This document shows, in pieces, positions 1-64,000 of a stretch of DNA of 64,000 bases. The notes beneath the pieces are model-generated. The model was not told the DNA's origin. It did not search any database and saw nothing but the letters and a program-made list of their open reading frames with translations. The number at the start of each line of letters is the position of its first letter. Within the stretch, counting starts at the first letter, position 1. The position numbers and the translations under genes are program-made. Origin of the DNA: Chthoniobacterales bacterium (GTDB lineage: Bacteria > Verrucomicrobiota > Verrucomicrobiia > Chthoniobacterales > JACTMZ01). The stretch is taken from positions 32,629 through 96,628 of the forward strand of contig JACSRX010000037.1 of assembly GCA_014879535.1 (NCBI GenBank), in the 5' to 3' direction.

Positions 1-185
1 AAGAGAAACACGGGTGAGAGCGCCGCCACGGGAACGAGCGAAACGATGAGCGGGGAAAGCGTCAGCGAGGTCATGACCCATGCAACCCCCACGGCCTGCA
101 TGAGGGTTCCGAGGTTCGAGACCAGTGACGCCAGCCAGAGGGAGCGGTAGACAGGCGACCGGAGCGGGGCCAGGAGATCGCGCAT
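1..185 (-). CDS. MFS transporter, N-terminal part (gene runs out of the window start)
   Basis: Own minus-strand translation from ATG at 185-183 gives MRDLLAPLRSPVYRSLWLASLVSNLGTLMQAVGVAWVMTSLTLSPLIVSLVP... This looks like the N-terminus and TM1-2 of ENTS/MFS_3-type transporters. It is truncated, so it is absent from the ORF track. Confidence 0.5.
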   Translation of the reverse strand, partial: MRDLLAPLRSPVYRSLWLASLVSNLGTLMQAVGVAWVMTSLTLSPLIVSLVPVAALSPVFL

Positions 186-296
186 CAGGTCCGGCCTTCG
201 TTCCGGGCACCGGCGGGGATGTTCAAATCATCAGCTTTGGCCACGCGGGAATTTTTGCTCGTTCCCTCCGCGGCGTGGAAGCGCTAAAAGAAGCGG

Positions 297-1331
297 ATGC
301 AAAAAGTGCGGACAGCCATTGTCGGTGCGAGCGGCTACTCGGGAGAGGAGCTGGTCTCGCTGCTGGGCCGCCATCCGCAGGTCGAGCTTGTTGCGCTGAC
401 CTCGCGGCAGTCCGCTGGAAAATCCGTGGCGGAAGTCATGCCCCGGCTGGCCGGACTGCCGGTCGGGAATGCGATATTCGTCGAGCCCTCAGCCGCGTCC
501 TTGACGGAGTCCGGGGCGACCACGGTCTTTCTCGCATTGCCGCACGGCTTGGCAGCGGAGTTTGCAGCACCGCTCCGGAAGGAGGGCCTCCAAGTCGTCG
601 ATCTCAGCGCCGACTTCCGGCTCCGGTCGGCGGGCATTTTCGAGGAATTCTACGGCGGTCCCCATCCGGCGCCCGATTTGCTTCCCGAGGCGGTGTATGC
701 GCTGCCCGAGATTTGCGGTGACGCGGCCCTCAAGGGCGCCGGGCTTCTTGCCTGCCCCGGTTGCTATCCCACAAGCATCCTGGTGCCGCTCGTTCCCTTG
801 CTCCGGCGGGGGCTCGTGCGGACGGACTCCATCGTGATCAATAGCCTCAGCGGGGTGAGCGGAGCTGGCAGAAAGGCGGACATCCCGCTGCTTTTCGCCG
901 AGTGCAACGAAAGTCTGCGGGCTTACGGGGCGCCGAAGCACAGGCATCTCTCGGAGGTCGAACAGGAGCTTTCCGCCGCGGCAGGGACCAACATCGCCGT
1001 GACTTTCACTCCCCACCTCGTGCCGGTCACGCGGGGGATGCTTTCCACCATCGTGGTGCAACCGGTCGGCGGGGCCGATTCCGGCAAGGTCGCCGCGGCG
1101 TGGGCTGAGGAATATGCGGGGCGTCCCTTCGTGCGGCTCGTTCCGCATTTGCCGGATTCCAAGCATGTCACTGGCACCAATTGCATCGACATCGCCGTGC
1201 GGGAGGATGCCCGGACCGGGAGGATCCTGCTTTTCAGTGCCTTGGACAACCTGATGAAGGGGGCGGCAGGGCAGGCGGTCCAAGCTTTCAACATTTCCCA
1301 GGGATGGGACGAGCGGGCGGGGCTTCCATGA
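297..1331 (+). CDS. argC: N-acetyl-gamma-glutamyl-phosphate reductase
   Basis: 344 aa. N-terminal Rossmann motif VGASGYSGEEL. Full-length resemblance to ArgC. First gene of an argC-argJ-argB cluster. Confidence 0.95.
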   Translation: MQKVRTAIVGASGYSGEELVSLLGRHPQVELVALTSRQSAGKSVAEVMPRLAGLPVGNAIFVEPSAASLTESGATTVFLALPHGLAAEFAAPLRKEGLQVVDLSADFRLRSAGIFEEFYGGPHPAPDLLPEAVYALPEICGDAALKGAGLLACPGCYPTSILVPLVPLLRRGLVRTDSIVINSLSGVSGAGRKADIPLLFAECNESLRAYGAPKHRHLSEVEQELSAAAGTNIAVTFTPHLVPVTRGMLSTIVVQPVGGADSGKVAAAWAEEYAGRPFVRLVPHLPDSKHVTGTNCIDIAVREDARTGRILLFSALDNLMKGAAGQAVQAFNISQGWDERAGLP

Positions 1332-2539
1332 GCGTGATGAAATCCATCAAGGGCGGCGTGACCGCGTCCAAGGGGTTCCGGGCGGCGGCTGTTTTCGCCG
1401 GGATCAAGGCGAGCAACAAGGGGCGCGATGACATGGCCCTGGTCGCCTCCGAGGTTCCCGCGGTGGGGGCGGGCGTGTTCACGACGAACCGGGTCAAGGC
1501 GGCGCCGGTGCGGGTGTCCCGGGCGCACCTGCGCGCACCGCATGCCTGCGCCGTCCTGCTCAACAGCGGCAACGCCAATGCATGCACCGGGCCTTGCGGC
1601 ATCTCGGCCGCCAAGAAACTGGCCGTCGCCACGGCCGATGTCCTCGATTGCGGCCTGCGCCGCGTGCTTGTCTGCTCGACCGGGCGCATCGGGGTGCCGC
1701 TGCCGGTCGAGAAAATGGTCTCCAAGCTGCCCGAGTTGGCGGCGCGGTTGTCCGCAAAGAACGGGGGTGCCGCGGCGCGGGCGATCATGACAAGCGACAC
1801 CTTCGTCAAGGAATACGCCGTCGAGGTGAAGGCCTCCGGGGGCACCTTCCGACTCGGTGGAATGGCCAAGGGTGCCGGCATGATCGACCCGAACATGGCC
1901 ACGATGCTCTGCGTCGTCACCACCGACGCGAAAATTAGCAAGGGAACCCTGCAGAACGCGCTGCACACAGCCGTCGAACGCACCTTCAACCGCATCACGG
2001 TCGATGGCGACATGAGCACGAATGACACCGTGCTTGCCCTCGCCAACGGCGCCTCCGGCGGCGTGTCGATCAAGGCGGGGTCCGCGGACCACCAGCTTTT
2101 TGCCGATGCCCTGCACGAAGTTTGCCTGAAGCTCGCCCACATGATCGTGGAGGACGGCGAGGGGGTTTCCAAATTCGTCACCGTGCAGGTGCGCGGGGCC
2201 TCCAGCCTGCAGGCCGCGCGCAAGGTGGCCGAGGCCGTCGCCAACTCCACGCTGGTCAAGTGCGCCTGGGCCGGGAACGACCCGAACTGGGGACGCATCC
2301 TGGATGCGGCGGGCTATTGCGGCGTGCGCATCCGGGAGGAACTCGTGGACATCTACTACGACGGCGTGGCGGCGGTGCGCGGTGGGACCGCGGCGCCGAC
2401 GCCGAAGCAGCAGCTTGTCGCGGCGGTTTCCGGCAAGCGTTTCACGGTCACCATCGACCTGCATCAGGGCCGCGCCTTTTACACGGTTTACACCACGGAC
2501 CTGACGGAGAAATACGTGGAGTTGAACCTGAGCGAGTAG
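1328..2539 (+). CDS. argJ: bifunctional ornithine acetyltransferase / N-acetylglutamate synthase
   Basis: Start placed at the internal ATG at 1328 (MSVMKSIKGGVTASKGFRAAAV...), which overlaps the argC stop as ATGA. Typical ArgJ sequence including the TTDA autoprocessing-region context (CVVTTDA). Confidence 0.93.
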   Translation: MSVMKSIKGGVTASKGFRAAAVFAGIKASNKGRDDMALVASEVPAVGAGVFTTNRVKAAPVRVSRAHLRAPHACAVLLNSGNANACTGPCGISAAKKLAVATADVLDCGLRRVLVCSTGRIGVPLPVEKMVSKLPELAARLSAKNGGAAARAIMTSDTFVKEYAVEVKASGGTFRLGGMAKGAGMIDPNMATMLCVVTTDAKISKGTLQNALHTAVERTFNRITVDGDMSTNDTVLALANGASGGVSIKAGSADHQLFADALHEVCLKLAHMIVEDGEGVSKFVTVQVRGASSLQAARKVAEAVANSTLVKCAWAGNDPNWGRILDAAGYCGVRIREELVDIYYDGVAAVRGGTAAPTPKQQLVAAVSGKRFTVTIDLHQGRAFYTVYTTDLTEKYVELNLSE

Positions 2540-2540
2540 C

Positions 2541-3419
2541 ATGAGCCTCCACGATGCCGCCCTGCGCGCCGCCACCCTCATCGAGGCGCTTCCCTTCCTG
2601 CAGAAATTCCGAGGGTGCACCTTTGTCATCAAATACGGGGGCAGCGCCATGGAGGACGAAGACGTGGTGGAGCGCCTCCTGCGTGATGTCGTGTTCCTTG
2701 AGGCGGTCGGCATCAATCCTGTCCTCGTCCACGGCGGCGGCAAGGCGATCAGCGCGAGCATGCGCGCGGCCGGACTCACTACGCGCTTCGTCAACGGGCT
2801 GCGCGTGACCGACGAGGCGTCAGTCCGCATCGTCGAGGACGTGCTCGACCGCACCGTCAATCCGAAGCTCGTGGAGACGATCAACGAGTTCGGCGGCCGT
2901 GCGCAGGGGTTCTCCGGACGCGAGGTGCTGCGGGCGGACAAACTGCCGCCAGTGGATGACGGGCAGGGTGGCACCGAGGACATCGGTTTCGTCGGACGCG
3001 TGACCGGTGTGGAGACGGCCGGGTTGGAAAAAGTCCTGAATGAGGAACGGGTGCCGGTTGTTTCGCCCGTGGCAACGGCCCCGGATGGCCACACGCTCAA
3101 CACCAATGCCGACGAGGCGGCGGCAGCCATCGCCGGGGCCCTGCGTGCGACAAAGCTGATCTTCCTCAGCGATGTTCCGGGGATCATGCGGGACCGCGAC
3201 GACGAGGACTCGCTGATCCCGACCGTGCATGCCGACCAAGTCGAGGGGTTGATCCGCCAGAAGGTCATCGAAGGCGGGATGATCCCCAAGGTTCAGGGCG
3301 CGGTGGCTGCGTTGCGCAAGGGAGTGCAGAAGACACATATGATTGACGGGCGTCTTCCGCATGGTTTGCTTCTGGAAATTTTCACGAATGAAGGCGTTGG
3401 CACCGAGATTGTGGCTTAG
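2541..3419 (+). CDS. argB: acetylglutamate kinase
   Basis: 292 aa. Amino-acid kinase family with the FVIKYGGSAM motif. Position after argJ. Confidence 0.95.
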   Translation: MSLHDAALRAATLIEALPFLQKFRGCTFVIKYGGSAMEDEDVVERLLRDVVFLEAVGINPVLVHGGGKAISASMRAAGLTTRFVNGLRVTDEASVRIVEDVLDRTVNPKLVETINEFGGRAQGFSGREVLRADKLPPVDDGQGGTEDIGFVGRVTGVETAGLEKVLNEERVPVVSPVATAPDGHTLNTNADEAAAAIAGALRATKLIFLSDVPGIMRDRDDEDSLIPTVHADQVEGLIRQKVIEGGMIPKVQGAVAALRKGVQKTHMIDGRLPHGLLLEIFTNEGVGTEIVA

Positions 3420-4539
3420 TGTTGTGGCAGCCGCGGCGCTTCTCGCGCCGGCGCATGCCGAGTTCCGCGGCGCGTGGATTTCCACGGTGCACAATCTGGA
3501 TTGGCCCTCGAAAGGGGCCTCGGCCTCCCAGCAGAAGGCTGAGTTGGTGCGGTTGCTCGATTCCGCCAGGAACCTCGGCCTCACCGACGTGTTCCTGCAG
3601 GTGCGGCCGGAGGGCGACGCGTTCTACCGCTCTTCGTTGGAGCCTTGGAGCCGGTTCCTCACCGGAACGCAGGGGAAGGACCCGGGATGGGACCCCTTGG
3701 CGTTCGCCATCACCGAGGGCAAGAAACGCGGCATCGGCATCCACGCGTGGTTCAACCCCTACCGAGCTTCCGTCAAGGCCGGCGCCCCGCTTGCCTCGAA
3801 CCACATGGCGCGACGTTTCAGCCCGTATGCCTACAAGGTCGGCTCGATCCTCTGCATGGACCCCGGATCCCGCGAGGTGCAGGACCATGTGGTGCGGGTG
3901 GTGGCCGATGTGGCGCGCCGCTACGACGTGGCCGGGATCCATTTCGACGATTATTTTTACCCATACCCTCCATCGGGCGGGTCCGTGAACTTTCCCGACT
4001 CGAAGACCTACCAGCGCTACTGCTCCGCCGGTGGAAAGCTCGAACTCGCCGACTGGCGTCGTGACAATGTGAACCGCCTCATCGCAAGGGCCTCGAAGGA
4101 GGTGAAAAGTGCGCGCCCCAACGCCATCTTCGGGGTCAGCCCCTTCGGCATCTACACCAAGGGCCAGCCGCCCACGGTCAAGGCCGGCCTCGACCAATAC
4201 AACAGCATTTACGCCGATCCGGTCCGGTGGATGCGGGCCGGGTGGGTCGATTACATCGCCCCCCAGCTTTACTGGAAGGACCAGTCACCGCAGAGCTTCA
4301 CCGAATTGCTGAAGTGGTGGCGCAGCCCGGCAGTGAATCCTCGTGGCGTTCCCGTCTATCCCGGCATCGCCGCCTACCGCATGAGCGAACAAGGCTGGCA
4401 GGCCGAGGAAATTGTCAGGCAGGTCGCCCTTTCCCGCACCGTCGGGGATGGCCGTCGGGGCCACGTTTTTTTCCGCATGGGCACTCTCGCGGGGAACACC
4501 AAGGGCATCACCACGATGCTCAAAAAATCCGGCTACTGA
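3388..4539 (+). CDS. glycoside hydrolase-like family 10 (GHL10/DUF187, YngK-like) secreted protein
   Basis: Start moved to ATG 3388, giving the signal peptide MKALAPRLWLSVVAAAALLAPAHA. The mature part begins EFRGAWISTVHNLDWPS and contains VFLQVRPEGDAFY, both typical of GHL10 proteins. Confidence 0.7.
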   Translation: MKALAPRLWLSVVAAAALLAPAHAEFRGAWISTVHNLDWPSKGASASQQKAELVRLLDSARNLGLTDVFLQVRPEGDAFYRSSLEPWSRFLTGTQGKDPGWDPLAFAITEGKKRGIGIHAWFNPYRASVKAGAPLASNHMARRFSPYAYKVGSILCMDPGSREVQDHVVRVVADVARRYDVAGIHFDDYFYPYPPSGGSVNFPDSKTYQRYCSAGGKLELADWRRDNVNRLIARASKEVKSARPNAIFGVSPFGIYTKGQPPTVKAGLDQYNSIYADPVRWMRAGWVDYIAPQLYWKDQSPQSFTELLKWWRSPAVNPRGVPVYPGIAAYRMSEQGWQAEEIVRQVALSRTVGDGRRGHVFFRMGTLAGNTKGITTMLKKSGY

Positions 4540-5372
4540 ATTCCGGTGAGAGCCTTCGCGGCAGCGGCCGATTTTTCCAAGGCGCTCAGCCGGCATCGCT
4601 TTTCAAGCGCCATCAGGCCCTCACGCTGCATTTTACGGAGCAGCGTGAGGTATATGGCGGCCATGACCCGCGCCGGACGCAGCGCGGCCCGGTCTTCCCG
4701 GGGTAGCAGCGATGCAGCGCGGGTGAACAGTTGTGCGGTATCCGCCGCGAACTTCGCCAGAAAATCGCGCCGGCCACCATGCTCCCGGTGGAAGTTGCCG
4801 GCATCCAGACCGGACGCTGCAAGTTCGTCCAGCGGATAATAAAGGCGCCCCCGTGCCAGATCGGACCCCGTGTCGCGCAGAATGTTGGTGTATTGCAGGG
4901 CGCGCCCGAGCGCTTCGGCGTAGTCCGCCGCCCGGGCGGAGTCCGCGCCGAAAATCGGCAGACACATCTGTCCGACGACCCCGGCCACACGGTGGCAGTA
5001 GAGATCGAGATCGGCGCGCGTGGCCATGCGCACCGGCGCGTTGATGTCGCTGGCCACGCCGTCCAGGAGTTCGAGGAACAGCTGCGGGTCCAGGGACCGC
5101 CGCTTGATCAGCCCGCGCAGGTTGTCAGGCAGTCCGGCAAGTTCCGGATCGCGGAAACCCTCGCGCCATGCCTCGAGAGCCTCGAGCCGGGTTGCCGGGG
5201 CATGGTCTCCCGCGTCCGCAAGGTCATCGGCCACGCGGCACAAGGCGTAGAATGTCTCCAAGTCGCTCCGCCGGTCGGCGCGAAGCAGGAGGAAGGCCGG
5301 GAGGAAACTCGATTTGCTCGCACGCACGATGCCTGCGACGTCGAGGTGCGCCGGCGGGAGCAGGGGATTCAT
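4533..5372 (-). CDS. squalene/phytoene synthase family protein (HpnD/HpnC-like)
   Basis: 279 aa. Two Asp-rich motifs are present: CRVADDLAD and NILRDTGSDLARGRLYYP. Confidence 0.8.
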   Translation of the reverse strand: MNPLLPPAHLDVAGIVRASKSSFLPAFLLLRADRRSDLETFYALCRVADDLADAGDHAPATRLEALEAWREGFRDPELAGLPDNLRGLIKRRSLDPQLFLELLDGVASDINAPVRMATRADLDLYCHRVAGVVGQMCLPIFGADSARAADYAEALGRALQYTNILRDTGSDLARGRLYYPLDELAASGLDAGNFHREHGGRRDFLAKFAADTAQLFTRAASLLPREDRAALRPARVMAAIYLTLLRKMQREGLMALEKRCRLSALEKSAAAAKALTGIQ

Positions 5373-6034
5373 GAAACAAGCCGGCCGTCCTCCATGGACA
5401 GCACGCGATCCGCCGCGGCGGCGGCTTGACCGCCGGTTTGAGTGCCCCAGACCACGGTCAGGCCGAGATCATCCACCGCACGGCGTCCCAGCGCGACGAG
5501 CGTCTCCGCTTCCGTTGGGGACTCGGCGATGATCACGCGCGGACGGTGGACGATCGCGCGGGCGAACGACACGAGGGACTGGCGCTCCGGGGTGAGGGTG
5601 CCGGTCACCGATTGGGCGTCGTCCTCCAAGCCGCAGAATTGCAGCGCGAAGAGCGTGTGCTCCGCCTGATCCGCCTCGCTGAGGCCGCCGGTTTTGAGCA
5701 CCGGGAAGGCGATGTTTTCCAGAACCGTGAGCGATGGCAGGAGGGCGCAGGCAGGAAACAGGAAGCCGAAATTTTCCTGACGGAGGCCGTCGCGGGCCGT
5801 GTCTTCAAGCGACGTGGCGACGATATCACCCACCAGAACTTCCCCGAGGTCGGGCTGTTCGAGCAGTCCGAGCAGGTGCAGGAGCAGGTTGTGACCGCAT
5901 CCGTCGGTGCCCGTGATGGCATGGAAACGGCCGGGGTCGAATTCCATGCTGATGCCACGCACCGCCGAGGCGCCTTGGCGCCAGAGCGGGCGCCGGCAAT
6001 GGAGGTTGCGGCAGCGAAGGGGGGGGGCGGTCAT
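5369..6034 (-). CDS. ABC-transporter ATPase-like protein with degenerate catalytic motifs
   Basis: Start placed at ATG 6034 (MTAPPLRCRNL...). ABC-ATPase-like layout, but Walker A reads GTDGCGHN, the signature region reads LTPERQS, and Walker B reads VIIAESPT. The stop overlaps the start of the squalene-synthase-like gene (TCAT on the plus strand). Confidence 0.6.
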   Translation of the reverse strand: MTAPPLRCRNLHCRRPLWRQGASAVRGISMEFDPGRFHAITGTDGCGHNLLLHLLGLLEQPDLGEVLVGDIVATSLEDTARDGLRQENFGFLFPACALLPSLTVLENIAFPVLKTGGLSEADQAEHTLFALQFCGLEDDAQSVTGTLTPERQSLVSFARAIVHRPRVIIAESPTEAETLVALGRRAVDDLGLTVVWGTQTGGQAAAAADRVLSMEDGRLVS

Positions 6035-6124
6035 TGCGCGTTTGCCTGATGGTGTCTGGCGCCACCCGAAATTGCAGGAAGAATCTGTTGCGCGCCGCGC
6101 AGGCCGACGGCACGCTGGCACAGC

Positions 6125-6694
6125 ATGACGCTGGCCAACCAAATCACCATGGTGCGGATTCTGCTCATCCCCGTTTTCGTGGTGTTTGCGGTGTATTACG
6201 CCACGAGTGTGGGCGAGGGCTCCCCGCAGGAATGGCTGCGCTGGAGTGCGGTGGCTGTGTTCGTGGTCGCCGCAGGCAGTGACGCCCTCGACGGTTGGAT
6301 CGCGCGGCGCTTCAACCAGCGCAGCGCCCTCGGCGTCGTCCTCGATCCCATTGCCGACAAGGGCCTCCTGCTTACCGCCATCATCACGCTCAGCGTTTAT
6401 CCGTGGAAAGTCAGCCTGCCACTCTGGTTCCCGGTCCTCGTGATCGCGCGTGATCTCGTCATTCTTCTCGGCTGCGCCCTGCTGAAGTTTTTCACCGGGG
6501 ATATCGAGGTTCGTCCAAGCATGCTCGGAAAGGTGGCCACCGCCCTGCAGATGGCGGCCGTGGCCTGGGTGCTGCTGCAGATCCCCGAGGAGCGCTGGGT
6601 GGTCTGGTGTGCCGGTCTCTTCACGCTGCTCAGCGGCATCGGCTATGTCTGGCGCGGGATGACCGCGCTCGGCGGGGCTCCCCGCGCCGCCTGA
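6125..6694 (+). CDS. pgsA: CDP-diacylglycerol--glycerol-3-phosphate 3-phosphatidyltransferase
   Basis: 189 aa. CDP-alcohol phosphatidyltransferase motif [27 protein letters not shown]. Multi-TM profile. Confidence 0.85.
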
Positions 6695-6699
6695 ACACC

Positions 6700-8112
6700 A
6701 TGAAAAGAGCCGTCCTTGTCGGCCGACCCAATGTCGGCAAATCCGCCCTCTTCAACCGGCTTGCCGGGCGGCGCATTTCCATCGTGCACGACCAGCCCGG
6801 CGTGACGCGCGACCGCATCGAGGCGGTGTGCCGCACCGGCGCGTCGCCGTTCGGCATCGTGGATACGGGGGGCATCGGCGCAGCGCCCGATCCGGATTTC
6901 GCCGAGGCGACGCACCGTGCGGCGGACGATGCCTTGGACGATGCCGATGCCGTGCTCTTCGTGGTGGACGGCAAGGACGGGCTCCTGCCGCTCGATCGGG
7001 AATTGGCGGCGAAGTTGCGCCGTGCCTCCCCGCCGGTGATTCTCGTGGTCAACAAGCTGGACACCCCGAAACACGACGACCGCGAGGCGGATTTCACGGC
7101 CCTCGGGTTTTCCAAGGTTGTAGGCGTCAGCGCCGCGCATGACCGCGGGATGGATGACCTGCTCTCTGCGGTGCAGGAGGCCTTTGGCGAAGAGACAGCC
7201 GTTGCGCCGGTGCCCGAGTTGACCATCCCGCCGCGCATCGTCATCATCGGCCGTCCGAACGTCGGGAAGTCCTCGTTGACCAATGCGCTCCTCGGGGATG
7301 AGCGGGCCATTGTCAGTGATATTGCCGGCACCACGCGGGATGCCTTGGAGGTGCCCTGCGAACTCGGCGGCCGTCCCTACCTCCTGCTCGACACGGCAGG
7401 CATCCGCCACCGCTCCAAACATAGCACCTCCGTGGAAGTGTTCAGCGTCATGCGCTCCGAAGAGGCCATCCGCATGGCCGACGTCTGCGTGCTGGTCGTC
7501 GATGCCGCGGCCGGCGTGACCGAGCAGGACAAGCGCATCGCCGGTCTCATCCAGAAGGCCCGCAAGGCCGTGGTCGTCGTGGTGAACAAGGCCGACCTGT
7601 TGCCGGAGGAAACGCACGGACGCGAGGGGCTCAAGGAGGCCTTGGAGTCATGGAGATCCCAGCTCTTCTTTCTGCCCCACGCCCCGTTGGTCCTGCTCTC
7701 GGCCAAGACGGGGGACAACCTCCGGCGCCTTGGCACCGTTCTCGAGAAGGTGCGCCAGCATGCCACGCGGCGTCTCGGCACGGGCGAACTCAACCGTGTG
7801 ATCCGCGATGCGATGACCCTGCATCCCCCGCCGGCGAAGGGAACGCGGCGCCTCAAGGTTTTCTACGCCACGCAACTCGAGGAGTCCAATCCCCGTCCAT
7901 TCGTGCCGGTGCGCTTCCTCCTTTTCGTCAATTCTCCCGGTCTCCTCACGCCGACCTACGAGACCTATCTCATCGCGCAGTTGCGCCGCGTGCGCGAGTA
8001 TCCGGGGATTCCCGTGCTCCTCGACCTGCGGGCGCGCCCGGAGTCCGAAAAGCGCGTCCGCGGGCGCCGGGGACGGGCACCTGAAACCCGCCCCGCGCGG
8101 CGCCGCAAATAG
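6700..8112 (+). CDS. der: ribosome-associated GTPase Der/EngA
   Basis: Start at ATG 6700 ([21 protein letters not shown]). Two tandem GTPase domains (second P-loop [14 protein letters not shown]) plus a KH-like C-terminus. Confidence 0.95.
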
Positions 8113-8240
8113 TCCGCCCCGGCGGACTTTGGCACGGACGCTGCTCTTTCTGTGGCGGGAGGGGGCAAATTTTCTTTGCGCCCCCCGTCGATTTCCCTAA
8201 ATTTTCCCGTTCGGCCAAACTTTATTCCACTGAAGCGCCC

Positions 8241-11200
8241 ATGAAGCAGCCCGCACGCCAAGGACTCTACGACCCGCAATTCGAGCACGAATCGTGCGGT
8301 GTCGGCTTTGTTGTCAACATGAAGGGCACGGCGTCCCACGAAATCGTGGGACAGGGGCTCCAGATTCTGGTCAATTTGGAACACCGTGGCGCCTGCGGGT
8401 TCGAGGAAAACACCGGTGACGGTGCGGGCATCCTCCTCCAGCTGCCCCACAAATTCCTCAGCGAGGTGGCCAAGGAGGAGCACATCACGCTGCCGCCCCC
8501 GGGCGAATACGGCGTGGCCATGGTTTTCCTGCCGCCGGACAAGCAGTTGCGCGACCAGATCGAGAAGCGCTTCGAGCGTGTCGTCCGTGCCGAGGGCCAG
8601 AAATTCCTCGGCTGGCGCTCCGTTCCCACCGACAACTCCACCCTCGGCGAGACCGCGAAGTCCGAGGAGCCCGAGGTGCGCATGGCATTCGTCGGACGCA
8701 ACCCGGCGATCAAGGATGAACTGGCGTTCGAACGGAAGCTCTTCGTCATCCGTCGCCGCCTCTTCAACGAAATCCGCTACAGCGGCACACCCGGCGGCAG
8801 TTTCTTCTACGTGCCGAGCTTCTCGTCGCGCACGATCGTTTACAAGGGGATGCTCACACCCCCCCAGGTCGCCGGGTATTATCCGGACTTGGCTGATCCG
8901 CGGATGGAAAGCGCGTTGGCCCTCGTCCACTCGCGTTTCAGCACGAACACCTTCCCGAGTTGGGACCGTGCGCATCCCTACCGTTATGTCGCGCACAACG
9001 GAGAGATCAACACGCTGCGCGGGAACGTCAACTGGATGCATGCCCGCGAGGCCCAGTTGGCTTCGCCCCTCTTCGGGGACGACATCGAGAAGATCAAACC
9101 CATCATCCACCAGGACGGCAGCGACTCGGCGATGTTCGACAACTGCTTCGAGTTTCTCGTCCTTTCCGGACGGCCGCTGGCGCATGCCGCGGTCATGATG
9201 ATTCCCGAGCCTTGGGCCAACCACAACGAGATGCCGGCGGATCTCCGGGATTTCTACGAATACCATGCCAGCCTCATGGAGCCGTGGGACGGCCCGGCGG
9301 CGGTCGCGTTCACCGACGGCACCCAGATCGGCGCGGTCCTCGACCGCAACGGCCTGCGTCCCTGCCGGTATTACGTCACCAAGGACGACCTTGTCATCAT
9401 GGCGTCCGAGGTCGGCGTTCTCGACATCGACCCCGAACGCGTCGAGTCGAAGGGCCGCCTCCAGCCCGGCCGCATCTTCCTGGTGGACACCAAGGAGGGG
9501 CGCATCATCGCCGACGAGGAAATCAAGGCGGAACTGGCCAAGGCCGAACCCTACGGCGGGTGGATCAAGGAGAACCTGGTCACGATCGAGGACCTTCCGG
9601 ACGGTGCCGAGCCCGCGCATCCGGACCACGACACGGTCACGACCAAGCAGTTCGCCTTCGGCTACACGCAGGAGGACCTCAACCTGATCATCGAGCCGAT
9701 GGCGCGCACCGCCGTCGAGCCGATCGGATCGATGGGCAACGACTCGCCCTTGGCCACGCTCTCGGACAAGCCGCAGTTGCTCTACAACTATTTCAAGCAG
9801 CTCTTCGCGCAGGTGACCAACCCGCCGATCGATTCGATCCGCGAGGAGATCGTCACCTCGACGATCACCACGCTCGGCTCCGAGGGCAACCTCCTCGATC
9901 CGACCCCCGAAAGCTGCCGCCAGATCCAGTTGGCATCGCCGGTGCTCAGCAACGAAGAGCTTGAAAAACTGCGCGCCCTCGACCGCCCCGGATTCAAATC
10001 CGCAACCCTGCCGATCCTCTACGACGTGGCCGGCGGAGGCGCCGCCTTGGCCAAGGCGTTGGAAGGTCTTTTCAAGGAGGCCGACCGCCAGATCGCCTCA
10101 GGCGTCAACATCCTCATTCTTTCCGACCGCGGGCTCGGCGAAGCGCAGGCGGCCATCCCAGCCTTGCTCGCGGTGTCCGGCCTGCACCATCACCTCATCG
10201 AGAACGGCACACGCACGAAGATCGGACTCGTCCTCGAGTCCGGCGAGCCCCGCGAGGTGCACCACTTCGCCCTGCTCACCGGTTACGGGGCCGGTGCGGT
10301 CAACCCTTATCTCGTGTTCGAGTCCATCGAGGACGTCATCAGCCGCGGCAAGCTCGCCGGAATCGACCCGAAGAAAGCGGTCAAGCAATACATCAAGGCC
10401 GCGGTCAAGGGCATCGTGAAGACGATGTCGAAAATGGGCATTTCGACGATCCAAAGCTACCGCGGTGCGCAGATCTTCGAGGCCGTCGGCCTCAACAGCG
10501 AAGTGGTGGACAAGTATTTCAAATGGACCGCCTCCCGCATCGAGGGACTCGACCTCGAAGGCATCGCCCGCGAGGTGGAGATGCGCCACCGGCGCGCGTG
10601 GCCCGGCCGCGACTACCGCGACGAGGTGCTCGATCCGGGCGGCGTTTACAAGTGGCGCCACGACGGCGAGCACCATGCCTTCAACCCGACCACGATCCAC
10701 CTGCTGCAGCACGCCTGCCGCACGGGCGACATGGACGTGTTCCGCAAATACTCCGCCTCGGTCAACGACCAGTCGCGCAAACTGTCGACCCTGCGCGGGC
10801 TCATCGACTTCGAGTTTCCCGAGGATGGGGGGATCCCCATCGAGCAGGTCGAATCCGTCGAGTCGATCATGAAGCGCTTCAAGACCGGCGCCATGTCCTA
10901 CGGGTCGATCAGCTCCGAGGCGCACGAGACCTTGGCCATCGCCATGAACCGCATCGGCGGCAAGAGCAACACGGGTGAGGGGGGCGAAGACCCCGGCCGC
11001 TACACCGTGATGCCCAACGGCGATTCGAAGAACAGCGCCATCAAGCAGGTTGCATCCGGCCGCTTCGGCGTCACCAGCTACTACCTCTCCCAGGCCAGGG
11101 AACTGCAGATCAAGATCGTGCAGGGGGCCAAGCCCGGCGAGGGAGGACAGCTTCCCGGCACCAAGGTCTATCCTTGGATCGCCAAGGTGCGGCATTCCAC

Positions 11201-12833
11201 ACCGGGTGTCGGCCTGATTTCGCCGCCACCGCACCACGACATCTACTCGATCGAGGACCTCGCCGAGCTGATCCACGACCTCAAGAACTCCAACCGCCAC
11301 GCCCGCGTTTCGGTCAAGCTCGTCAGCGAGGTCGGTGTCGGCACCGTCGCCGCCGGCGTCTCCAAGGCGCATGCCGACGTCGTGCTCATCAGCGGCTACG
11401 ACGGGGGCACCGGGGCTTCGCCGCTTTCCAGCGTCCAGCATGCCGGCATGCCGTGGGAACTCGGCCTGGCCGAGACGCACCAGACCCTGCTTCTCAACAA
11501 CCTCCGCAGCCGCATCGTGGTCGAGGTGGATGGTCAGCTGAAAACCGGCCGTGACGTGGTCATCGGCGCCCTCCTCGGCGCCGAGGAGTTCGGCTTCGCC
11601 ACGGCGCCGCTCGTCGTCATGGGCTGCATCATGATGCGCGCCTGCCACCTCAACACCTGCCCGGTCGGCGTGGCCACGCAGGACCCCGAGCTGCGCAAGA
11701 AATTCACCGGCGATGCCGACCATGTCGTCAACTTCATGCGCTTCATCGCCACCGAGGTGAGGGAACTCATGGCCAAACTCGGGTTCCGCACGATCAACGA
11801 AATGGTCGGCCAGGTGGACCGCCTCGCCATGCGCAAGGCCGTGGACCACTGGAAGGCCGCGGGCCTCGACTACTCCCGGATTCTCTACGCGCCGGATGTT
11901 CCGGACGATGTGGGGCGTTACTGCACCATGAAGCAGGATCACGGGATCGAGAAGTCGCTCGACATCACGACGCTGCTCAAGATTTGCGAGCCGGCCATCT
12001 CGCGGGGCAGGAAGGTGCACTCGCGGCTCCCGATCAAAAACGTGAACCGCGTGACCGGCACGATCCTCGGCTACGAGATTTCCAAGGCCCACGGCATGGA
12101 GGGTCTCCCCGAGGACACCATCACGCTCGATTTTGTCGGCTCGGCCGGGCAGAGCTTCGGGGCCTTTGCGCCGCGCGGCCTGACCATGCGCCTCGAGGGG
12201 GATGCCAACGATTACGTCGGCAAGGGTCTCAGTGGCGGCAAGATCATCGTCTATCCGCCGTCCGATGCCACGTTTGTCGCCGAGGAGAACATCATCATCG
12301 GCAACGTCGCCTTCTACGGCGCGACAGGGGGCGAGGCCTACATCCGCGGCATGGCCGGCGAGCGGTTCTGCGTCCGCAACAGCGGCGTGAAGGCCGTCGT
12401 TGAGTCCGTGGGCGACCACGGCTGCGAATACATGACCGGCGGGCGTGTCGTCGTGCTCGGCCCGACCGGGCGCAACTTCGCGGCCGGCATGTCCGGAGGC
12501 ATTGCCTACGTCCTCGACACCGCCGGCAATTTCCACACCCGCTGCAATGCCGCCATGGTCGATCTCGATCGTCTCTCCGACCCGCAGGAAATCGCCGAGG
12601 TGAGGGAAATGGTGTCGCGCCATGCCGACCTCACGGGGAGCAAGCGGGCCCACGAGGTGCTCGCTTCCTGGGATGATTTCACGCCGAAATTCGTCAAGGT
12701 GCTGCCCAAGGACTACAAGCGCGTGCTCATGGCCATGGACCGCGTCATTGCCGCCGGTCTCAGCGGCGACGAGGCCGTGATGGCCGCCTTCGAGGAAAAC
12801 GCCCGCGACCTGGCCCGCGTGGGCGGCAACTGA
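8241..12833 (+). CDS. gltB: glutamate synthase large subunit
   Basis: 1530 aa. Begins with the Ntn amidotransferase region (CGVGFV), followed by FMN and GXGXG domains. Full-length GltB-like. Confidence 0.97.
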
Positions 12834-12841
12834 TTCACCAC

Positions 12842-14326
<1,485 letters not shown>

Positions 14327-14443
14327 GGAGTTGAGAGATGACAGTTGAGGGTTGAGGGCAAGCCGCTTGTCGCGATGCCGTGCAACCTGGCGAGATTGGC
14401 TTTGCCCTGCGCGGGCGATTGCCTGATGGTTCCAGCCATGCCC

Positions 14444-14528
14444 GCCGGCGTGGCGAAATGGCAGACGCAACGGACTTAAAATCCGTTGGGAGGAAACTCC
14501 CGTGCGGGTTCAAGTCCCGCCGCCGGCA
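14444..14528 (+). tRNA. tRNA-Leu (anticodon TAA), class II with long variable arm
   Basis: Hand fold. Acceptor GCCGGCG/CGCCGGC. Anticodon stem ACGGA/TCCGT with loop CTTAAAA. Variable arm GGGAG-GAAA-CTCCC. T-arm GCGGG-TTCAAGT-CCCGC. Discriminator A. CCA is not encoded. Confidence 0.9.
14461..14528 (+). repeat. attL-side direct repeat (3' 68 nt of tRNA-Leu)
   Basis: Recurs at 44016-44083 with 2 mismatches (positions 14465 and 14474). 14475-14528 is identical to 44030-44083. Confidence 0.85.
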
Positions 14529-14595
14529 CTGTATTTATCAGGGTTTACGGGCGTTTTTGGTGGTCGAGTTAAAGGAAATTTTCGGGGGTATGTTT

Positions 14596-14612
14596 TTCCA
14601 CTTTTTTCCACT
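14596..14612 (+). promoter_or_regulatory. putative integrase arm-type site (TTCCACTTTTTTCCACT), left arm
   Basis: This 17-nt motif holds a tandem TTCCACT. It recurs 16/17 at 43982-43998 in the same orientation. Both copies lie within 70 nt of the att core. Confidence 0.4.
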
Positions 14613-14932
14613 CAAGAAACCGCACCTAGTGACCAAAGCCCAAGGGCTTGCGGCTACAATGAATCTGCAAAAAATCAGGCGAACGGGGGTGCCCATGGTT
14701 AAGGCCGCTCCCTTGCCGTGACGATGGGGCTCACTTGAAGTTTGTTTGTCTGAACTTTGCGGTTCGCCCGAGGATGGCCGTGAGGCTGTGATAGCTTGCC
14801 TCGGTCGTTTTCGGGAGATTGACTCTTTACTGCCGTTCACGGCCGGCCCCCCCGTCTCCATTGTGGGAGCGGGGCCTTCTTCATGCGGGAAATTTGTGGT
14901 TGGGCATGTGGATCGCGGAGGCCGAGGAATTG

Positions 14933-15904
14933 CTATCGGCCTTCCTCGAAGTCGAGGTGGGTGTCAGAGCGTGCAACAGGCAGGTCGAAGACGGACTTGA
15001 GCTGCACCTCTAACTCCAGCACTCCATGAGAGACCAGTTTTCTTGTGGTCTCGGCCAAGGGGTCCAGAGTTGTGACGTGGGTGGTTGTCAGGAGGATGTG
15101 GATGGTTTCTGATTTGGGCGGCATCTCGCCTGTGAGGGGAGTAAACTCGCCATCGAAGACCATTTTCCACGAATCGACCTTGGCGACCCCTTGGGCTTGG
15201 TCGAAGAGACCCTCGAACTGAAGGCGACCGCGCTTGTAGCCTCTTGTTTTTTTCGAGATTGCGCCGAGTTGAAGCTTGGCGCCGTGCGGCTCTTCTGGGG
15301 ATGAGCAGTCGAACTCCACTTGCCAAGCTCGGTCGTATTTCTCGGCCTCATCGAGGCTGTCCCAAGTTTTCCTCAATATAGTGGCTAAAGGTAGCTTTTG
15401 TTTGCTCCGGATGTCATGGAAAGTGTCTTCGTCGGTGATTTGGCATTTTGTCCCATCCTTGAGAACCAGTTGAGCGAGCGTTGGAGTCAAGTCCCAGATT
15501 TCAAAGACTGCATGGGTAAGAAGTCCGCTTGGCCACCTAGGGGTGAGGGTGTCCTCGTATTTGTAGAGGGTGATGCCAAGTGCATCTGCCGTGGCAAATG
15601 CGGCCTTGGAGAAGCCCTTGGTGGAAACCATGATGGCCGCGTGTGCGCCGACATCTGCCTTGACGGAGTTGAAGGCTTCAACGGCTTTGACATCGACCTT
15701 CCGAGTCCATTTCTTGCATTCGACGATGATCAAAATTTTCTCGGTTCCGATGGTTGCCCGGATGGTTGCGTCAATCTGTCGCTTGGTCTTGGAGTTTTTG
15801 CCTTGTATGTGCTCGTTTTTGGTGACTTTGCCCGTAGTGGCGAAGTTCTTCTGGAGGCGAGCAACGAGAGCCTCGAATTGTTGCCAAGAGATGCCGCCCG
15901 CCAT
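14933..15904 (-). CDS. Mrr-like (PD-(D/E)xK) restriction endonuclease domain protein with unknown C-terminal domain
   Basis: 323 aa. The N-terminal third carries the Mrr_cat pattern: QIDATIR ... ILIIVECKKW ... AAIMVSTKGFSKAAFATADALGITLY. I did not recognise the C-terminal ~200 aa. Confidence 0.65.
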   Translation of the reverse strand: MAGGISWQQFEALVARLQKNFATTGKVTKNEHIQGKNSKTKRQIDATIRATIGTEKILIIVECKKWTRKVDVKAVEAFNSVKADVGAHAAIMVSTKGFSKAAFATADALGITLYKYEDTLTPRWPSGLLTHAVFEIWDLTPTLAQLVLKDGTKCQITDEDTFHDIRSKQKLPLATILRKTWDSLDEAEKYDRAWQVEFDCSSPEEPHGAKLQLGAISKKTRGYKRGRLQFEGLFDQAQGVAKVDSWKMVFDGEFTPLTGEMPPKSETIHILLTTTHVTTLDPLAETTRKLVSHGVLELEVQLKSVFDLPVARSDTHLDFEEGR

Positions 15905-15916
15905 ACGACTTCAACC

Positions 15917-16081
15917 TCACTTCCGTTTGGTCTTCAACGTCTTGGTCGTCGGGGCCAAAGGTGTAACTACCTGCTGACGGTCGACTCCGTAGGTGGTGAA
16001 AAGCTCGCCCCAGAATGATTTGGCCTCTGCTTCTTCCCATTTCTCAGCGAAGTGGGCCAACCGGTCGTGGATTTCGTTCAT
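15917..16081 (-). pseudogene. N-terminal remnant of an MmeI/PglX-type (type IIG/L) restriction-modification enzyme
   Basis: Own translation of a 54-codon ORF gives MNEIHDRLAHFAEKWEEAEAKSFWGELFTTYGVDRQQVVTPLAPTTKTLKTKRK*. Compare my recollection of the MmeI N-terminus: WNEIRRKAIEFSKRWEDA..QAKPFLIDFFEVFGI..RV. The ORF is followed by two in-frame stops and then the Mrr-like start. Confidence 0.45.
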
Positions 16082-16326
16082 TAAAAGCGTGGATGGTATA
16101 ACGACGCAGCGTGTTTTACGGGGCCATTGTCGTTTCTCAGGCCTGCATTCCTATCGGTCAAGGGTTAGCGGTCGTATGGCATACTTTTTCATTCCGTTTG
16201 GCGCTTGGGAGCTTTGATGGTGACGATGGCTTTGTATCCGCGTTCGGCGATCGTTAGCCAACTTTTCGGGACTGCCATGGTGAGATTCCCTTTCGGGGCC
16301 AGCAACCAGAGGTTTTGGGAAGGGTT

Positions 16327-19300
16327 CTAGTCGGTTGCCGTGGGGTTCTGGCCATCTTCAAGGAGTCGGTATTCCAGTCGTCCGAGGCGGATAAGATGGT
16401 CCTGCACTTCTCTGGCTTTGTGCACGACATCCGGAAGCCCGCTATTGAGAGCGATGCGCAGGATGGTCTTGGCCTTGTCTTCCTGACCCCACCAAGGTGG
16501 AGTTTTCTTGGGGCCGAACGTCAGCATGTGTAGGCAGGCCAAAGCCTGAACCGGATGCGTCGAGACCTGCTTGGCCAAAAAATCGAAAGGCAACAACTGG
16601 TGTTCAAAATCTGAACCAGAGAGCAGAGTCAAAACTTGCAATAGTCTCCGTAGCGTCCATTCCGGCGGCAGCTTCTCAGAATCTGCCCAACGCACGATGC
16701 CTCGGAGTTCCCGCGTCTCGGGGGAGTGGGGCTGCTCGTCTTTGAGTGCGGCGATACGCCAATCGGCGAGGTCCATGAACCGCTTGGCTACCGGCGCGGG
16801 CAATGGCCCTTCCGTCTTGTGAAGGACCCGTGCGATGTAACGAAAAACGTATTCCCGTAGGCTCGTGGTGGCAGTCTCGAAGAAGGTGGTAAGCAGCGAG
16901 GGAGAGTCAATCGGTTCGTATCCCCACCAATAGTAGGCGCAAAGGTGGTGTATCAAACCCTTCTGTGGGCACCAATCGGAACTTGGCTTATCTACCAACT
17001 CAGATCGGCATGCTTCGATGGCGCGCCCATATTCGGATCGAAGGACTTCCAAGGCAGCTTTGGAAGGTCTGCACATGGTGACGAAACAGTTCCAGATGGC
17101 GTCACGTTTATCCGAGTCGGCCCGAGGGAAGAATGACGCCAGACGACTTTCGAGCCACATGCGGTGGTGTCTGAGGAACCAGTTCATCCGCTCCCCGAAC
17201 ACGCTTCGGCCGCCTAAGGACGGTTCCTTGCGGAGGACTTTTTCCAGAGTTTGCAGCACTTCCGACGAGTCAGTGATCTCCCCTCGACGCAGCCACCGGT
17301 CGTAGGCGAAGACGCACCGCAGGGCAATGGGACGGGGGGTGTTGAGCGAGGTCGAGGATAGCTGTTCTGGGAGGGGTTCTTTCTCTTCTGCCTTGGGAGT
17401 CGGGTCAGGATGCTTCAAGAATGCCTCAATGCACTTGAAGACGAGCGACCGATGATCACGAGGAGGCCGATTATTGTCCAAGGCAACCTCAATGGCGCGG
17501 ATAAGAGTTATGCCGAGGCTTTTTTCACGATCATTGGCGTCCCCCTCTGCATGCGGGATGACCTTTTCCTGCACCGCTTTCTCCGTCGCCTCAAGTAATA
17601 CCATCCAATCAACCGATAAGTCTTCGTTGGCAACTTCCCAGAGGCCTTCGAGAAGAGCGGCATAGCGCGCGGGACTCAATTTATCGTATTCATTAATTTG
17701 CGCCAAAATCTTCGCTGAATGTTGCTTGGAGGCCGCTTTGAGAGCTCCTAAAAGTCCCGCTTCGGAGGGGCCATCATAAGGGTCTTTCTCGCGCCAGTGC
17801 GCCAACTCTCCGACGAGACTTGCAGCTGGCATCTTCACAATTTCTTCAGCCGTTTTGGGGCTGTGTTGCTGGACGATCCACGTTCCCCCGGACGACTGGT
17901 AGTGAAATTCGATGGGCTCCACGCTATTCAGTCCTTCACAGAGATCCGGGTGCGCGGCCTTCCAGTCCACCGGTATGCTGTCCTTGATGATCGCGAGCTT
18001 TTGGCGCCAGCGGTCTGCTTTCCACTGATCTAGTTCTTGAGACGTCGGACTCCGGCCATGGTTGACATCCTTGTAGTAGCTGATCGCCACCGAAAGGTCC
18101 GGCTCTGTAATGATCCAGTCTAGGATAGCGTGTTGGTCTCCTTTGGAAAGATGGCGAAATTGCTCGCGGAGTAGAAGCGACCACTCGTGCCAAGCTTCGG
18201 TGCCATTTCTTACCTCATTGTCAAATAGGCAACTTCGGATCTGCTCTCTTCCTGCCGCCTCTGGATTTGTGCGAAGCAGATGAATGCGGATGCGTTTGAA
18301 AATCATCCAATGAGAGACCGTAAGCACTTCCTCGATTGTCGAGAACTCCACCTGCTGCTGAGAGAGAGTTGCCTCCGCTAGATCGCGGATGGCTGAAATC
18401 AAGATTCCTCTTTGATCCTCGTGGTGATTCTGCTCGCTGTCCTCAACGGAACCTCGCCAGAATACGGATCCATCGTAGCTGCCCCGCTCTTCCATCTCGT
18501 CTGGCCAAGTCCTGTTTCGGATGTTCTCGGAAAGAGCAACGACGAAGAGGCGGAGCAGCGACAGACGGTCTTGGGGCTGGACGAAGTTGAGTAGCTGGGT
18601 GACGAAATCCTGCGTGGAATCTGAGTCTAGCGTGGGTTCCGGCTCGGGCGAAAGCAGGCTCAATGCCATCTGCTCTGTCTCGCGCTGAGTCTCCTTCTCC
18701 TCCAGCCGAGGATCAGGATGGGCTTTGAGCGCAGCACCGATGAGCCGCTCGACCTCTGGGGTGATCCCTCCTTGCACGATTGGTCCAACGAATTCAACCA
18801 AGGCGCGACTGAGAATAAAGGATCCTCGCCTTGCCTCGATCCACGTTGTTGCCAAACCGACGAAGGTTTCGCGGCTTTGATCAGGAAGTTTCAGTGCGAG
18901 GTGCAAGAGCTGATGGCGAACCCAGTCATCATCCAGTTTCGCAAGCAGGAGTGCCGCCTCGGCAACATCATCAGTGGCGTCAGCCACAAGTCTGAGGAGG
19001 AGGTCCACTTCAGGGGTGCCCGCGTTGGAATGATCGACTTGGGGACCATTCGGTGATTCGGGATCGAACCATCCGGCCTCAACAAGTATCGGCAGCCATG
19101 AGGCGTTCCGTATGGCCGCGAAGAAAGCGGAGCGGTCGTGGTGGCCGTCCACCATCGTCCGGATGATGTGGAGAGTCTCCGGTGTGGGATTTCTGCCAGT
19201 CTCTGCCACGACCCTTTCGATTTGTTGAAGTTTCTCCGGCTCACTGGGGCGGAGGTAACGAAGCAGCAGCAGCTCCAATTGGTCTAGCAGTCGCAGCAGC

Positions 19301-19878
19301 TCTTCCTCAGTAGAGGCTTTGTGGTGTGCAATTGGTTTGAGGCTGGAGAGGATCTCATGCCATTCTTGTCGATCCCGCTCGAATGTATTTGGAGGTTTTC
19401 TCCGGCGCTGGAGACGATCAAGAGCCGTGCCAGCTCGCTCGATCCCAAGAGGACGATGTGTATCAAACCATTCAATAAATTGGCCAAAGTTTGCCACGAA
19501 AGGCTCAAGTGAGGGGGCATCTCCAATTGTATGACCCTCTTGGGCCTCCTTTTGGAGATTTAGCCATGGCTTCCTGACAAGTCTCTCCAACTGCTCATGC
19601 ATCTTTAGGTTGCTTTTCGAAGGACCTTTCGACCATGTGAATGCCAGATCCATCACTTCCCGCAGGCAGTGAGCTGCTATTGCGATGTAGTCGTGCGATT
19701 TGTCATGAAGCGCCCCAAGAGCGCCGAGATAGATTTTAGGGAGCCTTTCATCATGGGCTTCAAGAAGGCGGAGAAGGACTAGCTGCCGGGGAGTGAGGAC
19801 ATGTGAACCGAGTCTGACTTCGTGGTTAGCTTCCGGTGTGGGGAAGCTGCTCTCTGCGTCTTCTTCGGGGGCGGTCAT
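16327..19878 (-). CDS. large (1183 aa) predicted all-alpha protein, function unknown
   Basis: Long uninterrupted ORF with an ATG start. Helix-rich, Leu/Arg/Glu-rich sequence with no enzymatic motif I can assign. Sits between the XRE regulator and the nuclease genes on the same strand. Confidence 0.7.
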   Translation of the reverse strand: MTAPEEDAESSFPTPEANHEVRLGSHVLTPRQLVLLRLLEAHDERLPKIYLGALGALHDKSHDYIAIAAHCLREVMDLAFTWSKGPSKSNLKMHEQLERLVRKPWLNLQKEAQEGHTIGDAPSLEPFVANFGQFIEWFDTHRPLGIERAGTALDRLQRRRKPPNTFERDRQEWHEILSSLKPIAHHKASTEEELLRLLDQLELLLLRYLRPSEPEKLQQIERVVAETGRNPTPETLHIIRTMVDGHHDRSAFFAAIRNASWLPILVEAGWFDPESPNGPQVDHSNAGTPEVDLLLRLVADATDDVAEAALLLAKLDDDWVRHQLLHLALKLPDQSRETFVGLATTWIEARRGSFILSRALVEFVGPIVQGGITPEVERLIGAALKAHPDPRLEEKETQRETEQMALSLLSPEPEPTLDSDSTQDFVTQLLNFVQPQDRLSLLRLFVVALSENIRNRTWPDEMEERGSYDGSVFWRGSVEDSEQNHHEDQRGILISAIRDLAEATLSQQQVEFSTIEEVLTVSHWMIFKRIRIHLLRTNPEAAGREQIRSCLFDNEVRNGTEAWHEWSLLLREQFRHLSKGDQHAILDWIITEPDLSVAISYYKDVNHGRSPTSQELDQWKADRWRQKLAIIKDSIPVDWKAAHPDLCEGLNSVEPIEFHYQSSGGTWIVQQHSPKTAEEIVKMPAASLVGELAHWREKDPYDGPSEAGLLGALKAASKQHSAKILAQINEYDKLSPARYAALLEGLWEVANEDLSVDWMVLLEATEKAVQEKVIPHAEGDANDREKSLGITLIRAIEVALDNNRPPRDHRSLVFKCIEAFLKHPDPTPKAEEKEPLPEQLSSTSLNTPRPIALRCVFAYDRWLRRGEITDSSEVLQTLEKVLRKEPSLGGRSVFGERMNWFLRHHRMWLESRLASFFPRADSDKRDAIWNCFVTMCRPSKAALEVLRSEYGRAIEACRSELVDKPSSDWCPQKGLIHHLCAYYWWGYEPIDSPSLLTTFFETATTSLREYVFRYIARVLHKTEGPLPAPVAKRFMDLADWRIAALKDEQPHSPETRELRGIVRWADSEKLPPEWTLRRLLQVLTLLSGSDFEHQLLPFDFLAKQVSTHPVQALACLHMLTFGPKKTPPWWGQEDKAKTILRIALNSGLPDVVHKAREVQDHLIRLGRLEYRLLEDGQNPTATD

Positions 19879-19963
19879 CTTAAGCCAAGAATAAGGGAAG
19901 TTCCGGGATTTGGGAAATGCTCAGACCTCCCTTAGCCAACTCCTCGGGAATCTTTGTCAGATT

Positions 19964-20209
19964 CTAACTCTCAAGAATTAGAAGCCTCGCCCGCAGGACT
20001 TTCAACAGAGCAAGCAGCTCCAAATCGGTCAGTGTCCGGCGTTGAGCCTCGATGTGGCCAAGGTTAGTTTCCGACAGCTCCCACCCTTGAACGCCAAGCT
20101 TGGCAGCAACTTGGGCTTGCGTCAGGCCCTTTGCCCGCCGCAGGGCTTTCAACTTCGGGCCGAACGCATTTTTCTTGCCGGTCTCCTTGCCAACAGGTTT
20201 GCGAGGCAT
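19964..20209 (-). CDS. XRE-family helix-turn-helix transcriptional regulator
   Basis: HTH_3 pattern: LKALRRAKGLTQAQVAAKLGVQGWELSETNLGHIEAQRR. ATG at 20209 is preferred over the TTG at 20230 given in the track. Confidence 0.75.
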   Translation of the reverse strand: MPRKPVGKETGKKNAFGPKLKALRRAKGLTQAQVAAKLGVQGWELSETNLGHIEAQRRTLTDLELLALLKVLRARLLILES

Positions 20210-20273
20210 CCTCTTAAGCCTACCTGTCAACTTCCTTCTTGAGCCTATTCATGGATAGGGTAAGAAACGCCGG

Positions 20274-21164
20274 ATGCAAAAGGGCTTGTCGGCGTTGTCT
20301 CTGGCATTGTGGGCCTGTTTATCAGCTTTCCCGGCATTGTCGGCGGGAGCCGAGAAATGGGAGAAGCTTGAAAGCTGCCGCCTGAACGAAACCGCATATT
20401 TTGACGGCGATTCGTTCAGCGTGTTTCACGCAGGCGGCGAACTCATCGTGCGTCTGTATTTTGTGGACTCCCCGGAGACGGACGAAAGCTTTCCCGACCG
20501 TGTAAGGACGCAGGCCGGGCACTTTGGCAAGAGCGTCGAGGAAACTCTCCATGTCGGCAGCTACGCGAAGCAAGCCACAGCACAGCTCCTTTCCCGCCCC
20601 TTCACGGTCTTGACCAAATACCAAGATGCAAAAGGCCAAAGCGCCATGCCTCGACACTTCGCCTTTGTCACTACCGCAGACGGGAAGGACCTCGCTGAGA
20701 TCCTCGTGGCAAACGGGCTGGCGCGTTCGTATGGAGAGATTGCGGCGCCGCAGGGAAAGAACGCGGCCGCGCTGAAAGCCAAATATGATCGTTTGGATGA
20801 CAAGGCGAGGCGGTCAAAGTTTGGGCTTTATTCCCCACAGCCACTAACGGCGATTTCCCACGGGAAAGATCTTCAACTCGACAAACTGACCTTGGCGGAA
20901 GCGCAGGCGAAGGCGGCACCAATCCCGGCGCCTCAGGTTGCCAAGGCGCCTATGTCTGCGTCCGTCGGAATATCGCCGTCCACAGTTCCGGCTTCCGCGC
21001 CGAACCACGGCATGCCGTGGACAGCGGAGCAGGAGCAGACCTTGAGGGATTGCCTCGGCAAAGGCGTAACGGTTGAAGACATAGCCGCCGAGCTTGGTCG
21101 GACGCCCGTGGCCATCCTCGCCCGAATCCGCAAGTTGGGACTGCCGGAGCCGGGCCTTCCATGA
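20274..21164 (+). CDS. secreted staphylococcal-nuclease (SNase)-like protein with C-terminal GcrA-like HTH domain
   Basis: Signal peptide MQKGLSALSLALWACLSAFPALSAGA. SNase pattern DGDSFSV...VRLYFVDSPET. The C-terminus MPWTAEQEQTLRDCLGKGVTVEDIAAELGRTPVAILARIRKLGL aligns with my recollection of the GcrA N-terminal domain (MSWTDERV..LKKLW..GLSASQIA..LGGVTRNAVIGKVHRLGL). Confidence 0.65.
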   Translation: MQKGLSALSLALWACLSAFPALSAGAEKWEKLESCRLNETAYFDGDSFSVFHAGGELIVRLYFVDSPETDESFPDRVRTQAGHFGKSVEETLHVGSYAKQATAQLLSRPFTVLTKYQDAKGQSAMPRHFAFVTTADGKDLAEILVANGLARSYGEIAAPQGKNAAALKAKYDRLDDKARRSKFGLYSPQPLTAISHGKDLQLDKLTLAEAQAKAAPIPAPQVAKAPMSASVGISPSTVPASAPNHGMPWTAEQEQTLRDCLGKGVTVEDIAAELGRTPVAILARIRKLGLPEPGLP

Positions 21165-21183
21165 CCAAACACGACCCGAATTG

Positions 21184-24100
21184 ATGATCAACCCATTCCA
21201 ACCCGCCATGTCTGTTCAATTGAGAACAATCGCTGCCTCCGCAGCATTCTTGATTCTTGCTCTGCCCGCATGGGCTGATCCGTTCGATTCCGCCAATCCC
21301 CGCTCAACCGTGGAGGACGTTTTGAAAATGGAGCCCGAACCCCAAGGAACTTTGCATGCTTTGGTGCGGGGCAGACTTTTGGGTGTGACGGGGCTAAAGA
21401 TGACGGAGGGATCGGTTTCAAGATACAAGATGTGGCTGACCACCATGGGAGCAAATCCATCGGTCCACGTGAGGGAGGGGACGGATGAGAAAGTGCCTCC
21501 GCCTGAAGAACTTCAGGCCTGGATTGGCAAGGAAATCGAAGTGTCTGTAAATGTGCAGAAGTGGGATGACGCAGGCTTCTCCCTTCACAGATGGAGAGAT
21601 GGCCATGAACCGCGTCTGGCCGGACAGGAATCCGGGGACAAACCGACCGCCGACATTCACCCGTTGGCGATCTTTGCAGACCTTCCGAGGGTTTCTGTGA
21701 AGGAACTTAGGAAGAAGGATATTTCAAAGGACTTCGGCGCATTCTCCGGTCACCCAGTCCTTATCATTGGAAAGTTGTACTCAGTCGTCGGCGAGGGCCT
21801 TAGCACTCGGAATTTCTGGATGACTCAAAATTCAGGCAAGGGATCGGTCTCTTTCTCTATGGACCCTGGCAGAGATGCCGATGAAATTAAAAAACTGGTA
21901 GGAAAGGAGATAGCGATCTTAGCCGGCAATGTTGGCAAACTGCCAAGCGAACTGCGATCGGCTGTTGAGTTTGACATCAGCGCTGAAAATTTTCTCGATC
22001 AAGGCCGCGTGCGCCCTGCCGTGTTTCTCTCAGCTGATATTCCCGCAGCAGGCGCTCCTTCAGTTCCGCAACACAAGGTTCTTCCGGCAGCGCCCGCAGG
22101 TTCCACGGCAAATCTCCAGCCAGCTAGAAATATCCCTCGACAAGTATCCTCGCAACAAACTGGCACGCTGCTTGCCCCGCTGCGGGTCGAACTCAAACAC
22201 AATGGAAAGGCCGTTGGTTCGACGACACTTCAGCCGGGCACCTCGTTGCCGATTGTGAAGTCGGATGGGGCGCGTGCCTTGGTCAAACACGCCGGAGGGG
22301 AAAGCTGGGTGCAAGCGGCGAGCGAGTGGGATGTTACCCAAATCGCCGACCTCACCGCTGATCTGTCTGGAGGGCGTGAGTTAATGGCCAGCGTGAAAGC
22401 CAGCCTCGTGATCACCAACGATGAGCCACGCGTTGCATGGATCACACCCAGCGGTTTGTTTTTCGCGGAGCGCAAAGCCAACCAATGGGAGGTGGAGAAG
22501 ATCGATGGATGGAACCTCGATCCGGAAGGAGAGAGGCGGGTAAACTGCCAGCTTTACCTCGATAGCGATGGCAAACCCCACATTGCCTATACCTCTTCCG
22601 AAAGCCCGGGTTTCTTGAAATATGCGGTGCGCGGCAGCAACGGCTGGAGCATCGACACGGTGTTCAGAGCGGATTCGTATGGGAAAAATGGCACTGCTGG
22701 TGCTCGTTTGGCTGTGGGGGAGTGGAAGGGTGCCATCGCGATAGCATCATGGAATGCCCCCAGAGCCAGCAGGGGAGAGCCCTCGTTGTGGACCTCGGTC
22801 GACGAATCTTGGGTTGAGCAGGATCTTGACGCAGAAAGCCGCGGTGGCATTCGCACAATCCCAAGGGACGTCTTGTTCTCCCGGGGCAATGCACTCGATC
22901 TCTTGGGGTTAAGCTGGCTTGATAAGAAGGTTGGGGAGGGGGGTGACACCAAGTGGTGGCCAAGTTTTGGTCAATCAGACGGCCAGAAATGGGTTGATCA
23001 GAAAATCCAAGCCCCCCAACAGCAAGACGTGGCCCCGCATTTTCTGGCGAGCCATGGGGAGCAGGTTTACGCCTCCTTCTCCACGGCTTTCAACAATTGC
23101 CTGAACCTTGCACGGCGATCAGGCGCTTCCTGGGAGATCATGTCGTTGGATCCCGCAAAGCTTTTGGATATGGCTTCCGAGGGTGCTCCGAAGTGGAGTT
23201 GGTTGATCTGGGATTCTCTTCCATTTCTCGGGGGGAGAAGGGACGCGCTTCTCGCGGGGATGGATGCATTCGCTGAGAACAGAATCGGATTGCTCATGGC
23301 AAATGGAGTGGGCGATTCGGAGGGGGAACATGCCGTTTATTACGGCGATGTCATCTTCCCGAGTCGTTGCCTTTCCGAAAAGGTCGCAGCAGGCTTCCCC
23401 TGCGCTTTCGCATTCGACGAGGGCGCAACGCCGCACATCGTTTTCGTGAATGCAGGCGAGTTGTGCCTCGCCACGCGCAAAAGTGCTGCCCAAATCGCGG
23501 CAGGCAAGCAGGAGGGAGCGGGGCTCCGGCTTCCGGAGGCCGTGCAGAATGTCCGGCCGGCCACCGCCAAAGTTCTTCCAGAAAAAATCCGCCCGGGCTC
23601 AGAGCTAGAGCGGATGCAACGTATCGCGGCCTTGGGGGAGCCTCAGAAGTTCACGCTTCCTGTCGCCGGCGAGAATGCCCAGTTCATTCGCTGGGGCAGT
23701 GGAGACAAAGCCATTGTTTTTTTCACGCAAACTCCGAAGTGGACCGAAACACGCAGTGTCGGCAGGGATGGAGAAAAAAAGGGGTTCGTAAAACGCTTTA
23801 ATGAATCCCCGTCTGCCATTGCCTCCCAGATCGATGCCTATGCCCCTTGGCTCGAAAATGGCTACTCGGTGATTGCTTGGGATTACCCGCGCGACCCGCA
23901 ACGCGACAATCGCAAGGAGGGCGAAATCGACGAAGCGCAACTTCACCCCGACCATTCAGGAGCTGCAAAATCCATGATCGAAGCCCTGCGCGAGAAAGCG
24001 GGGCTGACCGAGTTGATTCTTATTGGCAACACAGACGGAGCGGAACTGCTGCTCTGGGATTTGGCGGCGCTTGAGGGAGATCAAGAGGCCAAGGTCATAC

Positions 24101-24342
24101 TCGTGGCTCCGAAATTTCACCACCTGCCCGATATTTCGAAACTGCCTGATCAGGCAAAGGCTGTGATCATCGATAACACCGATTCCATGTATTATACCCA
24201 ACACCATCCGGAAGCAGGAGCTTGGGTCAAGGCCCATCGTTCCGATGCCACCGATACGCTCGCCCCGGGTGGGGGGCACCCGGCGGTTGGCGCTGATATT
24301 GGTCATGAAACCTTTGCCCAATGGCTTTTGAATTCGAAATGA
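21184..24342 (+). CDS. large secreted protein, unknown function
   Basis: Start at ATG 21184. Signal-like segment RTIAASAAFLILALPAWADP. An SH3b-like stretch is followed by repeated beta-rich segments (HIAYTSSESPGFLKYAVRGSNGWS). The C-terminal part resembles an alpha/beta-hydrolase (LILIGNTDGAELL). Confidence 0.6.
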   Translation: MINPFQPAMSVQLRTIAASAAFLILALPAWADPFDSANPRSTVEDVLKMEPEPQGTLHALVRGRLLGVTGLKMTEGSVSRYKMWLTTMGANPSVHVREGTDEKVPPPEELQAWIGKEIEVSVNVQKWDDAGFSLHRWRDGHEPRLAGQESGDKPTADIHPLAIFADLPRVSVKELRKKDISKDFGAFSGHPVLIIGKLYSVVGEGLSTRNFWMTQNSGKGSVSFSMDPGRDADEIKKLVGKEIAILAGNVGKLPSELRSAVEFDISAENFLDQGRVRPAVFLSADIPAAGAPSVPQHKVLPAAPAGSTANLQPARNIPRQVSSQQTGTLLAPLRVELKHNGKAVGSTTLQPGTSLPIVKSDGARALVKHAGGESWVQAASEWDVTQIADLTADLSGGRELMASVKASLVITNDEPRVAWITPSGLFFAERKANQWEVEKIDGWNLDPEGERRVNCQLYLDSDGKPHIAYTSSESPGFLKYAVRGSNGWSIDTVFRADSYGKNGTAGARLAVGEWKGAIAIASWNAPRASRGEPSLWTSVDESWVEQDLDAESRGGIRTIPRDVLFSRGNALDLLGLSWLDKKVGEGGDTKWWPSFGQSDGQKWVDQKIQAPQQQDVAPHFLASHGEQVYASFSTAFNNCLNLARRSGASWEIMSLDPAKLLDMASEGAPKWSWLIWDSLPFLGGRRDALLAGMDAFAENRIGLLMANGVGDSEGEHAVYYGDVIFPSRCLSEKVAAGFPCAFAFDEGATPHIVFVNAGELCLATRKSAAQIAAGKQEGAGLRLPEAVQNVRPATAKVLPEKIRPGSELERMQRIAALGEPQKFTLPVAGENAQFIRWGSGDKAIVFFTQTPKWTETRSVGRDGEKKGFVKRFNESPSAIASQIDAYAPWLENGYSVIAWDYPRDPQRDNRKEGEIDEAQLHPDHSGAAKSMIEALREKAGLTELILIGNTDGAELLLWDLAALEGDQEAKVILVAPKFHHLPDISKLPDQAKAVIIDNTDSMYYTQHHPEAGAWVKAHRSDATDTLAPGGGHPAVGADIGHETFAQWLLNSK

Positions 24343-24566
24343 ATTTCGGAGAACAATCACAACGTCTCTCCCGGGTGGATGTTTCGGAGAGACAGAGGGA
24401 ACCGGCTGGAGGAGATCCGGTTTATGACCGCTGCGCTGTTGAGGAGTTTGCGGCCAAGGCTTGGCGCACAGATGCACTCTGGTTTGGCAGCAGTCAGCAA
24501 ACAACCTCGACTCTTTGTGATGACGAAGTCACACTTCGATGCGATGCAAAGGGTGCGCATGCGGCA

Positions 24567-25292
24567 ATGAGGACCCGGAGCGACACCATTTTTGGAGGTC
24601 GTTCCATCGCCGTCGGATTTATCGCGCTGCTGGCCTTGGGCGCCGTTTCTTCAGCCCAGGTCATTCGGGACAGCGTGGAGGTGGACATGGGGCCTCGCTC
24701 CATTTTCTACAACAGGATCGAGCCGCCGGTTCTCAAGCCGCAGCCGACGCCTGCTCCTGTCTCCCGCGCCGCGCTGGAGGTGGAGCCGACAGCGGAGGAG
24801 TTGGCCGAGCTGGCGGCATGGAACGCCAAGACCGACGTCTATCTGTTCCTGTCCTGCACGGTTTTCGATCACTCGGTGACCGAGGTGCGGTGGTGGCGCG
24901 AGGAGGGGGAGTATGTTTTCTGGAGCGGGATCGACTTCAACCACCTGCGTGGGGCGTGGGGTCTGGAGACCAACCGCACCCGGTTCACCCTCATCCTCGG
25001 CATCGGGGACGAATCCTCCGAGGAAACGGGTGCGGTGGTTCCCAAAGTGCCAGTCGGGGAATACCGGATCGTGGGCTTCCCGAAGACCGGCATTTCTCCG
25101 GAGGTGGTGGCGGCCCTTGATGATCTGCACGCCTGCTACATGGCCAACCGCGAATCCTTCAGACTGGCCTTCGAGGCTTCCGAGGCGAAACGGTTGGAGG
25201 ACGAGGCGTGGCAGAGGGCGAATCCCCCGGTGCCCAAAGACACTGTCATCAACTACTTCCCGATCCGCAGTTCCCAAGGAGGTTCCCGGTGA
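24567..25292 (+). CDS. secreted hypothetical protein
   Basis: Start at internal ATG 24567 (MRTRSDTIFGGRSIAVGFIALLALGAVSSAQV, a signal/anchor). Same strand as the Rhs operon and tightly packed with it. Confidence 0.5.
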   Translation: MRTRSDTIFGGRSIAVGFIALLALGAVSSAQVIRDSVEVDMGPRSIFYNRIEPPVLKPQPTPAPVSRAALEVEPTAEELAELAAWNAKTDVYLFLSCTVFDHSVTEVRWWREEGEYVFWSGIDFNHLRGAWGLETNRTRFTLILGIGDESSEETGAVVPKVPVGEYRIVGFPKTGISPEVVAALDDLHACYMANRESFRLAFEASEAKRLEDEAWQRANPPVPKDTVINYFPIRSSQGGSR

Positions 25293-25990
25293 GGCAGCTT
25301 TGGGTCTTTCTTGCCGCCATCTTGGCCGCTGTTCCCTGTAGTCGGGCACAAGCCCCGGACGAACTCAACGAAGGCTCGAAAGTCGAATGGGACTCGACCA
25401 ACGCGATATGGCGGTTGAAGTGGTGGGGACAGGCTGGGCATACCTACTTCATCCGACACAACGAGGACCCGAGGGAGCCATGGCTATGGATTCCGGTGAT
25501 CGAAAGCGGGGATGACTCTATAAAAGAGTGGGGTTTCACGTCCACCGGGGACCGGTTCTTCGTGAGGTTCAAATACACCGATATTCCAACCACCGATCCC
25601 GAATTGGCCGACTTCGACGGTGACGGCATCGGGAACATGGCGGAGTTGCTGCAGGGGACGGATCCATTGTCGGCGGTTGATCTTGATGCCAATGGATTGC
25701 CCGATGACTGGGAAATCTACTATTTCGGGGAAACGGGTCAGGATCCCTCGGGCCACTCGGATGATGACGGTCTGACCAACTTGGAGGAATTCTATGCGGG
25801 GACGGACCCGACCGAGAGAGACACCGACGGGGACGGGGTGGATGATGGAACCTTGAGGTTGAAATTCGAATACGACCTTGTTGGACGGCTTGAGGAGGCG
25901 CGGGAGGGTGCGGGAGACTCTGAGGGTTTCGGTTACGATGACGGAGGCAATGTCGAAGCGGGCACGGGACTGAGGGCAGGAAACCCTTAG
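25289..25990 (+). CDS. secreted protein with thrombospondin type-3-like calcium-binding repeats
   Basis: GTG start at 25289 overlaps the upstream stop (GTGA). Signal VRQLWVFLAAILAAVPCSRAQA. Asp-rich repeats DFDGDGIGNMAE, DLDANGLPDDWE, SDDDGLTNLEE, DTDGDGVDDG. Confidence 0.6.
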   Translation: MRQLWVFLAAILAAVPCSRAQAPDELNEGSKVEWDSTNAIWRLKWWGQAGHTYFIRHNEDPREPWLWIPVIESGDDSIKEWGFTSTGDRFFVRFKYTDIPTTDPELADFDGDGIGNMAELLQGTDPLSAVDLDANGLPDDWEIYYFGETGQDPSGHSDDDGLTNLEEFYAGTDPTERDTDGDGVDDGTLRLKFEYDLVGRLEEAREGAGDSEGFGYDDGGNVEAGTGLRAGNP

Positions 25991-25998
25991 ACGCCTTG

Positions 25999-28900
25999 AT
26001 GAAGACCTACATGAGAAGCAGAGTGGCGGGATGGGGGCTGGCAATGCTGACCGTCTGTTGCCCGCGTGTGGTTGCGGAGATTCCCTATCCTGTATGGGAG
26101 AGCGTTCCTGTGGACCCCTCGGCAATGCCCGTGATTTTGGACATGAACGACCCCCTGCCTCCCGAAGAGGAGGTGCATTCGCTGATGTTGCAGAGTTGGA
26201 GTGAAGAGAGTTTTGATGAGGAGATCGTTGCGCTCGCCACCGCGCTGGGGGATGGCAGTGCGGCCAGTGGTGAAAACGCGGAGGCCAAAGCGGTCCGGGT
26301 GTTCAACTGGGTTCGCAACAACATTGACTACGATTACTATTACGGATTGCGCAAAGGGGCGGCCCTCACCCTCCTTGAGAGTTCCGGCAATGATTTCGAC
26401 CAATCGGCATTGCTGGCTGAGTTGCTGGTGGCGTCAGGTTATCCGGCATCGGACGTGAAGCTGCTGCTCACCTCGCAGCCGGTGGACTACGTCGATCTTG
26501 TGGAATGGATGGGACTTGCTGAGGAGCCCTATCCGGGCAAGACCTTCCTAGAGGCGAACGGGGTGTCAATAACCAGCGTCGGCTTCCCGGCTGGCACCAG
26601 CGACTTGGTTGCCAAGCAGGCGTTGTTCGGTTGGCAGTTTCTTAACAGTCGTGGACCCGGTAATGACGTATTCCCCAATGGCTCAGAACTTCCCAGCAAG
26701 GCGAACTTGGTCTTCCGACGGATGTTTGTGCGTCTCACCGTGGGAAGTGTGACTTACGATCTCGATCCATCTCGCAAGGTCTATGAGAAGATCACAGCCG
26801 CCAATGCCCTGCCAGCCGCCATCGGGTATGATCGCTCGTCGCTGCTCTCGGCCGCCGGGGGCACCGGTGATTCCAATTCCACGTCCGGGCTCAACCAGAC
26901 CAATATCGCCACGCACTTAACAGCGCGAACCACGCAGCTTCTGGACGAGTTGAGCGGCGCGTGGTCGGGTCTTTCCATGGAGGAGGTGATCAATGGTCGC
27001 CGGATCGTCCGGCAGGATGTTTCCAATCTCGCCGACGCCTCCACTGTGCCCGGCGACTATTACGGTGCAGCGACGCTCTTCGCTTCGGCATCGGACTCCG
27101 CGTTGGCAGGTTACAAGACGACTGTGAATTTCAAGTCCACGGAGGCGGCAGGCTTGGACTACACGATTGCGACCGCGGATTTGAAGGGCCGCAAAATCAC
27201 GCTGACCTTCAGCGGAAACAACGCCGAGTTGCGGCTGGACGATGACGAGGTGGCCGACACCGGGGCTCTGGGGTCCGCGACGGTTATGAACCTTTCGATC
27301 ACGGTGACGCATCCGGGGATGGGGGCGATCAGTAATCCGCCAGCCACCTACCGGAAGACGACCTCGGCGTCGGAGCTATGCTCCTATGCAATCATCTACG
27401 GATTCAACGCTTCGGAGCGGCTGCTGGCCAAACGGCAGGAGCGGCTCAAGGCCTACAAGGATGCCGGGCTGCCCGATGATTCCCGCGAAGTCCGCACGGA
27501 GCTTCTCAACATCATGGGGCTGACTTGGCTTCGCCAGACCGGGATATGCACCCGCGCGCTGTCGGCGCAGAACAACGTGCTGTCTCTCGCGCATCACCGG
27601 TTCGGACGGATGGCGCAGGAGGCGGGTTTCTATGTGGACGTCGGCATCCAGCTTTCCAGTAATTTCCCAGACGACGCCATTCCCGGCCCGAACCATCCCT
27701 CGGCATCCGCTCGCTTCGGTAATGTGTTTCATCTGGGCGCGATGTTCGCGAGTGCGATGGAGCACGGGATCATCGAGCAGATGCAGCCCGGCAGCTCAGC
27801 CGTCTCGACTGTGAACATCCTGAGGCTGGCCAACAGCACATCCGGCAATGCCCTGTATCTTGCCACTTCCTCGAATTGGAGCACCGTTTCACCAATCCTC
27901 GCGACGAACGGTTATACCACAGCGCAGATCAGCGACTTCAATGCCCGCATCAGCGGAGGTGCGCGGATTTTTCTGCCGAAAAACGCGGGCGTCTCCCAGG
28001 GCATCTGGGACGGTTCCGGCTGGGCGATTCGCTCTCCCACCAACGCGGGCATGATCATCAGCGGGGGCTACAGCGGAGGGTATTCGACGACCCCCAGCGT
28101 GGTCAGCTACTCCCCGATCAACACGAGTTATGCATTCAGTCCGGCCTCGATCTATTTCACACCGTCTATTCCTGTAAGCCTGCCTCCCCCGCCCGTATCG
28201 ACGCCAAAGTTCTACGGAAGCGATCCCGTGGACATGGCTACGGGCGCCTTCGTTTATGCCTCGGAGGACCTGGCGACGGGTCTGGAGGCAGCGCCGCGAG
28301 GGCTGGCGTTCTCGCGGTATTATTCCTCGGGCCAATCGGCCCGCGACGAGCAGAACATGGGCCATGGGTGGACGCACAACTTGCACATCCAAGCCGAACC
28401 TCGCACCGCGTCCGACGAGGCGTTGGGGATGGGTTCCCCACAGCAGGCCGCGGCGTTCCTTGTGGCGATGACCGCGGGTGCCGATCTTTACCGGGAGGGC
28501 GCCACCCCCAAGGAATGGGGCGTGGCGGCGCTGGTTGTGGGCTGGTTCGTGGACCAGATGCGCGACAATGCGGTCTCCGTGCGCATGGGCAAGGATGTGT
28601 TCCAGTTCGTAGCTCAGCCCGACGGGAGCTACACGCCACCGCCCGCTTCCACCATGACCTTGGGCAAAACGACGAACTCCACCTACTTCCTGCAGCAGCG
28701 TTTGGGCAATACAGTCCATTTCGATGCCCGGGGCAAGGCATCAAAAATTGTGGATGTTGACGGACGGGAAATGACCTTCATCTACAACTCCAGCACCAAC
28801 TTGGATTACGTGCAGGATCATGTGGGCCGCAGGTTCACCTTCGGCTACGATGGCAACAAGCGCATCACCTCAATTGCCGATTCGACCACCCCGTCGCGCA

Positions 28901-31900
28901 GCGTAAGCTTCGGCTACGACACCAACGGCAACCTCATCACCGCCAGCGACCCAGAGGGCAAGGTTTCGCACTTCGACTACGAGGTGGAAGGCGATCCCGG
29001 CAACACGGTGGCCTCCGAGCACCGCATTGTGCGGCTGCGCAACGACGACGACGAAACCATCACGCAGAACGTCTACGACGCTCTCGGGCGGGTCGAGCGC
29101 CAGTTCCTGCACGGGGACACGAATAAGACATTCCACCTCTTCTACACGGGCAGGGACAACTTCGAGGTGAACCCGGAAGGGGGTGCCACCCACTACTACT
29201 ACGACGAGCGCGGTCGGGCGTCCGGCAGCCGTGACGCCGAAGGCAATGTCACCTCGATGACTTATGATGGCCAAGACCGGATCGTGACTAGAACCTCGGG
29301 GGCCGGGGAAACCACTGTTTACACCCACGACGCCAACCACAACATCACCCGTATCGACCATCCGCGCGGCGGCGGTTCAACATTGTTGGATTACGACAGC
29401 CTCAATCGTCTGGACCTCGCCACCGATCCCAATGGCGTGCAGACCGATTACGTCTATTTTTCCAGCGGCGCCAACGCGGACAAGGACCGGCCGCAAAACG
29501 TGATCCATGCCAAGGGCACGGCGGATCAGTCCACGACCACGTTCTCCTATGTGGCCAGCGGCCCTGCGGTCGGGCGCGTGCAAACAATCAACGATGGCGA
29601 CGGGCTGCTCACGACCAAGACGTATGACTCCAATGGTCACCCGGATGTGACGACCGCCCCGGGCGGATTCGTCACCGATCAGAACTACGATGATAGGGGT
29701 GATCTCTTTTCTGTTACCGATCCGCGCAACAGCACGACAACGCGCACCTACAACAAGCGCCGTCAGGTCACCTCCACGGTTGCAGACTCGGGCGGCATCT
29801 CCGCATCGTCCGATGTGACCTACGACAATCAGGCCCGGGTGGAGACAGTGACGGCCCCGGCGCACAATGGCGGGCAGCGGTCGCAAACTGGCACAACGTA
29901 TTCGCCCACCGACAAGGTGCAGGTGGAGAAGCTCAATACGGTGACCATGGCGGAGACGATCTACGACAGCCGCGATTGGGCGGCGAGTGCCAAGGACGCC
30001 GCCAACCGCACGACCATCTTTGTGCGTGAGGCGAACGGCAATTTGCAGGAGGTCCAGAAGCCCGGCGCGCGCACGACGGCATTTACCTATGATGGCGACC
30101 GCCGTCTGCTGGGGACCTCCAATCCGGGGGCAAACTCCGGTGTGCGGGTTGAGGAGTTCGCCTATGACACCACCTCCGGCGGGCTGCCCCGCACGGTGAA
30201 GACCGAAGCGGACAACTTGACTGTGGTGCAGGAGTTTGACGCCAAGGGGCAGCTCCGCTTCCTCAAGGACCGCAAGGGAGCCACCTTCGAGTTTCGCTAC
30301 GGTGGCTTGGGGCGTCGCACGCATGTGATCCCTCCCGGCAGCGTGGGCACCGTGACCTCCTACACGAAGAACGGCCGCGTGGATGAGATCACCGAACCCA
30401 GCGGGGACACGGCCACGTTCAGCTACAACGCGACCACCGGACGGCTGCAGAGCGTGGCGTATTCCGGCGGAGCGACCGTCAATTACACCAGCTACGACAA
30501 CAACGGCAATCTCCTCGTTCTCAATGAAAACGGGAGCAACCAAATCACGCGGACCTACGACGGGCTCAACCGTGTGATGAGCTACACCGAGGGCGGACAG
30601 ACCATCGGGTATCGGTATTACCCGAACGGGAAGTTGGCCAAGCTCATCTATCCCGGCGGGACGGAAAACGGCGTGGGGCATGTGGAATACCTCTACAATG
30701 CTGAAGGGCGGCTCTGGCAGGTGATCGACAAACTCGACAGCACGGCAAGCCCGAGGGTCACCACCTATGGGTGGAATGACGACGGGAGCTTGGACTCGAT
30801 CACGCGGCCCAACAACACCGTGCGGTCGATCGGCTACGACAGCGTCGGGCGCCCCGAGACCATCGGAGAGAGTGCGGGTGCCGTATCCCTGCTTGCCTTG
30901 GGAATAACGTATTACCCGAGCGATGAAATCAAGACGCTGGACGTGACCCCAGCGCCGCCGATCCGCAAGACGAAGGCAATTCCCGAAGTGGCAATGACCT
31001 TTGGCGCGGCCAACCGTATTCTCACGTTCAACGGGCAATCGGTGAGCCACGATGACGATGGGAACCTGACCGGCGGCCCGCTTCCCGCAACCGGGGCGAT
31101 GACGAGCTACGGCTACGATACACGCAACCGCCTGACCGGCGCAGGCGGCCTCACTTACACCTACAACGCCGAGAACAACCGCGTGGGGATCGGCGGCACC
31201 GAAACCACGACGCTGGTGGTCGATTCGCAGAGCGCCTTGCCCAAGGTGCTCGTGCGGACCAAGAATGGAGTGACCACGCGGTATGTTTACGGTGTCGGGC
31301 TGCAATACGAAGTGAGCAGTGCGGGGGATGCCACCTACTACCACTACGACCAAAGCGGCAACACGGCGGTTCTCACGGACCAATCGGGCGCGGTGGTGGA
31401 CCGGATCACGTATTCGTCTTACGGCACCATCCGCTACCGGCTGGGCAGCTTCGACACGCCATTCCTCTACGGCGGGTTCTTCGGGGTGATGACCGACAGC
31501 AACGGCCTCATCGCCATGCGGGCGCGCTACTACAACCCGCTGACCAAGCGCTTCCTCACCAGCGACCCGGCCTTGGACGGCCTCAACTGGTATGCCTACG
31601 CCGAGGGTAACCCCATCAACTTCGCTGACCCAACGGGGCTGGGGGCGGCCAGTGTCACGGCGGCGTTGAATAGCAGCCTCAATTATCTGGGGATGGTAGG
31701 CGGCGGGGTTGCTTCAGGTCTCAGTCAGGGCTTGGACAACTTCAACAACACGGTGACCTTTGGTTTGTATGACCATCTGGGCTGGTCAAACTCGGGAGCG
31801 AATACCGGGTGGGAACACGATCTGAGCCGTTCGCTTGCGACAATCCCGAGGGATGTTGCTCTCGGAGCCGGGGTTGCCGCTGCCTATCAAAGCATCACCA

Positions 31901-32208
31901 CAACAGCGGCAAGCGTAGTAAATTCTTTGACCACAAGGACGACACTTCAAACTACAATACACGGCGCGGAACGCATTGCAGGAGCAGCTGCAACACGCGG
32001 AGGAGTTCTTAGCGAAGCTGGGGTCGCAGCCGTGCGGCAAGGGGGTCAGGTTATGACGCAGGCCGATGGCGCGACAGTAAGAGTTCTACAGAATCAAACA
32101 GGACGTTTCAACGTTGTAGTTGAAGGTGAACGCGGCATCATAACAACTTTCGAAAATCTTTCTCAAAAATCACTTGATCGTCTCAGTAAAAGTTATGGAT
32201 GGAAATAA
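25999..32208 (+). CDS. Rhs/YD-repeat polymorphic toxin with N-terminal transglutaminase-like region and variable C-terminal toxin domain
   Basis: About 2069 aa. N-terminal signal. Transglutaminase-like segment (VRVFNWVRNNIDYDYYYG...SGNDFDQSALLAELLVASGYPA). Many YD repeats. Conserved Rhs core end: RARYYNPLTKRFLTSDPALDGLNWYAYAEGNPINFADPTGLG. A 187-aa tail follows (31645-32205). Confidence 0.9.
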   Translation: MKTYMRSRVAGWGLAMLTVCCPRVVAEIPYPVWESVPVDPSAMPVILDMNDPLPPEEEVHSLMLQSWSEESFDEEIVALATALGDGSAASGENAEAKAVRVFNWVRNNIDYDYYYGLRKGAALTLLESSGNDFDQSALLAELLVASGYPASDVKLLLTSQPVDYVDLVEWMGLAEEPYPGKTFLEANGVSITSVGFPAGTSDLVAKQALFGWQFLNSRGPGNDVFPNGSELPSKANLVFRRMFVRLTVGSVTYDLDPSRKVYEKITAANALPAAIGYDRSSLLSAAGGTGDSNSTSGLNQTNIATHLTARTTQLLDELSGAWSGLSMEEVINGRRIVRQDVSNLADASTVPGDYYGAATLFASASDSALAGYKTTVNFKSTEAAGLDYTIATADLKGRKITLTFSGNNAELRLDDDEVADTGALGSATVMNLSITVTHPGMGAISNPPATYRKTTSASELCSYAIIYGFNASERLLAKRQERLKAYKDAGLPDDSREVRTELLNIMGLTWLRQTGICTRALSAQNNVLSLAHHRFGRMAQEAGFYVDVGIQLSSNFPDDAIPGPNHPSASARFGNVFHLGAMFASAMEHGIIEQMQPGSSAVSTVNILRLANSTSGNALYLATSSNWSTVSPILATNGYTTAQISDFNARISGGARIFLPKNAGVSQGIWDGSGWAIRSPTNAGMIISGGYSGGYSTTPSVVSYSPINTSYAFSPASIYFTPSIPVSLPPPPVSTPKFYGSDPVDMATGAFVYASEDLATGLEAAPRGLAFSRYYSSGQSARDEQNMGHGWTHNLHIQAEPRTASDEALGMGSPQQAAAFLVAMTAGADLYREGATPKEWGVAALVVGWFVDQMRDNAVSVRMGKDVFQFVAQPDGSYTPPPASTMTLGKTTNSTYFLQQRLGNTVHFDARGKASKIVDVDGREMTFIYNSSTNLDYVQDHVGRRFTFGYDGNKRITSIADSTTPSRSVSFGYDTNGNLITASDPEGKVSHFDYEVEGDPGNTVASEHRIVRLRNDDDETITQNVYDALGRVERQFLHGDTNKTFHLFYTGRDNFEVNPEGGATHYYYDERGRASGSRDAEGNVTSMTYDGQDRIVTRTSGAGETTVYTHDANHNITRIDHPRGGGSTLLDYDSLNRLDLATDPNGVQTDYVYFSSGANADKDRPQNVIHAKGTADQSTTTFSYVASGPAVGRVQTINDGDGLLTTKTYDSNGHPDVTTAPGGFVTDQNYDDRGDLFSVTDPRNSTTTRTYNKRRQVTSTVADSGGISASSDVTYDNQARVETVTAPAHNGGQRSQTGTTYSPTDKVQVEKLNTVTMAETIYDSRDWAASAKDAANRTTIFVREANGNLQEVQKPGARTTAFTYDGDRRLLGTSNPGANSGVRVEEFAYDTTSGGLPRTVKTEADNLTVVQEFDAKGQLRFLKDRKGATFEFRYGGLGRRTHVIPPGSVGTVTSYTKNGRVDEITEPSGDTATFSYNATTGRLQSVAYSGGATVNYTSYDNNGNLLVLNENGSNQITRTYDGLNRVMSYTEGGQTIGYRYYPNGKLAKLIYPGGTENGVGHVEYLYNAEGRLWQVIDKLDSTASPRVTTYGWNDDGSLDSITRPNNTVRSIGYDSVGRPETIGESAGAVSLLALGITYYPSDEIKTLDVTPAPPIRKTKAIPEVAMTFGAANRILTFNGQSVSHDDDGNLTGGPLPATGAMTSYGYDTRNRLTGAGGLTYTYNAENNRVGIGGTETTTLVVDSQSALPKVLVRTKNGVTTRYVYGVGLQYEVSSAGDATYYHYDQSGNTAVLTDQSGAVVDRITYSSYGTIRYRLGSFDTPFLYGGFFGVMTDSNGLIAMRARYYNPLTKRFLTSDPALDGLNWYAYAEGNPINFADPTGLGAASVTAALNSSLNYLGMVGGGVASGLSQGLDNFNNTVTFGLYDHLGWSNSGANTGWEHDLSRSLATIPRDVALGAGVAAAYQSITTTAASVVNSLTTRTTLQTTIHGAERIAGAAATRGGVLSEAGVAAVRQGGQVMTQADGATVRVLQNQTGRFNVVVEGERGIITTFENLSQKSLDRLSKSYGWK

Positions 32209-32389
32209 GCCTCAACAATACGTCTGTTGCTTTTGCGGGGAAAGCATTCCATCTCAGGAATTGCTTTCATTAACTCTCGGTGCGCCGCTTGAAAATTCCG
32301 AAACACAGAATTTATACGCCCATCGCCTATGTCTAAAAACACGGATTCTAAATTCAATTCCCCTTCATCCTGATTTTAACGCCGATTAG
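32195..32389 (+). CDS. candidate Rhs immunity protein (64 aa, Cys/His-containing)
   Basis: ATG at 32195 overlaps the Rhs stop by 14 nt. Sequence: MDGNKPQQYVCCFCGESIPSQELLSLTLGAPLENSETQNLYAHRLCLK... Position and size are typical for cognate immunity genes. Confidence 0.55.
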   Translation: MDGNKPQQYVCCFCGESIPSQELLSLTLGAPLENSETQNLYAHRLCLKTRILNSIPLHPDFNAD

Positions 32390-32495
32390 TTGCCGTAAGG
32401 ACGGGTGAGGTGGGAAATCGAAAGCCTAACCTCCCCAGAACGAGGTCGCAGCGCCCGGGAAAAAGTCGAGAACTACTAACTGTGGGTGCCGTCGT

Positions 32496-32877
32496 ATGAA
32501 AAGTGCTTTGAAGATTTTGCTGGCAGGCATCATTGGCGTCGTGGTCATGGGGGCCTCTTTGCTTGCTAACCCTATGAAAATGGATCCATCAGAGATTGAG
32601 CAGATGTTGCTTCGCGAAAAGCCGCTCGGAACCCAAAAGGCTGAGATTGAACGCTGGTTGATCCACGAGAAGAAGCTGGCTCCTGTCTCATCGAACGTCG
32701 GTTTCCTACGTCAGGCCCCCGCCAAGCCGCGTGGTCGGTGTGAAGTCGATAAAAGCGAAGCTCGGAGATTACTGGAGTTTTCCATTCCTGAGCACGTCTG
32801 TCGTGGCCTATTGGGGATTCAATGAAAGGGATGAGTTAATTGGAATTTGGGTTTGGAAAACCACGGACGCGCCATAG
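32496..32877 (+). pseudogene. small secreted/anchored protein interrupted by a +1 frameshift at a C5 run
   Basis: The N-terminal frame (MKSALKILLAGIIGVVVMGASLLA...GFLRQAP) degenerates after 32716-32720 (CCCCC). The next frame continues as the plausible sequence VVGVKSIKAKLGDYWSFPFLSTSVVAYWGFNERDELIGIWVWKTTDAP*, ending at 32877. Confidence 0.5.
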
Positions 32878-32961
32878 CTGCCATATCAGCGAACGAGGCC
32901 AAGGGAGATTGACGCCCTCCTCTCGGCACGATGGTGATGTGATAATCAAGACGACTTGGCC

Positions 32962-33255
32962 ATGACCTTAGCTCTATCAATAATCTTGGCGACTTTCTGT
33001 GGGTATATGTTGGGACATCCTCGGGTAGCCCGTTTTGGAAGAATTTTTGGGCTTTTGGGTATTTTTCTGTTAGCGAACCTCCTGAACTGCTTGCCGTTCT
33101 TTACTGCTGATCCGCTTTCTTGGTGGAGAACCTTTTACACCGGCATGATCCAAATAGGTATAGCACTGCTCCTGTTCTTCGTTTTGCCTGCAGCGATCGC
33201 TTGTTGGGCGCGAATAAGAATCCGCACACGAAAAGCCGAAACAGCTTCGCCGTAA
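32962..33255 (+). CDS. small integral membrane protein (about 3 TM), possible orphan immunity protein
   Basis: ATG at 32962. Hydrophobic segments LALSIILATFCGYML, IFGLLGIFLLANLLNCLPFF and IQIGIALLLFFVLPAAIACWA. Basic tail. Confidence 0.45.
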   Translation: MTLALSIILATFCGYMLGHPRVARFGRIFGLLGIFLLANLLNCLPFFTADPLSWWRTFYTGMIQIGIALLLFFVLPAAIACWARIRIRTRKAETASP

Positions 33256-33364
33256 AACGTGCAGAAAACCGAGCGTCAGGGAACCTGCGGTTCCACCCGG
33301 GGACTCCGCCCATCGTCCCAACGCTCAGCGGCGGTCTCTTGGACTGGACTGATAGTGTGTAGAT

Positions 33365-34393
33365 CTAGGTGTTGCTTTCCAGTCCTACTGACACGCTGGC
33401 GGCAGCCCGGGCGAACCCAATAGGAAATTGGGTGTATGTTCGGTAGAGGGTGTCCAAGGGATCAAGGGCAAATGCGCTCTCGATATGTTCTTTTGATTTC
33501 CGGGCTCGGATGAAGTATCGCGGGAGTTGTTGAGATTGAGGAGGATTCCAAGGGCACCAGAGAATGATGGCATCTACGTTGGTGGATTTATCTTCCTTCG
33601 GCTTTCTGTCGGAGGTCTCTCTGGTTGACTGCTCGGTTTCTCCTAATAGTTCCGAATTGCGAGGAGCGAAGTAGTCATCAAGGCAGCGGAGGACTGCGTC
33701 CGTAATACCCCCATAGATAGTGACGGTGCCGACGTTGACTTCGTTTGGTCCGCTCTTGGCAAACCGATGGGAGACTTTGTCGAACAGGCCTTGAACTGGG
33801 AACATCGGATCGACGGCTCTCCTGACATCATTCTTTCGGCGTTTGACTTGGAGGTTCAGGGAGAAACCGTCATCAAAAATGAGGCGCCAGTCATTGTTTC
33901 CGCCGCTCACGGCTTTTGGAGAGGTGTCGACTTTGAATGTTCCCCTCCAACACCCCAACCACCAAATCTCATTTAAGACATTCAGCAGATCCTCTCGGTT
34001 TCGCAGGCGCTTCTTGAAAATTTCGACCCAGTTGTTCCCCAGCTTCTGTTGGCCGATGTCGCAAACTCTGGCGAGGTAGGTGAGCGGCGCGGTATCCAGC
34101 CAGGTGCCTCCATGCCATGCCGTTTTGGAGGGCGGATCAATGACGAGGGAATCTAGGTCGGCATTGTCGATCGAGGAGCTTTCGTCGCCAGTAAAAAACT
34201 CAATCTGCCTAGGGGCAGGCCAAGGGTGGTGCGTGAGGCGTTTTTCGAGTCCGACTCTTTCCATGAAGTCGATAACCAGGGGAGCGCGAGCAGCGGCGAT
34301 TTCCCTGTCGTAGCCGTTATGGGTCAGGGCGGCGATGATGATCTCCTCGCTGGGAATCGAGCCTGAGTCGCCATCTGTGGAAGATTGTTCCAT
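33365..34393 (-). CDS. hypothetical protein (342 aa), possible PD-(D/E)xK-like core
   Basis: Clean ORF with ATG in an AT-richer patch. The segment NNDWRLIFDDGFSLNLQVKRRK resembles a D...(E/Q)xK nuclease core, but this is weak. No other motif recognised. Confidence 0.5.
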   Translation of the reverse strand: MEQSSTDGDSGSIPSEEIIIAALTHNGYDREIAAARAPLVIDFMERVGLEKRLTHHPWPAPRQIEFFTGDESSSIDNADLDSLVIDPPSKTAWHGGTWLDTAPLTYLARVCDIGQQKLGNNWVEIFKKRLRNREDLLNVLNEIWWLGCWRGTFKVDTSPKAVSGGNNDWRLIFDDGFSLNLQVKRRKNDVRRAVDPMFPVQGLFDKVSHRFAKSGPNEVNVGTVTIYGGITDAVLRCLDDYFAPRNSELLGETEQSTRETSDRKPKEDKSTNVDAIILWCPWNPPQSQQLPRYFIRARKSKEHIESAFALDPLDTLYRTYTQFPIGFARAAASVSVGLESNT

Positions 34394-34526
34394 CGGGTGG
34401 TGTCAAAGACTCAACCTGTTAATTGGGGCTCGGATGAGTCAGGTCGGTCTGACCCCGATAGAGGGAACAGATCAAAATGAAGAGTTCAGTTGATCGTGGG
34501 TGATCGAGAAGGAGAAGCAGTGATCT

Positions 34527-34859
34527 TCACGTCACGAAGGTTTTCACCCCTCGCATCGGGTTCAAAACGCTCCCGTCCGGCTGCGGGGCTGGGTTGCAGA
34601 GACGAAGCTCAACAACATCTCGGTCGTCGATGAACAGCGTTGAGAGAGACCTCTTCAAATCCAAATGGCCATCAATCAGCGAGCCTCTCGAGGAGTTGAC
34701 GAAAAAGAAATATTTCAGGGCGCCAAAACCTTCAGGCGAGATATTCGAGTCGTCGAAATTATCCTGAGCAAGCGAGATCAACTCGCCGAGTGTTAAGTCA
34801 AACTCCTCAAGATATACCTCGAGTCCTGATGGAAGAAGTAATGTGGCTTTTTTTTCCAT
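34527..34859 (-). CDS. small protein (110 aa) with ubiquitin-like beta-grasp sequence pattern
   Basis: Start at ATG 34859 (MEKKATLLLPSGLEVYLEEFDLTLGELISLAQ...). It threads onto ubiquitin by eye: PSG.EV.LE, ISPEGF vs IPPDQQ, LIDGHLDL vs [15 protein letters not shown] vs LHLVLRL. It has a 23-aa tail instead of RGG. Confidence 0.45.
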   Translation of the reverse strand: MEKKATLLLPSGLEVYLEEFDLTLGELISLAQDNFDDSNISPEGFGALKYFFFVNSSRGSLIDGHLDLKRSLSTLFIDDRDVVELRLCNPAPQPDGSVLNPMRGVKTFVT

Positions 34860-35631
34860 TGTGGACTTCGTTCCTAAGGAGATTGAATCTTTTCGCTCTT
34901 TTTTGGGCACATTTAGTGCCGATTGACGCCAATTCTTTCCTGCGATCCCATTTCGTCTCCGTTCACTTGTCCGTGGCTTTATTTTACTGCACGCCGATAG
35001 CCACTTGCAAGTGGAACTTGTGTGACCTGCTGCACCATCAACGATCCAGATCATTCGGGTATAACCACTCCAAATTCATTATATTTCCTTTCTTAGCTTT
35101 CGTCAGCTTGTATTGCCGCCATGTCCCCGATACGCGGCTTTTGATCCGCTGGGCTTTCGAGGCTTTCGATTTTCCATCTCACCCGGCCGCATCCGAGGCG
35201 GACTTGGTCGCCCACCTTGAGTGGGTTCTTCGTGAATTTCCGTGGGGCGGCCCCGGCACGGATTGGAGGCTGGCTGGCGGGGGCTCCCGCGACGGGCGCG
35301 AGTTGCTCCCGAACCCTCCAATTTGGAGGGCGGGGGGCGACAGTTGCTCCTCTGCACAATCCCCTCACGCTCAGTGGCTAAGGGTTTGTGCGCCGGATCA
35401 ACTGCCGCCGGAAGTTGGCAGGCGCTCACGCGCATCATGGGCGACGCAAGCGCCTCGCCTCGCTCCGCTTGCTTCGATCTGTTCGTCTCTGTAAGTCTCA
35501 TCCCACGCTTTTTCACGAAGAGCCCTTGAGTGGGGCTGGGCTGACCAGCCCCGAAACGCTTTGCGTGGTCGAGCGTTTGCCCTTCTTCTCATGCTTCAAG
35601 GCTGCGTTGTAGCGGTATGCTTTCATAACTT

Positions 35632-36252
35632 TTACCAAGTGCTGTCTGCCACCAACATCACACCCGGGATTTCGTCGCCGTCGGCTGGTAGCTGCCAGCC
35701 GTGCTCGTCTCGGATTTTTTCACGCGCGGCGAGATCAGTCAAAAACCCGTATCGCTCATCCTCTGACCAGTCCTTGGGCGGGCGTTTGGTCACGGCTTCC
35801 CAAAACCCAGAGATTGCATTCTTGATGGCCTTAGCCGCCGAGGCTGCATTGTCCTTCTTAACTGCCTTAGCCTTGTCGTTCTTCTTCCCAGCCTCCGCCG
35901 TCTCCTGCAGGGTGTCGTAAAGAGCCCGGATCGACGAGAGTCTGTCAGGTAGCTGAGGGCTATTCCCACGGGAATAACGCGCGCTTATTGTCATCAGTCG
36001 TGATGCCGTCGGTTGTGAAATCTCCGGACAATTTTCCGCGAGCCAGCGCAACCAGTCGGTTTTGATCTCATCGCGTTTTGCGCGCAGCATGCTGCCCGCC
36101 GTCACGCACGCCGCGACGAATTGCTCGCTCGCGGTGGCGACCCCAACGAGGGAATGCGCCGCTTTCGCGTAGGCCTCGGAAATCTCCGCCGCGGTTACAG
36201 TTGTGACAGCAGCGTTGCCGCTGCTCGTTGTTGGTGTGTGCTTGTCTTGCAT
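35632..36252 (-). CDS. DUF3102-like plasmid/phage-associated protein
   Basis: 206 aa. The pattern GSMLRAKRDEIKTDWLRWLAENCPEISQPTASRLMTISARY resembles DUF3102 proteins found in mobile elements. Confidence 0.45.
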   Translation of the reverse strand: MQDKHTPTTSSGNAAVTTVTAAEISEAYAKAAHSLVGVATASEQFVAACVTAGSMLRAKRDEIKTDWLRWLAENCPEISQPTASRLMTISARYSRGNSPQLPDRLSSIRALYDTLQETAEAGKKNDKAKAVKKDNAASAAKAIKNAISGFWEAVTKRPPKDWSEDERYGFLTDLAAREKIRDEHGWQLPADGDEIPGVMLVADSTW

Positions 36253-36662
36253 AATTCTTTTCGCTCCCTGTGAACCCGCGTCGCCCGGATGCGCGCGCGT
36301 TCGCTGTCCTCGCGCCGGCCGCCGAAAAAGAACATTTCTAAGTCGCCTAAAAATCGCCCTTTTCGCATATCCCGCAGGCGCTTGGAAATTGCCGCGCGAG
36401 AAAGGCCGTGCTTGCGGCCAATCGCGGCTTGGGACTTCTCGTCCGAGCGGTTCACAAGCGCCAGTAGGCAGTCAGCTGAGAGCTTCAAGCCCGGATGCCG
36501 CGCGTTGCACAGGACCTGAAGAACACGCAGGACCGCGTCTGCAGCTGCAATTTCCGCGGCTTCCCCAGCCTGCGGCGGGTCGTCGAAAAAGCAAAAGTCT
36601 TGGTTCCCGTTTTTCGGGTCGTTCGAGGCCTGAGCGGCCGCGTCGTAAGTCTGTCTGTCCAT
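36195..36662 (-). CDS. HTH DNA-binding protein (sigma-70 region-4/LuxR-like HTH)
   Basis: Start at ATG 36662 (MDRQTYDAAAQ...). HTH segment SQAAIGRKHGLSRAAISKRLRDMRK. Confidence 0.45.
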   Translation of the reverse strand: MDRQTYDAAAQASNDPKNGNQDFCFFDDPPQAGEAAEIAAADAVLRVLQVLCNARHPGLKLSADCLLALVNRSDEKSQAAIGRKHGLSRAAISKRLRDMRKGRFLGDLEMFFFGGRREDSERARIRATRVHRERKELCKTSTHQQRAAATLLSQL

Positions 36663-36770
36663 TGAGGCCCCGGCCAAGGTTTCCCCCAGCCGGAGCAGTT
36701 GCGTGGGCAACCCAATCAACCCCGCGGGTTGGCGCTCACCCAAGAGCCAAGATCTTGTATATTTTTTGCT

Positions 36771-37352
36771 TCATAGCTCTCGACTTGTGGCTTTTTGGCC
36801 TAGTATTTTTCTGGCCATACGATCCTTGAGCCTTTGGATTTTGTCCTCTTCGGCTATGACCTCACTGGGCTTGAAGCAGAGGGGGATTTCGACCGTGGTG
36901 TTGCAGAGGTTAATCTTGTAGCCGCCTGCCTCGGGAGCTGTGACGGTGAGGTTTTCGATCCGTTCAATGCCGCTTTCTGCGAAGCTGACGAATCCCGGGT
37001 AGGTGCCTGTGGCAACTTTGAGGTTTTCGCACCCTCGGAAGCTGGCAGCTTCTCCATCGCAGTCGGTTTTAGTGACGGTGAGATTTTCGATCCGTTCGAT
37101 GCCGCTTTCTACGAAGCAGACCCACCCATGGAAGGTGCCGGTGGCAACTTTGAGGTTTTTGCACCCCCAAAAGCCGGCAGCGCTGTCATACTCATTTCTT
37201 CCTGTGAAGTGGAGTAGTGGGTTGAGGTGGGTGATTTTTGAGCCCGCCATGCCGCAGTAGGTAGTAATCTCCACGGGCTCTGTGAGCTTGGAAGCCCAAG
37301 AAGGGTCTTCCTCAATTAGAGCTTTGAACTCTTCTGCGGTAAGCTTTTTCAT
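36771..37352 (-). CDS. BspA-type LRR-like repeat protein
   Basis: 193 aa holding two 44-aa repeats: F(W/R)GC(K/E)NLKVATGT..G.V.F.ESGIERIENLTVT. The FxGCxxL motif is typical of BspA-like LRRs. Confidence 0.5.
   Translation of the reverse strand: MKKLTAEEFKALIEEDPSWASKLTEPVEITTYCGMAGSKITHLNPLLHFTGRNEYDSAAGFWGCKNLKVATGTFHGWVCFVESGIERIENLTVTKTDCDGEAASFRGCENLKVATGTYPGFVSFAESGIERIENLTVTAPEAGGYKINLCNTTVEIPLCFKPSEVIAEEDKIQRLKDRMARKILGQKATSREL
36940..37203. repeat. 2 x 132-bp tandem duplication inside the LRR-like gene
   Basis: GTGACGGTGAG(G/A)TTTTCGATCCGTTC(A/G)ATGCCGCTTTCT(G/A)CGAAGC... starts at both 36940 and 37072. The period of 132 bp equals 44 codons. Confidence 0.75.
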
Positions 37353-37702
37353 AGCTGCATCCCATCTAGCCCCGACTTTTTCTTGAGGAGCTCCGCGCGT
37401 TTTGCCGCGTTCTCAGCTAGGTCTGCGTAGGCCTGCTGTTTAAGCCTATAATCCCACCAGCCGTCGGGGTCGGAGGTTTCTAGCGACTTCTCGCAAACAG
37501 CGTGGGCCGCGGGGGCCTCGAGCTGCGGGGGCAGTGCGCGGGGACGCATCGCCTTGCCCGCAAACAAATCCGAATCATCCTCGTTGAGCTTCTTTGCAAG
37601 CCTCCGAATCATGCGGTTTTGCGCGGCTAGCAGGTCTAGCGTCGCTGCGAGGGAGGTTTCCAAAACGCCAACGCGTTTTCGTAGTTTTCGTATCTCTTCC
37701 AT
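37349..37702 (-). CDS. coiled-coil hypothetical protein
   Basis: 117 aa with a heptad-like N-terminus (MEEIRKLRKRVGVLETSLAATLDLLAAQNRMIRRLAKKL). The stop overlaps the start of the LRR-like gene. Confidence 0.5.
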   Translation of the reverse strand: MEEIRKLRKRVGVLETSLAATLDLLAAQNRMIRRLAKKLNEDDSDLFAGKAMRPRALPPQLEAPAAHAVCEKSLETSDPDGWWDYRLKQQAYADLAENAAKRAELLKKKSGLDGMQL

Positions 37703-37759
37703 GTTACTCTCGTTCTAGGCCCCACCGTCGAGGAAAGCCACATGTAATTTTATTTTTAT

Positions 37760-38989
37760 TTATAGTTGCGGCATGCGGATTTTTTCTAAAGGGCTCTTCT
37801 CTATGGCCGTCAGCTGTTGAGCGAGGCGGCGAATGTCCTGCAGGCTTCGCAAGGGCTGTTCGACAATTTGTGTCGCTCGAATTGAGATCATAATTCCCGC
37901 GCGAAGCTCCCGCGGGATCAAGCGCCAAGCGGTCAGCTTCATCGCCCGGTAAGCTAGAGGCCAAAGCCCCGTGCGGTGGTGGTAGGAGAGACCAGCCTTA
38001 ATGAGCCTTCGCTGCGGCTCTTGCTCTTCCTCTTTTCGCTTCCAGCCAGCATACCTTTTCTTGGCCTGCTCGTATTTTGCGCAAAGACCTTCTTGGCGGA
38101 AAAAGGTTTCGAGCTCGCGATCCATTACCCGCTGAATTTCGAGGTCAATGACGGGGCGGTCTCCTTTTTTCTCCAAGTTTCGCCTAGCGTTCGCAACCTT
38201 CCCCTCGGACAATAGGCCCGGGAAGTGCTGCTCGATTCGAAGCGTGTTGGCCGTCCAATCATCAGTGGTTATAAAGCTAGCCTTGGGGTATGGGGTGCCG
38301 TCCCCACTCACTTTGGGGATGTGGAGGTGAAGATGCGGGAAAAATGAATCGTTAGAGTTTGCATCGTAATGCACCCCGCCGCCCCAAGTTTCCCTGCCGC
38401 TGATTTCTTGGATCCTGGCCGCCGCCTTCTCGGCGAGGCAAAGCATGAGGTGGTCTCGCTGGCTCGCCGGCATTTCCTTTAGCAACCCCCAAGACCATGG
38501 CGGCGCTGTTGCCAAAAGACTTTGCGCACCACACCTATATCTGACGGTGTCTCTACGCTCCTTGCCTTCGCGAATGCGAATACGCACCCCGCGACGGCGC
38601 GTTCTCTCCATCGCCTTGGTTGCCGAGGTGTATTCATCACCAGCCGCGCGGCAGGCTTCTCTGCGTCTCATTTTGAAACAGAAGCCCACCGCGGGCACCG
38701 GCGTGATGCCTTCGACAATCCGCCCCCGCGCCGCCGAAAGCGTCGGCACCGGTTCCCAAGTGGTCTGGCCGCGCTCGCGCTTCTCCTTCTTGTCCTTTGC
38801 GTGCTGCTTTGAAGCAGGATCGTCATGGTCTACCGCGTGCTGCGTTAAATTCCTCATACCCCCAGAGGGCGGGTCAACCATGCAGAGGGAGGCGAGATGG
38901 GTTTTCTGGGCTGCGCCCACGAAAACAGGAAAAAAAGCCGGGCAGAGCCCAGCTTGTAATGGGACACATGGGATACTTGTATCCGGCAC
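37760..38989 (-). CDS. HUH-motif protein, putative Mob/Pre-type relaxase or Rep initiator (start uncertain)
   Basis: The motif GGVHYDANSNDSFFPHLHLHIP resembles the HxDE...PHxH / HUH metal-binding motif of Mob_Pre relaxases. The track start at 38989 is GTG. ATG alternatives are at 38881 and 38857. An oriT-like region adjoins the gene. Confidence 0.4.
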   Translation of the reverse strand: MPDTSIPCVPLQAGLCPAFFPVFVGAAQKTHLASLCMVDPPSGGMRNLTQHAVDHDDPASKQHAKDKKEKRERGQTTWEPVPTLSAARGRIVEGITPVPAVGFCFKMRRREACRAAGDEYTSATKAMERTRRRGVRIRIREGKERRDTVRYRCGAQSLLATAPPWSWGLLKEMPASQRDHLMLCLAEKAAARIQEISGRETWGGGVHYDANSNDSFFPHLHLHIPKVSGDGTPYPKASFITTDDWTANTLRIEQHFPGLLSEGKVANARRNLEKKGDRPVIDLEIQRVMDRELETFFRQEGLCAKYEQAKKRYAGWKRKEEEQEPQRRLIKAGLSYHHRTGLWPLAYRAMKLTAWRLIPRELRAGIMISIRATQIVEQPLRSLQDIRRLAQQLTAIEKSPLEKIRMPQL

Positions 38990-39020
38990 TTTTCCCTATA
39001 TTTCTCCCGTGCGCGCGCCC

Positions 39021-39120
39021 GCGGGGGATAGATATATGGGGTATAAGGTGCGGGGAGTAGTCTCCCATTTGTCCCACGGGGGGTAACAAATGGGGAAAAG
39101 AGTGCGGAGGGATATATCCC
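39021..39120. repeat. two imperfect ~46-bp direct repeats (iteron/oriT-like) ending in a 12-bp perfect palindrome
   Basis: 39021-39066 vs 39075-39120 match at 27/46 positions by hand alignment, sharing the core ATGGGG-N7-GTGCGG. GGGATATATCCC at 39109-39120 is a perfect palindrome. Confidence 0.5.
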
Positions 39121-39160
39121 ACACATCCCAAAGACGCATAAAAAATACTAAAAACAATTC

Positions 39161-39189
39161 TTGACAAATTTCGGAGGTTGCCCTAAATA
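39161..39189 (+). promoter_or_regulatory. sigma-70-like promoter (TTGACA-N17-TAAATA)
   Basis: TTGACA at 39161-39166, a 17-nt spacer, then TAAATA at 39184-39189. Lies in the AT-rich divergent intergenic region upstream of the xis-like/primase operon. Confidence 0.5.
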
Positions 39190-39273
39190 GATGGCGAGGC
39201 GCGAATAGTGCCTTACCCACTTGGGAAATAAGTGCCCAAGGGAAAGACTAGAGGAGACGGGGTGACACCACGC

Positions 39274-39304
39274 GCTAGGCCACCAAAACGGCCTAGCCTT
39301 TTTT
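39274..39304 (+). terminator. intrinsic-terminator-like hairpin with T-tract
   Basis: Stem GCTAGGCC (39274-39281) pairs with GGCCTAGC (39290-39297). 8-nt loop. Followed by C and then TTTTTT (39299-39304). Confidence 0.5.
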
Positions 39305-39355
39305 ATGCCCTCGTTAGGGGGTGGGGGTTGGGTCGAGAAACCAAAAACTCGACCA

Positions 39356-39613
39356 ATGAACAATACAAAATGCGGCCCCGGGAAAGCCGTAATTTCCCAA
39401 GAGACGGGGAGGGTAGTCGCCCTCGCCACCGACATTGCTGTGGCAATGGGAATTAACCCTGCCGTGCTCACGCTAGGCGTGCAGCGGGGTAACATTCGAC
39501 GCGAAGGCCGCTTCCTCGATGTAGATGACGCGGGGCGATATATCGCTTCCCGCGGCCCGGTCGGGCGGCCGCCGAAACAAAAACAGCAACCAGCGGAGGA
39601 GATACAGCCATGA
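39356..39613 (+). CDS. excisionase/AlpA-like small HTH protein
   Basis: Start at ATG 39356. Sequence ALATDIAVAMGINPAVLTLGVQRGNIRREGRFLDVDDAGRYI resembles excisionase-family HTH proteins. The stop overlaps the primase start (ATGA). Confidence 0.5.
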   Translation: MNNTKCGPGKAVISQETGRVVALATDIAVAMGINPAVLTLGVQRGNIRREGRFLDVDDAGRYIASRGPVGRPPKQKQQPAEEIQP

Positions 39614-41214
39614 GCACCCCCGCAAAATTCGCCCGCTTCCTCGGATCCCCCCGAGAGCGCGCCTATGTGCTCGCGGAAGCGAAGGGGCAGAAAACCGACA
39701 AGGCCCCTGAGCCTACAGACAACATCATTCAGGCAACGGAGGAGTTGAGGGCGGCCGTGGGTGAGGCGCGACAAATGCGCGAGCTCGGCGACCGCACGGG
39801 CTGGCTACGCAACGCGCACGGCCAGCCGACTGCACCATCTGAAAAATACTGGATAGACCGACTCGCTCAGACGGGGGACTACATATATGACCCCTTGGTG
39901 GACGCGTTTTTCGTCTTCTCGGGTGGTCTGTGGTCTCGCAGGACGCGGGCAGAAACCCGCGAGACAATCGACGCATTCATTCGCGTCGAAGTTGGTGAGG
40001 ACGACACCCTCAACCTCGACAAACTCCTAGGAAAAAAACACCTCGACGTCCTAACCGAGAGGCTTACCGGCCACCGCTGCGTGGTGCGCAGGGATGCTTT
40101 CTCGAGTCCTCCTCATGGGGTGGTCTTGTGCGAAAATGGGCGTTTGCAAATCTCCTCAGAGGGCGAGATTGCCTTCGCCGAGGGCAACCCCGGCGAACGG
40201 GGGGACATGCAGCAAGTCCGCTTGCCGCTTGTTTACGACCCGTCGGCGCGGGCAGAACGGTTCGAGGGTTGGCTCTCTCGCATTTTTTGCGGGCGCGAAG
40301 ATGACACCCAAGCCGTCGCCAAGATGTATGGTGCCGCCCTGTGGGGGAGTTGCAGGTGGAAAAAGATGGTGGTGGTCCATGGGCCCTCCAACCTCGGCAA
40401 ATCCCAAATCCCGCTGATAACTGAGAGGCTGATCGGCCGCCAGCGTGTGGCAGAATTTGAAACGCGACGCCTCGGTGAGAAATTTGAAATGCGCCGATTC
40501 GTGTCGAAGGTATTCCTTCGCGCCGAGGATGTTGATGCGGACTTTATGACGCGTGGATATGCGGATGTGCTAAAGCAACTCACCGGGTTTGGCAGCCTGC
40601 GCGTCGAGGGGAAAAACTCACACGAGGAATTCGAGCTCCGCGGTGATAAGATAATCTGCGCCACCTCAAATTTCCGGCTGCGCGTCCGAACGGACGTGGA
40701 CCGGTCAGCGTGGGAAGAGCGCCTCGTCTACCTCGAATGCGACGGCGAACCCTACAGACGAGAGGAGCAAGACACCTACTACGTTGATTCGCTGTTTTCC
40801 AACAGGGAAGAGGCTGCGGGCATTCTCAACTTTGCGTTGAATGGTCTGCGTGAATTGCTGCTCCACGGTTGGGCGAGGTCGGAACTCCAAATGGGCCGCG
40901 TCCGGCGCGTGATGGAGCAAGGCGAGAGCGTGGCGGAATTTGTCCGCGGGTGCATGACTCCGTCGGGGCCGGAGGAAGATCCCGCGAGGCCGGGGACAAC
41001 GATTTCCGAGGCGTGGGCTTGCTACCTCGAATGGGCAGACACCCACAGGGCGGAGAAATGGCCGGAACGCATTTGGCGTGAAATGATCGTCGAAGCGGTC
41101 GAGCAAGTCCGCGGAAAGACCACGTGCAACAACCTGCCACGCGGAGGCACCGCACAGAGGGGTTGGCGGGGAATCACGCTTCGGCGAAGGGAAACCAAAA
41201 AGGAGGAAGCATGA
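39610..41214 (+). CDS. phage/plasmid primase-helicase, P4/D5 family (SF3 NTPase)
   Basis: 534 aa. D5_N-like region followed by Walker A (VVVHGPSNLGKSQ) and the C-terminal P4-family domain pattern. Confidence 0.8.
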   Translation: MSTPAKFARFLGSPRERAYVLAEAKGQKTDKAPEPTDNIIQATEELRAAVGEARQMRELGDRTGWLRNAHGQPTAPSEKYWIDRLAQTGDYIYDPLVDAFFVFSGGLWSRRTRAETRETIDAFIRVEVGEDDTLNLDKLLGKKHLDVLTERLTGHRCVVRRDAFSSPPHGVVLCENGRLQISSEGEIAFAEGNPGERGDMQQVRLPLVYDPSARAERFEGWLSRIFCGREDDTQAVAKMYGAALWGSCRWKKMVVVHGPSNLGKSQIPLITERLIGRQRVAEFETRRLGEKFEMRRFVSKVFLRAEDVDADFMTRGYADVLKQLTGFGSLRVEGKNSHEEFELRGDKIICATSNFRLRVRTDVDRSAWEERLVYLECDGEPYRREEQDTYYVDSLFSNREEAAGILNFALNGLRELLLHGWARSELQMGRVRRVMEQGESVAEFVRGCMTPSGPEEDPARPGTTISEAWACYLEWADTHRAEKWPERIWREMIVEAVEQVRGKTTCNNLPRGGTAQRGWRGITLRRRETKKEEA

Positions 41215-41567
41215 GCACCCCACAAAAACCTGTCCACGCGGTCTGGAGAGCCGACAAGAAGAACCCGGGACAATGGCTCGTCTTCGGTCCGGCTTGGCTT
41301 TTGAAAGCGCTGGGAGTCGTTCCGATCCAGAAGGCGGATGGTAGCGTCGAACATCGCCGGCTCATTTGGACGTCCATCCCATTTGACGTGGATGGGGTGC
41401 CGCATTGTTACGGGCGCCCTGCTCCCAAACGGTTTTGCGATCACTGTGGGCAGTTCCACAGCCGCGAGGAAGTCCGCGCGGTATTTGGGGGAGCCCCCGG
41501 CACCGGGGCATATTGGAGGCATGGGGAGGAAACCTGCTCCTGTGGCGGGAAGCTCGGAAAAGCGTAG
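41211..41567 (+). CDS. small Cys/His-rich hypothetical protein
   Basis: RBS-like AGGAGGA lies upstream of ATG 41211, which overlaps the primase stop. CDHCGQFH ... CSCGG suggests a zinc ribbon. Confidence 0.5.
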   Translation: MSTPQKPVHAVWRADKKNPGQWLVFGPAWLLKALGVVPIQKADGSVEHRRLIWTSIPFDVDGVPHCYGRPAPKRFCDHCGQFHSREEVRAVFGGAPGTGAYWRHGEETCSCGGKLGKA

Positions 41568-41700
41568 GGAGCAAATGCAAAATTATGGACAGGGCGGTCC
41601 AAGTTGCCTTGTAGAGAGAGTCAAGCCTCCTGCTTATCCGCGGCACTTGCTTTGCCTCCGCAAGGAGGCAGTCCATGCCCCGTGGCCCCGTGGGTAAGGG

Positions 41701-42144
41701 TTAATGAAGCCCAAGATCGCATGGGCGAGTCGACAGTGTGCTGCTTCGAACGATCCCGTTCATGCTGTTGATGTTGGTGAAAGTCTGCCAACCGTGCCCC
41801 GTGAATACCGCCGCACGTCCGGGATCAGGAACAAAGAGAATTAGTTCTTCACCGTCTGTTCTGGGGGTGATGTCGAGAAGTTGACCACCTTGGGAGATCA
41901 CTGAGTGAAATTCAGCTTCGATAAACCGTAGCCGACGCAACTCCCAAATCATCCACCCATAGACCACCGTTCCAAGCCCAGCATTCGCTGCATGTGCGCA
42001 GTTATCGAGGCAATAAGCAGGGCGATAGCGCTTATCAATGCATGTGAATGGAAGGTGAACCGGCTCCTCCTCATTGAGCCCAGCATCACGCAGGAACGCC
42101 CGCACCCTTCCATCAACTTTTATCGGTGTAGTCTGGTGCGCCAT
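41701..42144 (-). CDS. hypothetical protein
   Basis: Start at ATG 42144 (MAHQTTPIKVDGRV...). Lies 11 nt downstream of the preceding minus-strand ORF. No motif recognised. Confidence 0.4.
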   Translation of the reverse strand: MAHQTTPIKVDGRVRAFLRDAGLNEEEPVHLPFTCIDKRYRPAYCLDNCAHAANAGLGTVVYGWMIWELRRLRFIEAEFHSVISQGGQLLDITPRTDGEELILFVPDPGRAAVFTGHGWQTFTNINSMNGIVRSSTLSTRPCDLGLH

Positions 42145-42155
42145 GGGGCTGGTGC

Positions 42156-42494
42156 CTACGAAGCGGAACATCGAAGCTCGAAATCGTATTCTCGGCTGGG
42201 TGTGAGGCTCTGAATCTGCGCAGGAATGAGGTAACGAGACCAATACTGGATTTGAGACGTCGGGATCTTAGAAGGGCCAGTCGGGGCCACTGGCATAGGC
42301 CATGATTGCCACACAACTACGGCGATTTTGCCGACATGAGGACCATCCGGGTCGGCATCTCTGACACGGATGTGGCACGGTCTCCCATGTGGGCTCTCAT
42401 CGTCCACTAGGAGAAGGGTTTTATCGTGAAGGTCACGAATTGCAGTCGTGGGCTCAACCCATACTTCGGCCGTGGAGAGTTGCTGGAGATTCAT
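42156..42494 (-). CDS. hypothetical protein
   Basis: Start at ATG 42494 (MNLQQLSTAEVWVEPTTAIRDLHDKTLLLVDDE...). No motif recognised. Confidence 0.4.
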   Translation of the reverse strand: MNLQQLSTAEVWVEPTTAIRDLHDKTLLLVDDESPHGRPCHIRVRDADPDGPHVGKIAVVVWQSWPMPVAPTGPSKIPTSQIQYWSRYLIPAQIQSLTPSREYDFELRCSAS

Positions 42495-42762
42495 GGGTTC
42501 TATCGTGGGGTAGCGGCATGCGCTGACAACACAAAAGTCGGCTAAACCTGAGGTTTTGGCAGGTGCTCCGACGAGTTGTTGTGTTGCCCATTCTCGCACC
42601 CGGCGCGATCGGGCATGGCGGGGCTCCTTCCGTCCTCGTTCGCCTCGGACGGCTCGGCGTAGGAAAGAGCTGGCAGGCAAGCTGCCGCCATGCCCTCAAA
42701 GCGACCGAGACGACGAAGACAATTTCTCCGGGTCTTCGACCGCTTCGGCATTGTCTCCGCGC

Positions 42763-43938
42763 TCAGTCGCGAGAGTCGGGTGCAAGCGCCCAAAAGGCTG
42801 CGGCGTCGCGATCGCTGACCGCATCCGCGTAGCTCGCGGCGACCACGGCGGGGGAATTACCCATCTCGAACGCGGTGCGGGCCGTGTCTTTCAATTTTTG
42901 GTGCAAGTAGGTGCCGTAGGAGTGACGCAAGGCGTTCTGTGGTATCTTCGCTCCAGCCAAGTTTTCCAACTTGGCGAGCTCTTCGAGCCATGCCCATACG
43001 CGAGCCTTGAACGCGGGTCGCGCGGCGAAGATCGGGCCGGTTTTCGGCCGCTTGCTTGGCAACCAACGGAGCAAGGCCGGCTCGACGGAAACCGACCTCG
43101 GGCGGCCGGTCTTGGTGCGTTGCACGCGGAGGGTGTCGGCCTTGAGGTCTTCCCACTTCGCCAGGGCCATTTCATCGTTTCTGAGGCCAGCGAAAAGTTT
43201 AAGGGCGAGGGCGGGGAGAAGATCGGGGCGCTGTTTCTTGGCTGCGAGCAGCAGCGCACGGCACTGGGGAACGGTGAGGATTTCGGGGCGGCCGCGGACA
43301 ACGCGTGGGCGCGTGATTGCCTCGGCGGGGTTGCGGGTGAGCCAGCCTTGCTTTTTGGAAAACTCGGCCAAGACGGAAAAATACCGCAACCGCTTGACAC
43401 GTTGCGATTGGCTTGGCGCCTTGCCCTTCGCGTCTTTGCCGTCCACGGTGATCCGCAGTTCTTCGGCGGTGAGGGCGGACAAGCTTTTCTTTTCATGCCC
43501 GCGTAGCAGGCGGGCGAGCTTGGCTTTGAGCTCGAGACAATGGCGGCGCGAGAGGCCGGCGTCGAGGCGATCCGCGTAGAGTGCGGCGATTGCTTCGGCA
43601 ACCGTTTTGGATTCGCCTGCCGCGTGTTGGCTCTCCCAAAAAAATGCCGCCTCAACCAACGAAGCGCGGCCGCTGAGTTTCGCCAAGGCGGCCTTGGCGT
43701 CGGCAATTTGGAGGGGGGAGAGTTCGGCGGCGACGGCCTCCGCTTGTAAAGGGTGCAGCTCTGCCCACCGTTCATCAATCCAAGCGCGGGCGGCGTCGAG
43801 TGAAGCGAAGCCGCGCCGTTCCGGGGCCATGCCGGGGCCGAGGAACTTGGCGGAGAGCCAGACGCGATAGACAGTGCGGGATGGCGTCGGGTGCTCGATG
43901 AAGATACGCGAGCCGAGGGGGAGCTTGCGCTTTGCCAT
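42763..43938 (-). CDS. int: tyrosine recombinase / phage-type integrase
   Basis: 391 aa. The C-terminal catalytic region shows GLRNDEMALAKWEDL (Arg), ALRHSYGTYLH (His-x-x-Arg-region context) and AASYAD (Tyr). Lies next to the right att repeat. Confidence 0.85.
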   Translation of the reverse strand: MAKRKLPLGSRIFIEHPTPSRTVYRVWLSAKFLGPGMAPERRGFASLDAARAWIDERWAELHPLQAEAVAAELSPLQIADAKAALAKLSGRASLVEAAFFWESQHAAGESKTVAEAIAALYADRLDAGLSRRHCLELKAKLARLLRGHEKKSLSALTAEELRITVDGKDAKGKAPSQSQRVKRLRYFSVLAEFSKKQGWLTRNPAEAITRPRVVRGRPEILTVPQCRALLLAAKKQRPDLLPALALKLFAGLRNDEMALAKWEDLKADTLRVQRTKTGRPRSVSVEPALLRWLPSKRPKTGPIFAARPAFKARVWAWLEELAKLENLAGAKIPQNALRHSYGTYLHQKLKDTARTAFEMGNSPAVVAASYADAVSDRDAAAFWALAPDSRD

Positions 43939-43981
43939 GGGCGGAAGAAAACTTCCCCCAAATGGAAAAGAAAAGGTTTTT

Positions 43982-43998
43982 CTCCACTTTTTTCCACT
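43982..43998 (+). promoter_or_regulatory. putative integrase arm-type site, right arm
   Basis: CTCCACTTTTTTCCACT is 16/17 identical to 14596-14612. It lies between the int start (43938) and the att repeat (44016). Confidence 0.4.
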
Positions 43999-44015
43999 TT
44001 CTTTTCTTTACCTAC

Positions 44016-44083
44016 GCAGGCGCAACGGCCTTAAAATCCGTTGGGAGGAAACTCCCGTGCGGGTTCAAGTCCCGCCGCCGGCA
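44016..44083 (+). repeat. attR-side direct repeat (partial tRNA-Leu 3' copy)
   Basis: 68 nt matching 14461-14528 with 2 mismatches. It lacks the acceptor 5' strand and D-arm. One mismatch would disrupt the anticodon stem. Confidence 0.85.
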
Positions 44084-44098
44084 GCCGGCAATTGCACG

Positions 44099-44830
44099 AT
44101 GTCCAACACTCCCATGAACCGACGCACATATCTTCTCCGCAGGAGCAGACACCTGCTGCCAATCTGCGGTGTCCTGCTCCTGTGCATATGCCCCGCGAGC
44201 CTGTTGGCGGGTAGCAGATGGAAGGAACTGACCGACTGCCGGTTGATTCCACAGGATTACAACGACGGCGACTCCTTTCATGTGGATTGCCAAGGCAAGG
44301 AATACATCTTCCGCCTGTATTTCGTGGATGCACCCGAGAGTGATGACTCCATTCCAAGCCGGGTCGCTGAGCAGGCGGCTCACTTCAAGAAGTCCGCTTC
44401 AAGAATGCTGGAGGTGGGGCAACATGCAAAAAAAGTCACGGCGCAGTTGCTTTCCCGTCCATTCACGGTCTTGACGACATTCGAGGACGCCAAGGGGCGC
44501 AGTCAGCTCCCGCGTGAGTTTGCTTTCGTGACCACCGGGGACGGCAAGGATTTGGGCGAGGTTTTGGTGAGCCAGGGTCTGGCCCGCTCCTTTGGTGCCC
44601 CGGCGAGCCCCCCCGGAAAGACGGAGGAGGAACTCCGCTCGAAATACGACCACCTCGAACGGACCGCGCGGCGCGAAAGACTGGGCGCATGGGGCAACGG
44701 GGACGAGTTTCGTGGGGATCAGCCGGCCGAGGCCAAAGCGGCGGAGGACAAACCGGGCGAGACTCATGAGGATTTCACGGACAAAACCATGGACAAGCTC
44801 CAGTCCATGACACAGGAGTTTGTTGAGTAG
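44099..44830 (+). CDS. SNase-like (thermonuclease family) exported protein, chromosomal paralog of 20274-21164
   Basis: Start at ATG 44099. Signal/anchor LLPICGVLLLCICPASLLAG. SNase pattern DGDSFHV...FRLYFVDAPES. By hand alignment about 79/126 core positions are identical to the island copy. No GcrA-like tail. Confidence 0.65.
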   Translation: MSNTPMNRRTYLLRRSRHLLPICGVLLLCICPASLLAGSRWKELTDCRLIPQDYNDGDSFHVDCQGKEYIFRLYFVDAPESDDSIPSRVAEQAAHFKKSASRMLEVGQHAKKVTAQLLSRPFTVLTTFEDAKGRSQLPREFAFVTTGDGKDLGEVLVSQGLARSFGAPASPPGKTEEELRSKYDHLERTARRERLGAWGNGDEFRGDQPAEAKAAEDKPGETHEDFTDKTMDKLQSMTQEFVE

Positions 44831-44951
44831 CAGTGGATGGCGACCGGGGTGGTGGTCGCTGCCGGATCCTTGTGCAGATTGACGTTGGGCGTGGGCACCG
44901 GTATACCTTTCCCCCTCGCAAGACGGGGCATTTCCCGTCCTGCGTCCTGTC

Positions 44952-45024
44952 GCCGACGTAGCTCAGCTGGTAGAGCAGCTGATTCGTAATCAGCAGGTCA
45001 CGGGTTCGAGTCCCGTCGTCGGCT
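44952..45024 (+). tRNA. tRNA-Thr (anticodon CGT)
   Basis: Hand fold. Acceptor GCCGACG/CGTCGGC. D-arm GCTC-AGCTGGTA-GAGC. Anticodon stem GCTGA/TCAGC with loop TTCGTAA. T-arm ACGGG-TTCGAGT-CCCGT. Confidence 0.9.
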
Positions 45025-45039
45025 TTTTCCCAATCGCCT

Positions 45040-45582
45040 TTACGCGGCAGCGCGGCCCAATGCGGCGAGTTTTCGGACGGTGTTCCAATTCCGTGCCGTG
45101 TTTTCCACGCCGATCCATGGGTCGAATTTCCCGGCCATCTTGCTGCGTCCGAAGCCATGGGGCGTGTGAAGGTAGGCCACGCGGCCGATGATCTCCAGTG
45201 CCTCGCCCTTGACCGCACGCTCGCGGATGCGTCCGACATCCTCCGGCTTCGGGGCGCTTTCGAGCACCGCGGCATGGACGCTGGTTGGTGCGGCATTGGC
45301 GGCGTCGGCAAACGGGTTGCGCGCGATCAAAGCCTCCCATTCGGCGAGCGTCGGTGCGAAGATCGCCTTGTGGAAATCGAAATGAACCCGGCAGATTTCC
45401 GCAATGGTGGCGATGACCTTCTCCCGGCCCAGGGGGCTGCGGACAACCGCGTTGCCGCTGTTGATGCAGGTGGCGGCATGTTCAAATCCCGCCGCGGTGA
45501 GTTTCTCGCGGAGGGCCTTGACGGGCAGCTGTGTCTTACCGCCGACACCGCGGAAGAGAATGAGGTAAACCGTGCGTTTCAT
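45040..45582 (-). CDS. DUF1697 family protein
   Basis: Start at ATG 45582 (MKRTVYLILFRGVGGKTQLPVKALREKL...NSGNAVV), which matches the characteristic DUF1697 N-terminus. Confidence 0.7.
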   Translation of the reverse strand: MKRTVYLILFRGVGGKTQLPVKALREKLTAAGFEHAATCINSGNAVVRSPLGREKVIATIAEICRVHFDFHKAIFAPTLAEWEALIARNPFADAANAAPTSVHAAVLESAPKPEDVGRIRERAVKGEALEIIGRVAYLHTPHGFGRSKMAGKFDPWIGVENTARNWNTVRKLAALGRAAA

Positions 45583-45628
45583 TGGTGAATCCATCACGCC
45601 CTCCGAGGGGCGGTTTGACACGGCCGGC

Positions 45629-45910
45629 ATGGCGCGTGGCGAGCCGGGTGTGCCGGCTTCCTTTCGATGGCGCGATCGGGAATGGGAGGTGGCCGAGGTG
45701 CTGGAGACGTGGAAGGAGCACGGGGACTGCACACACGGCAGCGGGGAGCGTTACGTGAGGAAACATGGATTCCGCCTGCGCACGACGGATGGCGCGGTGT
45801 TCAAGGTGTATTTCCAGAGACACTTCGGGAAAGCCAGACGCGGGGGGCGCTGGTGGATTCAAAGCATGGCGGACCAAGCGCCGCCAGCAAAAGGGAACCA
45901 GAGGCAATAG
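45629..45910 (+). CDS. small conserved hypothetical protein
   Basis: ATG 45629 is preferred because it avoids overlap with the divergent gene. The sequence FRWRDREWEVAEVLETWKE...RWWIQS looks like a real conserved small protein, but I cannot name the family. Confidence 0.4.
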   Translation: MARGEPGVPASFRWRDREWEVAEVLETWKEHGDCTHGSGERYVRKHGFRLRTTDGAVFKVYFQRHFGKARRGGRWWIQSMADQAPPAKGNQRQ

Positions 45911-46052
45911 TCGTGCAGGCGGCCGGATCCGGGAGAGATCTTTCGTGGAAGCGCAATGCCTTGACGATAAACGTGTTGCCATTGCGCCAAATGACAAGGT
46001 CGGCGGCATTGGAATTCGGCCCCGAATGCCGCTATCATGAAGCTCAACCAGC

Positions 46053-48434
46053 TTGAACAACGAGCACTTCGTTTTTCTGGACGTTTCGGGGCGGCGGTGG
46101 CCGCGACTGCGCCGAATTCTGCTGGTTTTGCTGGTGGTGCTGTTGGCGGCCACGGTCGTTTTTGTGCGGTTCCTTTTCGTGGTGCCCCACCTCGACATGC
46201 CGGTGCTGATGCGCGACCTCCGCACAAGCTTCCGTGCCGTTGATGGGAAACAAGGGGCTTCCCCGCGCCAGACGGACAATCTCTGGGACAAGTATCTCGG
46301 GAGGAACCGGCCATCGGGGGGGGCGGTAGTGCAGCCGCGATCGCCGGGGAGGCCATCCGCACGTTACAAGGGGGAGGAAGTTCGTGCCGCTTATTGCCCG
46401 GCGGGCAGCGCGTCGGCGTTGGTTGATCTGGCAAAGCATGGAGATCAGCTCACCCACCTGCTTCCGGAATGGGGCACATTGTCCGCGGATGGCGGCCTCG
46501 AGGCTGAAATGGACGAGGCGGTGCAAGGTTTGGCTGCCGACAACCGTTTGCTGCTCATCCCGGTGCTGGGCAATCTGCAGGGCGACCGATGGGCACCGGA
46601 AAATGTCGAGCGCTTGATGGCATCACCGCGAGCGGAGGGGCAACTGACCCGACTGTTGATAGACGGCCTCCACAAAGTCGATGCCGCCGGTGTTCTGCTG
46701 GATTGGCAGGAGTTGCCAGCCCCCCGGCGGGACGGTCTTACGAAGCTGATCGGGAGGCTGGCCGTCCGACTTCACGACGCGGGATTTCAGTTGTGGCTTT
46801 CCGTGCCCATGGGGGAGGAGATGGAGGTCTTCGATCTGCAGGCTTTGTCGGCCTCGGTGGACCGATTTGTGGCCCAACTGCACGACGAGAATTCCGAGTC
46901 GGACAAACCGGGGCCCGTGGCCTCGCAGGATTGGTTCGAGGGTTGGCTGCAGGTGGCGGCGTCGTATGGGCGCCCGGAACAGTGGGTCGCCGCCATCGGT
47001 GCTTACGGTTACGATTGGCCGGCCGGGCGCCACGGAAACACCATCGGATTCCTCGATGCCATGACGCTGGCCCGCTATGCGGATGTGCCGGACATCCGGG
47101 TGGAGTCTCCGCTCTTCAATCCTCATTTCGAATACCTGGATGACAACATCGGCCATGAGGTGTGGTTCCTCGATGCCACGACCTTCCTCAACCAGCGCCG
47201 TTCCGCAGCATGGATGGGACTGGGCGGATTCGCGCTGGACTCCCTCGGCTTGGAGGATCCCTCCGTCTGGCAGACATTCGACACGGCCTTGAAGGACAAA
47301 GTCACGGCTGCCGACCTCGTGCCGCTCAAGGGTTTGTCCTCAGGAGTGAACATAGCGCACATTGGCAACGGGGAATTCCTGACCGCGGATTTGTTCCGGC
47401 AGGATGGCGAACGCGACCTGTGGGCGGACACCGGGGATCGTTTCGGTGCCTCCTACCGCAAGTTGCCCGCCTACGCCATGCTCTATCACAGCGGAGGTGG
47501 CGAGGCGCACGAGGTGGCGATCACCTTTGATGACGGTCCCGACCCGGAATGGACGCCCCGGGTGCTTGACATCCTCAAAGGCGAAGGGGTCACCGCGGCG
47601 TTTTTCATCGTCGGCCGCAATGGCGAAAGTTATCCGGAATTGCTGCAGCGGATCGTAGAGGAGGGGCATGAGATCGGCGTCCACACCTACACGCATGCCA
47701 ACCTTTCGGAGAGTTCGCCGCAGCACGAGCTCCTGGAGCTCAATGCGACGCAGCGGCTGATCCAGGTGACCACGGGCGTGTCCACGGCACTTTTCCGTCC
47801 GCCCTACAATGCCGACACCCGGCCGGGCAGCTTCGATGACATCGTGCCCATCGGCATGGCAGGTCAGCTCGGATACATCACGGTGTGCGAGAACATAGAT
47901 CCCGAGGATTGGAGTCTTCCCGGGGCGGAGGCCATCGTGAGCCGCGTGCTCCGCCAGCGCACGGATGGAAGCATCGTCCTGCTCCATGATGCCGGGGGCG
48001 ATCGTCAGCAGACGATCGAGGCGCTGCCGGACTTGATCAAGGCCTTGAAGGCGCGCGGGGACAAGATCGTGCCTCTGTCGCAGCTTGTCGGGATTCCGAG
48101 GGGGGAATTGATGCCGCGTGTGGAGACGAACGCGGAGTTCATGCCGCTGCTTGTCAGCGGGGCCGGGTTCGGGGTGTGGCGTGCCATGGAGGAGTTCCTG
48201 TGGGCTTTCATGATCGTCGCAACGATCTTGGTGGCGGTCCGCACGATCTTCGTCGTGGTGCTGGCGCTGATGCATTCGCGTCGAATGGGCCGCGGAGCCG
48301 CGCCCAGCGATTCCGCGCCCGGTGTTTCGGTGATCATCGCCGCCTACAACGAGTCGAAAGTCATCGAAGCCACCGTGCGCTCGGTGCTTGCCACGGATTA
48401 CCGGGGGGGGGCTCGAGGTGATCGTGGTGGATGA
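46053..48434 (+). CDS. membrane-anchored GH18-like / NodB polysaccharide deacetylase protein; N-terminal fragment of a deacetylase-glycosyltransferase fusion (frameshifted)
   Basis: TTG start and N-terminal TM segment. NodB motif AITFDDGPDPEWTPRVLDIL...HEIGVHTYTH. A C-terminal TM is followed by the start of GT2 (VSVIIAAYNESKVIEATVRSVLATDY), which is then lost at the G9 run. Confidence 0.8.
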   Translation: MNNEHFVFLDVSGRRWPRLRRILLVLLVVLLAATVVFVRFLFVVPHLDMPVLMRDLRTSFRAVDGKQGASPRQTDNLWDKYLGRNRPSGGAVVQPRSPGRPSARYKGEEVRAAYCPAGSASALVDLAKHGDQLTHLLPEWGTLSADGGLEAEMDEAVQGLAADNRLLLIPVLGNLQGDRWAPENVERLMASPRAEGQLTRLLIDGLHKVDAAGVLLDWQELPAPRRDGLTKLIGRLAVRLHDAGFQLWLSVPMGEEMEVFDLQALSASVDRFVAQLHDENSESDKPGPVASQDWFEGWLQVAASYGRPEQWVAAIGAYGYDWPAGRHGNTIGFLDAMTLARYADVPDIRVESPLFNPHFEYLDDNIGHEVWFLDATTFLNQRRSAAWMGLGGFALDSLGLEDPSVWQTFDTALKDKVTAADLVPLKGLSSGVNIAHIGNGEFLTADLFRQDGERDLWADTGDRFGASYRKLPAYAMLYHSGGGEAHEVAITFDDGPDPEWTPRVLDILKGEGVTAAFFIVGRNGESYPELLQRIVEEGHEIGVHTYTHANLSESSPQHELLELNATQRLIQVTTGVSTALFRPPYNADTRPGSFDDIVPIGMAGQLGYITVCENIDPEDWSLPGAEAIVSRVLRQRTDGSIVLLHDAGGDRQQTIEALPDLIKALKARGDKIVPLSQLVGIPRGELMPRVETNAEFMPLLVSGAGFGVWRAMEEFLWAFMIVATILVAVRTIFVVVLALMHSRRMGRGAAPSDSAPGVSVIIAAYNESKVIEATVRSVLATDYRGGARGDRGG

Positions 48435-49395
48435 TGGATCGCAGGATGGCACCGCGGAGAAGGTGCGCACGATGATGCCGGGTGACAGGCGTTTGAGGGT
48501 TCTGAGCCAGGCGAATCAAGGCAAGGCGCGCGCTTTGGAGCGGGGTTTCCGCGATGCCTCCTTCGGGGTTTTGGTGACTCTGGATGCCGACACGCAGTTC
48601 CAGCGCGACACGGTGGCCGAGCTCGTCGCGCCCTTTGTTGATGGCCGCGTCGGGGCCGTCAGCGGGCATGCCAAGGTGGGCAACCGCCGCCGGTTCATCG
48701 CGCGTTGCCAGGCGCTCGAATATGCCTGCGGCTTCAATCTCGACCGCCAGGCCTATGCCGCCCTGAATTGCATCACGGTCGTGCCCGGGGCGGTTGGTGC
48801 GTATCGGCGAGAGGCGGTGAGGGCGATCGGGGGAATGAAGTCCGATACGCTTGCAGAGGACACGGATCTGACGCTGGAGTTGCACCGGGCGGGCTATCGC
48901 GTCGATTACGCCCCGCGGGCCATTGCCTGGACGGAGGCGCCCGAGACGTTTTCCGCCCTTGCCCGGCAGAGGTTCCGTTGGTGCTTCGGAACGATGCAGT
49001 GCCTCTGGAAGCACCGGGACATGGTGTTCGATCCGCGCCGCGGCGCCCTCGGGAACTTCAGCCTGCCCGGCATCTGGTTCTTCCAAGTCGTGCTGGTGGC
49101 CTTGGTTCCACTCGTTGACGTGCTGTTGCTGATCTCGATCATTGCCGGTGATGGTGGCGCCATGCTGATCTATTTTCTCGTGTTCCTGCTCGCGGATTTC
49201 ATTCTGGCGCTGCTTGGTTGCCTTCTTGAGAAGGAGCCTTGGCATCGCTCACTGCTCATCCTTCCGATGAGGGTTCTCTATCGGCCCCTGTTGAGCTGGG
49301 TCGTGTGGAAGTCCCTGCACCGCGCTCTCCAGGGGGTGTTCGTGGAATGGGGGAAACTCGAACGGAAAGGAACTGTGGAGGTCCAAGGCGTATGA
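48388..49395 (+). CDS. family-2 glycosyltransferase (PgaC/IcaA/cellulose-synthase-like); C-terminal fragment of the same gene
   Basis: Continues as LEVIVVDDGSQDGT..., with DADT and the QRFRW motif plus C-terminal TMs. Removing one G from the 48403-48411 run joins it in frame with the upstream ORF. Confidence 0.8.
   Translation: MPRITGGGLEVIVVDDGSQDGTAEKVRTMMPGDRRLRVLSQANQGKARALERGFRDASFGVLVTLDADTQFQRDTVAELVAPFVDGRVGAVSGHAKVGNRRRFIARCQALEYACGFNLDRQAYAALNCITVVPGAVGAYRREAVRAIGGMKSDTLAEDTDLTLELHRAGYRVDYAPRAIAWTEAPETFSALARQRFRWCFGTMQCLWKHRDMVFDPRRGALGNFSLPGIWFFQVVLVALVPLVDVLLLISIIAGDGGAMLIYFLVFLLADFILALLGCLLEKEPWHRSLLILPMRVLYRPLLSWVVWKSLHRALQGVFVEWGKLERKGTVEVQGV
48403..48411. repeat. G9 homopolymer at the frameshift site
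   Basis: The sequence CCGGGGGGGGGCTC contains nine consecutive G. With eight G the reading is DYRGGLEVIVVDDGS. Confidence 0.9.
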
Positions 49396-50504
49396 TCAGG
49401 AAAATCCATCCAAACTCGGACGGTCCCCGAATCCCGGGTGCCTCGAAGGCAACACGCCCGCCCGCCATGGGGCTGGCCTTGGCGGCGATGTTGCTTCTGG
49501 CGTCTCTTCCCTGCCGGGCGGAGCCTTTGCCCAAACTGGCCGTTCCCTCCGAAGGCGCCTACACGGGCGCCTATGTGGATTTCGGCGATACCGAGGATGA
49601 TGTGACACGCGACGCCATCGACCGTTTCGCGGAGATGACAGGGAAAAAACCGGCCATCGTGGCTTCGTCGAGTTATTGGGGCCGCCAGGATTTCCCGACG
49701 AGGAACGTGAAGGTCATCACGAAGGCCGGGGCGGTGCCCCTCATCTACTGGTCCCCGTGGGACAAGCCCTATGTCGAGGACCGGTTGCCGGATCGCTTCA
49801 GCCTGACGAGCATCCTTGATGGCAAATGGGACGCCTACATTGATTCGTGGGCCGATGCGGCGAAGGCGACCGGTGTTCCGATCCTGGTTTCCTTCTGCAA
49901 CGAGATGAACGGGAACTGGTTTCCATGGAGCGGAATCTACTACGGAAAGGGCAGGCTGAAGGACGGAAAGCCCCGGGGACCCGAGACATTCAAAAAGGCA
50001 TGGCGTCACGTGGTGGACCGGGTCCGGGCGAGGGGAGCGACGAACATCTCCTGGGTTTTCCATGTGATGGACTATCCGTATCCCAACACGAAATGGAACA
50101 TGATGGGGATGTATTATCCCGGGAGCGATTATGTGGACTGGTTGGGATTGAGCGTTTACGGGAAGCAATTCGGCAATGAGCCCTGGGTGAGTTTTGCCGA
50201 TGTGATGGATTATCCGTTCGGGGAAATCGCACGTCTCGATCCGGACAAGCCGATCATGCTTGCGGAATGGGGGATCGGGGAGTTCCCGGAAGCGGGGAGC
50301 AAGGCGGACTGGATCGCCGAGGCGTTCCGTTCGATGACCGGCCGCGACAGGCTGAAGGCCGCGGTGTTCTGGCACGAGAGGTGGCAGAACGAGGACGAAT
50401 CCTACAGCAACCTGCGCGTGAATTCCTCCCCGGGGGCGCTGGAAGCCTACCGGCGGGGTGTGGCTTCGCCATTCTGGCTCTCGAAGCCGCGGCTTCGAGA
50501 ATGA
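49392..50504 (+). CDS. GH26-like glycoside hydrolase (secreted)
   Basis: ATG 49392 overlaps the upstream stop (ATGA). Signal MGLALAAMLLLASLPCRA. Motif FCNEMNGNWFPWSG, comparable to the GH26 hEMNGxWFWWG motif. Confidence 0.65.
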   Translation: MIRKIHPNSDGPRIPGASKATRPPAMGLALAAMLLLASLPCRAEPLPKLAVPSEGAYTGAYVDFGDTEDDVTRDAIDRFAEMTGKKPAIVASSSYWGRQDFPTRNVKVITKAGAVPLIYWSPWDKPYVEDRLPDRFSLTSILDGKWDAYIDSWADAAKATGVPILVSFCNEMNGNWFPWSGIYYGKGRLKDGKPRGPETFKKAWRHVVDRVRARGATNISWVFHVMDYPYPNTKWNMMGMYYPGSDYVDWLGLSVYGKQFGNEPWVSFADVMDYPFGEIARLDPDKPIMLAEWGIGEFPEAGSKADWIAEAFRSMTGRDRLKAAVFWHERWQNEDESYSNLRVNSSPGALEAYRRGVASPFWLSKPRLRE

Positions 50505-50552
50505 CCGCAAGAATCGGGTGGGGAAGTCCGGCGGTGCGCTTAGAATGGGGCC

Positions 50553-51386
50553 ATGGACGATTTCACGCGCGTGGCCCGGGTCATTCGCCATCTCGACGAG
50601 CATCGGGACGATCAACCGTCGCTGGGTGAACTGGCCGCCGTGGCGGGGTTGGGGGAGTCGCATTTCCACCGGCTCTTCCGTCGCTGGGCCGGGGTGACTC
50701 CGAAGGACTTCCTGCAATGCCTCACGGTTGAGCATGCCAAGCGCCGTCTGGAGGACTCGGCGAGCGTGCTCGACGCCGCGCTCGATGCCGGGCTTTCCGG
50801 CCCGGGGCGCCTGCATGATTTGTTCGTTGCGCTCGAGGCGGCATCGCCGGGGGAATACAAGAGCGGCGGTCGCGGATTGTCCGTCGAATGGGGGTTTGCG
50901 CCGAGTCCGTTCGGCCCGTGCAGTCTCGGGTGGACCGCGCGCGGGGTCTGCCATCTGGCATTCCACGACGGCAAGGGTGCCGATCTGCCGGAGGCGTTGC
51001 GCCGCGCGTGGCCGCATGCGGACCTGCGGCGCAATGATCGCGGGGCGGCCGTGCGGGCACATGCCATTTTCCAACACGATGGGAGGGCGGGTGAGCCGTT
51101 GAAGGTTTTTGTGAGGGGGACGCCGTTCCAAGTGCGGGTATGGCGGGCGCTGCTGTGCATTCCCGAGGGGGCGGTGGCCAGCTACGGGCGGATCGCGCAG
51201 AGCATGGAATCCGGCAACGCGGTGCGCGCCGTGGGGACTGCCTGCGGGGCGAATCCGGTTGCCTGGCTCATCCCGTGCCACCGTGTCATCCGGGAGACGG
51301 GGGTCGTCGAGGGCTATCGCTGGGGGACGGATCGCAAGAAGGCGATGCTGGCGCGGGAAGCGCGGGGTTCGGGAAGGAATGGGTGA
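50553..51386 (+). CDS. AraC-type HTH / methylated-DNA-protein-cysteine methyltransferase fusion (Ada-like)
   Basis: AraC HTH segment (LAAVAGLGESHFHRLFRRWAGVTPKDF) plus the MGMT active site IPCHRVI. Confidence 0.8.
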   Translation: MDDFTRVARVIRHLDEHRDDQPSLGELAAVAGLGESHFHRLFRRWAGVTPKDFLQCLTVEHAKRRLEDSASVLDAALDAGLSGPGRLHDLFVALEAASPGEYKSGGRGLSVEWGFAPSPFGPCSLGWTARGVCHLAFHDGKGADLPEALRRAWPHADLRRNDRGAAVRAHAIFQHDGRAGEPLKVFVRGTPFQVRVWRALLCIPEGAVASYGRIAQSMESGNAVRAVGTACGANPVAWLIPCHRVIRETGVVEGYRWGTDRKKAMLAREARGSGRNG

Positions 51387-51427
51387 CGGCTTGCCGGCCT
51401 GTGGCGAACGGCTTAGCGTCCGCGCTT

Positions 51428-51880
51428 ATGAGTTCGAAGACGGCTGGGTTTGTTCCTGCGGGGGAGGTCCGTGTCTTCCGCGCTTTCGGCGAGGAGATTC
51501 ATTTTCATCTCACCGGGGCGCAGACGGGAGGGTTGCTCGCACAATGGTTGGAAATCACGCCACCGGGGGGCGGACCGCCGCCGCATTACCACACGGGGGA
51601 AGACGAATGGTTCTGCGTGCTTGAAGGCAAGATGAGCTTCCTGCTGGACGGGGTGTGGAGGGAGGCGGAACCGGGCGCCGGGGTGTTTGCGCCGAAGAAC
51701 AGCATCCACGCGTTCAAGAACACCGGTGATACGCCCTCGCGGATGCTCGTCGCGGCGTCACCCGCGGGCTTCGAGGACTTCTTCGAGCGCGCGGCCGCCG
51801 AGTTCGCCCGGCCGGACGGACCCGACATGGACCGCGTGACACAGATCGCCGCCGACCAAGGCATCCACTTCGTGGAATAG
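51428..51880 (+). CDS. cupin domain protein
   Basis: Start at ATG 51428. Cupin motifs PPHYHTGEDEWFCVLEG and SIHAFKNTG. Confidence 0.7.
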   Translation: MSSKTAGFVPAGEVRVFRAFGEEIHFHLTGAQTGGLLAQWLEITPPGGGPPPHYHTGEDEWFCVLEGKMSFLLDGVWREAEPGAGVFAPKNSIHAFKNTGDTPSRMLVAASPAGFEDFFERAAAEFARPDGPDMDRVTQIAADQGIHFVE

Positions 51881-51888
51881 AAGCCGTC

Positions 51889-52983
51889 TTACCGGGCCGG
51901 CTTCAGCGGCACAGCGCGTCCGGATTTCGCCGAAGCGCGGGCGGCGTCGAGGATTTCCATCACGATCACGTTGTTTTCCAGCGACGACAGGCTTCCCTCG
52001 GGATCGGCTTTGCCGCGCACCACGGCGGCGAGGTAGGCGAAGGGATCGTTGTAGGGGGCTTCCGCCGGCGGGAGCTGCGAGGTCTTTTCGGATTCTCCAT
52101 GGCGCTGGCGGAGGCGCGTCCGATCGTCCGCGAACACGGCGCCCTTCGTGCCATACACATCGAGGTCCTTGCGGCTGTAGGGCCAGTTCCACGAGGCCTG
52201 GATGATGCCTTGGGCCTTCGGATACACGAGCAGGATGGTGGCCTCGTCATCGACGCGGGCGTAAAGCGGGTTGGTCTTGAGTTGCTGGGTGACGGCGAGG
52301 ACGGACTCCGGCCGCTCGTTGTCCATGAGCCATGTCATGAGGTTGGCCCCGTAGCAGCCGAAGTCGATGATGGCGCCGCCGCCGTTGCGGTCGGGATCGG
52401 TGAGCCATGCGAGGAATTCCTCGCCGGCTCCGAGTTCCTTCGGCCCTTGGTGGCCGTCGCGGGCGATCATCTTGCGGATGTCGCCGACGGCGCCGTCTTG
52501 GACGACGCGGCGGGTCGCTTGGACGGAGGGATACCATGTCGTTTCGTAGTTCGTGAGCACGTGGATGCCGTGCTTTTCGGCCAGCGCGGCGATGGCGCGC
52601 GCCTGTTCGGCATCGAGGGCGAGGGGTTTCTCGACCATCACATGGATGCCCCGCGCGGCGCAGGCGCGGACGGCGTCGAGGTGCTGGTCGATGGAGGTGA
52701 ACACGACCACGGCCTCCGGTTTCGCCGCCTCGAGCATGGCTTCCAGCGAAGGATGCACCAGCGCCGGGTCAATGTGGTAGCGTTCGCACTTGGCGCGGGC
52801 CAGGGCCTCGTCCGCCTCGGCGAGGCCGACGATCGTGAAGTCGGGGCGGTTCTTGTCGGACAGGATCCAGTCCACATGTCCGTGTTCGAGACCGGCCACG
52901 CCGATGCGCACGGGTGGGTCTTGTGAGTGGGAGGGAGTCATGGGGGCCAAGGTGATGAGTGCGGAGAGAAGGGGGAGGCGCAT
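51889..52983 (-). CDS. Gfo/Idh/MocA family oxidoreductase (exported)
   Basis: 364 aa. N-terminal signal-like segment followed by a Rossmann region (VRIGVAGLEHGHV) and a family-typical C-terminal domain. Confidence 0.8.
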   Translation of the reverse strand: MRLPLLSALITLAPMTPSHSQDPPVRIGVAGLEHGHVDWILSDKNRPDFTIVGLAEADEALARAKCERYHIDPALVHPSLEAMLEAAKPEAVVVFTSIDQHLDAVRACAARGIHVMVEKPLALDAEQARAIAALAEKHGIHVLTNYETTWYPSVQATRRVVQDGAVGDIRKMIARDGHQGPKELGAGEEFLAWLTDPDRNGGGAIIDFGCYGANLMTWLMDNERPESVLAVTQQLKTNPLYARVDDEATILLVYPKAQGIIQASWNWPYSRKDLDVYGTKGAVFADDRTRLRQRHGESEKTSQLPPAEAPYNDPFAYLAAVVRGKADPEGSLSSLENNVIVMEILDAARASAKSGRAVPLKPAR

Positions 52984-53040
52984 GGAACAAGACGTAGCGT
53001 TGCGGCGTCCGGACGGAAAGTTTCTCCTGAGGGGCCCAAC

Positions 53041-55479
53041 TCAAGCGGGTCGGCCGATCTTCACAGTGCGGGGTGTTCCGGACCAATCGATGGTGACGCT
53101 CAGGGTGCGGTCGTTTTTGTTCCAGACGGCCGAGGCGGCGGGATTTTTTGACGGGCCATCGGTGACGGGAATGGGGCGTCCGTCCACGGAGACCGACTGC
53201 GGCTTGGCGCCGAGCGCGTGGATGACATAGCGGATGGTGCGGTTCTCCGGCATGCCGTCGTAGGTGTGGCGTTCGCCGTCGAGGTGGAGTTCGAGCGTGC
53301 CGTCGTCGGGACGCAAGGAACGGAATTGGAGGAGCTCGTATTTTTTCTTCCCGTGGGCGTCGAAGGTTTCGCCGTCATCGTCGTAGAGCGATCCGGTGGA
53401 TTCCTTCACCGAGGGGTCGGCGTAAAAATGAACCTGCAGCGATTTCGGATCGTATTTCGCGGTGGTCGGGATGGGGTCGATCATGGGGATGAACGAGCCG
53501 GCCTTCACGAACACGGGGATGTCCTGGACGGTGACGGGGGTGGTGATGGTCTGTCCGCCCTCGTGCCGGTCGCCGTTCCAATAATCGAACCAGACGCTGC
53601 CTTCCGGCAGGGGCACTTCGCGTTCGGCGGCTTTGTTTTCGAGGATCGGTGCGACGAGGAAGGCGTCGCCCCACAGGTAGGCGTCCATGCGGTCCGCCAT
53701 TTCCGGGCGGTCGTCGAGGAATGCGAGCGGACGCATCAGCGGGATCCCGGTCGTCGAGTTCTCGAACATGAGGGTGTAGTTGTAGGGGAGGAGACGGTAG
53801 CGGAGGTCGAGGTAGCGGCGGACGATGTCCTTGGTCTTCTTGTCCTGAAGCGAGGGTTCGACCGGGGCGTCCTCGTTGCCGTGCGGGCGGTAGATCGGCT
53901 GGAAGGTGCCGAACTGGAGCCAACGCACATAGAGTTCGGGATCGGGTGGTTTGCCTGTGAAGCCGCCGAGGTCGGAGTGCATGTAGGGAACGCCCTGGAG
54001 GCCCATCTGCAGCGTGATTTCGATCTGGGATTTGAGTCCGCCCCAGTTCCGGCTCACGTCGCCGCTCCATGGGACGATGCCGTAGCGCTGGGTGCCGACG
54101 AAGCCGGAGCGCATGAGCAGGAACGGCCGTTTGTCGGGCTGGAGTTCGCGCAGTCCCTCGAAAATGAGGCGCGTCCATTCATGGCCGTAGGCGTTGTGGA
54201 GATCCTCGCCGCGGCCGGTGGCGTGGAGGATGTCGTCGGGATGGGTCTCGGGTTCGCCGAGGTCGCCCCACCATCCGGCCACGCCGGATTCCGTGTGCTT
54301 GCGGTAATATTCCCAGAACCAGTCGCGCCCGGCCGGGGCGAAGACATCGATGATGCCCGCCGGACCGAAGAAGATGTCGAACACCATCGGTTTGCCGTCG
54401 GCGTCCGTGGCGAGGACTTTTTTCTCGCCGGCCTCCTTCCAGTTTTTCGAGGCCGTGAGGATGAAGGGCTCGGTGATCAGGATGGTTTTCACGCCACGCT
54501 GCGAGAGCTTCTGCATCATGGCTTCGGGGTTCGGGAAAGCCTTGCGGTCCCAGTCGAGGTTTCCCATATACCCCTGCAATTCGGGGCCGAACCAATACAA
54601 ATCCAGGATCATCGCATCGAGCGGCATCTTCTCGCGGGTGAAACCCTCCGCGATCTTCTCGACCTCGCGCTGGTTGCGGTAGCCGAAACGCGAGGAGAGG
54701 TGTCCGAGTGCCCACCGCGGCAGCATCGGCTGCGTGCCGGTCGTGTCCGCGATCTTCGCCGAAAGGCGGGCCCACGAGTCCGAGGCGATCAGCAGGTAGG
54801 CCATGCGTCCGCCGACGGCCTCGAACTGCAGGATGCCGTCGCCCTTGGAATCCGCATCCAGCCAACCGCGGGCGGAGTTGTCGAAGACGAGCATGTATTT
54901 CTCGGACGAGACAACCGCCGGCATCGAGTAATACATGCTCCGCGCTTCGCCGCCGTAGCCGTAGGGCGCCGAGCTGTAGAGTTCGAGGTGCTCGCCCCGG
55001 CGGTTCATCTTGCCCAGCGCGCGGGAACCGCCGCCGAAAAGTTTTTCGTCCCCCGAAAGCAGGCGGAACCGGAAGCCGCTCTTCCCGTCATGCTCAAAAA
55101 AGCCGGCCTCTTCCCCGATCAGGTCCCGGTCCTTGTATCGGTAGGAAATTTGGAATGGCTGCCTGCGGATCACCGCGTCCAAACCGCCGGTTTCGAGGCG
55201 CAATTCGTCCGCGGATTCCGTCAGCTTGGCATCCACCGGGCCCGGCTTGCGTCCGATCGCGTAGGACGGCTGAGATGGAGCCGTCTCGTCCTTTCGCATG
55301 AACACGGCCTCGATGGCGTTTGCCGAATACGGCGTGAGCCTCATCGTGCCGTCGCTCAGTTCGAGCCGCAGCACACCGTCGGTGAATGTGTGGTTGAGCA
55401 GCTCACGGGTCGGTTCGGCGGCGCAAAGCGTCCAACCGAGGCCGAGGAGCAGCAGGGAAATGCGGAGGGATTGTTTCAT
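53041..55479 (-). CDS. glycoside hydrolase family 31 (alpha-glucosidase/alpha-xylosidase-like), secreted
   Basis: Start at ATG 55479 (MKQSLRISLLLLGLGWTLCA). GH31-type motifs GWWGDLGEPE and MHSDLGGF. Confidence 0.8.
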   Translation of the reverse strand: MKQSLRISLLLLGLGWTLCAAEPTRELLNHTFTDGVLRLELSDGTMRLTPYSANAIEAVFMRKDETAPSQPSYAIGRKPGPVDAKLTESADELRLETGGLDAVIRRQPFQISYRYKDRDLIGEEAGFFEHDGKSGFRFRLLSGDEKLFGGGSRALGKMNRRGEHLELYSSAPYGYGGEARSMYYSMPAVVSSEKYMLVFDNSARGWLDADSKGDGILQFEAVGGRMAYLLIASDSWARLSAKIADTTGTQPMLPRWALGHLSSRFGYRNQREVEKIAEGFTREKMPLDAMILDLYWFGPELQGYMGNLDWDRKAFPNPEAMMQKLSQRGVKTILITEPFILTASKNWKEAGEKKVLATDADGKPMVFDIFFGPAGIIDVFAPAGRDWFWEYYRKHTESGVAGWWGDLGEPETHPDDILHATGRGEDLHNAYGHEWTRLIFEGLRELQPDKRPFLLMRSGFVGTQRYGIVPWSGDVSRNWGGLKSQIEITLQMGLQGVPYMHSDLGGFTGKPPDPELYVRWLQFGTFQPIYRPHGNEDAPVEPSLQDKKTKDIVRRYLDLRYRLLPYNYTLMFENSTTGIPLMRPLAFLDDRPEMADRMDAYLWGDAFLVAPILENKAAEREVPLPEGSVWFDYWNGDRHEGGQTITTPVTVQDIPVFVKAGSFIPMIDPIPTTAKYDPKSLQVHFYADPSVKESTGSLYDDDGETFDAHGKKKYELLQFRSLRPDDGTLELHLDGERHTYDGMPENRTIRYVIHALGAKPQSVSVDGRPIPVTDGPSKNPAASAVWNKNDRTLSVTIDWSGTPRTVKIGRPA

Positions 55480-55653
55480 GGGGGTGGGGAAGCCGCGGTC
55501 CGGGTAAACGCGCGCAAGGGCGGCGAGCGTAGGGAAGTGAAAATGGCTTGGCCAGTGACGAATTTCCGGGCCGATTCCTGTGCATCGTGGAACGGAACGC
55601 CAGAGGTGTTGGTTTGACGGGGGGTGGATGCACTTGCTACACTGAATGCTGCA

Positions 55654-58600
55654 ATGATTCCCCGGCCTCGTCGCGTGACGGTCGATGGCAACGAAGCCAC
55701 GGCCGCCGTGGCATACGCCTTGGCGGAAACCATCGCGATCTATCCGATCACCCCTTCGTCGCCGATGGCGGAGTCCTGCGACGAATGGTCGGCCAAGGGC
55801 CGGAAGAACCTGTGGGGGACGGTGCCGCGCATCATGGAGATGCAGAGCGAGGCGGGTGCGGCCGGCGCGGTGCACGGGATGCTGCAGGCGGGGAGCCTTT
55901 CGACGACGTTCACCGCGTCGCAGGGGCTGCTCCTCATGATCCCGAATCTCTACAAGATCGCGGGCGAGCTGCATCCGTTCGTGATCCATGTCGCCGCCCG
56001 GACGCTGGCGACCCATGCGCTTTCGATCTTCGGGGATCATTCCGACGTGATGGCGTGCCGTCAGATCGGCCTGGCCATGCTCTGCTCGGCGACGGTGCAG
56101 GAGGCGCAGGACATGGCGGCCATCGCGCACGCGGCGACGCTCCGCTCGCGCATTCCGTTCATGCATTTCTTCGACGGTTTCCGCACGTCGCACGAGGTGG
56201 GGAAGATCGGGCCCTTGGGGGATGATGTTCTCCGGGCGCTGGTGCGCGAGGAGGATGTTGCGGCGTTCCGTTCACGGGCGCTCACGCCGGATGCGCCGGT
56301 GATCCGCGGGACGGCGCAGAATCCCGACACGTTTTTCCAGGCGCGCGAGGCGTGCAATCCGTTCTACGCGGCCGTGCCGGGGGTGGTGGATGATCTGTTC
56401 GCGGAGTTTGCCGCACTCACGGGCCGGGTTTACCGGCCGTTTGAATACGAGGGCGATCCGGCGGCGGAGCAGGTGATCGTCATCATGGGATCGGGTGCCG
56501 AGGCCGTGGCGGAATGTTCCGCGCGTCTCAACAACGAAGGCGCCAAGACCGGGGTGCTGAAAGTGCGCTTGTTCCGTCCGTGGTCGGTGGCCGCGTTCGC
56601 CGGGGCGCTGCCGGACACCGTGCGCAGCATCGCCGTGCTCGACCGCACGAAGGAACCGGGGGCGGTCGGCGAACCGCTTTACCAGGATGTTGTCACGGCG
56701 CTTGCGGAGGCCCGCTGCTGCGGCCTGCTGCCTCGAAGTTGCGATCCCGTGGTCGTCGGCGGCCGTTACGGCCTTTCGTCGAAGGAGTTCACCCCCGCGA
56801 TGGCGCGGGGTGTCTTCGAGGAGCTGCGGTCCGAAGTCCCGCGCAACCACTTCACCGTCGGCATCGTGGATGACGTCAGCGGAGCCTCGCTGCCATGGGA
56901 TCGTTCGTGGGACATCGAGCCGGACGATGTGACGCGCGCCGTGTTCTTCGGGCTGGGGTCGGACGGCACGGTCGGGGCGAACAAGAACACCATCAAGATC
57001 ATCGGCGAGGAGACGGACAACTTTGCGCAGGGGTATTTCGTTTACGACTCGAAGAAGGCCGGGGCGGTCACGATCTCGCACCTGAGGTTCGGTCCGCGTC
57101 CGATCCGCAGCACGTATCTCGTGGGGCGCGCGAATTTCGTCGGTGTCCACCAATGGGAATTCTTCGACCGCATGGACGTGCTCGACGTCGCGGCGCCGGG
57201 GGCGGTGGTGCTGGTCAATTCGGTGCACGGTCCGGAAACCGTGTGGGCGGCGCTGCCGCGCGAGGCGCAGGAGATGATCGTCGCGCGGAAGCTGAAGCTG
57301 TTCACCATCGACGCCTACCGCGTGGCGCGGGAAAGCGGCATGGGCGGACGCATCAACACGATCATGCAGACGTGCTTCTTCGCCATTTCCGGCGTGCTCC
57401 CGCGGGAGGAGGCCATCGCCCAGATCAAGAAGGCGATCGAGAAGACCTATGCCCGCAAGGGCTCCGGGGTGGTTCAGAAAAATTTTGCCGCGGTGGATGC
57501 GACGCTGGCTGCTTTGCACGAGGTCGTGGTTCCGGAGGTGGCGGACTCCCCGAGGCGCCGTCCGCCGGTCGTTCCCGGGGAAGCCCCGGATCTGGTCCGC
57601 CGCGTCACCGCGCTCATGCTTGCCGGGCAGGGGGACATGCTGCCGGTGAGCGCATTCCCGGTGGACGGAAGCTGGCCGCTCGGCACCACGAAATGGGAGA
57701 AGCGCAACCTGGCGCAGGAGATTCCCGTCTGGGATGCCGGGCTTTGCATCCAGTGCAACAAATGCGTGCTCGTCTGCCCGCATGCCGCCGTGCGGGCGAA
57801 GTTCTACGACAAGTCCGGGTTGTCCGCCGCGCCGGAGACCTTCAAGGCCGTCGATTTCCGGTCGGCGACAGCCAAGGGGATGTCCTACACGATCCAGATC
57901 GCGCCCGAGGATTGCACGGGGTGCACGCTGTGCGTGCAGGTCTGTCCGGCGAAGGACAAGGCCAACCCGCGTCACAAGGCCCTCGACATGGCGCCGCAGC
58001 TCCCGCTGCGCGATGCGGAGCGCGCGAACTACGAATTCTTCCTCGGCCTTCCCGAGCCCGACCGGCAGACGATGAAGGCGGAGGTGAAGGCGACGCAGTT
58101 CTTCCGTCCGCTCATCGAGTATTCCGGCGCGTGCGCGGGCTGCGGCGAGACGCCGTATCTGAAGCTGCTCACGCAGATGTTCGGCGACCGGCTCCTTATC
58201 GCCAATGCGACGGGATGCTCGTCCATTTACGGCGGCAATCTGCCGACGACGCCCTACACGACCGGCGGCGACGGACGCGGTCCGGCGTGGTCGAATTCGC
58301 TCTTCGAGGACAATGCGGAATACGGCCTCGGCATGCGCATCGCGCTCGACAAGCACCATGAGCAGGCGTGCGAGCTGCTGCGGGGCATGGGCGCCGACCT
58401 CGGCGATGATCTGGTGACGGCGCTGATCGGCGGGTATGCCGGCGACGGGGCGTCCATCGTGGCCCAGCGCGAACGGGTGATCGCGCTTCGTGAAAAATTG
58501 CAAGGACGCACCGACGAGGCCGCGCGGAGGCTGGCCCTGCTCGCCGATTACCTCGTGAAGAAGTCCGTCTGGATCGTCGGTGGTGACGGATGGGCGTATG

Positions 58601-59232
58601 ACATCGGGTTCGGCGGCTTGGACCATGTTCTTTGGAGCGGCTGCGATGTGAACATCCTCGTCATGGACACCGAGGTGTATTCCAACACCGGCGGCCAGTC
58701 GTCGAAGGCGACGCCGCTCGGGGCGTCGGCCAAGTTCGCGGTGTCCGGCAAGGAGCTGCCGAAGAAGGACCTTGCGCTTTACGCCATGATGAACGGCACG
58801 GCCTATGTGGCCCGGGTGGCGTTCGGCGCGAAGGACAGCCAGACGGTGCAGGCCTTTGCCGAGGCGGAGGACTTCCCGGGCGTCTCGCTGGTTGTCGCCT
58901 ACAGCCATTGCATCGCTCACGGCTACGGGATGCACCACGGGCTGGAGCAGCAGAAGCTGGCGGTGGAATCCGCCTACTGGCCGCTGTTCCGCTTCAACCC
59001 GCGGCGCACCGCGCCCGGCGACGAGCCGCTCAAGCTCGATTCCGGGGCGGCCAAGGTTCCGCTGTCGAAATACCTGGCCAATGAGATGCGCTACCGGATC
59101 CTGGAGCGATCCGACCCGGACCATGCAAAGATGCTGCAGGAGGCCGCCCAGCGGCATGTGACCGGCCATTTTGCCGAATACGAGCGGCTGCGCGACGCGA
59201 TGCGCGTCCCGCCGGAACCTTCCACCAACTGA
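55654..59232 (+). CDS. nifJ: pyruvate:ferredoxin (flavodoxin) oxidoreductase
   Basis: ATG 55654 gives MIPRPRRVTVDGNEATAAVAYALAETIAIYPITPSSPMAE. Two 4Fe-4S ferredoxin motifs (CIQCNKCVLVCP, CTGCTLCVQVCP). TPP-binding domain with GDGWAYDIG. Confidence 0.95.
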   Translation: MIPRPRRVTVDGNEATAAVAYALAETIAIYPITPSSPMAESCDEWSAKGRKNLWGTVPRIMEMQSEAGAAGAVHGMLQAGSLSTTFTASQGLLLMIPNLYKIAGELHPFVIHVAARTLATHALSIFGDHSDVMACRQIGLAMLCSATVQEAQDMAAIAHAATLRSRIPFMHFFDGFRTSHEVGKIGPLGDDVLRALVREEDVAAFRSRALTPDAPVIRGTAQNPDTFFQAREACNPFYAAVPGVVDDLFAEFAALTGRVYRPFEYEGDPAAEQVIVIMGSGAEAVAECSARLNNEGAKTGVLKVRLFRPWSVAAFAGALPDTVRSIAVLDRTKEPGAVGEPLYQDVVTALAEARCCGLLPRSCDPVVVGGRYGLSSKEFTPAMARGVFEELRSEVPRNHFTVGIVDDVSGASLPWDRSWDIEPDDVTRAVFFGLGSDGTVGANKNTIKIIGEETDNFAQGYFVYDSKKAGAVTISHLRFGPRPIRSTYLVGRANFVGVHQWEFFDRMDVLDVAAPGAVVLVNSVHGPETVWAALPREAQEMIVARKLKLFTIDAYRVARESGMGGRINTIMQTCFFAISGVLPREEAIAQIKKAIEKTYARKGSGVVQKNFAAVDATLAALHEVVVPEVADSPRRRPPVVPGEAPDLVRRVTALMLAGQGDMLPVSAFPVDGSWPLGTTKWEKRNLAQEIPVWDAGLCIQCNKCVLVCPHAAVRAKFYDKSGLSAAPETFKAVDFRSATAKGMSYTIQIAPEDCTGCTLCVQVCPAKDKANPRHKALDMAPQLPLRDAERANYEFFLGLPEPDRQTMKAEVKATQFFRPLIEYSGACAGCGETPYLKLLTQMFGDRLLIANATGCSSIYGGNLPTTPYTTGGDGRGPAWSNSLFEDNAEYGLGMRIALDKHHEQACELLRGMGADLGDDLVTALIGGYAGDGASIVAQRERVIALREKLQGRTDEAARRLALLADYLVKKSVWIVGGDGWAYDIGFGGLDHVLWSGCDVNILVMDTEVYSNTGGQSSKATPLGASAKFAVSGKELPKKDLALYAMMNGTAYVARVAFGAKDSQTVQAFAEAEDFPGVSLVVAYSHCIAHGYGMHHGLEQQKLAVESAYWPLFRFNPRRTAPGDEPLKLDSGAAKVPLSKYLANEMRYRILERSDPDHAKMLQEAAQRHVTGHFAEYERLRDAMRVPPEPSTN

Positions 59233-59236
59233 CGCC

Positions 59237-60250
59237 ATGGACCTGACCACGGATTACCTCGGGCTGCGTCTGAAAAATCCGCTGCTGCCGGGGGCTTCGC
59301 CGCTGGTGGACGATCTCGACGCCGTGCGTCGCCTCGAGGATGCGGGGGCGCCGGCTCTCGTGATGCATTCGCTGTTCGAGGAGCAGATCACGCTCGAGGA
59401 AGCGGCCGAAATGGCCGACGTGGATGCGCATGAATATTCGTTCGCCGAGGCGGCGACGTATCTGCCGACGGCGGGCGATTTCACCCTCGGCCCCGACCGC
59501 TACCTCGACCAGATCGGGCGCATCAAGCGCGCGGTCGATATTCCGGTCATCGCCTCGCTCAATGGCACGACGCCGGGCGGATGGACCGGCTACGCGCAGC
59601 TCATGGAGGAAGCGGGCGCCGATGCGCTGGAGATCAATGTTTACTTCCTGCCGACCGATCCCGCGGAGACCTCGGCCGATGTCGAGGCGCGCCTGGTGGA
59701 TGTCGTGCGGCGCGTGTCCGGGGCGGTGTCCATCCCCGTGGCCGCGAAGCTTTCGCCGTTCTTCAGCGCCCTGCCGAACCTTGCCCGGCAGCTTCACGAT
59801 GCCGGGGCGAGGGGATTGGTGCTCTTCAACCGTTTCTACCAACCGGATCTGGACCCCGAGGAATTGCAGGTGAAGCCGACGCTTGAGTTGTCTGACGCCT
59901 ACGAGCTGCGCCTGCGGCTGCGCTGGCTCGCGATCCTGAGCGCCTGCAACCCCGCTGATCTTTCCGCCAGCGGCGGTGTCCACACCGGCTTGGATGCCGT
60001 CAAAGCCGTCATGGCCGGCGCAACGACCGTGCAGATGGTGTCCGCCCTCCTGCGCCAAGGGCCCGGTCACTTCGCCGAAGTGCTGGGATTCTTCAACCGC
60101 TGGCTCGAGGAGCACGAATACGAAAGCCTCGCGCAGCTGCGTGGCAGTCTGAATCTCAGCACATGCCCGGACCCCGCCGCGTTCGAGCGGGCGAACTACC
60201 TCAAGGTTTTGCAGAGCTGGGACGGCCGCCCGACGTCCGCGAAGGGTTGA
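59237..60250 (+). CDS. dihydroorotate dehydrogenase-like protein
   Basis: Start at ATG 59237. DHOD-family TIM-barrel pattern (LKNPLLPGASPL..., SGGVHTGLDAVKAVMAGATTVQM). Confidence 0.7.
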   Translation: MDLTTDYLGLRLKNPLLPGASPLVDDLDAVRRLEDAGAPALVMHSLFEEQITLEEAAEMADVDAHEYSFAEAATYLPTAGDFTLGPDRYLDQIGRIKRAVDIPVIASLNGTTPGGWTGYAQLMEEAGADALEINVYFLPTDPAETSADVEARLVDVVRRVSGAVSIPVAAKLSPFFSALPNLARQLHDAGARGLVLFNRFYQPDLDPEELQVKPTLELSDAYELRLRLRWLAILSACNPADLSASGGVHTGLDAVKAVMAGATTVQMVSALLRQGPGHFAEVLGFFNRWLEEHEYESLAQLRGSLNLSTCPDPAAFERANYLKVLQSWDGRPTSAKG

Positions 60251-60257
60251 CGCCGGC

Positions 60258-60680
60258 TCAGGCGAGCCGGGCGTCCATGGTGATCTCGGCGTTGAGAACC
60301 TTCGAGACGGGGCAGCCGGCCTTCGCCTGCGCGGCGAGTTCCTGGAACTTCGCGTCGTCGATGCCGGGGATGCTGGCGGTGACATCGAGGTGGCTCGCGG
60401 TGATGGCAAAGCCGCCATCCTTGGGCTCCAGCGAGACCGTGGCCGTCGTGGCGATCTTGTCCGGCGTGAATCCCGCGAGGCCGAGGATCATCGAGAACGC
60501 CATCGAGAAACAGCCCGCGTGGGCCGCGCCGATGAGTTCCTCCGGATTCGTGCCCGGCTCACCCTCGAAACGGGTCTTGAACGAGTAGGGCTTGTCCACG
60601 AGCGCACCGGAGCCGGTGCTGAGCGTTCCGGCCCCCTCCTTGAGGGAACCGTTCCATTGGGCAGATGCTTTGTGTTTCAT
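60258..60680 (-). CDS. osmC: OsmC family peroxiredoxin
   Basis: 140 aa. Conserved AAHAGCFSMA and AKAGCPVSKVL cysteine motifs. Confidence 0.9.
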   Translation of the reverse strand: MKHKASAQWNGSLKEGAGTLSTGSGALVDKPYSFKTRFEGEPGTNPEELIGAAHAGCFSMAFSMILGLAGFTPDKIATTATVSLEPKDGGFAITASHLDVTASIPGIDDAKFQELAAQAKAGCPVSKVLNAEITMDARLA

Positions 60681-60794
60681 GATGGGTTTGGGAGTGGGGT
60701 GAGGACTGCGGTGTTGTTGTCCGCAGCTTTGTAGTGGATGCCCTGAGGTGTTGGCGAGAATTTGGGCAGAAGATGTGTATTTGCTCCGGTTAGA

Positions 60795-63362
60795 CTAACC
60801 GACAGCGACTGCAGGGCGAATGCGGGCTGCAATCTCTTCATAAACTGGAATTCGCAATTCTTCGGCCACTTCAACCGAGACAACCAGCCCATATCGAATG
60901 GTGCCTTCAAGCGAGCTTGCATCAGCGCGGCAATTCACGCGAATCACCATCGTTGCGTCTTCGGCAAATGCCGCTGCACGCTCGCCTTCAAAGATCTCGT
61001 GCTGAACCGTGCCGTTTCTGGCGGAACGCCATTCGGCGTCTTCGCGCTTTGTCGCGAGTTTTCCATTTTCGATGTTGAACCAGAGCGCCGCACCGCGGTA
61101 GTTCCGATGTCGCGGATGAATTGGGGTGAGCCAGGCCAAAGTGACGACCACGCGGCGAAGCCCACGAACGCCACTCAGGCTCGGTGGCAGGGGAATGCAA
61201 TACTCATGCGCCGCATCGCTGGCGAGCGTTCCACACCCGAGCATCGTCGCCCGATGGTCGGCACCAACCAGCGATTCAACCGGCTCCACAAAACCGAAGC
61301 CGAGAAACCTCGCAGCAATCCGCTTGAACTTGTCCTCCCGCATGGCAGCGGGCTTCAGGACACCTTTCAGGTGGTCGTAGGCGGCACCCCAAGCGGCTGT
61401 GTGAATCAACATCGCCTTCAACAATACCGCAGCAAACTCGTCGGTGAGTCTGTCGCCGCCCGGCTCCGCGCGCAAAGTGACCAACTGCTCGTAGAGGAAA
61501 GCCGCTGAACGCGTAGCGAGCGCCGTCGCGTTGCTCGTTCCTCGGGTGTGCTTCTCCCTGTCCGCCTGACCGGGGACGGCGCTTGGGGATGCTGCCAAAA
61601 TACCAGGCGCGACAGTAGCGGGTGCGATGTCCAGCGTTGCATTGGTGTGGCTGTTCCCGAGTCGTTCCGAATAAAACTGCCTGCCACCTGGAAGTAGAAT
61701 GTCCGGCTTGGTGGCGTTCCGAAATCCGCAGCCGAGTCCGCTGACAGGACTTGGAAGCGGCTCAGTGAGCAGCGGATTCACTCGGTGTGGCAGGTTCAAG
61801 ACTGCACCAAAATCATGATGCCATGCGCCGATCGTCACGGCGTTGACGGAGTCAGCCGGGGCGAGAATCCGCCTCAGCCTCAAGTCGCGTTGCAGAACCT
61901 TCAAAGTCTCCGCTTCCCGAGCCTGCGGCGACAGCCCCGCGAAGGCAGTGCGAGGGACATTCAACTCCAGCGCGCCAGCGTGGTTTCCTGCGCTCACGCA
62001 GATGAGCACGTTGTATTTGGCCGCCAGCCAATCGAGCAGCCTGCCCCATGCGCTGACCGCTGAATGAAACTGCTGAAGAGGATCCCCGATGGAGAAATTG
62101 ATGACGCGCACAGTTGGCGCGACTGGCGGTGTCGCTCCTTCCGGCTCAAATAGTCGTCTTATGGCTCTGTGCGTCAGATCGAGAGGATTGACCCCATAGG
62201 GTATCCGCTCATCGCGCGCATTGTTCCAAGGCTGAGGATCAGGTCGGAGAATCGGCCGCTGATAAAGCGGGCGTGGCAAGGCAGCGCGCGGCGCATTCAA
62301 GTCACCATGCAGGATGATTGAAGCCATCGTTGTCCCGTGTTCGCGTCCGCTCGCCGTGTAGGCGGAAGCGTATCCGTCCGGGTCGTCCACGCGCAAACGA
62401 CCGACGAGCCGCGCGTGGTTTTCAAGTGGGAGGCCATCGAGCAGCGCAACCGTTGGGTCGCCGGTGGGCGTCCCCGTGGGTAGAGCAGCTACAGGCGACT
62501 GCAAATCCGGTTGGCCATGTCCCGGCATCACCGATTGTCCCGAGGGACGGAAGAACATGACCACACTTTCTCCGAGCAACTCGACCTCTTGGCGGTTCAC
62601 AAGGCGACGAACTTCGGATGCGGGCAAAGTCACTACCGCTGCGTGGTAGCAGATGGCATCCAGTTCGCAGACGGAGGCGACCTGTCCTCGAAGTCGGGTG
62701 ACAATTCGACGGATTCGGTCAACGGATGCCGCTCGTTGCTGCGCTGTCTGCCGGAACCACAACTCCACCTCGAAAGGAATGACGGTTTGGTCGCCCGATT
62801 CCGCCGCATCTTTCCAGTATTCGATGACGCCGGTTTCCAGAAGGCGGTCTTCGGGGGACCAACGGCGAACATCGCGGAGGTGCCGGAACAATTCGAAGAA
62901 AGGAGAAAGGCCGCGCGCTGCGGCTCTGCCCGTTTGGAACGACTGCCAAAGACCCAGCAACTGCTGGAGCGCCTGCTGGTTAGTCATGACCAGGAAAACT
63001 CGTCCAGAGAGGTGCGAATCCTCGCGTGCCTCGTTGTAGAAGTCGTCGTCGGGTGCGATGTCTTCAATATCCCACTCAGCGAGAAAGTCGAGGCCGGGGA
63101 CGAGTCTTGCAGCATTGAGGAAGTTGGCAACGGAGCCAACGGTATCAAATACGATTACTTCCTCTGGAACCTGCCCAGCGGCGGAGGCCCTGAGTTCAAC
63201 TGCCCTCTGCTCGAAATACACCTTGAGTGTCTCGAACTTCGGACCAATCCGCTCCCCCTGCCGCGCCCTGCTCGGAAGATGAGGCGAACCGCCGCCGCCG
63301 GGCGGACGACCGCGAGATGCGGTGGCAGGCGATGGCAATACAATTAGCGGGCGGCCCGGCAT
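60795..63362 (-). CDS. S8 (subtilisin-like) serine peptidase with ~300-aa N-terminal unknown domain; IetS-like
   Basis: 855 aa. Catalytic triad contexts VALLDGLP (Asp), REHGTTMASIILHG (His) and HTRGTSNATALA (Ser). Starts 3 nt after the stop of the upstream AAA ATPase gene. Confidence 0.75.
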   Translation of the reverse strand: MPGRPLIVLPSPATASRGRPPGGGGSPHLPSRARQGERIGPKFETLKVYFEQRAVELRASAAGQVPEEVIVFDTVGSVANFLNAARLVPGLDFLAEWDIEDIAPDDDFYNEAREDSHLSGRVFLVMTNQQALQQLLGLWQSFQTGRAAARGLSPFFELFRHLRDVRRWSPEDRLLETGVIEYWKDAAESGDQTVIPFEVELWFRQTAQQRAASVDRIRRIVTRLRGQVASVCELDAICYHAAVVTLPASEVRRLVNRQEVELLGESVVMFFRPSGQSVMPGHGQPDLQSPVAALPTGTPTGDPTVALLDGLPLENHARLVGRLRVDDPDGYASAYTASGREHGTTMASIILHGDLNAPRAALPRPLYQRPILRPDPQPWNNARDERIPYGVNPLDLTHRAIRRLFEPEGATPPVAPTVRVINFSIGDPLQQFHSAVSAWGRLLDWLAAKYNVLICVSAGNHAGALELNVPRTAFAGLSPQAREAETLKVLQRDLRLRRILAPADSVNAVTIGAWHHDFGAVLNLPHRVNPLLTEPLPSPVSGLGCGFRNATKPDILLPGGRQFYSERLGNSHTNATLDIAPATVAPGILAASPSAVPGQADREKHTRGTSNATALATRSAAFLYEQLVTLRAEPGGDRLTDEFAAVLLKAMLIHTAAWGAAYDHLKGVLKPAAMREDKFKRIAARFLGFGFVEPVESLVGADHRATMLGCGTLASDAAHEYCIPLPPSLSGVRGLRRVVVTLAWLTPIHPRHRNYRGAALWFNIENGKLATKREDAEWRSARNGTVQHEIFEGERAAAFAEDATMVIRVNCRADASSLEGTIRYGLVVSVEVAEELRIPVYEEIAARIRPAVAVG

Positions 63363-63365
63363 GAT

Positions 63366-64000
63366 TTAGCGGGCCTTCCTCCGCGTTCGCATCTTCCATT
63401 GCTCAATTCTTTCGCCAAGGATCGACGCAGACTCTTTCTGTCCTTGAGAGAGAATCGTGCGACGAACGACATCCAGCGCGAAATCCTCCATCTCAGCAAA
63501 GCTCTCAAACTTCACCCTCTGGGCGATGCTCTTCGGTGACAAATCCGCTGGTAGTTTCCATCGCTCGCCTGCCAGTCGGAACCATTCGGCAACCTGCGCC
63601 GCTGTCGGTGGTGGCAATTCGAGCCGGAGCTGAAACCGACGCCAGACTGCGCGGTCGAGCAACTCTTGGTGGTTGGTCGCCGCCACTACCACGACGTAAC
63701 TCGGGAGGCGGTCAATTTGGAGCAACAGCGAACTGACCACCCGCTTGATTTCGCCGGTGTCGTGAACGTCGCCACGCTCTTTGCCCAGCGTATCGAACTC
63801 ATCGAAAAACAGGACACATGGCCGAGTGGTTACATGCTCAAAGAGCTTGTTAAGACGACCGGCTGTCTCCCCAAGGAAACTCCCGACAACGCCTTCATAG
63901 CGCACGGACAACAGCGCCACGCCAAGCGACTGCGCCAATGTTTCAGCGAGGCATGTCTTTCCGTTGCCGGGAGGCCCAATCAACAAGACACGATGCCGAG
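63366..64000 (-). CDS. AAA+ ATPase (5' end beyond the window); IetA-like
   Basis: Walker A LLIGPPGNGKT. Walker B VLFFDEFD. Sensor region VVVAATN. The reading frame stays open to the window edge (...RHRVLLIGPPG), so the TTG start in the track is an artefact. Confidence 0.75.
   Translation of the reverse strand, partial: RHRVLLIGPPGNGKTCLAETLAQSLGVALLSVRYEGVVGSFLGETAGRLNKLFEHVTTRPCVLFFDEFDTLGKERGDVHDTGEIKRVVSSLLLQIDRLPSYVVVVAATNHQELLDRAVWRRFQLRLELPPPTAAQVAEWFRLAGERWKLPADLSPKSIAQRVKFESFAEMEDFALDVVRRTILSQGQKESASILGERIEQWKMRTRRKAR

Follow-up and report, generated by a model that had tools for sequence, protein, structure and literature searches.

The 64,000-nt window analysed here, that is, the whole stretch of DNA under study, carries part of a tRNA-Leu gene twice, and the locus raises the question whether the DNA between the two copies is a single mobile element and, if so, of what kind. 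The host is an uncultured soil or water bacterium of the Chthoniobacterales (Verrucomicrobiota). The features at the ends of the interval are the following:

14444-14529, + strand: intact tRNA-Leu(UAA) gene (ARAGORN, anticodon taa; Rfam RF00005, 62.7 bits)
14461-14528, + strand: attL copy of the repeat, the 3' 68 nt of tRNA-Leu (repeat search)
14593-14611, + strand: tandem TTTTTCCAC, two copies, 64-82 nt inside attL, putative P'-arm integrase sites (arm-type)
42763-43938, - strand: tyrosine integrase, 391 aa, full length (PHROG_1 integrase, 3.3e-20)
43979-43997, + strand: tandem TTTCTCCAC / TTTTTCCAC, 19-37 nt inside attR, putative P-arm integrase sites (arm-type)
44016-44083, + strand: attR, the displaced 3' 68 nt of tRNA-Leu, no gene (repeat search, sequence reading)
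44114-45024, + strand: right chromosomal flank, collinear with the relatives L089 and L090, containing SNase (238 aa) and tRNA-Thr(CGU)

The 68-nt direct repeat described in the first-pass annotation was recovered by repeat search as a single pair with 97% identity. Its two mismatches, A/G at position 5 and A/C at position 14, precede the anticodon loop CTTAAAA on the 5' side, and the final 54 nt, from the anticodon loop to the discriminator base, are identical in attL and attR, exactly as had been read. Because the right copy begins within the D-loop, the 5' strands of the acceptor stem and D-stem are both missing from it, the change at position 14 disrupts the last pair of the anticodon stem, and neither ARAGORN nor Rfam predicted a tRNA at this position; it is an att remnant and not a gene, as proposed. 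The 3' 22-mer of the repeat occurred twice at up to three mismatches against 0.01 expected from shuffles, and a chance origin of the 68-nt repeat is excluded. A larger segmental duplication, which the annotation had raised as another source of the repeat, is ruled out by sensitive blastn, which matched only the 68 nt and a 16-nt arm motif and revealed no third att copy.

The comparison with related genomes showed the same site without the island. The empty tRNA-Leu/SNase junction that the annotation had suggested looking for is present in L090, a related metagenome contig with the order gltD, tRNA-Leu, 183 nt, SNase, tRNA-Thr and DUF1697. In L089, a closer relative with an identical tRNA-Leu, positions 7243-14530 of the window aligned at 94.9% and 44075-54840 at 91.9% identity, and nothing matched 14531-44074; the 29.5 kb is thus no invariant part of these genomes, and both comparisons support a site-specific island in tRNA-Leu with the repeat as its ends. 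The L089 alignment also indicated that about 150 nt adjoining attR had been deleted. At the same site L089 bears a different, integrase-less insert of 2.5 kb, bounded by a decayed 91% copy of the same part of tRNA-Leu, and the site is therefore a hot spot that has been used repeatedly. Since a related genome has the site empty, the window contains a real but fairly ordinary integrative island, and its GC content (0.572 against 0.63-0.65 in the flanks, 0.652 on the left and 0.634 on the right) points to a foreign origin.

The motif TTTYTCCAC, of which 1.0 occurrence would be expected in the 64 kb, was found five times, four of them at the two ends of the island, where 14597-14612 and 43983-43998 form the exact 16-nt match of the blastn search. 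The motif also adjoins the integrase gene in L002, L095 and L096, and the tandem repeats are likely to be arm-type integrase sites; their presence at both ends marks the island as one recombination unit. The integrase gene is read on the minus strand from an ATG at 43938, which lies 78 nt from the start of the right repeat, as annotated. Its product scored 25.8 bits with Pfam PF00589, under the cut-off of 27.1, and residues R253, K276, R338, H339 and Y370 are invariant across the family alignment; the predicted enzyme is intact but divergent. In L002, whose integrase shares 75% identity, the break in the host tRNA-Leu falls immediately after CTTAAAA, and loop and arm site are 32 nt apart, the same distance as in the window. 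L095 and L096 have antisense tRNA-Tyr 3' fragments and GTGGAnAAA repeats upstream of the integrase gene. The crossover site, as read from these junctions and from the position of the two repeat mismatches on the 5' side of the loop, is most probably the anticodon loop.

These ends strongly suggest that the tyrosine integrase recombined attP with tRNA-Leu(UAA), attP bringing a tRNA copy that spanned the D-loop to the discriminator base. In this reconstruction the element-borne 3' part rebuilt tRNA-Leu at attL, and the host's original 3' part was pushed to attR beside the integrase gene. Excision would require an exchange between the identical 54-nt stretches, would release a circle of 29,555 bp and would leave a restored tRNA-Leu immediately before the SNase gene. 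Pattern searches for the circular junction or restored attB of exactly this genome gave no matches, either for the reconstructed attB in JGI metagenomes or for the attP-type pattern in IMG/VR.

The kind of element has to be deduced from the genes adjoining the integrase:

35632-37702, - strand: four genes linked to the core, located downstream of the HUH gene, with products of 206, 182, 193 and 117 aa (L085 synteny for the first two)
37760-38857, - strand: HUH/3-His protein, start codon ATG at 38857, 365 aa, divergent relaxase-like nuclease (motifs)
38888-38952, - strand: 13-nt inverted repeat (38906-18 / 38940-52) and, after it, AAAACCCATCTCGCCTC; 35-95 nt upstream of the HUH gene
39305-39613, + strand: putative wHTH protein of 102 aa, first gene of the helicase operon, excisionase or regulator candidate (L001 similarity)
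39610-41214, + strand: P4-family D5N/SF3 helicase, 534 aa, Walker A GPSNLGKS, without primase domain (PHROG/TIGR01613)
41211-41567 (+), 41701-42243 (-) and 42156-42680 (-): small ORFs between helicase and integrase (ORF list)

The HUH-motif protein of the annotation is real, its family having invariant SGR, HxD and PHxHxH motifs, and its identity as a relaxase stays below threshold. The family is rare (69 clusters among 1.84 billion representatives), and the protein itself (P0044) has no Pfam, NCBIfam or PHROG match. Three distant members match Pfam Relaxase PF03432 at the histidine motif, the best with 24.3 bits against a cut-off of 24.6, and the four top Foldseek PDB hits of the AF2 model (pLDDT 78) are TrwC/TraI relaxases, at E 0.18 and a TM of about 0.2. 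The family profiles fail to reach solved relaxases, so the protein is only weakly linked to MobA/VirD2 relaxases. It resembles these (PF03432, MOBQ/MOBP) and the MOBV relaxases in the HxD...(P)HxH three-histidine metal site, which lies on adjacent strands, in length (about 350 aa) and helical C-terminal part, and in the position of its gene next to an inverted repeat. Unlike them, it lies under every curated threshold, and its family alignment shows invariant H11-D-D and H19 and no evident conserved N-terminal tyrosine. MOBV MobM presumably uses a histidine nucleophile, and it is tempting to speculate by analogy that a histidine may be the nucleophile here. The inverted repeat and the motif downstream of it are kept upstream of the L003 homologue, and are a candidate oriT or operator.

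The claimed P4/D5 primase-helicase holds for its D5N/SF3-helicase part, which matched PHROG DNA primase families (7e-23, covering just their C-terminal halves), TIGR01613 primase_Cterm (2e-14) and DUF5906, but no primase domain is present, and an approximately 330-aa gene that lies beside the helicase in L001, L003, L085 and L087 is missing from the window. The excisionase-like HTH is unproven: the 102-aa protein is 35-39% identical to the L001 gene in the same position and has no Pfam match, and HTH_17 was matched, at E 0.014 only, by the L003 counterpart, which shares 42% identity with the L001 gene across 48 aa and was paired with the 102-aa protein by position and L001 similarity, with no direct similarity match. 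L085/L086 share the helicase (50% identical to that of L085), the HUH protein and, downstream of it, the genes for the 206-aa and 182-aa proteins (44% and 54% identical to their L085 counterparts, in conserved order), with a serine recombinase in place of the integrase. Helicase and HUH protein recur together in L087; L003 and L001 also have the HUH protein. The 182-aa protein has a weak MarR-type wHTH and the 193-aa protein an internal 44-aa repeat; the small ORFs gave a single match, phrog_37148 (unknown function, 2.4e-5).

Pfam and PHROG scans of all sizeable ORFs found no capsid, terminase, portal, tail, T4SS or coupling-protein family, in agreement with the earlier view that the island is neither a prophage nor an ICE. 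Since such transfer and virion genes are absent, yet an HUH relaxase-like nuclease and an SF3 helicase are present, the island is best explained as an integrative mobilizable element. We regard it as fairly probable that 14530-44015 is a single site-specific integrative element that could excise and be mobilized; transfer by mobilization is proposed from the gene content with moderate confidence. The relaxase-like protein would nick oriT, the circle would ride a helper conjugation system, and the helicase would support its replication or maintenance. We know of no helper conjugative system for the host organism.

The missing 330-aa gene and the deletion of about 150 nt by attR imply that the element could be partly decayed. 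Such decay might have gone as far as to leave a once-mobile island as immobile cargo, in which the att sites and integrase survive and the transfer and replication module does not; L089 demonstrates that integrase-less remnants do accumulate at this site, and the integrase and HUH proteins are recorded on one contig only, with no sign of recent spread. This is considered unlikely, as identity between the 54-nt cores is still complete, both ends retain intact arm repeats, and the ORFs of integrase, helicase and HUH protein reach full length compared to their homologues and keep all family-invariant residues.

A helper-phage-dependent satellite (P4/PICI-like) or degraded prophage, with the HUH protein as a rolling-circle Rep, appears rather improbable. 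An integrase, a small HTH protein and a helicase that matches the C-terminal region of P4-family primase would form a satellite replication module, and this layout is typical of P4-like islands. Distant integrase relatives occur in phage-like contexts (L094 with RusA, ParB-like and SNF2 genes; L003 with a GIY-YIG nuclease and a methyltransferase), and the HUH fold alone does not separate Rep from relaxase. Against this, Pfam and PHROG revealed no packaging-redirection family in any ORF, beyond the lack of virion genes, the HUH family is absent from the IMG/VR, GenBank phage and plasmid collections and has no BFVD structural match, and at the family level it is linked to MobA/VirD2 and TrwC/TraI relaxases alone.

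The preferred integrative mobilizable element is about two thirds accessory DNA, with the following cargo:

14933-15904, - strand: Mrr-like restriction endonuclease domain protein, 323 aa (Pfam Mrr_cat 3.7e-14)
16327-19878, - strand: 1183-aa protein, C-terminal two thirds resembling Dsr1, candidate defence gene (PADLOC Dsr1)
19964-20230, - strand: small XRE/CapH-like HTH regulator, 88 aa (PADLOC HTH_VI, capH, about 2e-4)
20274-21164, + strand: secreted SNase-family nuclease with GcrA-like/HTH tail (Pfam SNase 2.1e-6)
21184-24342, + strand: large secreted protein of unknown function (N-terminal sequence)
24321-25990, + strand: two ORFs, 323 aa and 260 aa, weakly similar to L085 cargo (tblastn)
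25996-32208, + strand: Rhs-family toxin, 2070 aa (Pfam RHS_repeat 4.4e-36)
32174-35054: AT-rich patch, GC 0.51
32174-32389 and 32496-32825: small candidate immunity ORFs after Rhs, in the AT-rich patch
33365-34393, - strand: 342-aa ORF of the AT-rich patch, 32% identity over 106 aa to an L001-element gene
34527-35054, - strand: 175-aa ORF of the AT-rich patch (ORF)

The Mrr-like and Dsr1-like genes are a candidate defence module. The 1183-aa protein matched PADLOC Dsr1 at 2.1e-21 over residues 473-1019 and NCBIfam Dsr1 with just 17.7 bits against a cut-off of 1400, with no SIR2 domain and no Pfam match found. The internal SNase is a paralogue (52% identity) of the chromosomal SNase beyond attR. 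The ORF of the large secreted protein runs from 21094, with a probable start, followed by a signal peptide, at 21184, and gave no Pfam, PADLOC, NCBIfam or PHROG match; the 260-aa ORF has bacterial TSP3 repeats (Pfam TSP3_bac 2e-5). The Rhs toxin consists of a transglutaminase-like N-terminal region, DUF6531, RHS repeats and a DPTGL motif, followed by a C-terminal tip of about 190 aa with a GC of 0.51. The ORFs of the AT-rich patch had no Pfam, PADLOC or PHROG family match. Of two patches that had seemed clearly AT-rich by eye, that at 32.2-35.1 kb is indeed distinct (GC 0.511), but that at 14.5-20.3 kb (0.547) lies only marginally under the core (0.587).

A tandem composite (e.g. a 5.7-kb defence islet at 14.5-20.3 kb plus a 24-kb element) or a MAG assembly chimera via the repeat is highly improbable, for the uneven GC by segment (0.547, 0.575, 0.603, 0.511, 0.587) and the homologue of the att-flanking SNase lying 5.7 kb inside attL in the same orientation are outweighed by short-word blastn finding no internal att or tRNA fragment, by the leftmost 100 nt bearing the same arm repeats as the integrase-proximal end, by the lack of a second recombinase and by the ordinary chromosomal gene that is the best full-length relative of the internal SNase, while a chimera is unlikely given the collinearity of the two flanks with L089 and L090 and a repeat of just 68 nt.

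The island is notable mainly for its defence and toxin genes and for the rare, unannotated relaxase-like protein. With P4-like satellites and PICI-type islands it shares a tRNA-Leu-type target, an integrase gene adjoining att, a gene for a small HTH protein and a P4-family D5N/SF3 helicase; unlike them, it has no primase domain and no capsid-size redirection, packaging or head-related genes, and it has an additional HUH nuclease without relatives in viral collections. In the tRNA-dependent lysogeny known in actinobacteriophages (PMC10865867), as in the relatives L001/L002, the junction leaves the host tRNA unrestored and a complete tRNA of the same isotype comes with the element, whereas the window element rebuilds the tRNA from its own 3' copy, the canonical solution. 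NBU1 (tRNA-Leu) and NBU2 of Bacteroides likewise combine a tyrosine integrase with site-specific insertion into a tRNA gene (PMC5704250; PMC10865867), and in NBU1, as here, the target tRNA-Leu gene stays intact. NBU-type IMEs also have a relaxase-type nuclease, no mating-pore or coupling-protein genes and accessory cargo, and in both cases relatives differ by swapped integration modules (here Tyr in the window, Ser in L085). NBU1, however, recombines at the very 3' end of tRNA-Leu (PMC10865867), whereas the evidence here favours the anticodon loop, and the NBU relaxases are recognisable MobP proteins (PMC5704250), whereas the HUH protein passes no curated model. The window element is also three times larger than the NBU elements and belongs to a different phylum, and its mobilization is inferred, with no known helper. 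With the tDNA genomic islands defined by Islander (PMC4383910) it shares the tyrosine integrase and the regenerated tRNA gene and displaced fragment that mark the ends exactly, and it belongs to this class with no essential difference.

The segment at positions 14530-44015 of the window is confirmed as an integrative island with exact boundaries, and its ends were defined from the tRNA genes and the repeat that surrounds it. Two tRNA genes were called in the window by ARAGORN, and Rfam was concordant:

14444-14529, plus strand, tRNA-Leu(taa) (ARAGORN, Rfam)
44952-45024, plus strand, tRNA-Thr(cgt) (ARAGORN, Rfam)

The 68-nt direct repeat described in the first-pass annotation (14461-14528 and 44016-44083) was recovered with 97% identity and was the sole long one spanning the region in the repeat search. 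The copies differ at repeat positions 5 and 14 only, in each case on the 5' side of the anticodon loop CTTAAAA, and the 54 nt extending to the discriminator base are identical between the copies. The right copy is, as had been proposed, a tRNA fragment, which starts in the D-loop and in which the acceptor and D stems cannot form; the change at position 14 disrupts the anticodon stem too, and no tRNA was called by Rfam at 44016-44083 in the window scan. The 3' 22-mer of the tRNA occurs exactly twice at three mismatches or fewer (0.01 expected), and short-word blastn revealed no third repeat copy or wider duplication in the window. The integrase ATG, at 43938 on the minus strand, is 78 nt away from the right repeat. 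Islander-type islands have a complete tRNA gene on one side and, on the other, a displaced piece of that tRNA forming a direct repeat, with a tyrosine integrase gene within the island and adjoining one end, and all of this is seen here; a further feature, that related genomes lack the segment and break off precisely at the repeat, was found by comparison of relatives.

The informative relatives were retrieved via homologues of the downstream SNase. The empty tRNA-Leu/SNase junction that the first-pass annotation had suggested looking for was found in L090, a metagenome locus with the order gltD, tRNA-Leu(taa), 183 nt, SNase, tRNA-Thr(cgt) and DUF1697, the SNase being 71% identical to that flanking the island. 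The closest relative, L089 (SNase 86% identical), aligns with window 7243-14530 at 94.9% identity and with 44075-54840 at 91.9%; its collinearity ends at 14530 and restarts at 44075, and the alignment contains no counterpart of window 14531-44074. At the same site L089 carries a 2.5-kb insert encoding an AraC-type regulator and a short-chain dehydrogenase, bounded by the 3' part of tRNA-Leu (7227-7300) and a decayed copy (9759-9832) with 91% identity. No integrase was found in this insert, which represents a separate and earlier occupation of this hot spot. The empty site of L090 and the collinearity of L089 thus show that the tRNA-Leu site is known in three states (empty in L090, a 2.5-kb remnant in L089 and the 29.5-kb island) and that the ends of the island coincide with the repeat. 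The two findings named beforehand as fatal to the island reading, its invariant presence in close relatives and a larger segmental duplication, both fail to appear: L089 and L090 are without the island, and short-word blastn of the window revealed no larger duplication at the repeat.

Other searches for the site gave less. An exact look-up of the window GltD in the assembly index returned no match. Three relatives from a GTDB genome scan (L005-L007), with GltD 88% identical, were discarded as empty-site evidence, their synteny stopping at gltD and tRNA-Leu lying 1.5-3.5 kb past it. JGI metagenomes gave 0 matches to the reconstructed attB pattern, and IMG/VR gave 0 to the attP-type pattern; the integrase and HUH proteins of the island are on record on a single contig.

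Two further differences were noted in the right flank. The spacer between tRNA-Leu and SNase is shorter in the window (44084-44113) than in L089 (9819-9962) and L090 by about 150 nt, a small deletion adjoining attR; its join coincides with a microhomology, CCGGCA, to the 3' end of the tRNA. Window 45885-50500, a 4.6-kb polysaccharide deacetylase/glycosyltransferase region, occurs in L089 and not in L090, and is a second variable region close to the hot spot.

The GC content of the island is below that of both flanks, which marks it as compositionally foreign:

Left flank, GC 0.652
Whole island, GC 0.572
14.5-20.3 kb, GC 0.547
20.3-26.0 kb, GC 0.575
Rhs gene, GC 0.603
32.2-35.1 kb, GC 0.511
Core, 35.1-43.9 kb, GC 0.587
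Right flank, GC 0.634

The integrase (391 aa) matches PHROG_1 (3.3e-20) and reaches 25.8 bits with Pfam PF00589, just below the 27.1 cut-off; R253, K276, R338, H339 and Y370 are invariant across the family alignment (A4). The gene product (42763-43938) also has invariant Asn residues at N335 (QNALRH) and N361 (MGNSP), where tyrosine recombinases usually have His. Distant members of the family lie beside phage-like genes (RusA, ParB-like, SNF2, GIY-YIG and methyltransferases; L094 1-11383, L003 1-8000), from which it appears that more than one kind of element uses this lineage.

Five copies of the nonamer TTTYTCCAC were counted in the 64 kb (1.0 expected), and four of the five form two tandem pairs which have a 16-nt exact match in common:

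14593 and 14603, TTTYTCCAC pair directly inside attL
43979 and 43989, TTTYTCCAC pair directly inside attR

A GTGGAnAAA tandem between tRNA-derived sequence and the integrase gene is also present in three loci with related integrases, L002, L095 and L096 (75%, 46% and 37% identical to the window integrase, respectively). Judged by sequence and position, these repeats are putative arm-type integrase sites. Their presence at both ends indicates that the leftmost DNA derives from the same attP as the integrase gene. Growth of the island by tandem accretion of successive elements is unlikely, since the same putative arm repeats occur at both ends, short-word blastn revealed no internal att site, and no second recombinase was found.

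The position of the exchange can be narrowed further. In L002 the 5' half of the host tRNA-Leu, identical to that of the window, ends exactly past CTTAAAA, where the element DNA starts, and 32 nt separate the loop from the first arm repeat in the window as in L002. L095 and L096 contain antisense tRNA-Tyr(GUA) 3' fragments ending near the anticodon stem, which is the layout of the window with a different tRNA. The mismatches directly 5' of the loop, the L002 cut after CTTAAAA and the shared 32-nt spacing point to the anticodon loop as the site of exchange, and it is strongly inferred that a tyrosine recombinase integrated the element there and that the tRNA was rebuilt in the process. Under the standard model, attL would be B-O-P' and attR P-O-B'; the rebuilt tRNA would use the element-borne 3' part, the copy beside the integrase gene would be the displaced host 3' part, and the 5' 14 nt of the latter copy would represent imperfect mimicry by the element. 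Excision would very probably yield a 29,555-bp circle; the predicted attP contains ...CTTTACCTACGCAGGCGCAACGGCCTTAAAATCCGTTGGGAGGAAACTCCCGTGCGGGTTCAAGTCCCGCCGCCGGCACTGTATTTATCAGGG... and the predicted attB ...GCAGACGCAACGGACTTAAAATCCGTT...CCGCCGGCAGCCGGCAATTGCACG.... The DNA has been inserted at the tRNA, ends at the repeat and occupies a reused site, and neither the integrase gene nor the putative arm region at either end is disrupted.

A different arrangement was observed in the sister element L001/L002. At L002 1384-1423 the host tRNA-Leu(UAA) stops immediately past the anticodon loop, and the junction proximal to the integrase gene does not restore it; just 3' of the integrase gene, at L002 2715-2800 (L001 1323-1408), lies the element's own complete and different tRNA-Leu(UAA), and the element is oriented relative to the tRNA in the opposite way to the island. 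It may be speculated that one integrase lineage has two tRNA-sparing solutions, the window element rebuilding the gene and L001/L002 splitting it in the opposite orientation while bringing a replacement tRNA. The arrangement resembles "tRNA-dependent lysogeny" (PMC10865867), here outside actinobacteriophages.

The helicase of the core (534 aa) had been taken for a P4/D5 primase-helicase, of which the D5N/SF3 helicase part holds (PHROG 7e-23, Walker A) and the primase does not. The protein aligns only to the C-terminal halves of P4-type primase families (D5N plus SF3 helicase), with TIGR01613 at 2e-14 (53 bits against a cut-off of 108.7); no primase family (AEP or Toprim) was matched, and the first ~85-140 residues are without a match. 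The helicase may, with moderate confidence, be assigned to replication or maintenance of the circle. Its gene is preceded by a 102-aa possible wHTH gene, a candidate RDF with no family match of its own; the L003 gene in the same position, paired with it by position and by similarity to the L001 gene, matches HTH_17 at a sub-threshold E of 0.014.

The module of small HTH gene, ~330-aa gene and helicase gene, divergent from the HUH gene and its downstream genes, was also found in L085/L086 and L087. The 182-aa and 206-aa genes of the window have clear homologues in L085/L086 (54% and 44% identity), in which a large serine recombinase replaces the tyrosine integrase (L085 1-581); a core 44-54% identical beside a serine recombinase demonstrates that modules are exchanged among elements of this family. 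L001 and L003 likewise carry the HUH gene and the ~330-aa gene, and the latter has the small HTH gene on one side and the helicase gene on the other in all relatives compared:

L001 7775-8767, ~330-aa gene
L085 8021-8995, ~330-aa gene
L087 5641-6669, ~330-aa gene
L003 13196-14353, ~330-aa gene

It is missing in the window, where its flanking genes overlap by 4 nt (39613/39610 junction), and may be the missing primase. In the same core, a 193-aa ORF (36771-37352) contains a 110-nt tandem repeat at 36940-37181 (85% identical, 132-nt period, in frame), encoding a duplicated 44-aa motif GC.NLKVATGT..G.V.F.ESGIERIENLTVT.

The HUH/3-His protein (P0044, 365 aa) is encoded by a gene transcribed divergently from the helicase operon. 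Its relatives are few, 13 in an index of 5.8 billion proteins and 69 clusters among 1.84 billion representatives; no match was found in plasmids or phages by tblastn, or in IMG/VR. Residues S153-G-R155, H163-x-D165 and P174-H175-x-H177-x-H179 are invariant in the family, and H163, D165, H175 and H177 constitute the HxDx(n)HxH metal-binding motif of PF03432 relaxases. In the AlphaFold model (pLDDT 78, pTM 0.73) HxD and HxH lie on adjacent strands, and the four top PDB matches in Foldseek are relaxases (TrwC, pCU1 TraI, F TraI), all weak (E 0.18-0.8, TM ~0.2); Foldseek against BFVD gave noise, and the family profiles against PDB sequences noise only. P0044 itself gave no match to PF03432. After two scans of 20 distant members without a match, a third Pfam scan revealed three distant members matching Relaxase (MobA/VirD2) exactly at the 3-His motif, at 19.7-24.3 bits, the best thus staying under the curated cut-off of 24.6. 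No tyrosine is conserved in the N-terminal 60 residues, Y76 is kept in close members only, and H19 is conserved throughout the family.

The HUH gene is preceded, at 35-95 nt, by an inverted repeat of 13 nt that has a conserved motif on its 3' side and also precedes the L003 homologue; the upstream intergenic alignment is mostly unalignable, this repeat of the window and L003 alone standing out, and it is a candidate oriT. A metagenome scan with the HUH alignment gave two loci, L091 and L092, both adjoining tRNA-Val. We infer with moderate confidence that the HUH protein works as a nuclease of the relaxase type on an oriT close to its own gene. The rarity of the family, its absence from plasmid, phage and viral collections and its pairing with tyrosine or serine integrases underlie a more tentative proposal, possible though rather doubtful, that the HUH protein, the SF3 helicase and two conserved downstream genes form a previously undescribed mobilization/replication module. 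That the nuclease represents a new relaxase (MOB) family without the N-terminal tyrosine, possibly with the conserved histidine as nucleophile, is speculative.

The cargo comprises the following:

Mrr_cat nuclease (Pfam 3.7e-14)
1183-aa protein with a Dsr1-like C-terminal region (PADLOC 2e-21)
XRE/CapH-like HTH protein
20274-21164, secreted SNase with a GcrA-like/HTH tail
Large secreted protein of ~1050 aa, no function assigned
TSP3-repeat protein
Rhs toxin, 2070 aa, with an AT-rich C-terminal tip after the DPTGL motif
Small ORFs downstream of Rhs, candidate immunity genes

Anti-phage sirtuins of the Dsr1 type combine a SIR2 N-terminus with the Dsr1 C-terminus, and in the 1183-aa protein the C-terminal region alone matches, the NCBIfam Dsr1 model scoring 17.7 against a cut-off of 1400 bits; no SIR2 domain was matched, and the ~470-aa N-terminal region is without an assigned family. 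The region 14933-20230 (Mrr-like, Dsr1-like and XRE/CapH-like HTH genes) may encode a defence system whose effector domain is of another kind. The internal SNase is a paralogue (52-56% identical) of the flank SNase at 44114-44830, in the same orientation. Its origin as a former flank, captured by imprecise excision from an earlier host, was considered and dropped, because the SNase family is very large (2542 matches), its best full-length relative, P0135 (L093), is an ordinary chromosomal gene amid housekeeping genes, and no att remnant adjoins the internal gene. No island genes were found on the P0135 contig, in a check that covered island genes.

As regards the class of element, the first-pass exclusion of prophages and self-transmissible ICEs stood up to Pfam and PHROG scans, in which no capsid, portal, terminase, tail, T4SS or coupling-protein family was matched, several ORFs having no assignment. 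VirB4-type ATPase, coupling protein and mating-pore proteins went undetected among the ORFs, as would not be expected of an ICE. The marks of a prophage or phage satellite (capsid, terminase, portal and tail genes, or packaging-hijack genes) are likewise missing, no PHROG structural category having been matched and no relatives found in IMG/VR or phage records. IMEs encode their own integration/excision (integrase, usually with an RDF) and their own relaxase and oriT, have no mating pore and usually no coupling protein, and are transferred by a helper conjugative element (PMC5704250). The lack of mating-pore (T4SS) and coupling-protein families in the same scans is an IME feature. The island is probably mobilizable, and with moderate confidence it may be regarded as an IME that would depend on a helper conjugation system.

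The phenomenon itself is a standard, ordinary tRNA-integrated island, and no concept is changed by it. Mobile elements of Verrucomicrobiota are, to our knowledge, almost unexplored, and the locus illustrates the way in which an Rhs toxin moves in this phylum together with candidate defence genes (Mrr-like, Dsr1-like). Its value lies in the three-state hot spot, in att sites whose exact ends and predicted attP make excision and transfer directly testable, and in a rare relaxase-like family that is missed by current MOB typing and annotation pipelines, so that such islands would be scored "non-mobilizable".

Among known systems, P4-like satellites have a similar arrangement of integrase, HTH and helicase genes, whereas the island is without a primase domain or capsid-related gene. 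With PF03432 relaxases the HUH protein shares the metal-binding motif only. Canonical IMEs such as NBU1 are functionally the closest; NBU1 likewise has a tRNA-Leu site, a tyrosine integrase and no T4SS, and it encodes a relaxase (PMC5704250). It differs in that its exchange falls at the extreme 3' terminus of the tRNA (PMC10865867) and in that its relaxase can be recognised as MobP, unlike the HUH protein. With Islander tDNA islands (PMC4383910) the agreement is complete, every defining feature of these being present in the island.

Follow-up and report, generated by a model that had tools for sequence, protein, structure and literature searches.

Four minus-strand elements lie side by side at one end of a genomic island in a Chthoniobacterales bacterium: a gene for an XRE regulator, a gene for an 1183-aa helical protein (the giant protein), a restriction enzyme remnant and a gene for an Mrr-like nuclease. 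The question they raise is whether they act together as a single, undescribed defence system, as the original prediction proposed, or are neighbours by position only. The data presented here are best explained by a locus with two independent defence genes plus a regulator. The giant protein is related to the anti-phage protein Dsr1 and has, in place of SIR2, a helical and probably nuclease domain. The joint claim that this protein has a sensor-plus-effector defence architecture and that the Mrr-like gene is independent of it is given a probability of about 0.7. All coordinates refer to the window, i.e., the whole stretch of 64,000 nucleotides that was analysed.

Position and composition of the gene cluster

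The four elements correspond to ORFs at 14933–15904, 15917–16081, 16327–19878 and 19964–20230, all on the minus strand, as described originally. A tRNA-Leu(TAA) gene located by ARAGORN (14444–14529, plus strand) represents the integration site of the island: its 3′ 68 nt (14461–14528) are repeated at 44016–44083 with 97% identity, and a tyrosine integrase-like ORF (42763–43938) adjoins the distal copy. The cluster therefore sits at the tRNA end of an island of ~29.5 kb, in agreement with the attL-proximal position assigned to it before. The AT-richness that had been noted is also evident, with a GC content of 0.54–0.56 over the 15–20 kb region compared to 0.64–0.67 in flanking core genes.

The giant protein carries a Dsr1-type sensor

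The giant gene (16327–19878, minus strand; NCBI MBE2180285.1, annotated as 'hypothetical protein') is an intact ORF, and its product aligns end to end with homologues at 53–69% identity. It matches no Pfam family, and neither Pfam nor NCBIfam gives an NTPase or AAA family match. SIR2 was detected neither in the protein by Pfam nor in a six-frame translation of the window by an HMM built from the split SIR2 partners of related sensors. The full-length AlphaFold model is all-helical, as had been predicted, and of mediocre quality (pLDDT 65.8, pTM 0.44).

Residues ~231–1183 (16327–19188, minus strand) were recognised as a Dsr1/Avs7-type α-solenoid sensor by the PADLOC Dsr1 model and by profile search. 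The PADLOC model (PDLC04166) aligned aa 473–1019 of the giant protein to model positions 550–1077 of 1227 (E = 2.1e-21), and all 40 of the sampled relatives matched it as well, over model positions ~500–1219 of 1227 and with a best E-value of 2.8e-60. An exhaustive profile search with the giant protein returned 3976 clusters at 50% identity, most of them representing ~950-aa proteins that match query positions ~230–1180. The window sensor is ~22–27% identical to most members of this family, which has a patchy spread across many bacterial phyla, archaea and CPR bacteria. Profile similarity identifies aa ~230–1183 as a Dsr1-type α-solenoid sensor, so the earlier statement that the protein cannot be placed in any family no longer stands.

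Foldseek found generic HEAT/ARM solenoids only (importins, CAND1 and similar proteins), a result which, along with the missing Pfam match, is what a housekeeping scaffold of the HEAT/ARM type, present in the island by chance, would give. Such a scaffold is scarcely credible, given the specific and strong homology to the Dsr1 sensor, an obligatory pairing with either the helical N-terminal domain or SIR2 (see below), the occurrence of relatives in mobile-element and defence contexts, and their patchy phyletic distribution; sensor homology and context together effectively refute it. The same evidence upholds the giant as a defence protein, and the two checks suggested for this role, structure prediction and neighbourhood analysis of homologues, gave a helical model and defence rather than housekeeping contexts.

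The N-terminal domain occupies the effector slot

The sensor is preceded by a helical domain of ~200 aa, here called N-dom (aa ~25–230; 19189–19806, minus strand), for which AlphaFold gave a model with eight helices (pLDDT 85.4). Across 104 N-dom sequences with a mean identity of only 23%, R73 is conserved in 100%, W173 and H185 in 93%, an acidic residue at position 221 (D or E, the latter in the window protein) in 92%, and H70 and E74 in 90% each.

The position of this domain was surveyed in 67 related genome loci. In 22 of these, N-dom and the sensor are parts of one protein; in 19, N-dom has a gene of its own upstream, which overlaps or tightly abuts the sensor gene; and in a further 14 it lies directly upstream of the sensor in an arrangement that could be either fused or separate. 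A SIR2_2 protein of ~300 aa takes its place in 10 loci, so that 65 of the 67 carry either N-dom or SIR2 in the same fused or upstream position. Because N-dom is fused or directly upstream in 55 of 67 loci and a SIR2 gene stands there in 10, N-dom is assigned from these comparisons to the effector slot, and in this sample it seems to accompany the Dsr1-type sensor more often than any other partner, SIR2 included.

What kind of effector N-dom might be is less clear from database matches. There is no Pfam model for it, Foldseek against the PDB gave nothing significant (best E 0.35), and PDB profile searches returned nothing meaningful. The sole recurrent family match is Pfam pP_pnuc_1, a predicted pAgo-associated nuclease, which aligned in 13 of 37 N-dom members with at best 22.2 bits (E = 1.1e-4), every score lying below the gathering threshold of 26.3 bits. 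These alignments cover only profile positions ~4–42 of 133, i.e., ~40 positions, and recur over the N-dom helix that carries an H-x-x-R-E motif; in addition, the PADLOC Aga_Nuclease model matches 4 of the 37 members. The likeness to nucleases of the pP_pnuc_1/AgaN type is confined to this short, sub-threshold similarity, and no Argonaute gene occurs near the window gene.

Since N-dom has no significant match to a known structure or curated family, its assignment as an enzyme is inferred from residue conservation and position alone. A nuclease activity, to which the pP_pnuc_1 similarity is the only pointer, is a serious candidate at slightly under even odds, while the more specific suggestion that N-dom represents a so-far uncharacterised family of all-alpha effector enzymes, with an H-x-x-R-E ... 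H ... D active-site constellation, is more doubtful.

A HEPN RNase motif was also considered and was rejected, as no R-x4-6-H column exists in the 104 sequences, and R73 and H185 are ~110 residues apart. The three R-x4-H strings of the original prediction are present in the giant protein (aa 37–42, 321–326 and 1156–1161) and none of them is conserved among four close homologues, so the low weight they had been given was appropriate. N-dom may nevertheless be the domain termed HEPN-like in PMC12803255 and PMC13581612, because a plasmid-encoded protein of Streptomyces sp. NBC_00212 (WP_331721222.1) combines N-dom (E = 1e-28) with the sensor.

Gene neighbourhoods of related loci

The genes of the four closest homologues begin 12–13 bp after hsdS, within an hsdM-hsdS-...-hsdR operon, in all four loci. 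They lie between hsdS and hsdR, in the company of AbiEi/AbiEii and of type IV-like nuclease genes (GmrSD or GIY-YIG-RAMA). In this they resemble the classic genes embedded in type I restriction-modification (R-M) operons, PrrC and RloC. The giant protein is unrelated to either, and the window copy stands without hsd genes: tblastn found no remnants of hsdM, hsdS, hsdR or AbiE anywhere in the window. In the family at large, just ~7 of 79 loci have type I R-M genes close by. The neighbourhoods are those of mobile elements and defence systems, where AAA_21, type I R-M, Schlafen and TIR genes occur; a conserved third gene is absent from them.

Given the embedding of the close homologues, some functional coupling of the giant with neighbouring genes is conceivable. 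Taken further, N-dom could be a non-enzymatic adaptor or regulatory bundle through which the giant recruits or regulates a neighbouring system. For the closest relatives, all four placed just after hsdS, this system would be the type I R-M complex, which would leave the window copy as an orphan. This is also in keeping with the lack of a significant match between N-dom and known enzyme folds. It is an unlikely reading, however, as type I R-M genes are rare around the family and the window copy has remained intact and full-length without them. Furthermore, SIR2, a proven toxic effector, replaces N-dom at the same position in 10 loci, and the His/Arg/Glu/His/Asp set, nearly invariant in sequences that average 23% identity, resembles an active site. 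An effector role for N-dom is preferred.

The Mrr-like nuclease and the type IIG remnant

The 323-aa protein (MBE2180283.1; 14933–15904, minus strand) has an N-terminal Mrr-type PD-(D/E)xK core followed by a C-terminal domain of ~200 aa. Pfam Mrr_cat matches aa 5–115 with 53.3 bits (E = 3.7e-14; cut-off 21 bits), and 16 homologues show conservation of D45, E62 and K/R64. The catalytic core proposed earlier is thus intact (D45 and E62-x-K64). About 30 full-length homologues were found, in which the C-terminal domain is conserved; neither Pfam nor PDB sequences gave a match to this domain, as anticipated. Compared to Mrr and other type IV endonucleases, with which it shares the Mrr_cat core and the conserved D and ExK, the protein has a reversed domain order, with the catalytic core at the N-terminus, and shows no match to the Mrr_N winged helix.

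Between the Mrr-like and giant genes lies a 54-codon ORF (15917–16081, minus strand) which represents the N-terminal remnant of an MmeI/type IIG-like enzyme. It matches the PADLOC model REase_MTase_IIG (E = 1.1e-5) and, below the 27-bit cut-off, Pfam MmeI_N (18.3 bits, E = 0.003). A full type IIG enzyme would have ~900 aa, and only model positions 5–58 of 912 are present here. The ORF is a pseudogene fragment and no part of the defence system, and the truncated type IIG N-terminus recognised originally was correctly identified.

If the XRE, giant and Mrr-like proteins formed one system, the helical giant would sense infection and the Mrr-like protein would be its nuclease effector. The genes are indeed co-directional and adjacent, and the gene 12–43 bp downstream of the giant in related loci often encodes a nuclease-like protein: GIY-YIG-RAMA in L001 and L002, and GmrSD in L003 and its near-duplicate L004. 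Among the four distinct arrangements of close homologues, three show such a nuclease-like gene, whereas the corresponding gene of L005 encodes a protein of 439 aa that has a hydrophobic stretch near its N-terminus and does not match any nuclease. Variable defence slots typically show this kind of change in the downstream partner from one relative to the next. Genes for full-length homologues of the Mrr-like protein stand alone, in unrelated surroundings; none occurs in the 79 loci encoding the giant's family, and in the window 422 bp and the pseudogene remnant separate the two genes. With the giant already possessing its own conserved effector-slot domain, the single three-gene system of the original prediction was not borne out and is now very unlikely. 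The Mrr-like protein is probably a type IV-like restriction enzyme unrelated to the giant, judging from its domain content and the contexts of its homologues. The best explanation for their proximity is that both came to share an attL-proximal defence slot by chance, beside the type IIG stump.

The XRE regulator

An XRE-family HTH gene encoding 81 aa from its ATG (19964–20209, minus strand) lies upstream of the giant gene. The ORF extends to 20230 (88 aa) if read from a TTG codon, and the ATG at 20209 is preceded by an AAGAGG-like site. The gap to the giant gene is present as described, and its length from the XRE stop to the giant start is 85 bp rather than 86. The protein matches Pfam HTH_31 (5.8e-9) and HTH_3 (1.6e-7), both above cut-off. 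An XRE gene whose product is 38–41% identical to that of the window heads the operons of L002 and L003 (and of the near-duplicate L004), and in one family member (P0144) HTH_3 is fused in front of N-dom and the sensor. These arrangements make the XRE control suggested earlier plausible, and the XRE protein is a probable regulator of the giant gene.

Proposed mechanism and comparison with known systems

Dsr1, for defence-associated sirtuin 1, reportedly goes back to Gao et al. 2020. The SIR2 domain of Dsr1 is an NADase, which destroys NAD. The giant protein is proposed to act in immunity as a single chain that combines a sensor of the Dsr1/Avs7 kind with an effector. By homology, its C-terminal α-solenoid of ~950 aa would bind a phage structural protein, and binding would switch on N-dom, a putative toxic enzyme in the place of the SIR2 NADase. 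N-dom would most likely act as a nuclease or RNase, using the near-invariant cluster H70/R73/E74/H185/D221, and its activation would lead to abortive infection. The XRE protein probably represses, or otherwise controls, the giant gene.

Dsr1 shares the sensor of Avs7, as do other proteins without the STAND NTPase whose N-terminal effectors are diverse (PMC12803255; published as PMC13581612), and disruption of the effector domain abolishes toxicity (PMC12803255). The catalogue in Supplementary Table 8 of PMC13581612 comprises 9,097 proteins. The publication of this family with its swapped N-terminal effectors in 2026 (PMC12803255, PMC13581612) means that the giant does not belong to an undescribed kind of defence protein. 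It shares with Avs7 and these kin the sensor superfamily and, within its own family, exchangeable N-terminal effectors; unlike Avs7, it has no STAND NTPase module. With Dsr1 it shares a homologous C-terminal α-solenoid sensor and a single-chain layout in which the effector precedes the sensor, and its relatives also include split pairs of SIR2 and sensor genes. It differs from Dsr1 in having N-dom instead of SIR2, in its score of 17.7 bits (E = 5.9e-4) against the NCBIfam Dsr1 equivalog NF041818, far below the 1400-bit cut-off, and in the XRE gene upstream.

The trigger of Dsr1 was identified in Nature in 2026 (PMC13581612), and SeAvs7 of Salmonella and EcDsr1 of E. coli are both activated by the phage major capsid protein (PMC12803255, PMC13581612). 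By analogy, a major capsid protein might also trigger the giant, which is a tenable guess rather than the expected outcome; for proteins with N-dom this is an extrapolation, because the experiments concern SeAvs7 and EcDsr1 only. A similar logic is seen in DSR2, described in accounts of that system as SIR2 joined to a C-terminal domain of HEAT-like type, which recognises the phage tail tube protein (PMC10981675, PMC11850899). In both cases a large helical-repeat sensor would bind a phage structural protein and free an N-terminal toxic domain, but the two systems differ in sensor family (the giant has no PADLOC Dsr2 match), in effector and in known trigger.

The locus is judged to be a small defence cluster whose kind was described only recently, rather than a three-gene system that is new. 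Since one capsid-sensing domain with swappable effectors had already been published in 2026, the gain is incremental, not conceptual. An unannotated 'hypothetical protein' of a Verrucomicrobiota MAG becomes a testable immune receptor whose sensor and effector slot are defined and for which five candidate catalytic residues can be named. The usual partner of the Dsr1-type sensor is the helical N-dom rather than SIR2 (55 versus 10 of 67 loci), the two being either fused or encoded in a two-gene operon, a pairing that is missed by PADLOC, Pfam and NCBIfam and would be useful for annotation pipelines. If the proposal is true, the occurrence of N-dom as a separate, probably translationally coupled gene in at least 19 of 67 loci means that a Dsr1-type sensor could activate its effector in trans, and in the window clade type I R-M operons and an XRE switch would in turn have captured the module.

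Layout of the island

The last 68 nt (14461-14528) of a tRNA-Leu(TAA) gene at 14444-14529 recur as a direct repeat at 44016-44083, with 97% identity. An integrase-like ORF (42763-43938, minus strand) lies beside this distal repeat and far from the intact tRNA. Since the 3′ part of the tRNA recurs next to the integrase-like ORF, the cluster described here is the tRNA-proximal end of an island of about 29.5 kb, bounded by 68-nt tRNA-Leu direct repeats. A second short repeat, TTTTTCCACTTTTTTCCACT, is found at 14593-14612 and 43979-43998; because it follows the tRNA at one end and precedes the tRNA copy at the other, the arrangement is not explained by one simple integration event.

The cluster, on a contig of a Chthoniobacterales (Verrucomicrobiota) MAG, consists of four minus-strand ORFs, and ORF calls and domain scans recovered all of the elements and domain types listed in the original prediction. 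They encode a 323-aa Mrr-like protein (14933-15904), a 54-codon ORF (15917-16081), a giant protein of 1183 aa (16327-19878; MBE2180285.1, annotated by NCBI as "hypothetical protein") and an XRE-type HTH protein (19964-20230), which is 88 aa long from a TTG start or 81 aa from an ATG at 20209 that is preceded by an AAGAGG-like site. The spacing between the XRE and giant genes is 85 bp. The GC content is 0.54-0.56 over the cluster compared to 0.64-0.67 in the flanking core genes, and scanning 14.5-20.6 kb for promoters and terminators gave no better result than shuffled sequence did. The 54-codon ORF weakly matches the N-terminus of MmeI/type IIG proteins (PADLOC, 1.1e-5; Pfam, 0.003, under the cut-off), and is the stump of a type IIG gene that decayed at this locus, as had been proposed.

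Two staphylococcal-nuclease-like paralogues (20274-21164 and 43874-44830, both plus strand) are 52% identical over 200 aa. The first lies within the island immediately past the XRE gene and ends in a GcrA-like HTH. The second directly follows the distal tRNA-Leu repeat, and since this repeat falls inside the called ORF, translation probably begins downstream of 44083. The island cargo probably includes a polymorphic toxin, a 2070-aa RHS-repeat protein (25996-32208, plus strand) that has a DUF6531 domain and whose N-terminal region is transglutaminase-like; the lowest GC of the window (0.49-0.52) occurs downstream of its gene, at 32-35 kb. An ORF of 1082 aa (21094-24342, plus strand) has no match in Pfam, PADLOC or NCBIfam. 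A 110-nt direct repeat is present in two copies (36940-37049 and 37072-37181; 85% identity, 132 nt start to start), and its 17-nt core is also found at 21277-21293.

A Dsr1-type sensor in the giant protein

Searches of Pfam and NCBIfam with the giant protein gave nothing usable. The PADLOC model of Dsr1 (defence-associated sirtuin 1) matches residues 473-1019 (E 2.1e-21; model positions 550-1077 of 1227), and the matched region is the non-SIR2, C-terminal part of the model. A word-indexed search found four close homologues (53-69% identity). A profile built from these and the giant protein was used for an exhaustive search of 1.84 billion cluster representatives. It matched 3976 clusters at E <= 1e-3, 1374 of them at E <= 1e-30. 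Most of the proteins are ~950-970 aa and cover query positions ~230-1180, while a minority of 1100-1200 aa additionally match the N-terminal ~230 residues. No Pfam family was found across the core in 40 sampled members (0/40), and the sensor region of the Dsr1 model matched all 40 of them (best E 2.8e-60). The AlphaFold model of the full-length giant protein is all-helical (pLDDT 65.8); Foldseek retrieved only generic HEAT/ARM solenoids (importins, CAND1) without functional information, and a sequence search of the whole family against PDB gave no real match.

Because of the PADLOC matches, the extents of the proteins found by the profile and the all-helical model, residues ~230-1183 are identified as a Dsr1-type alpha-solenoid sensor. 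The proposal that the giant gene is defence cargo is borne out by this sensor, detected by the PADLOC model in the protein itself and in every sampled relative. The giant protein is defence cargo in which an uncharacterised helical effector replaces SIR2.

Exchange of domains in the effector position

Dsr1 has SIR2 in the effector position, whereas the giant protein has an uncharacterised helical domain there (N-dom, residues ~25-230). Genome loci encoding the family were fetched (79, spanning many bacterial phyla, archaea and CPR bacteria), and ORFs were called in the 67 that were complete enough. Of the 67, 22 encode N-dom and the sensor as one fused protein. In 19, N-dom has its own gene of 205-300 aa upstream on the same strand (HMM E down to 2e-56), the end of which extends 4-50 nt into the sensor gene. 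It lies directly upstream in 14 further loci, where the fused and separate forms were left undistinguished. In 10 of the 67, the upstream gene instead encodes a SIR2_2 protein of ~300 aa (Pfam E 1e-9 to 4e-15) that also matches the PADLOC ThsA, Dsr1 and LmuA models; this gene pair is Dsr1 split into two genes. The remaining two loci (2/67) were assigned to neither N-dom nor SIR2.

The sensor is essentially always paired with N-dom or SIR2, which occupy the same position. Because they share this position, N-dom would be an effector module on a par with the SIR2 NADase, and the exchange of the two in one slot is the strongest evidence for it. The split form is frequent: a stand-alone sensor gene of ~960 aa follows the effector gene, and its start overlaps the effector gene end by 4-50 nt. 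At least 19 loci have N-dom as the product of this effector gene, and 10 have SIR2. Examples are found at locus L017 (6684-7409 / 7393-10275) and locus L014 (3635-4564 / 4561-7512).

A 1598-aa ORF at locus L035 was considered as a new fusion and rejected, as the ORF call probably reads through from a gene that is thioredoxin-like. The 1005-aa homologue P0004 (locus L001, called at 10001-13018) looks N-terminally truncated. Upstream of its called start, DNA at 9557-9715 resembles the coding region of the window's N-dom, suggesting either that the start was called wrongly or that this MAG has a frameshift there.

Conserved residues and possible activity of N-dom

The AlphaFold model of N-dom, built with a 32-sequence alignment, is a confident 8-helix bundle (pLDDT 85.4). 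Across 104 sequences with a mean pairwise identity of 23%, the conserved residues are R73 (100%), H70 (90%), E74 (90%, plus 8% Asp), W173 (93%), H185 (93%) and D/E221 (92%). Polar residues that are near-invariant at such divergence suggest an active site. The only recurrent family match is to pP_pnuc_1 (Pfam; a predicted nuclease associated with prokaryotic Argonaute), seen in 13 of 37 sequences, always under the gathering threshold and limited to the first ~40 profile positions; the matched stretch is the helix bearing H-x-x-R-E. The PADLOC Aga_Nuclease model is matched by 4/37. From its position, its conservation and this one weak similarity, the best guess is that N-dom would be a nuclease or RNase.

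Two profile searches of PDB (long and short forms of the domain) and a Foldseek search of PDB yielded either no significant match or de novo helical bundles alone, and a word-indexed search with the N-dom profile found 10 proteins. N-dom is without a curated family model. The three R-x4-H strings of the giant protein that had been likened to HEPN motifs are present at the reported residues, and the caution attached to them was justified: none is conserved even among the closest homologues, and a HEPN assignment built on these strings was rejected for that reason.

Genomic context of relatives

Each of the four close homologues is encoded within a type I restriction-modification (R-M) operon, 12-13 bp after hsdS, in the order [XRE]-hsdM-hsdS-giant-(GIY-YIG-RAMA nuclease / GmrSD / 439-aa protein)-AbiEi-AbiEii-hsdR. 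Defence genes embedded in hsd operons are a familiar pattern. The slot after the giant homologue holds a GIY-YIG-RAMA or GmrSD nuclease gene in L001-L004; in L005 (13581-14900) its product is a protein of 439 aa that matches no family, has a hydrophobic segment at its N-terminal end and is predicted to contain long helices. The 64 kb of the window contain no remnants of hsd, AbiE or GmrSD genes, and DNA similarity to the related loci ends at the boundaries of the giant coding sequence. Across the family, just ~7/79 loci have type I R-M genes in the vicinity. The association was therefore rejected as a family-wide property, although it holds in 4/4 loci of the window's clade.

Pfam assignments for 148 genes in the neighbourhoods of 45 loci gave a mixture of defence-type genes (AAA_21, 6 genes; Methylase_S, Eco57I and T1R, 3 each; Schlafen/AlbA_2, 3; TIR, 2), recombinases and housekeeping genes, with no conserved third partner beside the sensor and effector.

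The XRE and Mrr-like genes

The original prediction joined the XRE regulator, the giant protein and the Mrr-like nuclease in one candidate undescribed defence module. The window's XRE protein is 38-41% identical to the XRE proteins heading the L002 and L003 operons. In P0144, a protein of 1307 aa found in the representative search, an XRE-type HTH_3 domain (residues 116-168, E 2.9e-10) is fused ahead of N-dom and the sensor, a hint that XRE regulators may be functionally tied to the family. Together, the similarity and the fusion give modest support to a regulatory link, and the proposed control of the giant gene by XRE is graded as probable. By tblastn, XRE was found in none of the family loci (0/79) and is therefore not characteristic of the family as a whole.

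The Mrr-like protein carries an Mrr_cat core in its first 115 aa (E 3.7e-14). About 30 full-length homologues (27-56% identity) conserve D45, E62 and K/R64, and likewise the C-terminal domain of ~200 aa. The family profile against PDB and the C-terminal domain against Pfam found nothing. In the three contexts examined, the gene is solo in unrelated, often mobile, neighbourhoods; no homologue occurs in the giant-family loci (0/79), and the window copy is set apart from the giant gene by the type IIG stump and a distance of 422 bp. A single system of giant protein and Mrr-like nuclease is not upheld by these distributions, and the latter, probably type IV-like, is best read as an independent nuclease sharing a defence hotspot with the giant gene.

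Relation to a described sensor family

The Avs7 sensor domain was described in 2026 with a catalogue of 9,097 proteins (bioRxiv PMC12803255; Nature PMC13581612). According to the text of that study, phage major capsid protein is the trigger of Salmonella Avs7 and E. coli Dsr1, and disruption of the effector domains abolishes both toxicity and defence (PMC12803255; PMC13581612). Since it reports proteins with this sensor domain, the kind of system found here is already described, and the module does not stand as an undescribed one. A 1090-aa plasmid protein of Streptomyces sp. NBC_00212 has N-dom (E 1e-28) and the sensor, and because of this protein N-dom may be the domain termed HEPN-like in the study. 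The gene (L091, plasmid NZ_CP108116.1, 5395-8667) adjoins TnsA-like (tnsA), Mu-transposase-C-terminal (tnsB) and TniB (tniB) genes, and looks like cargo of a Tn7-like transposon. No experimental test of an N-dom-bearing member is apparent in the study's text, and no mention of a split, two-gene effector and sensor form was found in its main text.

The remaining point of interest is the N-dom effector itself. It is abundant, and its frequent occurrence as a separate gene would imply activation in trans.

Follow-up and report, generated by a model that had tools for sequence, protein, structure and literature searches.

An Rhs C-terminal domain of an uncatalogued family and its overlapping small partner gene: a candidate toxin–immunity pair

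Introduction

What does the exchangeable end of a large Rhs protein do, and is the small gene that overlaps it the cognate immunity gene? This question is raised by a 64,000-nucleotide stretch of DNA from a Chthoniobacterales bacterium (hereafter the window), for which an earlier note had proposed that the sequence following the DPxGL motif is an exchangeable toxin of unclear family, perhaps forming a new toxin–immunity pair with an overlapping 64-aa ORF. Its positions for the tail, the small ORF and the 14-nt overlap were all correct when re-read from the sequence. The carrier gene and its core end are as follows.

25996–32208, plus strand: Rhs polymorphic toxin gene, 2070 aa (from the ORF and its translation)
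31627–31644, plus strand: DPTGLG, the Rhs core end (read from the sequence)

Results

The 2070-aa Rhs ORF comprises a signal-peptide-like N-terminus, a transglutaminase-like domain, DUF6531, RHS repeats and the RHS core end. Shell-type RHS/YD repeats were recognized by a Pfam scan in 14 stretches (RHS_repeat, E=4.4e-36), together with DUF6531 (E=1.5e-10), Transglut_core (E=4.9e-6) and the RHS core (0.011). The N-terminus reads as a putative Sec-type signal peptide (MMKTYMRSRVAGWGLAMLTVCCPRVVA/E), and no T6SS family was matched in Pfam among the 19 neighboring ORFs scanned. The core terminates in ...WYAYAEGNPINFADPTGLG, a PxxxxDPxGL-type end (NPINFADPTGLG, 31609–31644) beyond which the variable C-terminal domain begins. 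C-terminal self-cleavage that frees the tail is established for Rhs/TcC proteins, and by analogy DPTGLG would be the boundary at which the present tail is released. The tail itself (31645–32205; 187 aa, ending in ...GERGIITTFENLSQKSLDRLSKSYGWK) is unrelated to the RHS repeats, gives way to other domains in relatives, and consists of two modules.

31645–31941, plus strand: conserved pre-toxin module, 99 aa, reused before unrelated C-terminal domains
31942–32205, plus strand: putative toxin domain, 88 aa, Rhs residues 1983–2070 (from its homolog family, conservation and AlphaFold models)

The first ~100 residues of the tail had been read as a Gly/Ser/Thr/Ala-rich linker. The composition was confirmed, these four residues making up 49% of the first 99 tail residues vs 37% of the Rhs core, but a mere linker it is not: its core, GLSQGLDNFNNTVTFGLYD..GWSNS.ANTGWEHDLSRS..TIPRDV, is conserved in proteins with different C-termini, and residues ~15–101 of the window tail are shared with P0081/P0085, P0061, P0092 and P0104, which end otherwise. 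The module has no strongly hydrophobic segment (maximum Kyte-Doolittle 19-residue mean, 1.09), and no Pfam family was detected in it across the eight related proteins scanned. Between 31650 and 31920, GC3 drops from 0.8–1.0 to ~0.3. This break in composition is directly observed, as are the conservation, synteny and modularity of the toxin and small-protein families described below.

The second module is a member of an uncatalogued family with the signature T.HGAER.AG..ATRGGVL...QADGA...GRF.VVV.G.RG.ITTF.NLSQKS..RL..NYGW. One search returned 112 homologs, and at E<=1e-3 the family comprised 497 cluster representatives at 50% identity (~500 clusters). The domain occupies the extreme C-terminus in all family members, whether the carrier combines Rhs with DUF6531, SpvB with FG-GAP and TcdB_midN (TcB/TcC-like), or bears DUF4280 (PAAR-like) or DUF6443. 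Neither it nor the small protein matched Pfam, NCBIfam, PHROGs, PADLOC or PDB sequences. The expectation of an exchangeable domain of unclear family was thereby borne out, as was that of a new pair, since both families are uncatalogued. The domain is basic (10 K/R vs 7 D/E), and the gene that follows overlaps its end.

32195–32389, plus strand: immunity candidate, 64 aa, ATG at 32195 and stop at 32387–32389 (from homologs and synteny)
32194–32208, plus strand: gene overlap, with the ATG of the immunity candidate (32195–32197) inside the conserved Tyr-Gly codons of the toxin (TATGG)

The two ORFs share 14 nt (32195–32208), and a start embedded in TATGG or CATGG recurs in eight further loci (L001, L002, L003, L005, L006, L007, L008 and L014). 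No promoter-like site was found on the plus strand ahead of the small gene, and the embedded start suggests translational coupling of the two genes. Directly 3' of the toxin, the small gene is present in 9/9 toxin-seeded loci (the window, L001–L006, L013 and L014) and likewise in L007 and L008, which were seeded with the immunity gene, and it trails the toxin on any carrier, be it Rhs, DUF6443 or the short stand-alone cassettes of L013, where the pair lies within an array of other toxin–immunity cassettes that includes a TNT toxin. Orphan small genes without the toxin were observed in L010–L012, and orphan copies occur in a genome represented by 54 blocks of the collection. The loci derive from Myxococcota, Verrucomicrobiota, Alphaproteobacteria, Actinomycetota, Bdellovibrionales and Bacteroidota, and the pair recurs in at least six bacterial phyla. 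Given the 497 cluster representatives, the 203 homologs of the small protein found at E<=0.01 and the adjacency in every toxin-seeded locus, the toxin domain and the small ORF are far beyond chance. That the overlapping ORF is a partner gene, as had been suggested, therefore holds, and its position after the toxin in all nine toxin-seeded loci, combined with its orphan occurrence, makes an immunity role well supported, with neutralization of the toxin as its predicted effect.

The small protein carries CCFC (C11, codon 32225–32227; C14, 32234–32236) and HRLC (H43, 32321–32323; C46, 32330–32332), for which zinc binding had been proposed. Its homologs measure 59–94 aa among the 120 listed, and across 121 sequences C11, F13, C14, E36 and Q38 never vary, H43 is kept in 120, and position 46 is occupied by His (88 sequences) or Cys (33). 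There are thus four conserved Cys/His ligands in two pairs, as in zinc fingers, and the resulting CxxC…Hxx(H/C) pattern makes zinc binding probable. Comparison with zinc-finger models and the eL43/RpoP ribbons yielded weak, sub-threshold matches, and no Pfam or NCBIfam immunity family (Imm*, SUKH, SuFu, Barstar and others) reached threshold in the window protein or the 121 members. The protein is acidic (7 D/E vs 4 K/R), lacks a signal peptide and would be cytoplasmic. As a candidate identity, the MqsA N-terminal domain was not supported: hhalign gave a probability of 0.7% with just the CxxC knuckle aligned, and no MqsA chain appeared at E<=10 in a PDB profile search with the small protein.

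To consider what the toxin might do, two sites within it have to be located.

31960–31974, plus strand: H-G-A-E-R, His1989...Arg1993, on the predicted first helix (candidate catalytic residues)
32143–32148, plus strand: Thr2050-Thr2051, on predicted strand 4 in the motif G-I-I-T-T-F (from conservation and AlphaFold strand 67–75)

Colicin-like BECR RNases consist of a pre-alpha helix, which bears the catalytic His, then an alpha helix and beta1–4 (bioRxiv 10.64898/2026.08.28.747851), and BECR RNases have a conserved Ser/Thr on strand 4 (PMC3482391). In 84 toxin sequences of <80% pairwise identity, H9, G10 and R13 show no variation, and >=90% of the sequences keep T70; the domain accordingly displays the BECR residue pattern, in which the N-terminal helix has a conserved His plus a basic residue and strand 4 a Ser/Thr, with His1989 and Arg1993 as candidate catalytic residues. 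AlphaFold model 2 (pLDDT 81.8, pTM 0.73) contains H8-13, H27-36, E38-41, E47-52, E58-64, E67-75 and H77-87, an order equal to the published BECR order, although order alone was compared and the pre-alpha segment has pLDDT <50. The segment bearing the His and Arg is poorly predicted in both models (pLDDT <50 at residues 12–20). A conserved C-terminal Tyr (Y87) is RelE-like, yet the overlapping start codon confounds this trait, and the constraint on the invariant Y-G-W may stem partly from that codon rather than from function.

The earlier, tentative suggestion of a DUF4258/BrnT/RelE-like RNase found weak support. DUF4258 has been placed in the superfamily of RelE/ParE (Gerdes 2025, PMC11980606) and among the colicin-like BECR RNases (bioRxiv 10.64898/2026.08.28.747851), and real DUF4258 proteins share the motif T-x-H-[AG]-x-E-R with the toxin family. 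When hhalign compared the toxin profile with six DUF4258 proteins (verified or related), 56–57 columns aligned (P=0.0027–0.0054, at a probability of only 7–11%), in a register that spans T-x-H to I-I-T-x-[FY] and sets H-G-A-E-R on the T-D-H-A-L-E-R motif of DUF4258. The score was reached by 0/200 column shuffles and 3/200 block shuffles, and a shallower DUF4258 alignment of seven sequences gave a probability of 0.6%. While element order, motif and alignment favor the suggestion, the family searches do not: Pfam DUF4258 (PF14076) matched neither the window protein nor any of 46 family members at E<=1, none of these 46 matched any Pfam BECR family (DUF4258, BrnT, ParE/RelE, Ntox, PBECR) at that threshold, and for ParE_toxin, BrnT and HigB neither a Pfam model nor a solved structure was matched. 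Nor did the Foldseek comparison that had been proposed as a check bring support; in the PDB nothing fell below E=0.2, the best matches of the two models having E=0.21–0.26, with no BECR, RelE or colicin chain in the best 50. Overall, motif and model suggest that the toxin is probably an RNA-cutting enzyme, a weakly supported assignment.

Discussion

The reading that we favor, at somewhat better than even odds, is a polymorphic toxin–immunity module at the end of an Rhs protein, in which a cytoplasmic BECR-type RNase and a zinc-finger immunity protein were acquired as a cassette. The Rhs protein, which bears a putative signal peptide and has no T6SS family among the 19 neighbors scanned, would encapsulate its C-terminal tail, and self-cleavage after DPTGLG would free it. 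As the partner lacks a signal peptide and has Cys/His metal ligands, the toxin would most likely act in the cytoplasm of the target cell, probably as a small metal-independent BECR-class RNase that is distant kin of the colicin-like DUF4258/Ntox49 group, with His1989 and Arg1993 (N-terminal helix) and Thr2050 (strand 4) as its putative active site. The producer would be guarded by the 64-aa C2-H-(H/C) zinc-finger protein from the overlapping, probably translationally coupled gene, which presumably binds the toxin and covers the active site. Toxin and immunity genes would have arrived jointly, as a low-GC cassette recombined onto the Rhs core.

A possible, if rather less probable, alternative keeps the toxin–immunity pair but not the RNase. 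The toxin would then be a small new-fold enzyme or binder whose cytoplasmic target is something else, for instance DNA, a protein, or a nucleotide or cofactor (e.g., NAD+), and the conserved Gly-rich loop (AG..ATRGG) would be a phosphate- or nucleotide-binding element. No solved structure resembled either toxin model in Foldseek, no known toxin family was matched, the segment conserved most strongly is rich in Gly and badly modeled, and the hhalign probability to DUF4258 is low, all of which speak for this alternative, as do the best viral Foldseek matches, which were uncharacterized Lactobacillus-phage proteins and a Tad2-like domain protein (E=7e-3 to 5e-2); Tad2 binds a nucleotide signal. 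Conversely, the element order, the N-terminal His/Arg and the strand-4 Thr fit the BECR pattern, the in-register whole-domain alignment to DUF4258 scored above 200/200 column shuffles, and 88 aa would be small for an ADP-ribosyltransferase, NADase or deaminase.

Two further readings were considered, both improbable. The small ORF might encode a zinc-finger accessory factor, such as a chaperone or adaptor for folding, loading or activation of the toxin, or a regulator, with self-protection otherwise provided or unneeded. Immunity is deduced from position only, zinc-finger immunity proteins are absent among the Pfam immunity families matched, and tight translational coupling would suit a chaperone too; but orphan copies without a toxin gene are a usual trait of immunity genes, unlike dedicated chaperones, the small gene follows the toxin on Rhs, DUF6443 and stand-alone L013 cassettes alike, and an acidic small protein faces a basic toxin. 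More improbable still is a non-toxic C-terminal domain, for example a binding or adhesion module, in a locus that is no conflict system. The failure to match a known toxin family would agree with such a module, whereas the position of the domain (after DPxGL in Rhs, C-terminal on TcB/TcC-like and PAAR-like carriers), its exchangeability, its cassette-like low GC, its obligate small partner gene with orphan copies, and the other toxin cassettes, including the TNT toxin, neighboring it in L013 argue against one.

Several known systems offer a comparison for the favored Rhs-end RNase module. Like the tRNase domains of colicin D and colicin E5 and the CdiA-CT BECR tRNases, the window toxin is an exchangeable C-terminal domain (~90–110 aa in those proteins) with a small downstream immunity gene. 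In Tox-ColicinD the N-terminal helix bears the catalytic His, set in an H-x-x-[ED] context, and strand 4 bears a Ser/Thr (PMC3482391); H-G-A-E and T2050 would be the counterparts in the window toxin. No sequence or Foldseek match linked the toxin to 1V74, 2DFX or any CdiA-CT structure, and neither ImmD nor ImmE5 is related to the immunity protein.

The resemblance to DUF4258/Ntox49 lies in a size of about 80–90 aa, a T-x-H-[AG]-x-E-R-[IML] motif close to the N-terminus and, going by the toxin model, a second helix followed by a four-strand meander closing in [IV]-[IV]-T-x-[FYW]; as in the DUF4258-DUF2283 pair of Athalassotoga pATS2, the toxin gene comes first and an overlapping partner gene lies downstream. 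Unlike DUF4258, the present family has the extra conserved Gly-rich loop and, at its C-terminus, a conserved helix that ends in YGW, its partner is a predicted zinc-finger protein rather than DUF2283, HicB or an MqsA-type protein, and it would serve as a secreted polymorphic toxin, not as an intracellular TA toxin. The N-terminal zinc domain of MqsA, the antitoxin of MqsR, binds a BECR-fold toxin. The small protein resembles that domain in its ~65 aa, its CxxC, its spacer of ~28–30 residues and its second metal-ligand pair, and differs in that this pair is Hxx(H/C) and in having no HTH domain; by analogy, it may work similarly. DUF4258-MqsA fusions have been reported (PMC11980606).

The closest framework is provided by the Rhs/YD-repeat polymorphic toxin systems (Zhang et al. 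2012, PMC3482391). From these the locus departs in that its toxin and immunity protein lie outside all Pfam Ntox/Tox/Imm families and in having a putative Sec-type signal peptide, a transglutaminase-like N-terminal domain and no T6SS family among the 19 neighboring ORFs scanned. With them it shares RHS repeats, DUF6531 and the PxxxxDPxGL core end, a C-terminal toxin that varies and is directly followed by its immunity gene, reuse of the toxin domain on other scaffolds (TcB/TcC-like, PAAR-like DUF4280, DUF6443), a low-GC cassette and the occurrence of immunity genes as orphans. The toxin and immunity families are new, and the system type to which they belong, the Rhs polymorphic toxin, is already known.

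Organization of the Rhs locus

The Rhs gene closes on a variable tail and is overlapped by a small gene. All coordinates assigned by the earlier note proved correct when checked on the sequence.

25996–32208, + strand: Rhs gene, an ORF with a 2070-aa product
31627–31644, + strand: DPTGLG at the end of the Rhs core (...NPINFADPTGLG), read from the sequence
31645–32205, + strand: Rhs tail, 187 aa, with the terminus ...GIITTFENLSQKSLDRLSKSYGWK
32195–32389, + strand: immunity candidate ORF, 64 aa, with its ATG at 32195, a 14-nt overlap with the Rhs ORF, and CCFC and HRLC motifs
42763–43938, − strand: tyrosine-integrase-like ORF

Pfam places in the Rhs protein a transglutaminase-like domain (residues 89–151), DUF6531 (E=1.5e-10), RHS repeats in 14 stretches (E=4.4e-36) and a weakly matched RHS core-end; a probable Sec-type signal peptide was also read from the sequence. 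No T6SS family was matched by the 19 neighbouring ORFs in a Pfam scan.

Base composition changes along the locus: GC3 stands at 0.78 for the Rhs core and 0.62 for the pre-toxin module, then at 0.32 for the toxin and 0.34 for the immunity gene. This drop, spanning about 31650 to 31920, is what one expects to see where a toxin–immunity cassette has recombined with an Rhs core already in place. On a larger scale, a 68-nt direct repeat (14461–14528 and 44016–44083), its copies 97% identical and at a spacing of 29,555 bp, reproduces the 3′ portion of the tRNA-Leu(TAA) gene at 14444–14529; the integrase-like ORF adjoins its right copy, and GC is 0.46–0.61 between the repeats versus 0.63–0.65 in the flanks. 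Given the tRNA-Leu repeat, the integrase-like ORF and the GC contrast, the whole Rhs locus probably lies inside a tRNA-integrated genomic island of ~29.6 kb.

Several neighbouring features were recorded. Two SNase (staphylococcal-nuclease) homologues, at 20274–21164 (+) and 43874–44830 (+), are 52% identical over 200 aa; one is inside the putative island, and the SNase-homologous part of the other starts just outside the right repeat. ORF 43874–44830 as annotated has a 5′ portion that overlaps that repeat and is probably non-coding. A 110-nt direct repeat is present twice at 36940–37181 (85% identity, spacing of 132 nt), inside or close to ORF 36771–37352 (−), which has no Pfam match. Downstream of the small gene, the overlapping ORFs 32496–32825 and 32731–32877 (+) occupy different frames, have no Pfam or NCBIfam match and, with the N-terminus MKSALKILLAGIIGVVVMGASLLA, read like one small secreted or lipoprotein-like gene broken by a frameshift, which could reflect a pseudogene or a sequencing error.

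A conserved pre-toxin module

When the 187-aa tail was used as a query against 5.8 billion proteins, 112 matches were obtained and compared by local BLAST. Most have only the last ~88 residues in common, always at the C-terminus. Five proteins (P0081, P0085, P0061, P0092 and P0104) instead share residues ~15–101 of the tail and continue into unrelated C-termini, so the first half of the tail is conserved as a pre-toxin module (core GLSQGLDNFNNTVTFGLYD..GWSNS.ANTGWEHDLSRS..TIPRDV) and is reused with different toxins. The first ~100 aa, previously described as linker-like, are thus no mere linker. Pfam gave no family in eight related proteins, these five among them, and scans of the module itself with Pfam, NCBIfam, PHROGs and PADLOC named no family either. 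A role as a transmembrane entry segment was unsupported by hydropathy, the module being without a strongly hydrophobic stretch.

A widespread family of putative toxin domains

An exhaustive search of the toxin profile against 1.84 billion cluster representatives (50% identity) returned 497 at E≤1e-3 and 299 at E≤1e-10. The family, about 500 such clusters, is found in six phyla or more. Its carriers are of at least four kinds, those identified being Rhs proteins with DUF6531, a SpvB+FG-GAP+TcdB_midN protein of the TcB/TcC type, a PAAR-like DUF4280 protein and a DUF6443 protein. Among the 150 matches listed, the domain stands at the C-terminus or a few residues short of it, in proteins of 80 to 2138 aa. 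Across 84 sequences with mutual identity below 80%, H9, G10, R13 and G67 are invariant, while T7, A15, G16, A19, R21, G22, G23, L25, G45, A46, V48, G56, T70, Y87 and W89 are kept in at least 90%. The window copy looks intact, since every one of these residues is present.

The earlier note had placed an exchangeable toxin of unclear family after DPxGL, and no family is named for it in Pfam, NCBIfam, PHROGs, PADLOC or the PDB. Pfam left the domain unnamed in the window protein and in 46 family members, and NCBIfam, PHROGs and PADLOC had no family for either the tail or the toxin domain. PDB sequence and profile searches with the toxin and immunity proteins gave only chance matches (CSL3 lectin, cadherin-23) and generic zinc-ribbon ones (eL43, HP0958, RpoP). 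The toxin domain had no tblastn match on plasmids, and the motifs ATRGGVL and HGAERIAG occur in no paper of the searchable literature. PtuB, the sole library match in scans of the tail, toxin, pre-toxin module and small ORF, was at chance level (E=0.015 over 16 residues), and a PEP-utilizers mobile domain found in 2 of the 46 family members (E=0.08) was also taken as chance. In one 163-aa database protein, P0088, the toxin domain is truncated before strand 4 and fused directly to immunity sequence (...RFNIVVEGERGISAPANVICCFCGSQ...), either a natural deletion inactivating the toxin or an artefact of assembly or gene calling.

The probable immunity gene and its overlap with the toxin

A scan that covered each species by one genome, with the toxin domain as a single-protein query, yielded six loci, from a Polyangiaceae MAG, a Verrucomicrobia MAG, Brevundimonas bullata, an Actinomycetota MAG, a Bdellovibrionales MAG and Arsenicibacter rosenii. 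Each has, directly after the toxin, an ORF of 63–74 aa homologous to the window's small ORF. A profile of these six proteins and that of the window detected 203 homologues; the 120 listed are 59–94 aa long and devoid of Pfam domains, and every one with a source name is labelled 'hypothetical'. None of 121 family members matched a Pfam immunity family, an exact look-up found no record of the window's immunity protein, and literature matches to its CCFCG motif were all in unrelated papers.

Synteny was established by local HMM searches of toxin-seeded and immunity-seeded loci. Toxin and immunity gene are neighbours in all nine toxin-seeded loci (the window, L001–L006, L013 and L014), and the immunity-seeded loci L007 and L008/L009 have the toxin upstream. 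We rate the toxin–immunity pairing as very probable, and the overlapping ORF, the immunity candidate of the earlier note, is a conserved partner gene. L010–L012, from one genome that appears in 54 blocks of the collection, have the immunity gene as an orphan, with no toxin; in L010 (4001–4198, protein P0232) it sits among housekeeping genes with no toxin domain upstream, and 104-aa and 158-aa ORFs of no known family lie just before it in L010–L012. The L013 pair stands beside an integrase within an array of other toxin cassettes, a TNT toxin included. In this contig (1–10549, JGI Ga0370479_0000013), the toxin occurs in a stand-alone form of 182 aa, accompanied by its immunity gene, and the array consists of small gene pairs by a phage-type integrase, with a TNT-domain toxin and DUF2283, DUF7945, DUF6896 and DUF7660 proteins. 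The array has the look of a store of orphan toxin–immunity cassettes.

The Cys/His pattern pointed out in the small ORF is conserved across 121 sequences: C11, F13, C14, E36 and Q38 are invariant, H43 is kept in 120, H58 in 116 and P59 in 119, and position 46 is His in 88 and Cys in 33. The resulting CxxC-x28-Hxx(H/C) arrangement is predicted to form a standard four-ligand zinc site. Because the immunity protein has Cys/His ligands and no signal peptide, we infer that it, and hence the target of the toxin, is cytoplasmic. The immunity protein is acidic and the toxin basic. Homology to the MqsA N-domain was rejected, no relation to MqsA being detectable.

Of 11 junctions, nine have the start codon of the immunity gene inside the toxin's conserved Tyr-Gly codons (TATGG/CATGG), which in one of the nine, L014, are His-Gly. 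As the start codon sits within toxin codons and no promoter-like site precedes the small gene on the + strand, translational coupling of the two genes seems likely. No terminator-like site was found after the small gene.

Predicted fold and possible activity of the toxin

Two AlphaFold models of the toxin were obtained:

Model 1: 46 sequences deep, pLDDT 77.4, pTM 0.64
Model 2: 84 sequences deep, pLDDT 81.8, pTM 0.73

Both have the same order of elements. A short helix with H-G-A-E-R is followed by a Gly-rich loop modelled at low confidence and then by another helix; next come four strands in a meander, the last of them bearing the conserved Thr-Thr, and a C-terminal helix ending in Y-G-W. BECR RNases combine an N-terminal helical segment with a four-strand meander in which strand 4 bears a conserved Ser/Thr (PMC3482391). 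The predicted element order follows the one described for this class. Its 'colicin-like' group, to which DUF4258 (≈Ntox49) is assigned, has a pre-alpha, alpha, beta1–4 layout with the catalytic His on pre-alpha and one nearby basic residue (bioRxiv 10.64898/2026.08.28.747851). The H-G-A-E of the toxin matches the motif Hxx[ED] listed for colicin D. The activity of DUF4258 is listed as unknown (PMC11980606).

For a direct comparison, a DUF4258 consensus served as the query for retrieving real members. It retrieved an annotated 'DUF4258 domain-containing protein' from the Athalassotoga plasmid pATS2, where an overlapping DUF2283 gene follows. The relatives comprised six PF14076-annotated proteins and more divergent ones from a metagenome scan, of which the two most divergent (L019 and L021) were used, and six sequences in all underlie the comparison; searches of viral contigs, phages and plasmids added none to the alignment. 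With a shallow DUF4258 alignment, hhalign matched strands 3–4 only (probability 0.6%). With the diverse six-sequence alignment, the match covered 56–57 in-register columns, T-x-H through I-I-T-x-[FY] (P 0.0027–0.0054, probability 7–11%), a score reached by 0/200 column shuffles and 3/200 block shuffles, and the reversed alignment and the immunity family stayed at background. Both families have the motif T-x-H-[AG]-x-E-R-[IML]. This profile–profile likeness is suggestive.

The in-register alignment and the shared motif lend weak support to the earlier note's comparison with DUF4258; the toxin has no Pfam match and no solved relative by Foldseek. HMM and structure searches placed the toxin in none of DUF4258, RelE and BrnT. 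For both models, Foldseek returned solved structures only at E=0.2 or above, none of the best 50 being a BECR protein, and the 46 family members matched no Pfam BECR model. Weighing element order, motif and alignment against these searches, we put a BECR-type RNase distantly related to DUF4258 at roughly even chances. In an alternative that we regard as rather improbable, the domain would have a new fold or activity outside the BECR RNases, its catalytic His/Arg and Gly-rich loop taking on order only once a substrate or partner is bound. Its neutralisation would fall to a new metal-dependent immunity class (the C2-H-H/C zinc finger), with a start codon fixed in Tyr-Gly codons across phyla.

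MINPP1 histidine phosphatases, which carry an RHGxRxP motif, recur in the Foldseek lists at E≈1–2.5 and were rejected as not significant. Against viral predicted structures, a toxin model (mcb3d548c2e49, window 31927–32205) matched uncharacterised Lactobacillus-phage proteins and a 'Thoeris anti-defense 2-like' protein (reported probability ~1.0, E 7e-3 to 5e-2, TM ~0.4 over ~54 columns), a weak lead only.

Comparison with known systems

New enzymatic activities, and tools such as base editors and specific tRNases, come in large part from polymorphic toxins. The present system is of a well-known type, an Rhs polymorphic toxin with its immunity gene downstream, and the finding is of use to polymorphic-toxin specialists rather than astonishing. 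What is new is the toxin family, the predicted zinc-finger immunity family and the conserved overlap that sets the immunity start in Tyr-Gly codons. The module would add a widespread toxin domain missing from Pfam, NCBIfam and the PDB and a very small putative zinc-finger immunity family, and the pair, being short (88 + 64 aa), is easily synthesized and assayed. Likeness to DUF4258, RelE and BrnT in the toxin's predicted way of working is the best lead. If the DUF4258 link is true, DUF4258 would gain a tractable relative for testing, and the family would bridge intracellular toxin–antitoxin RNases and secreted Rhs toxins.
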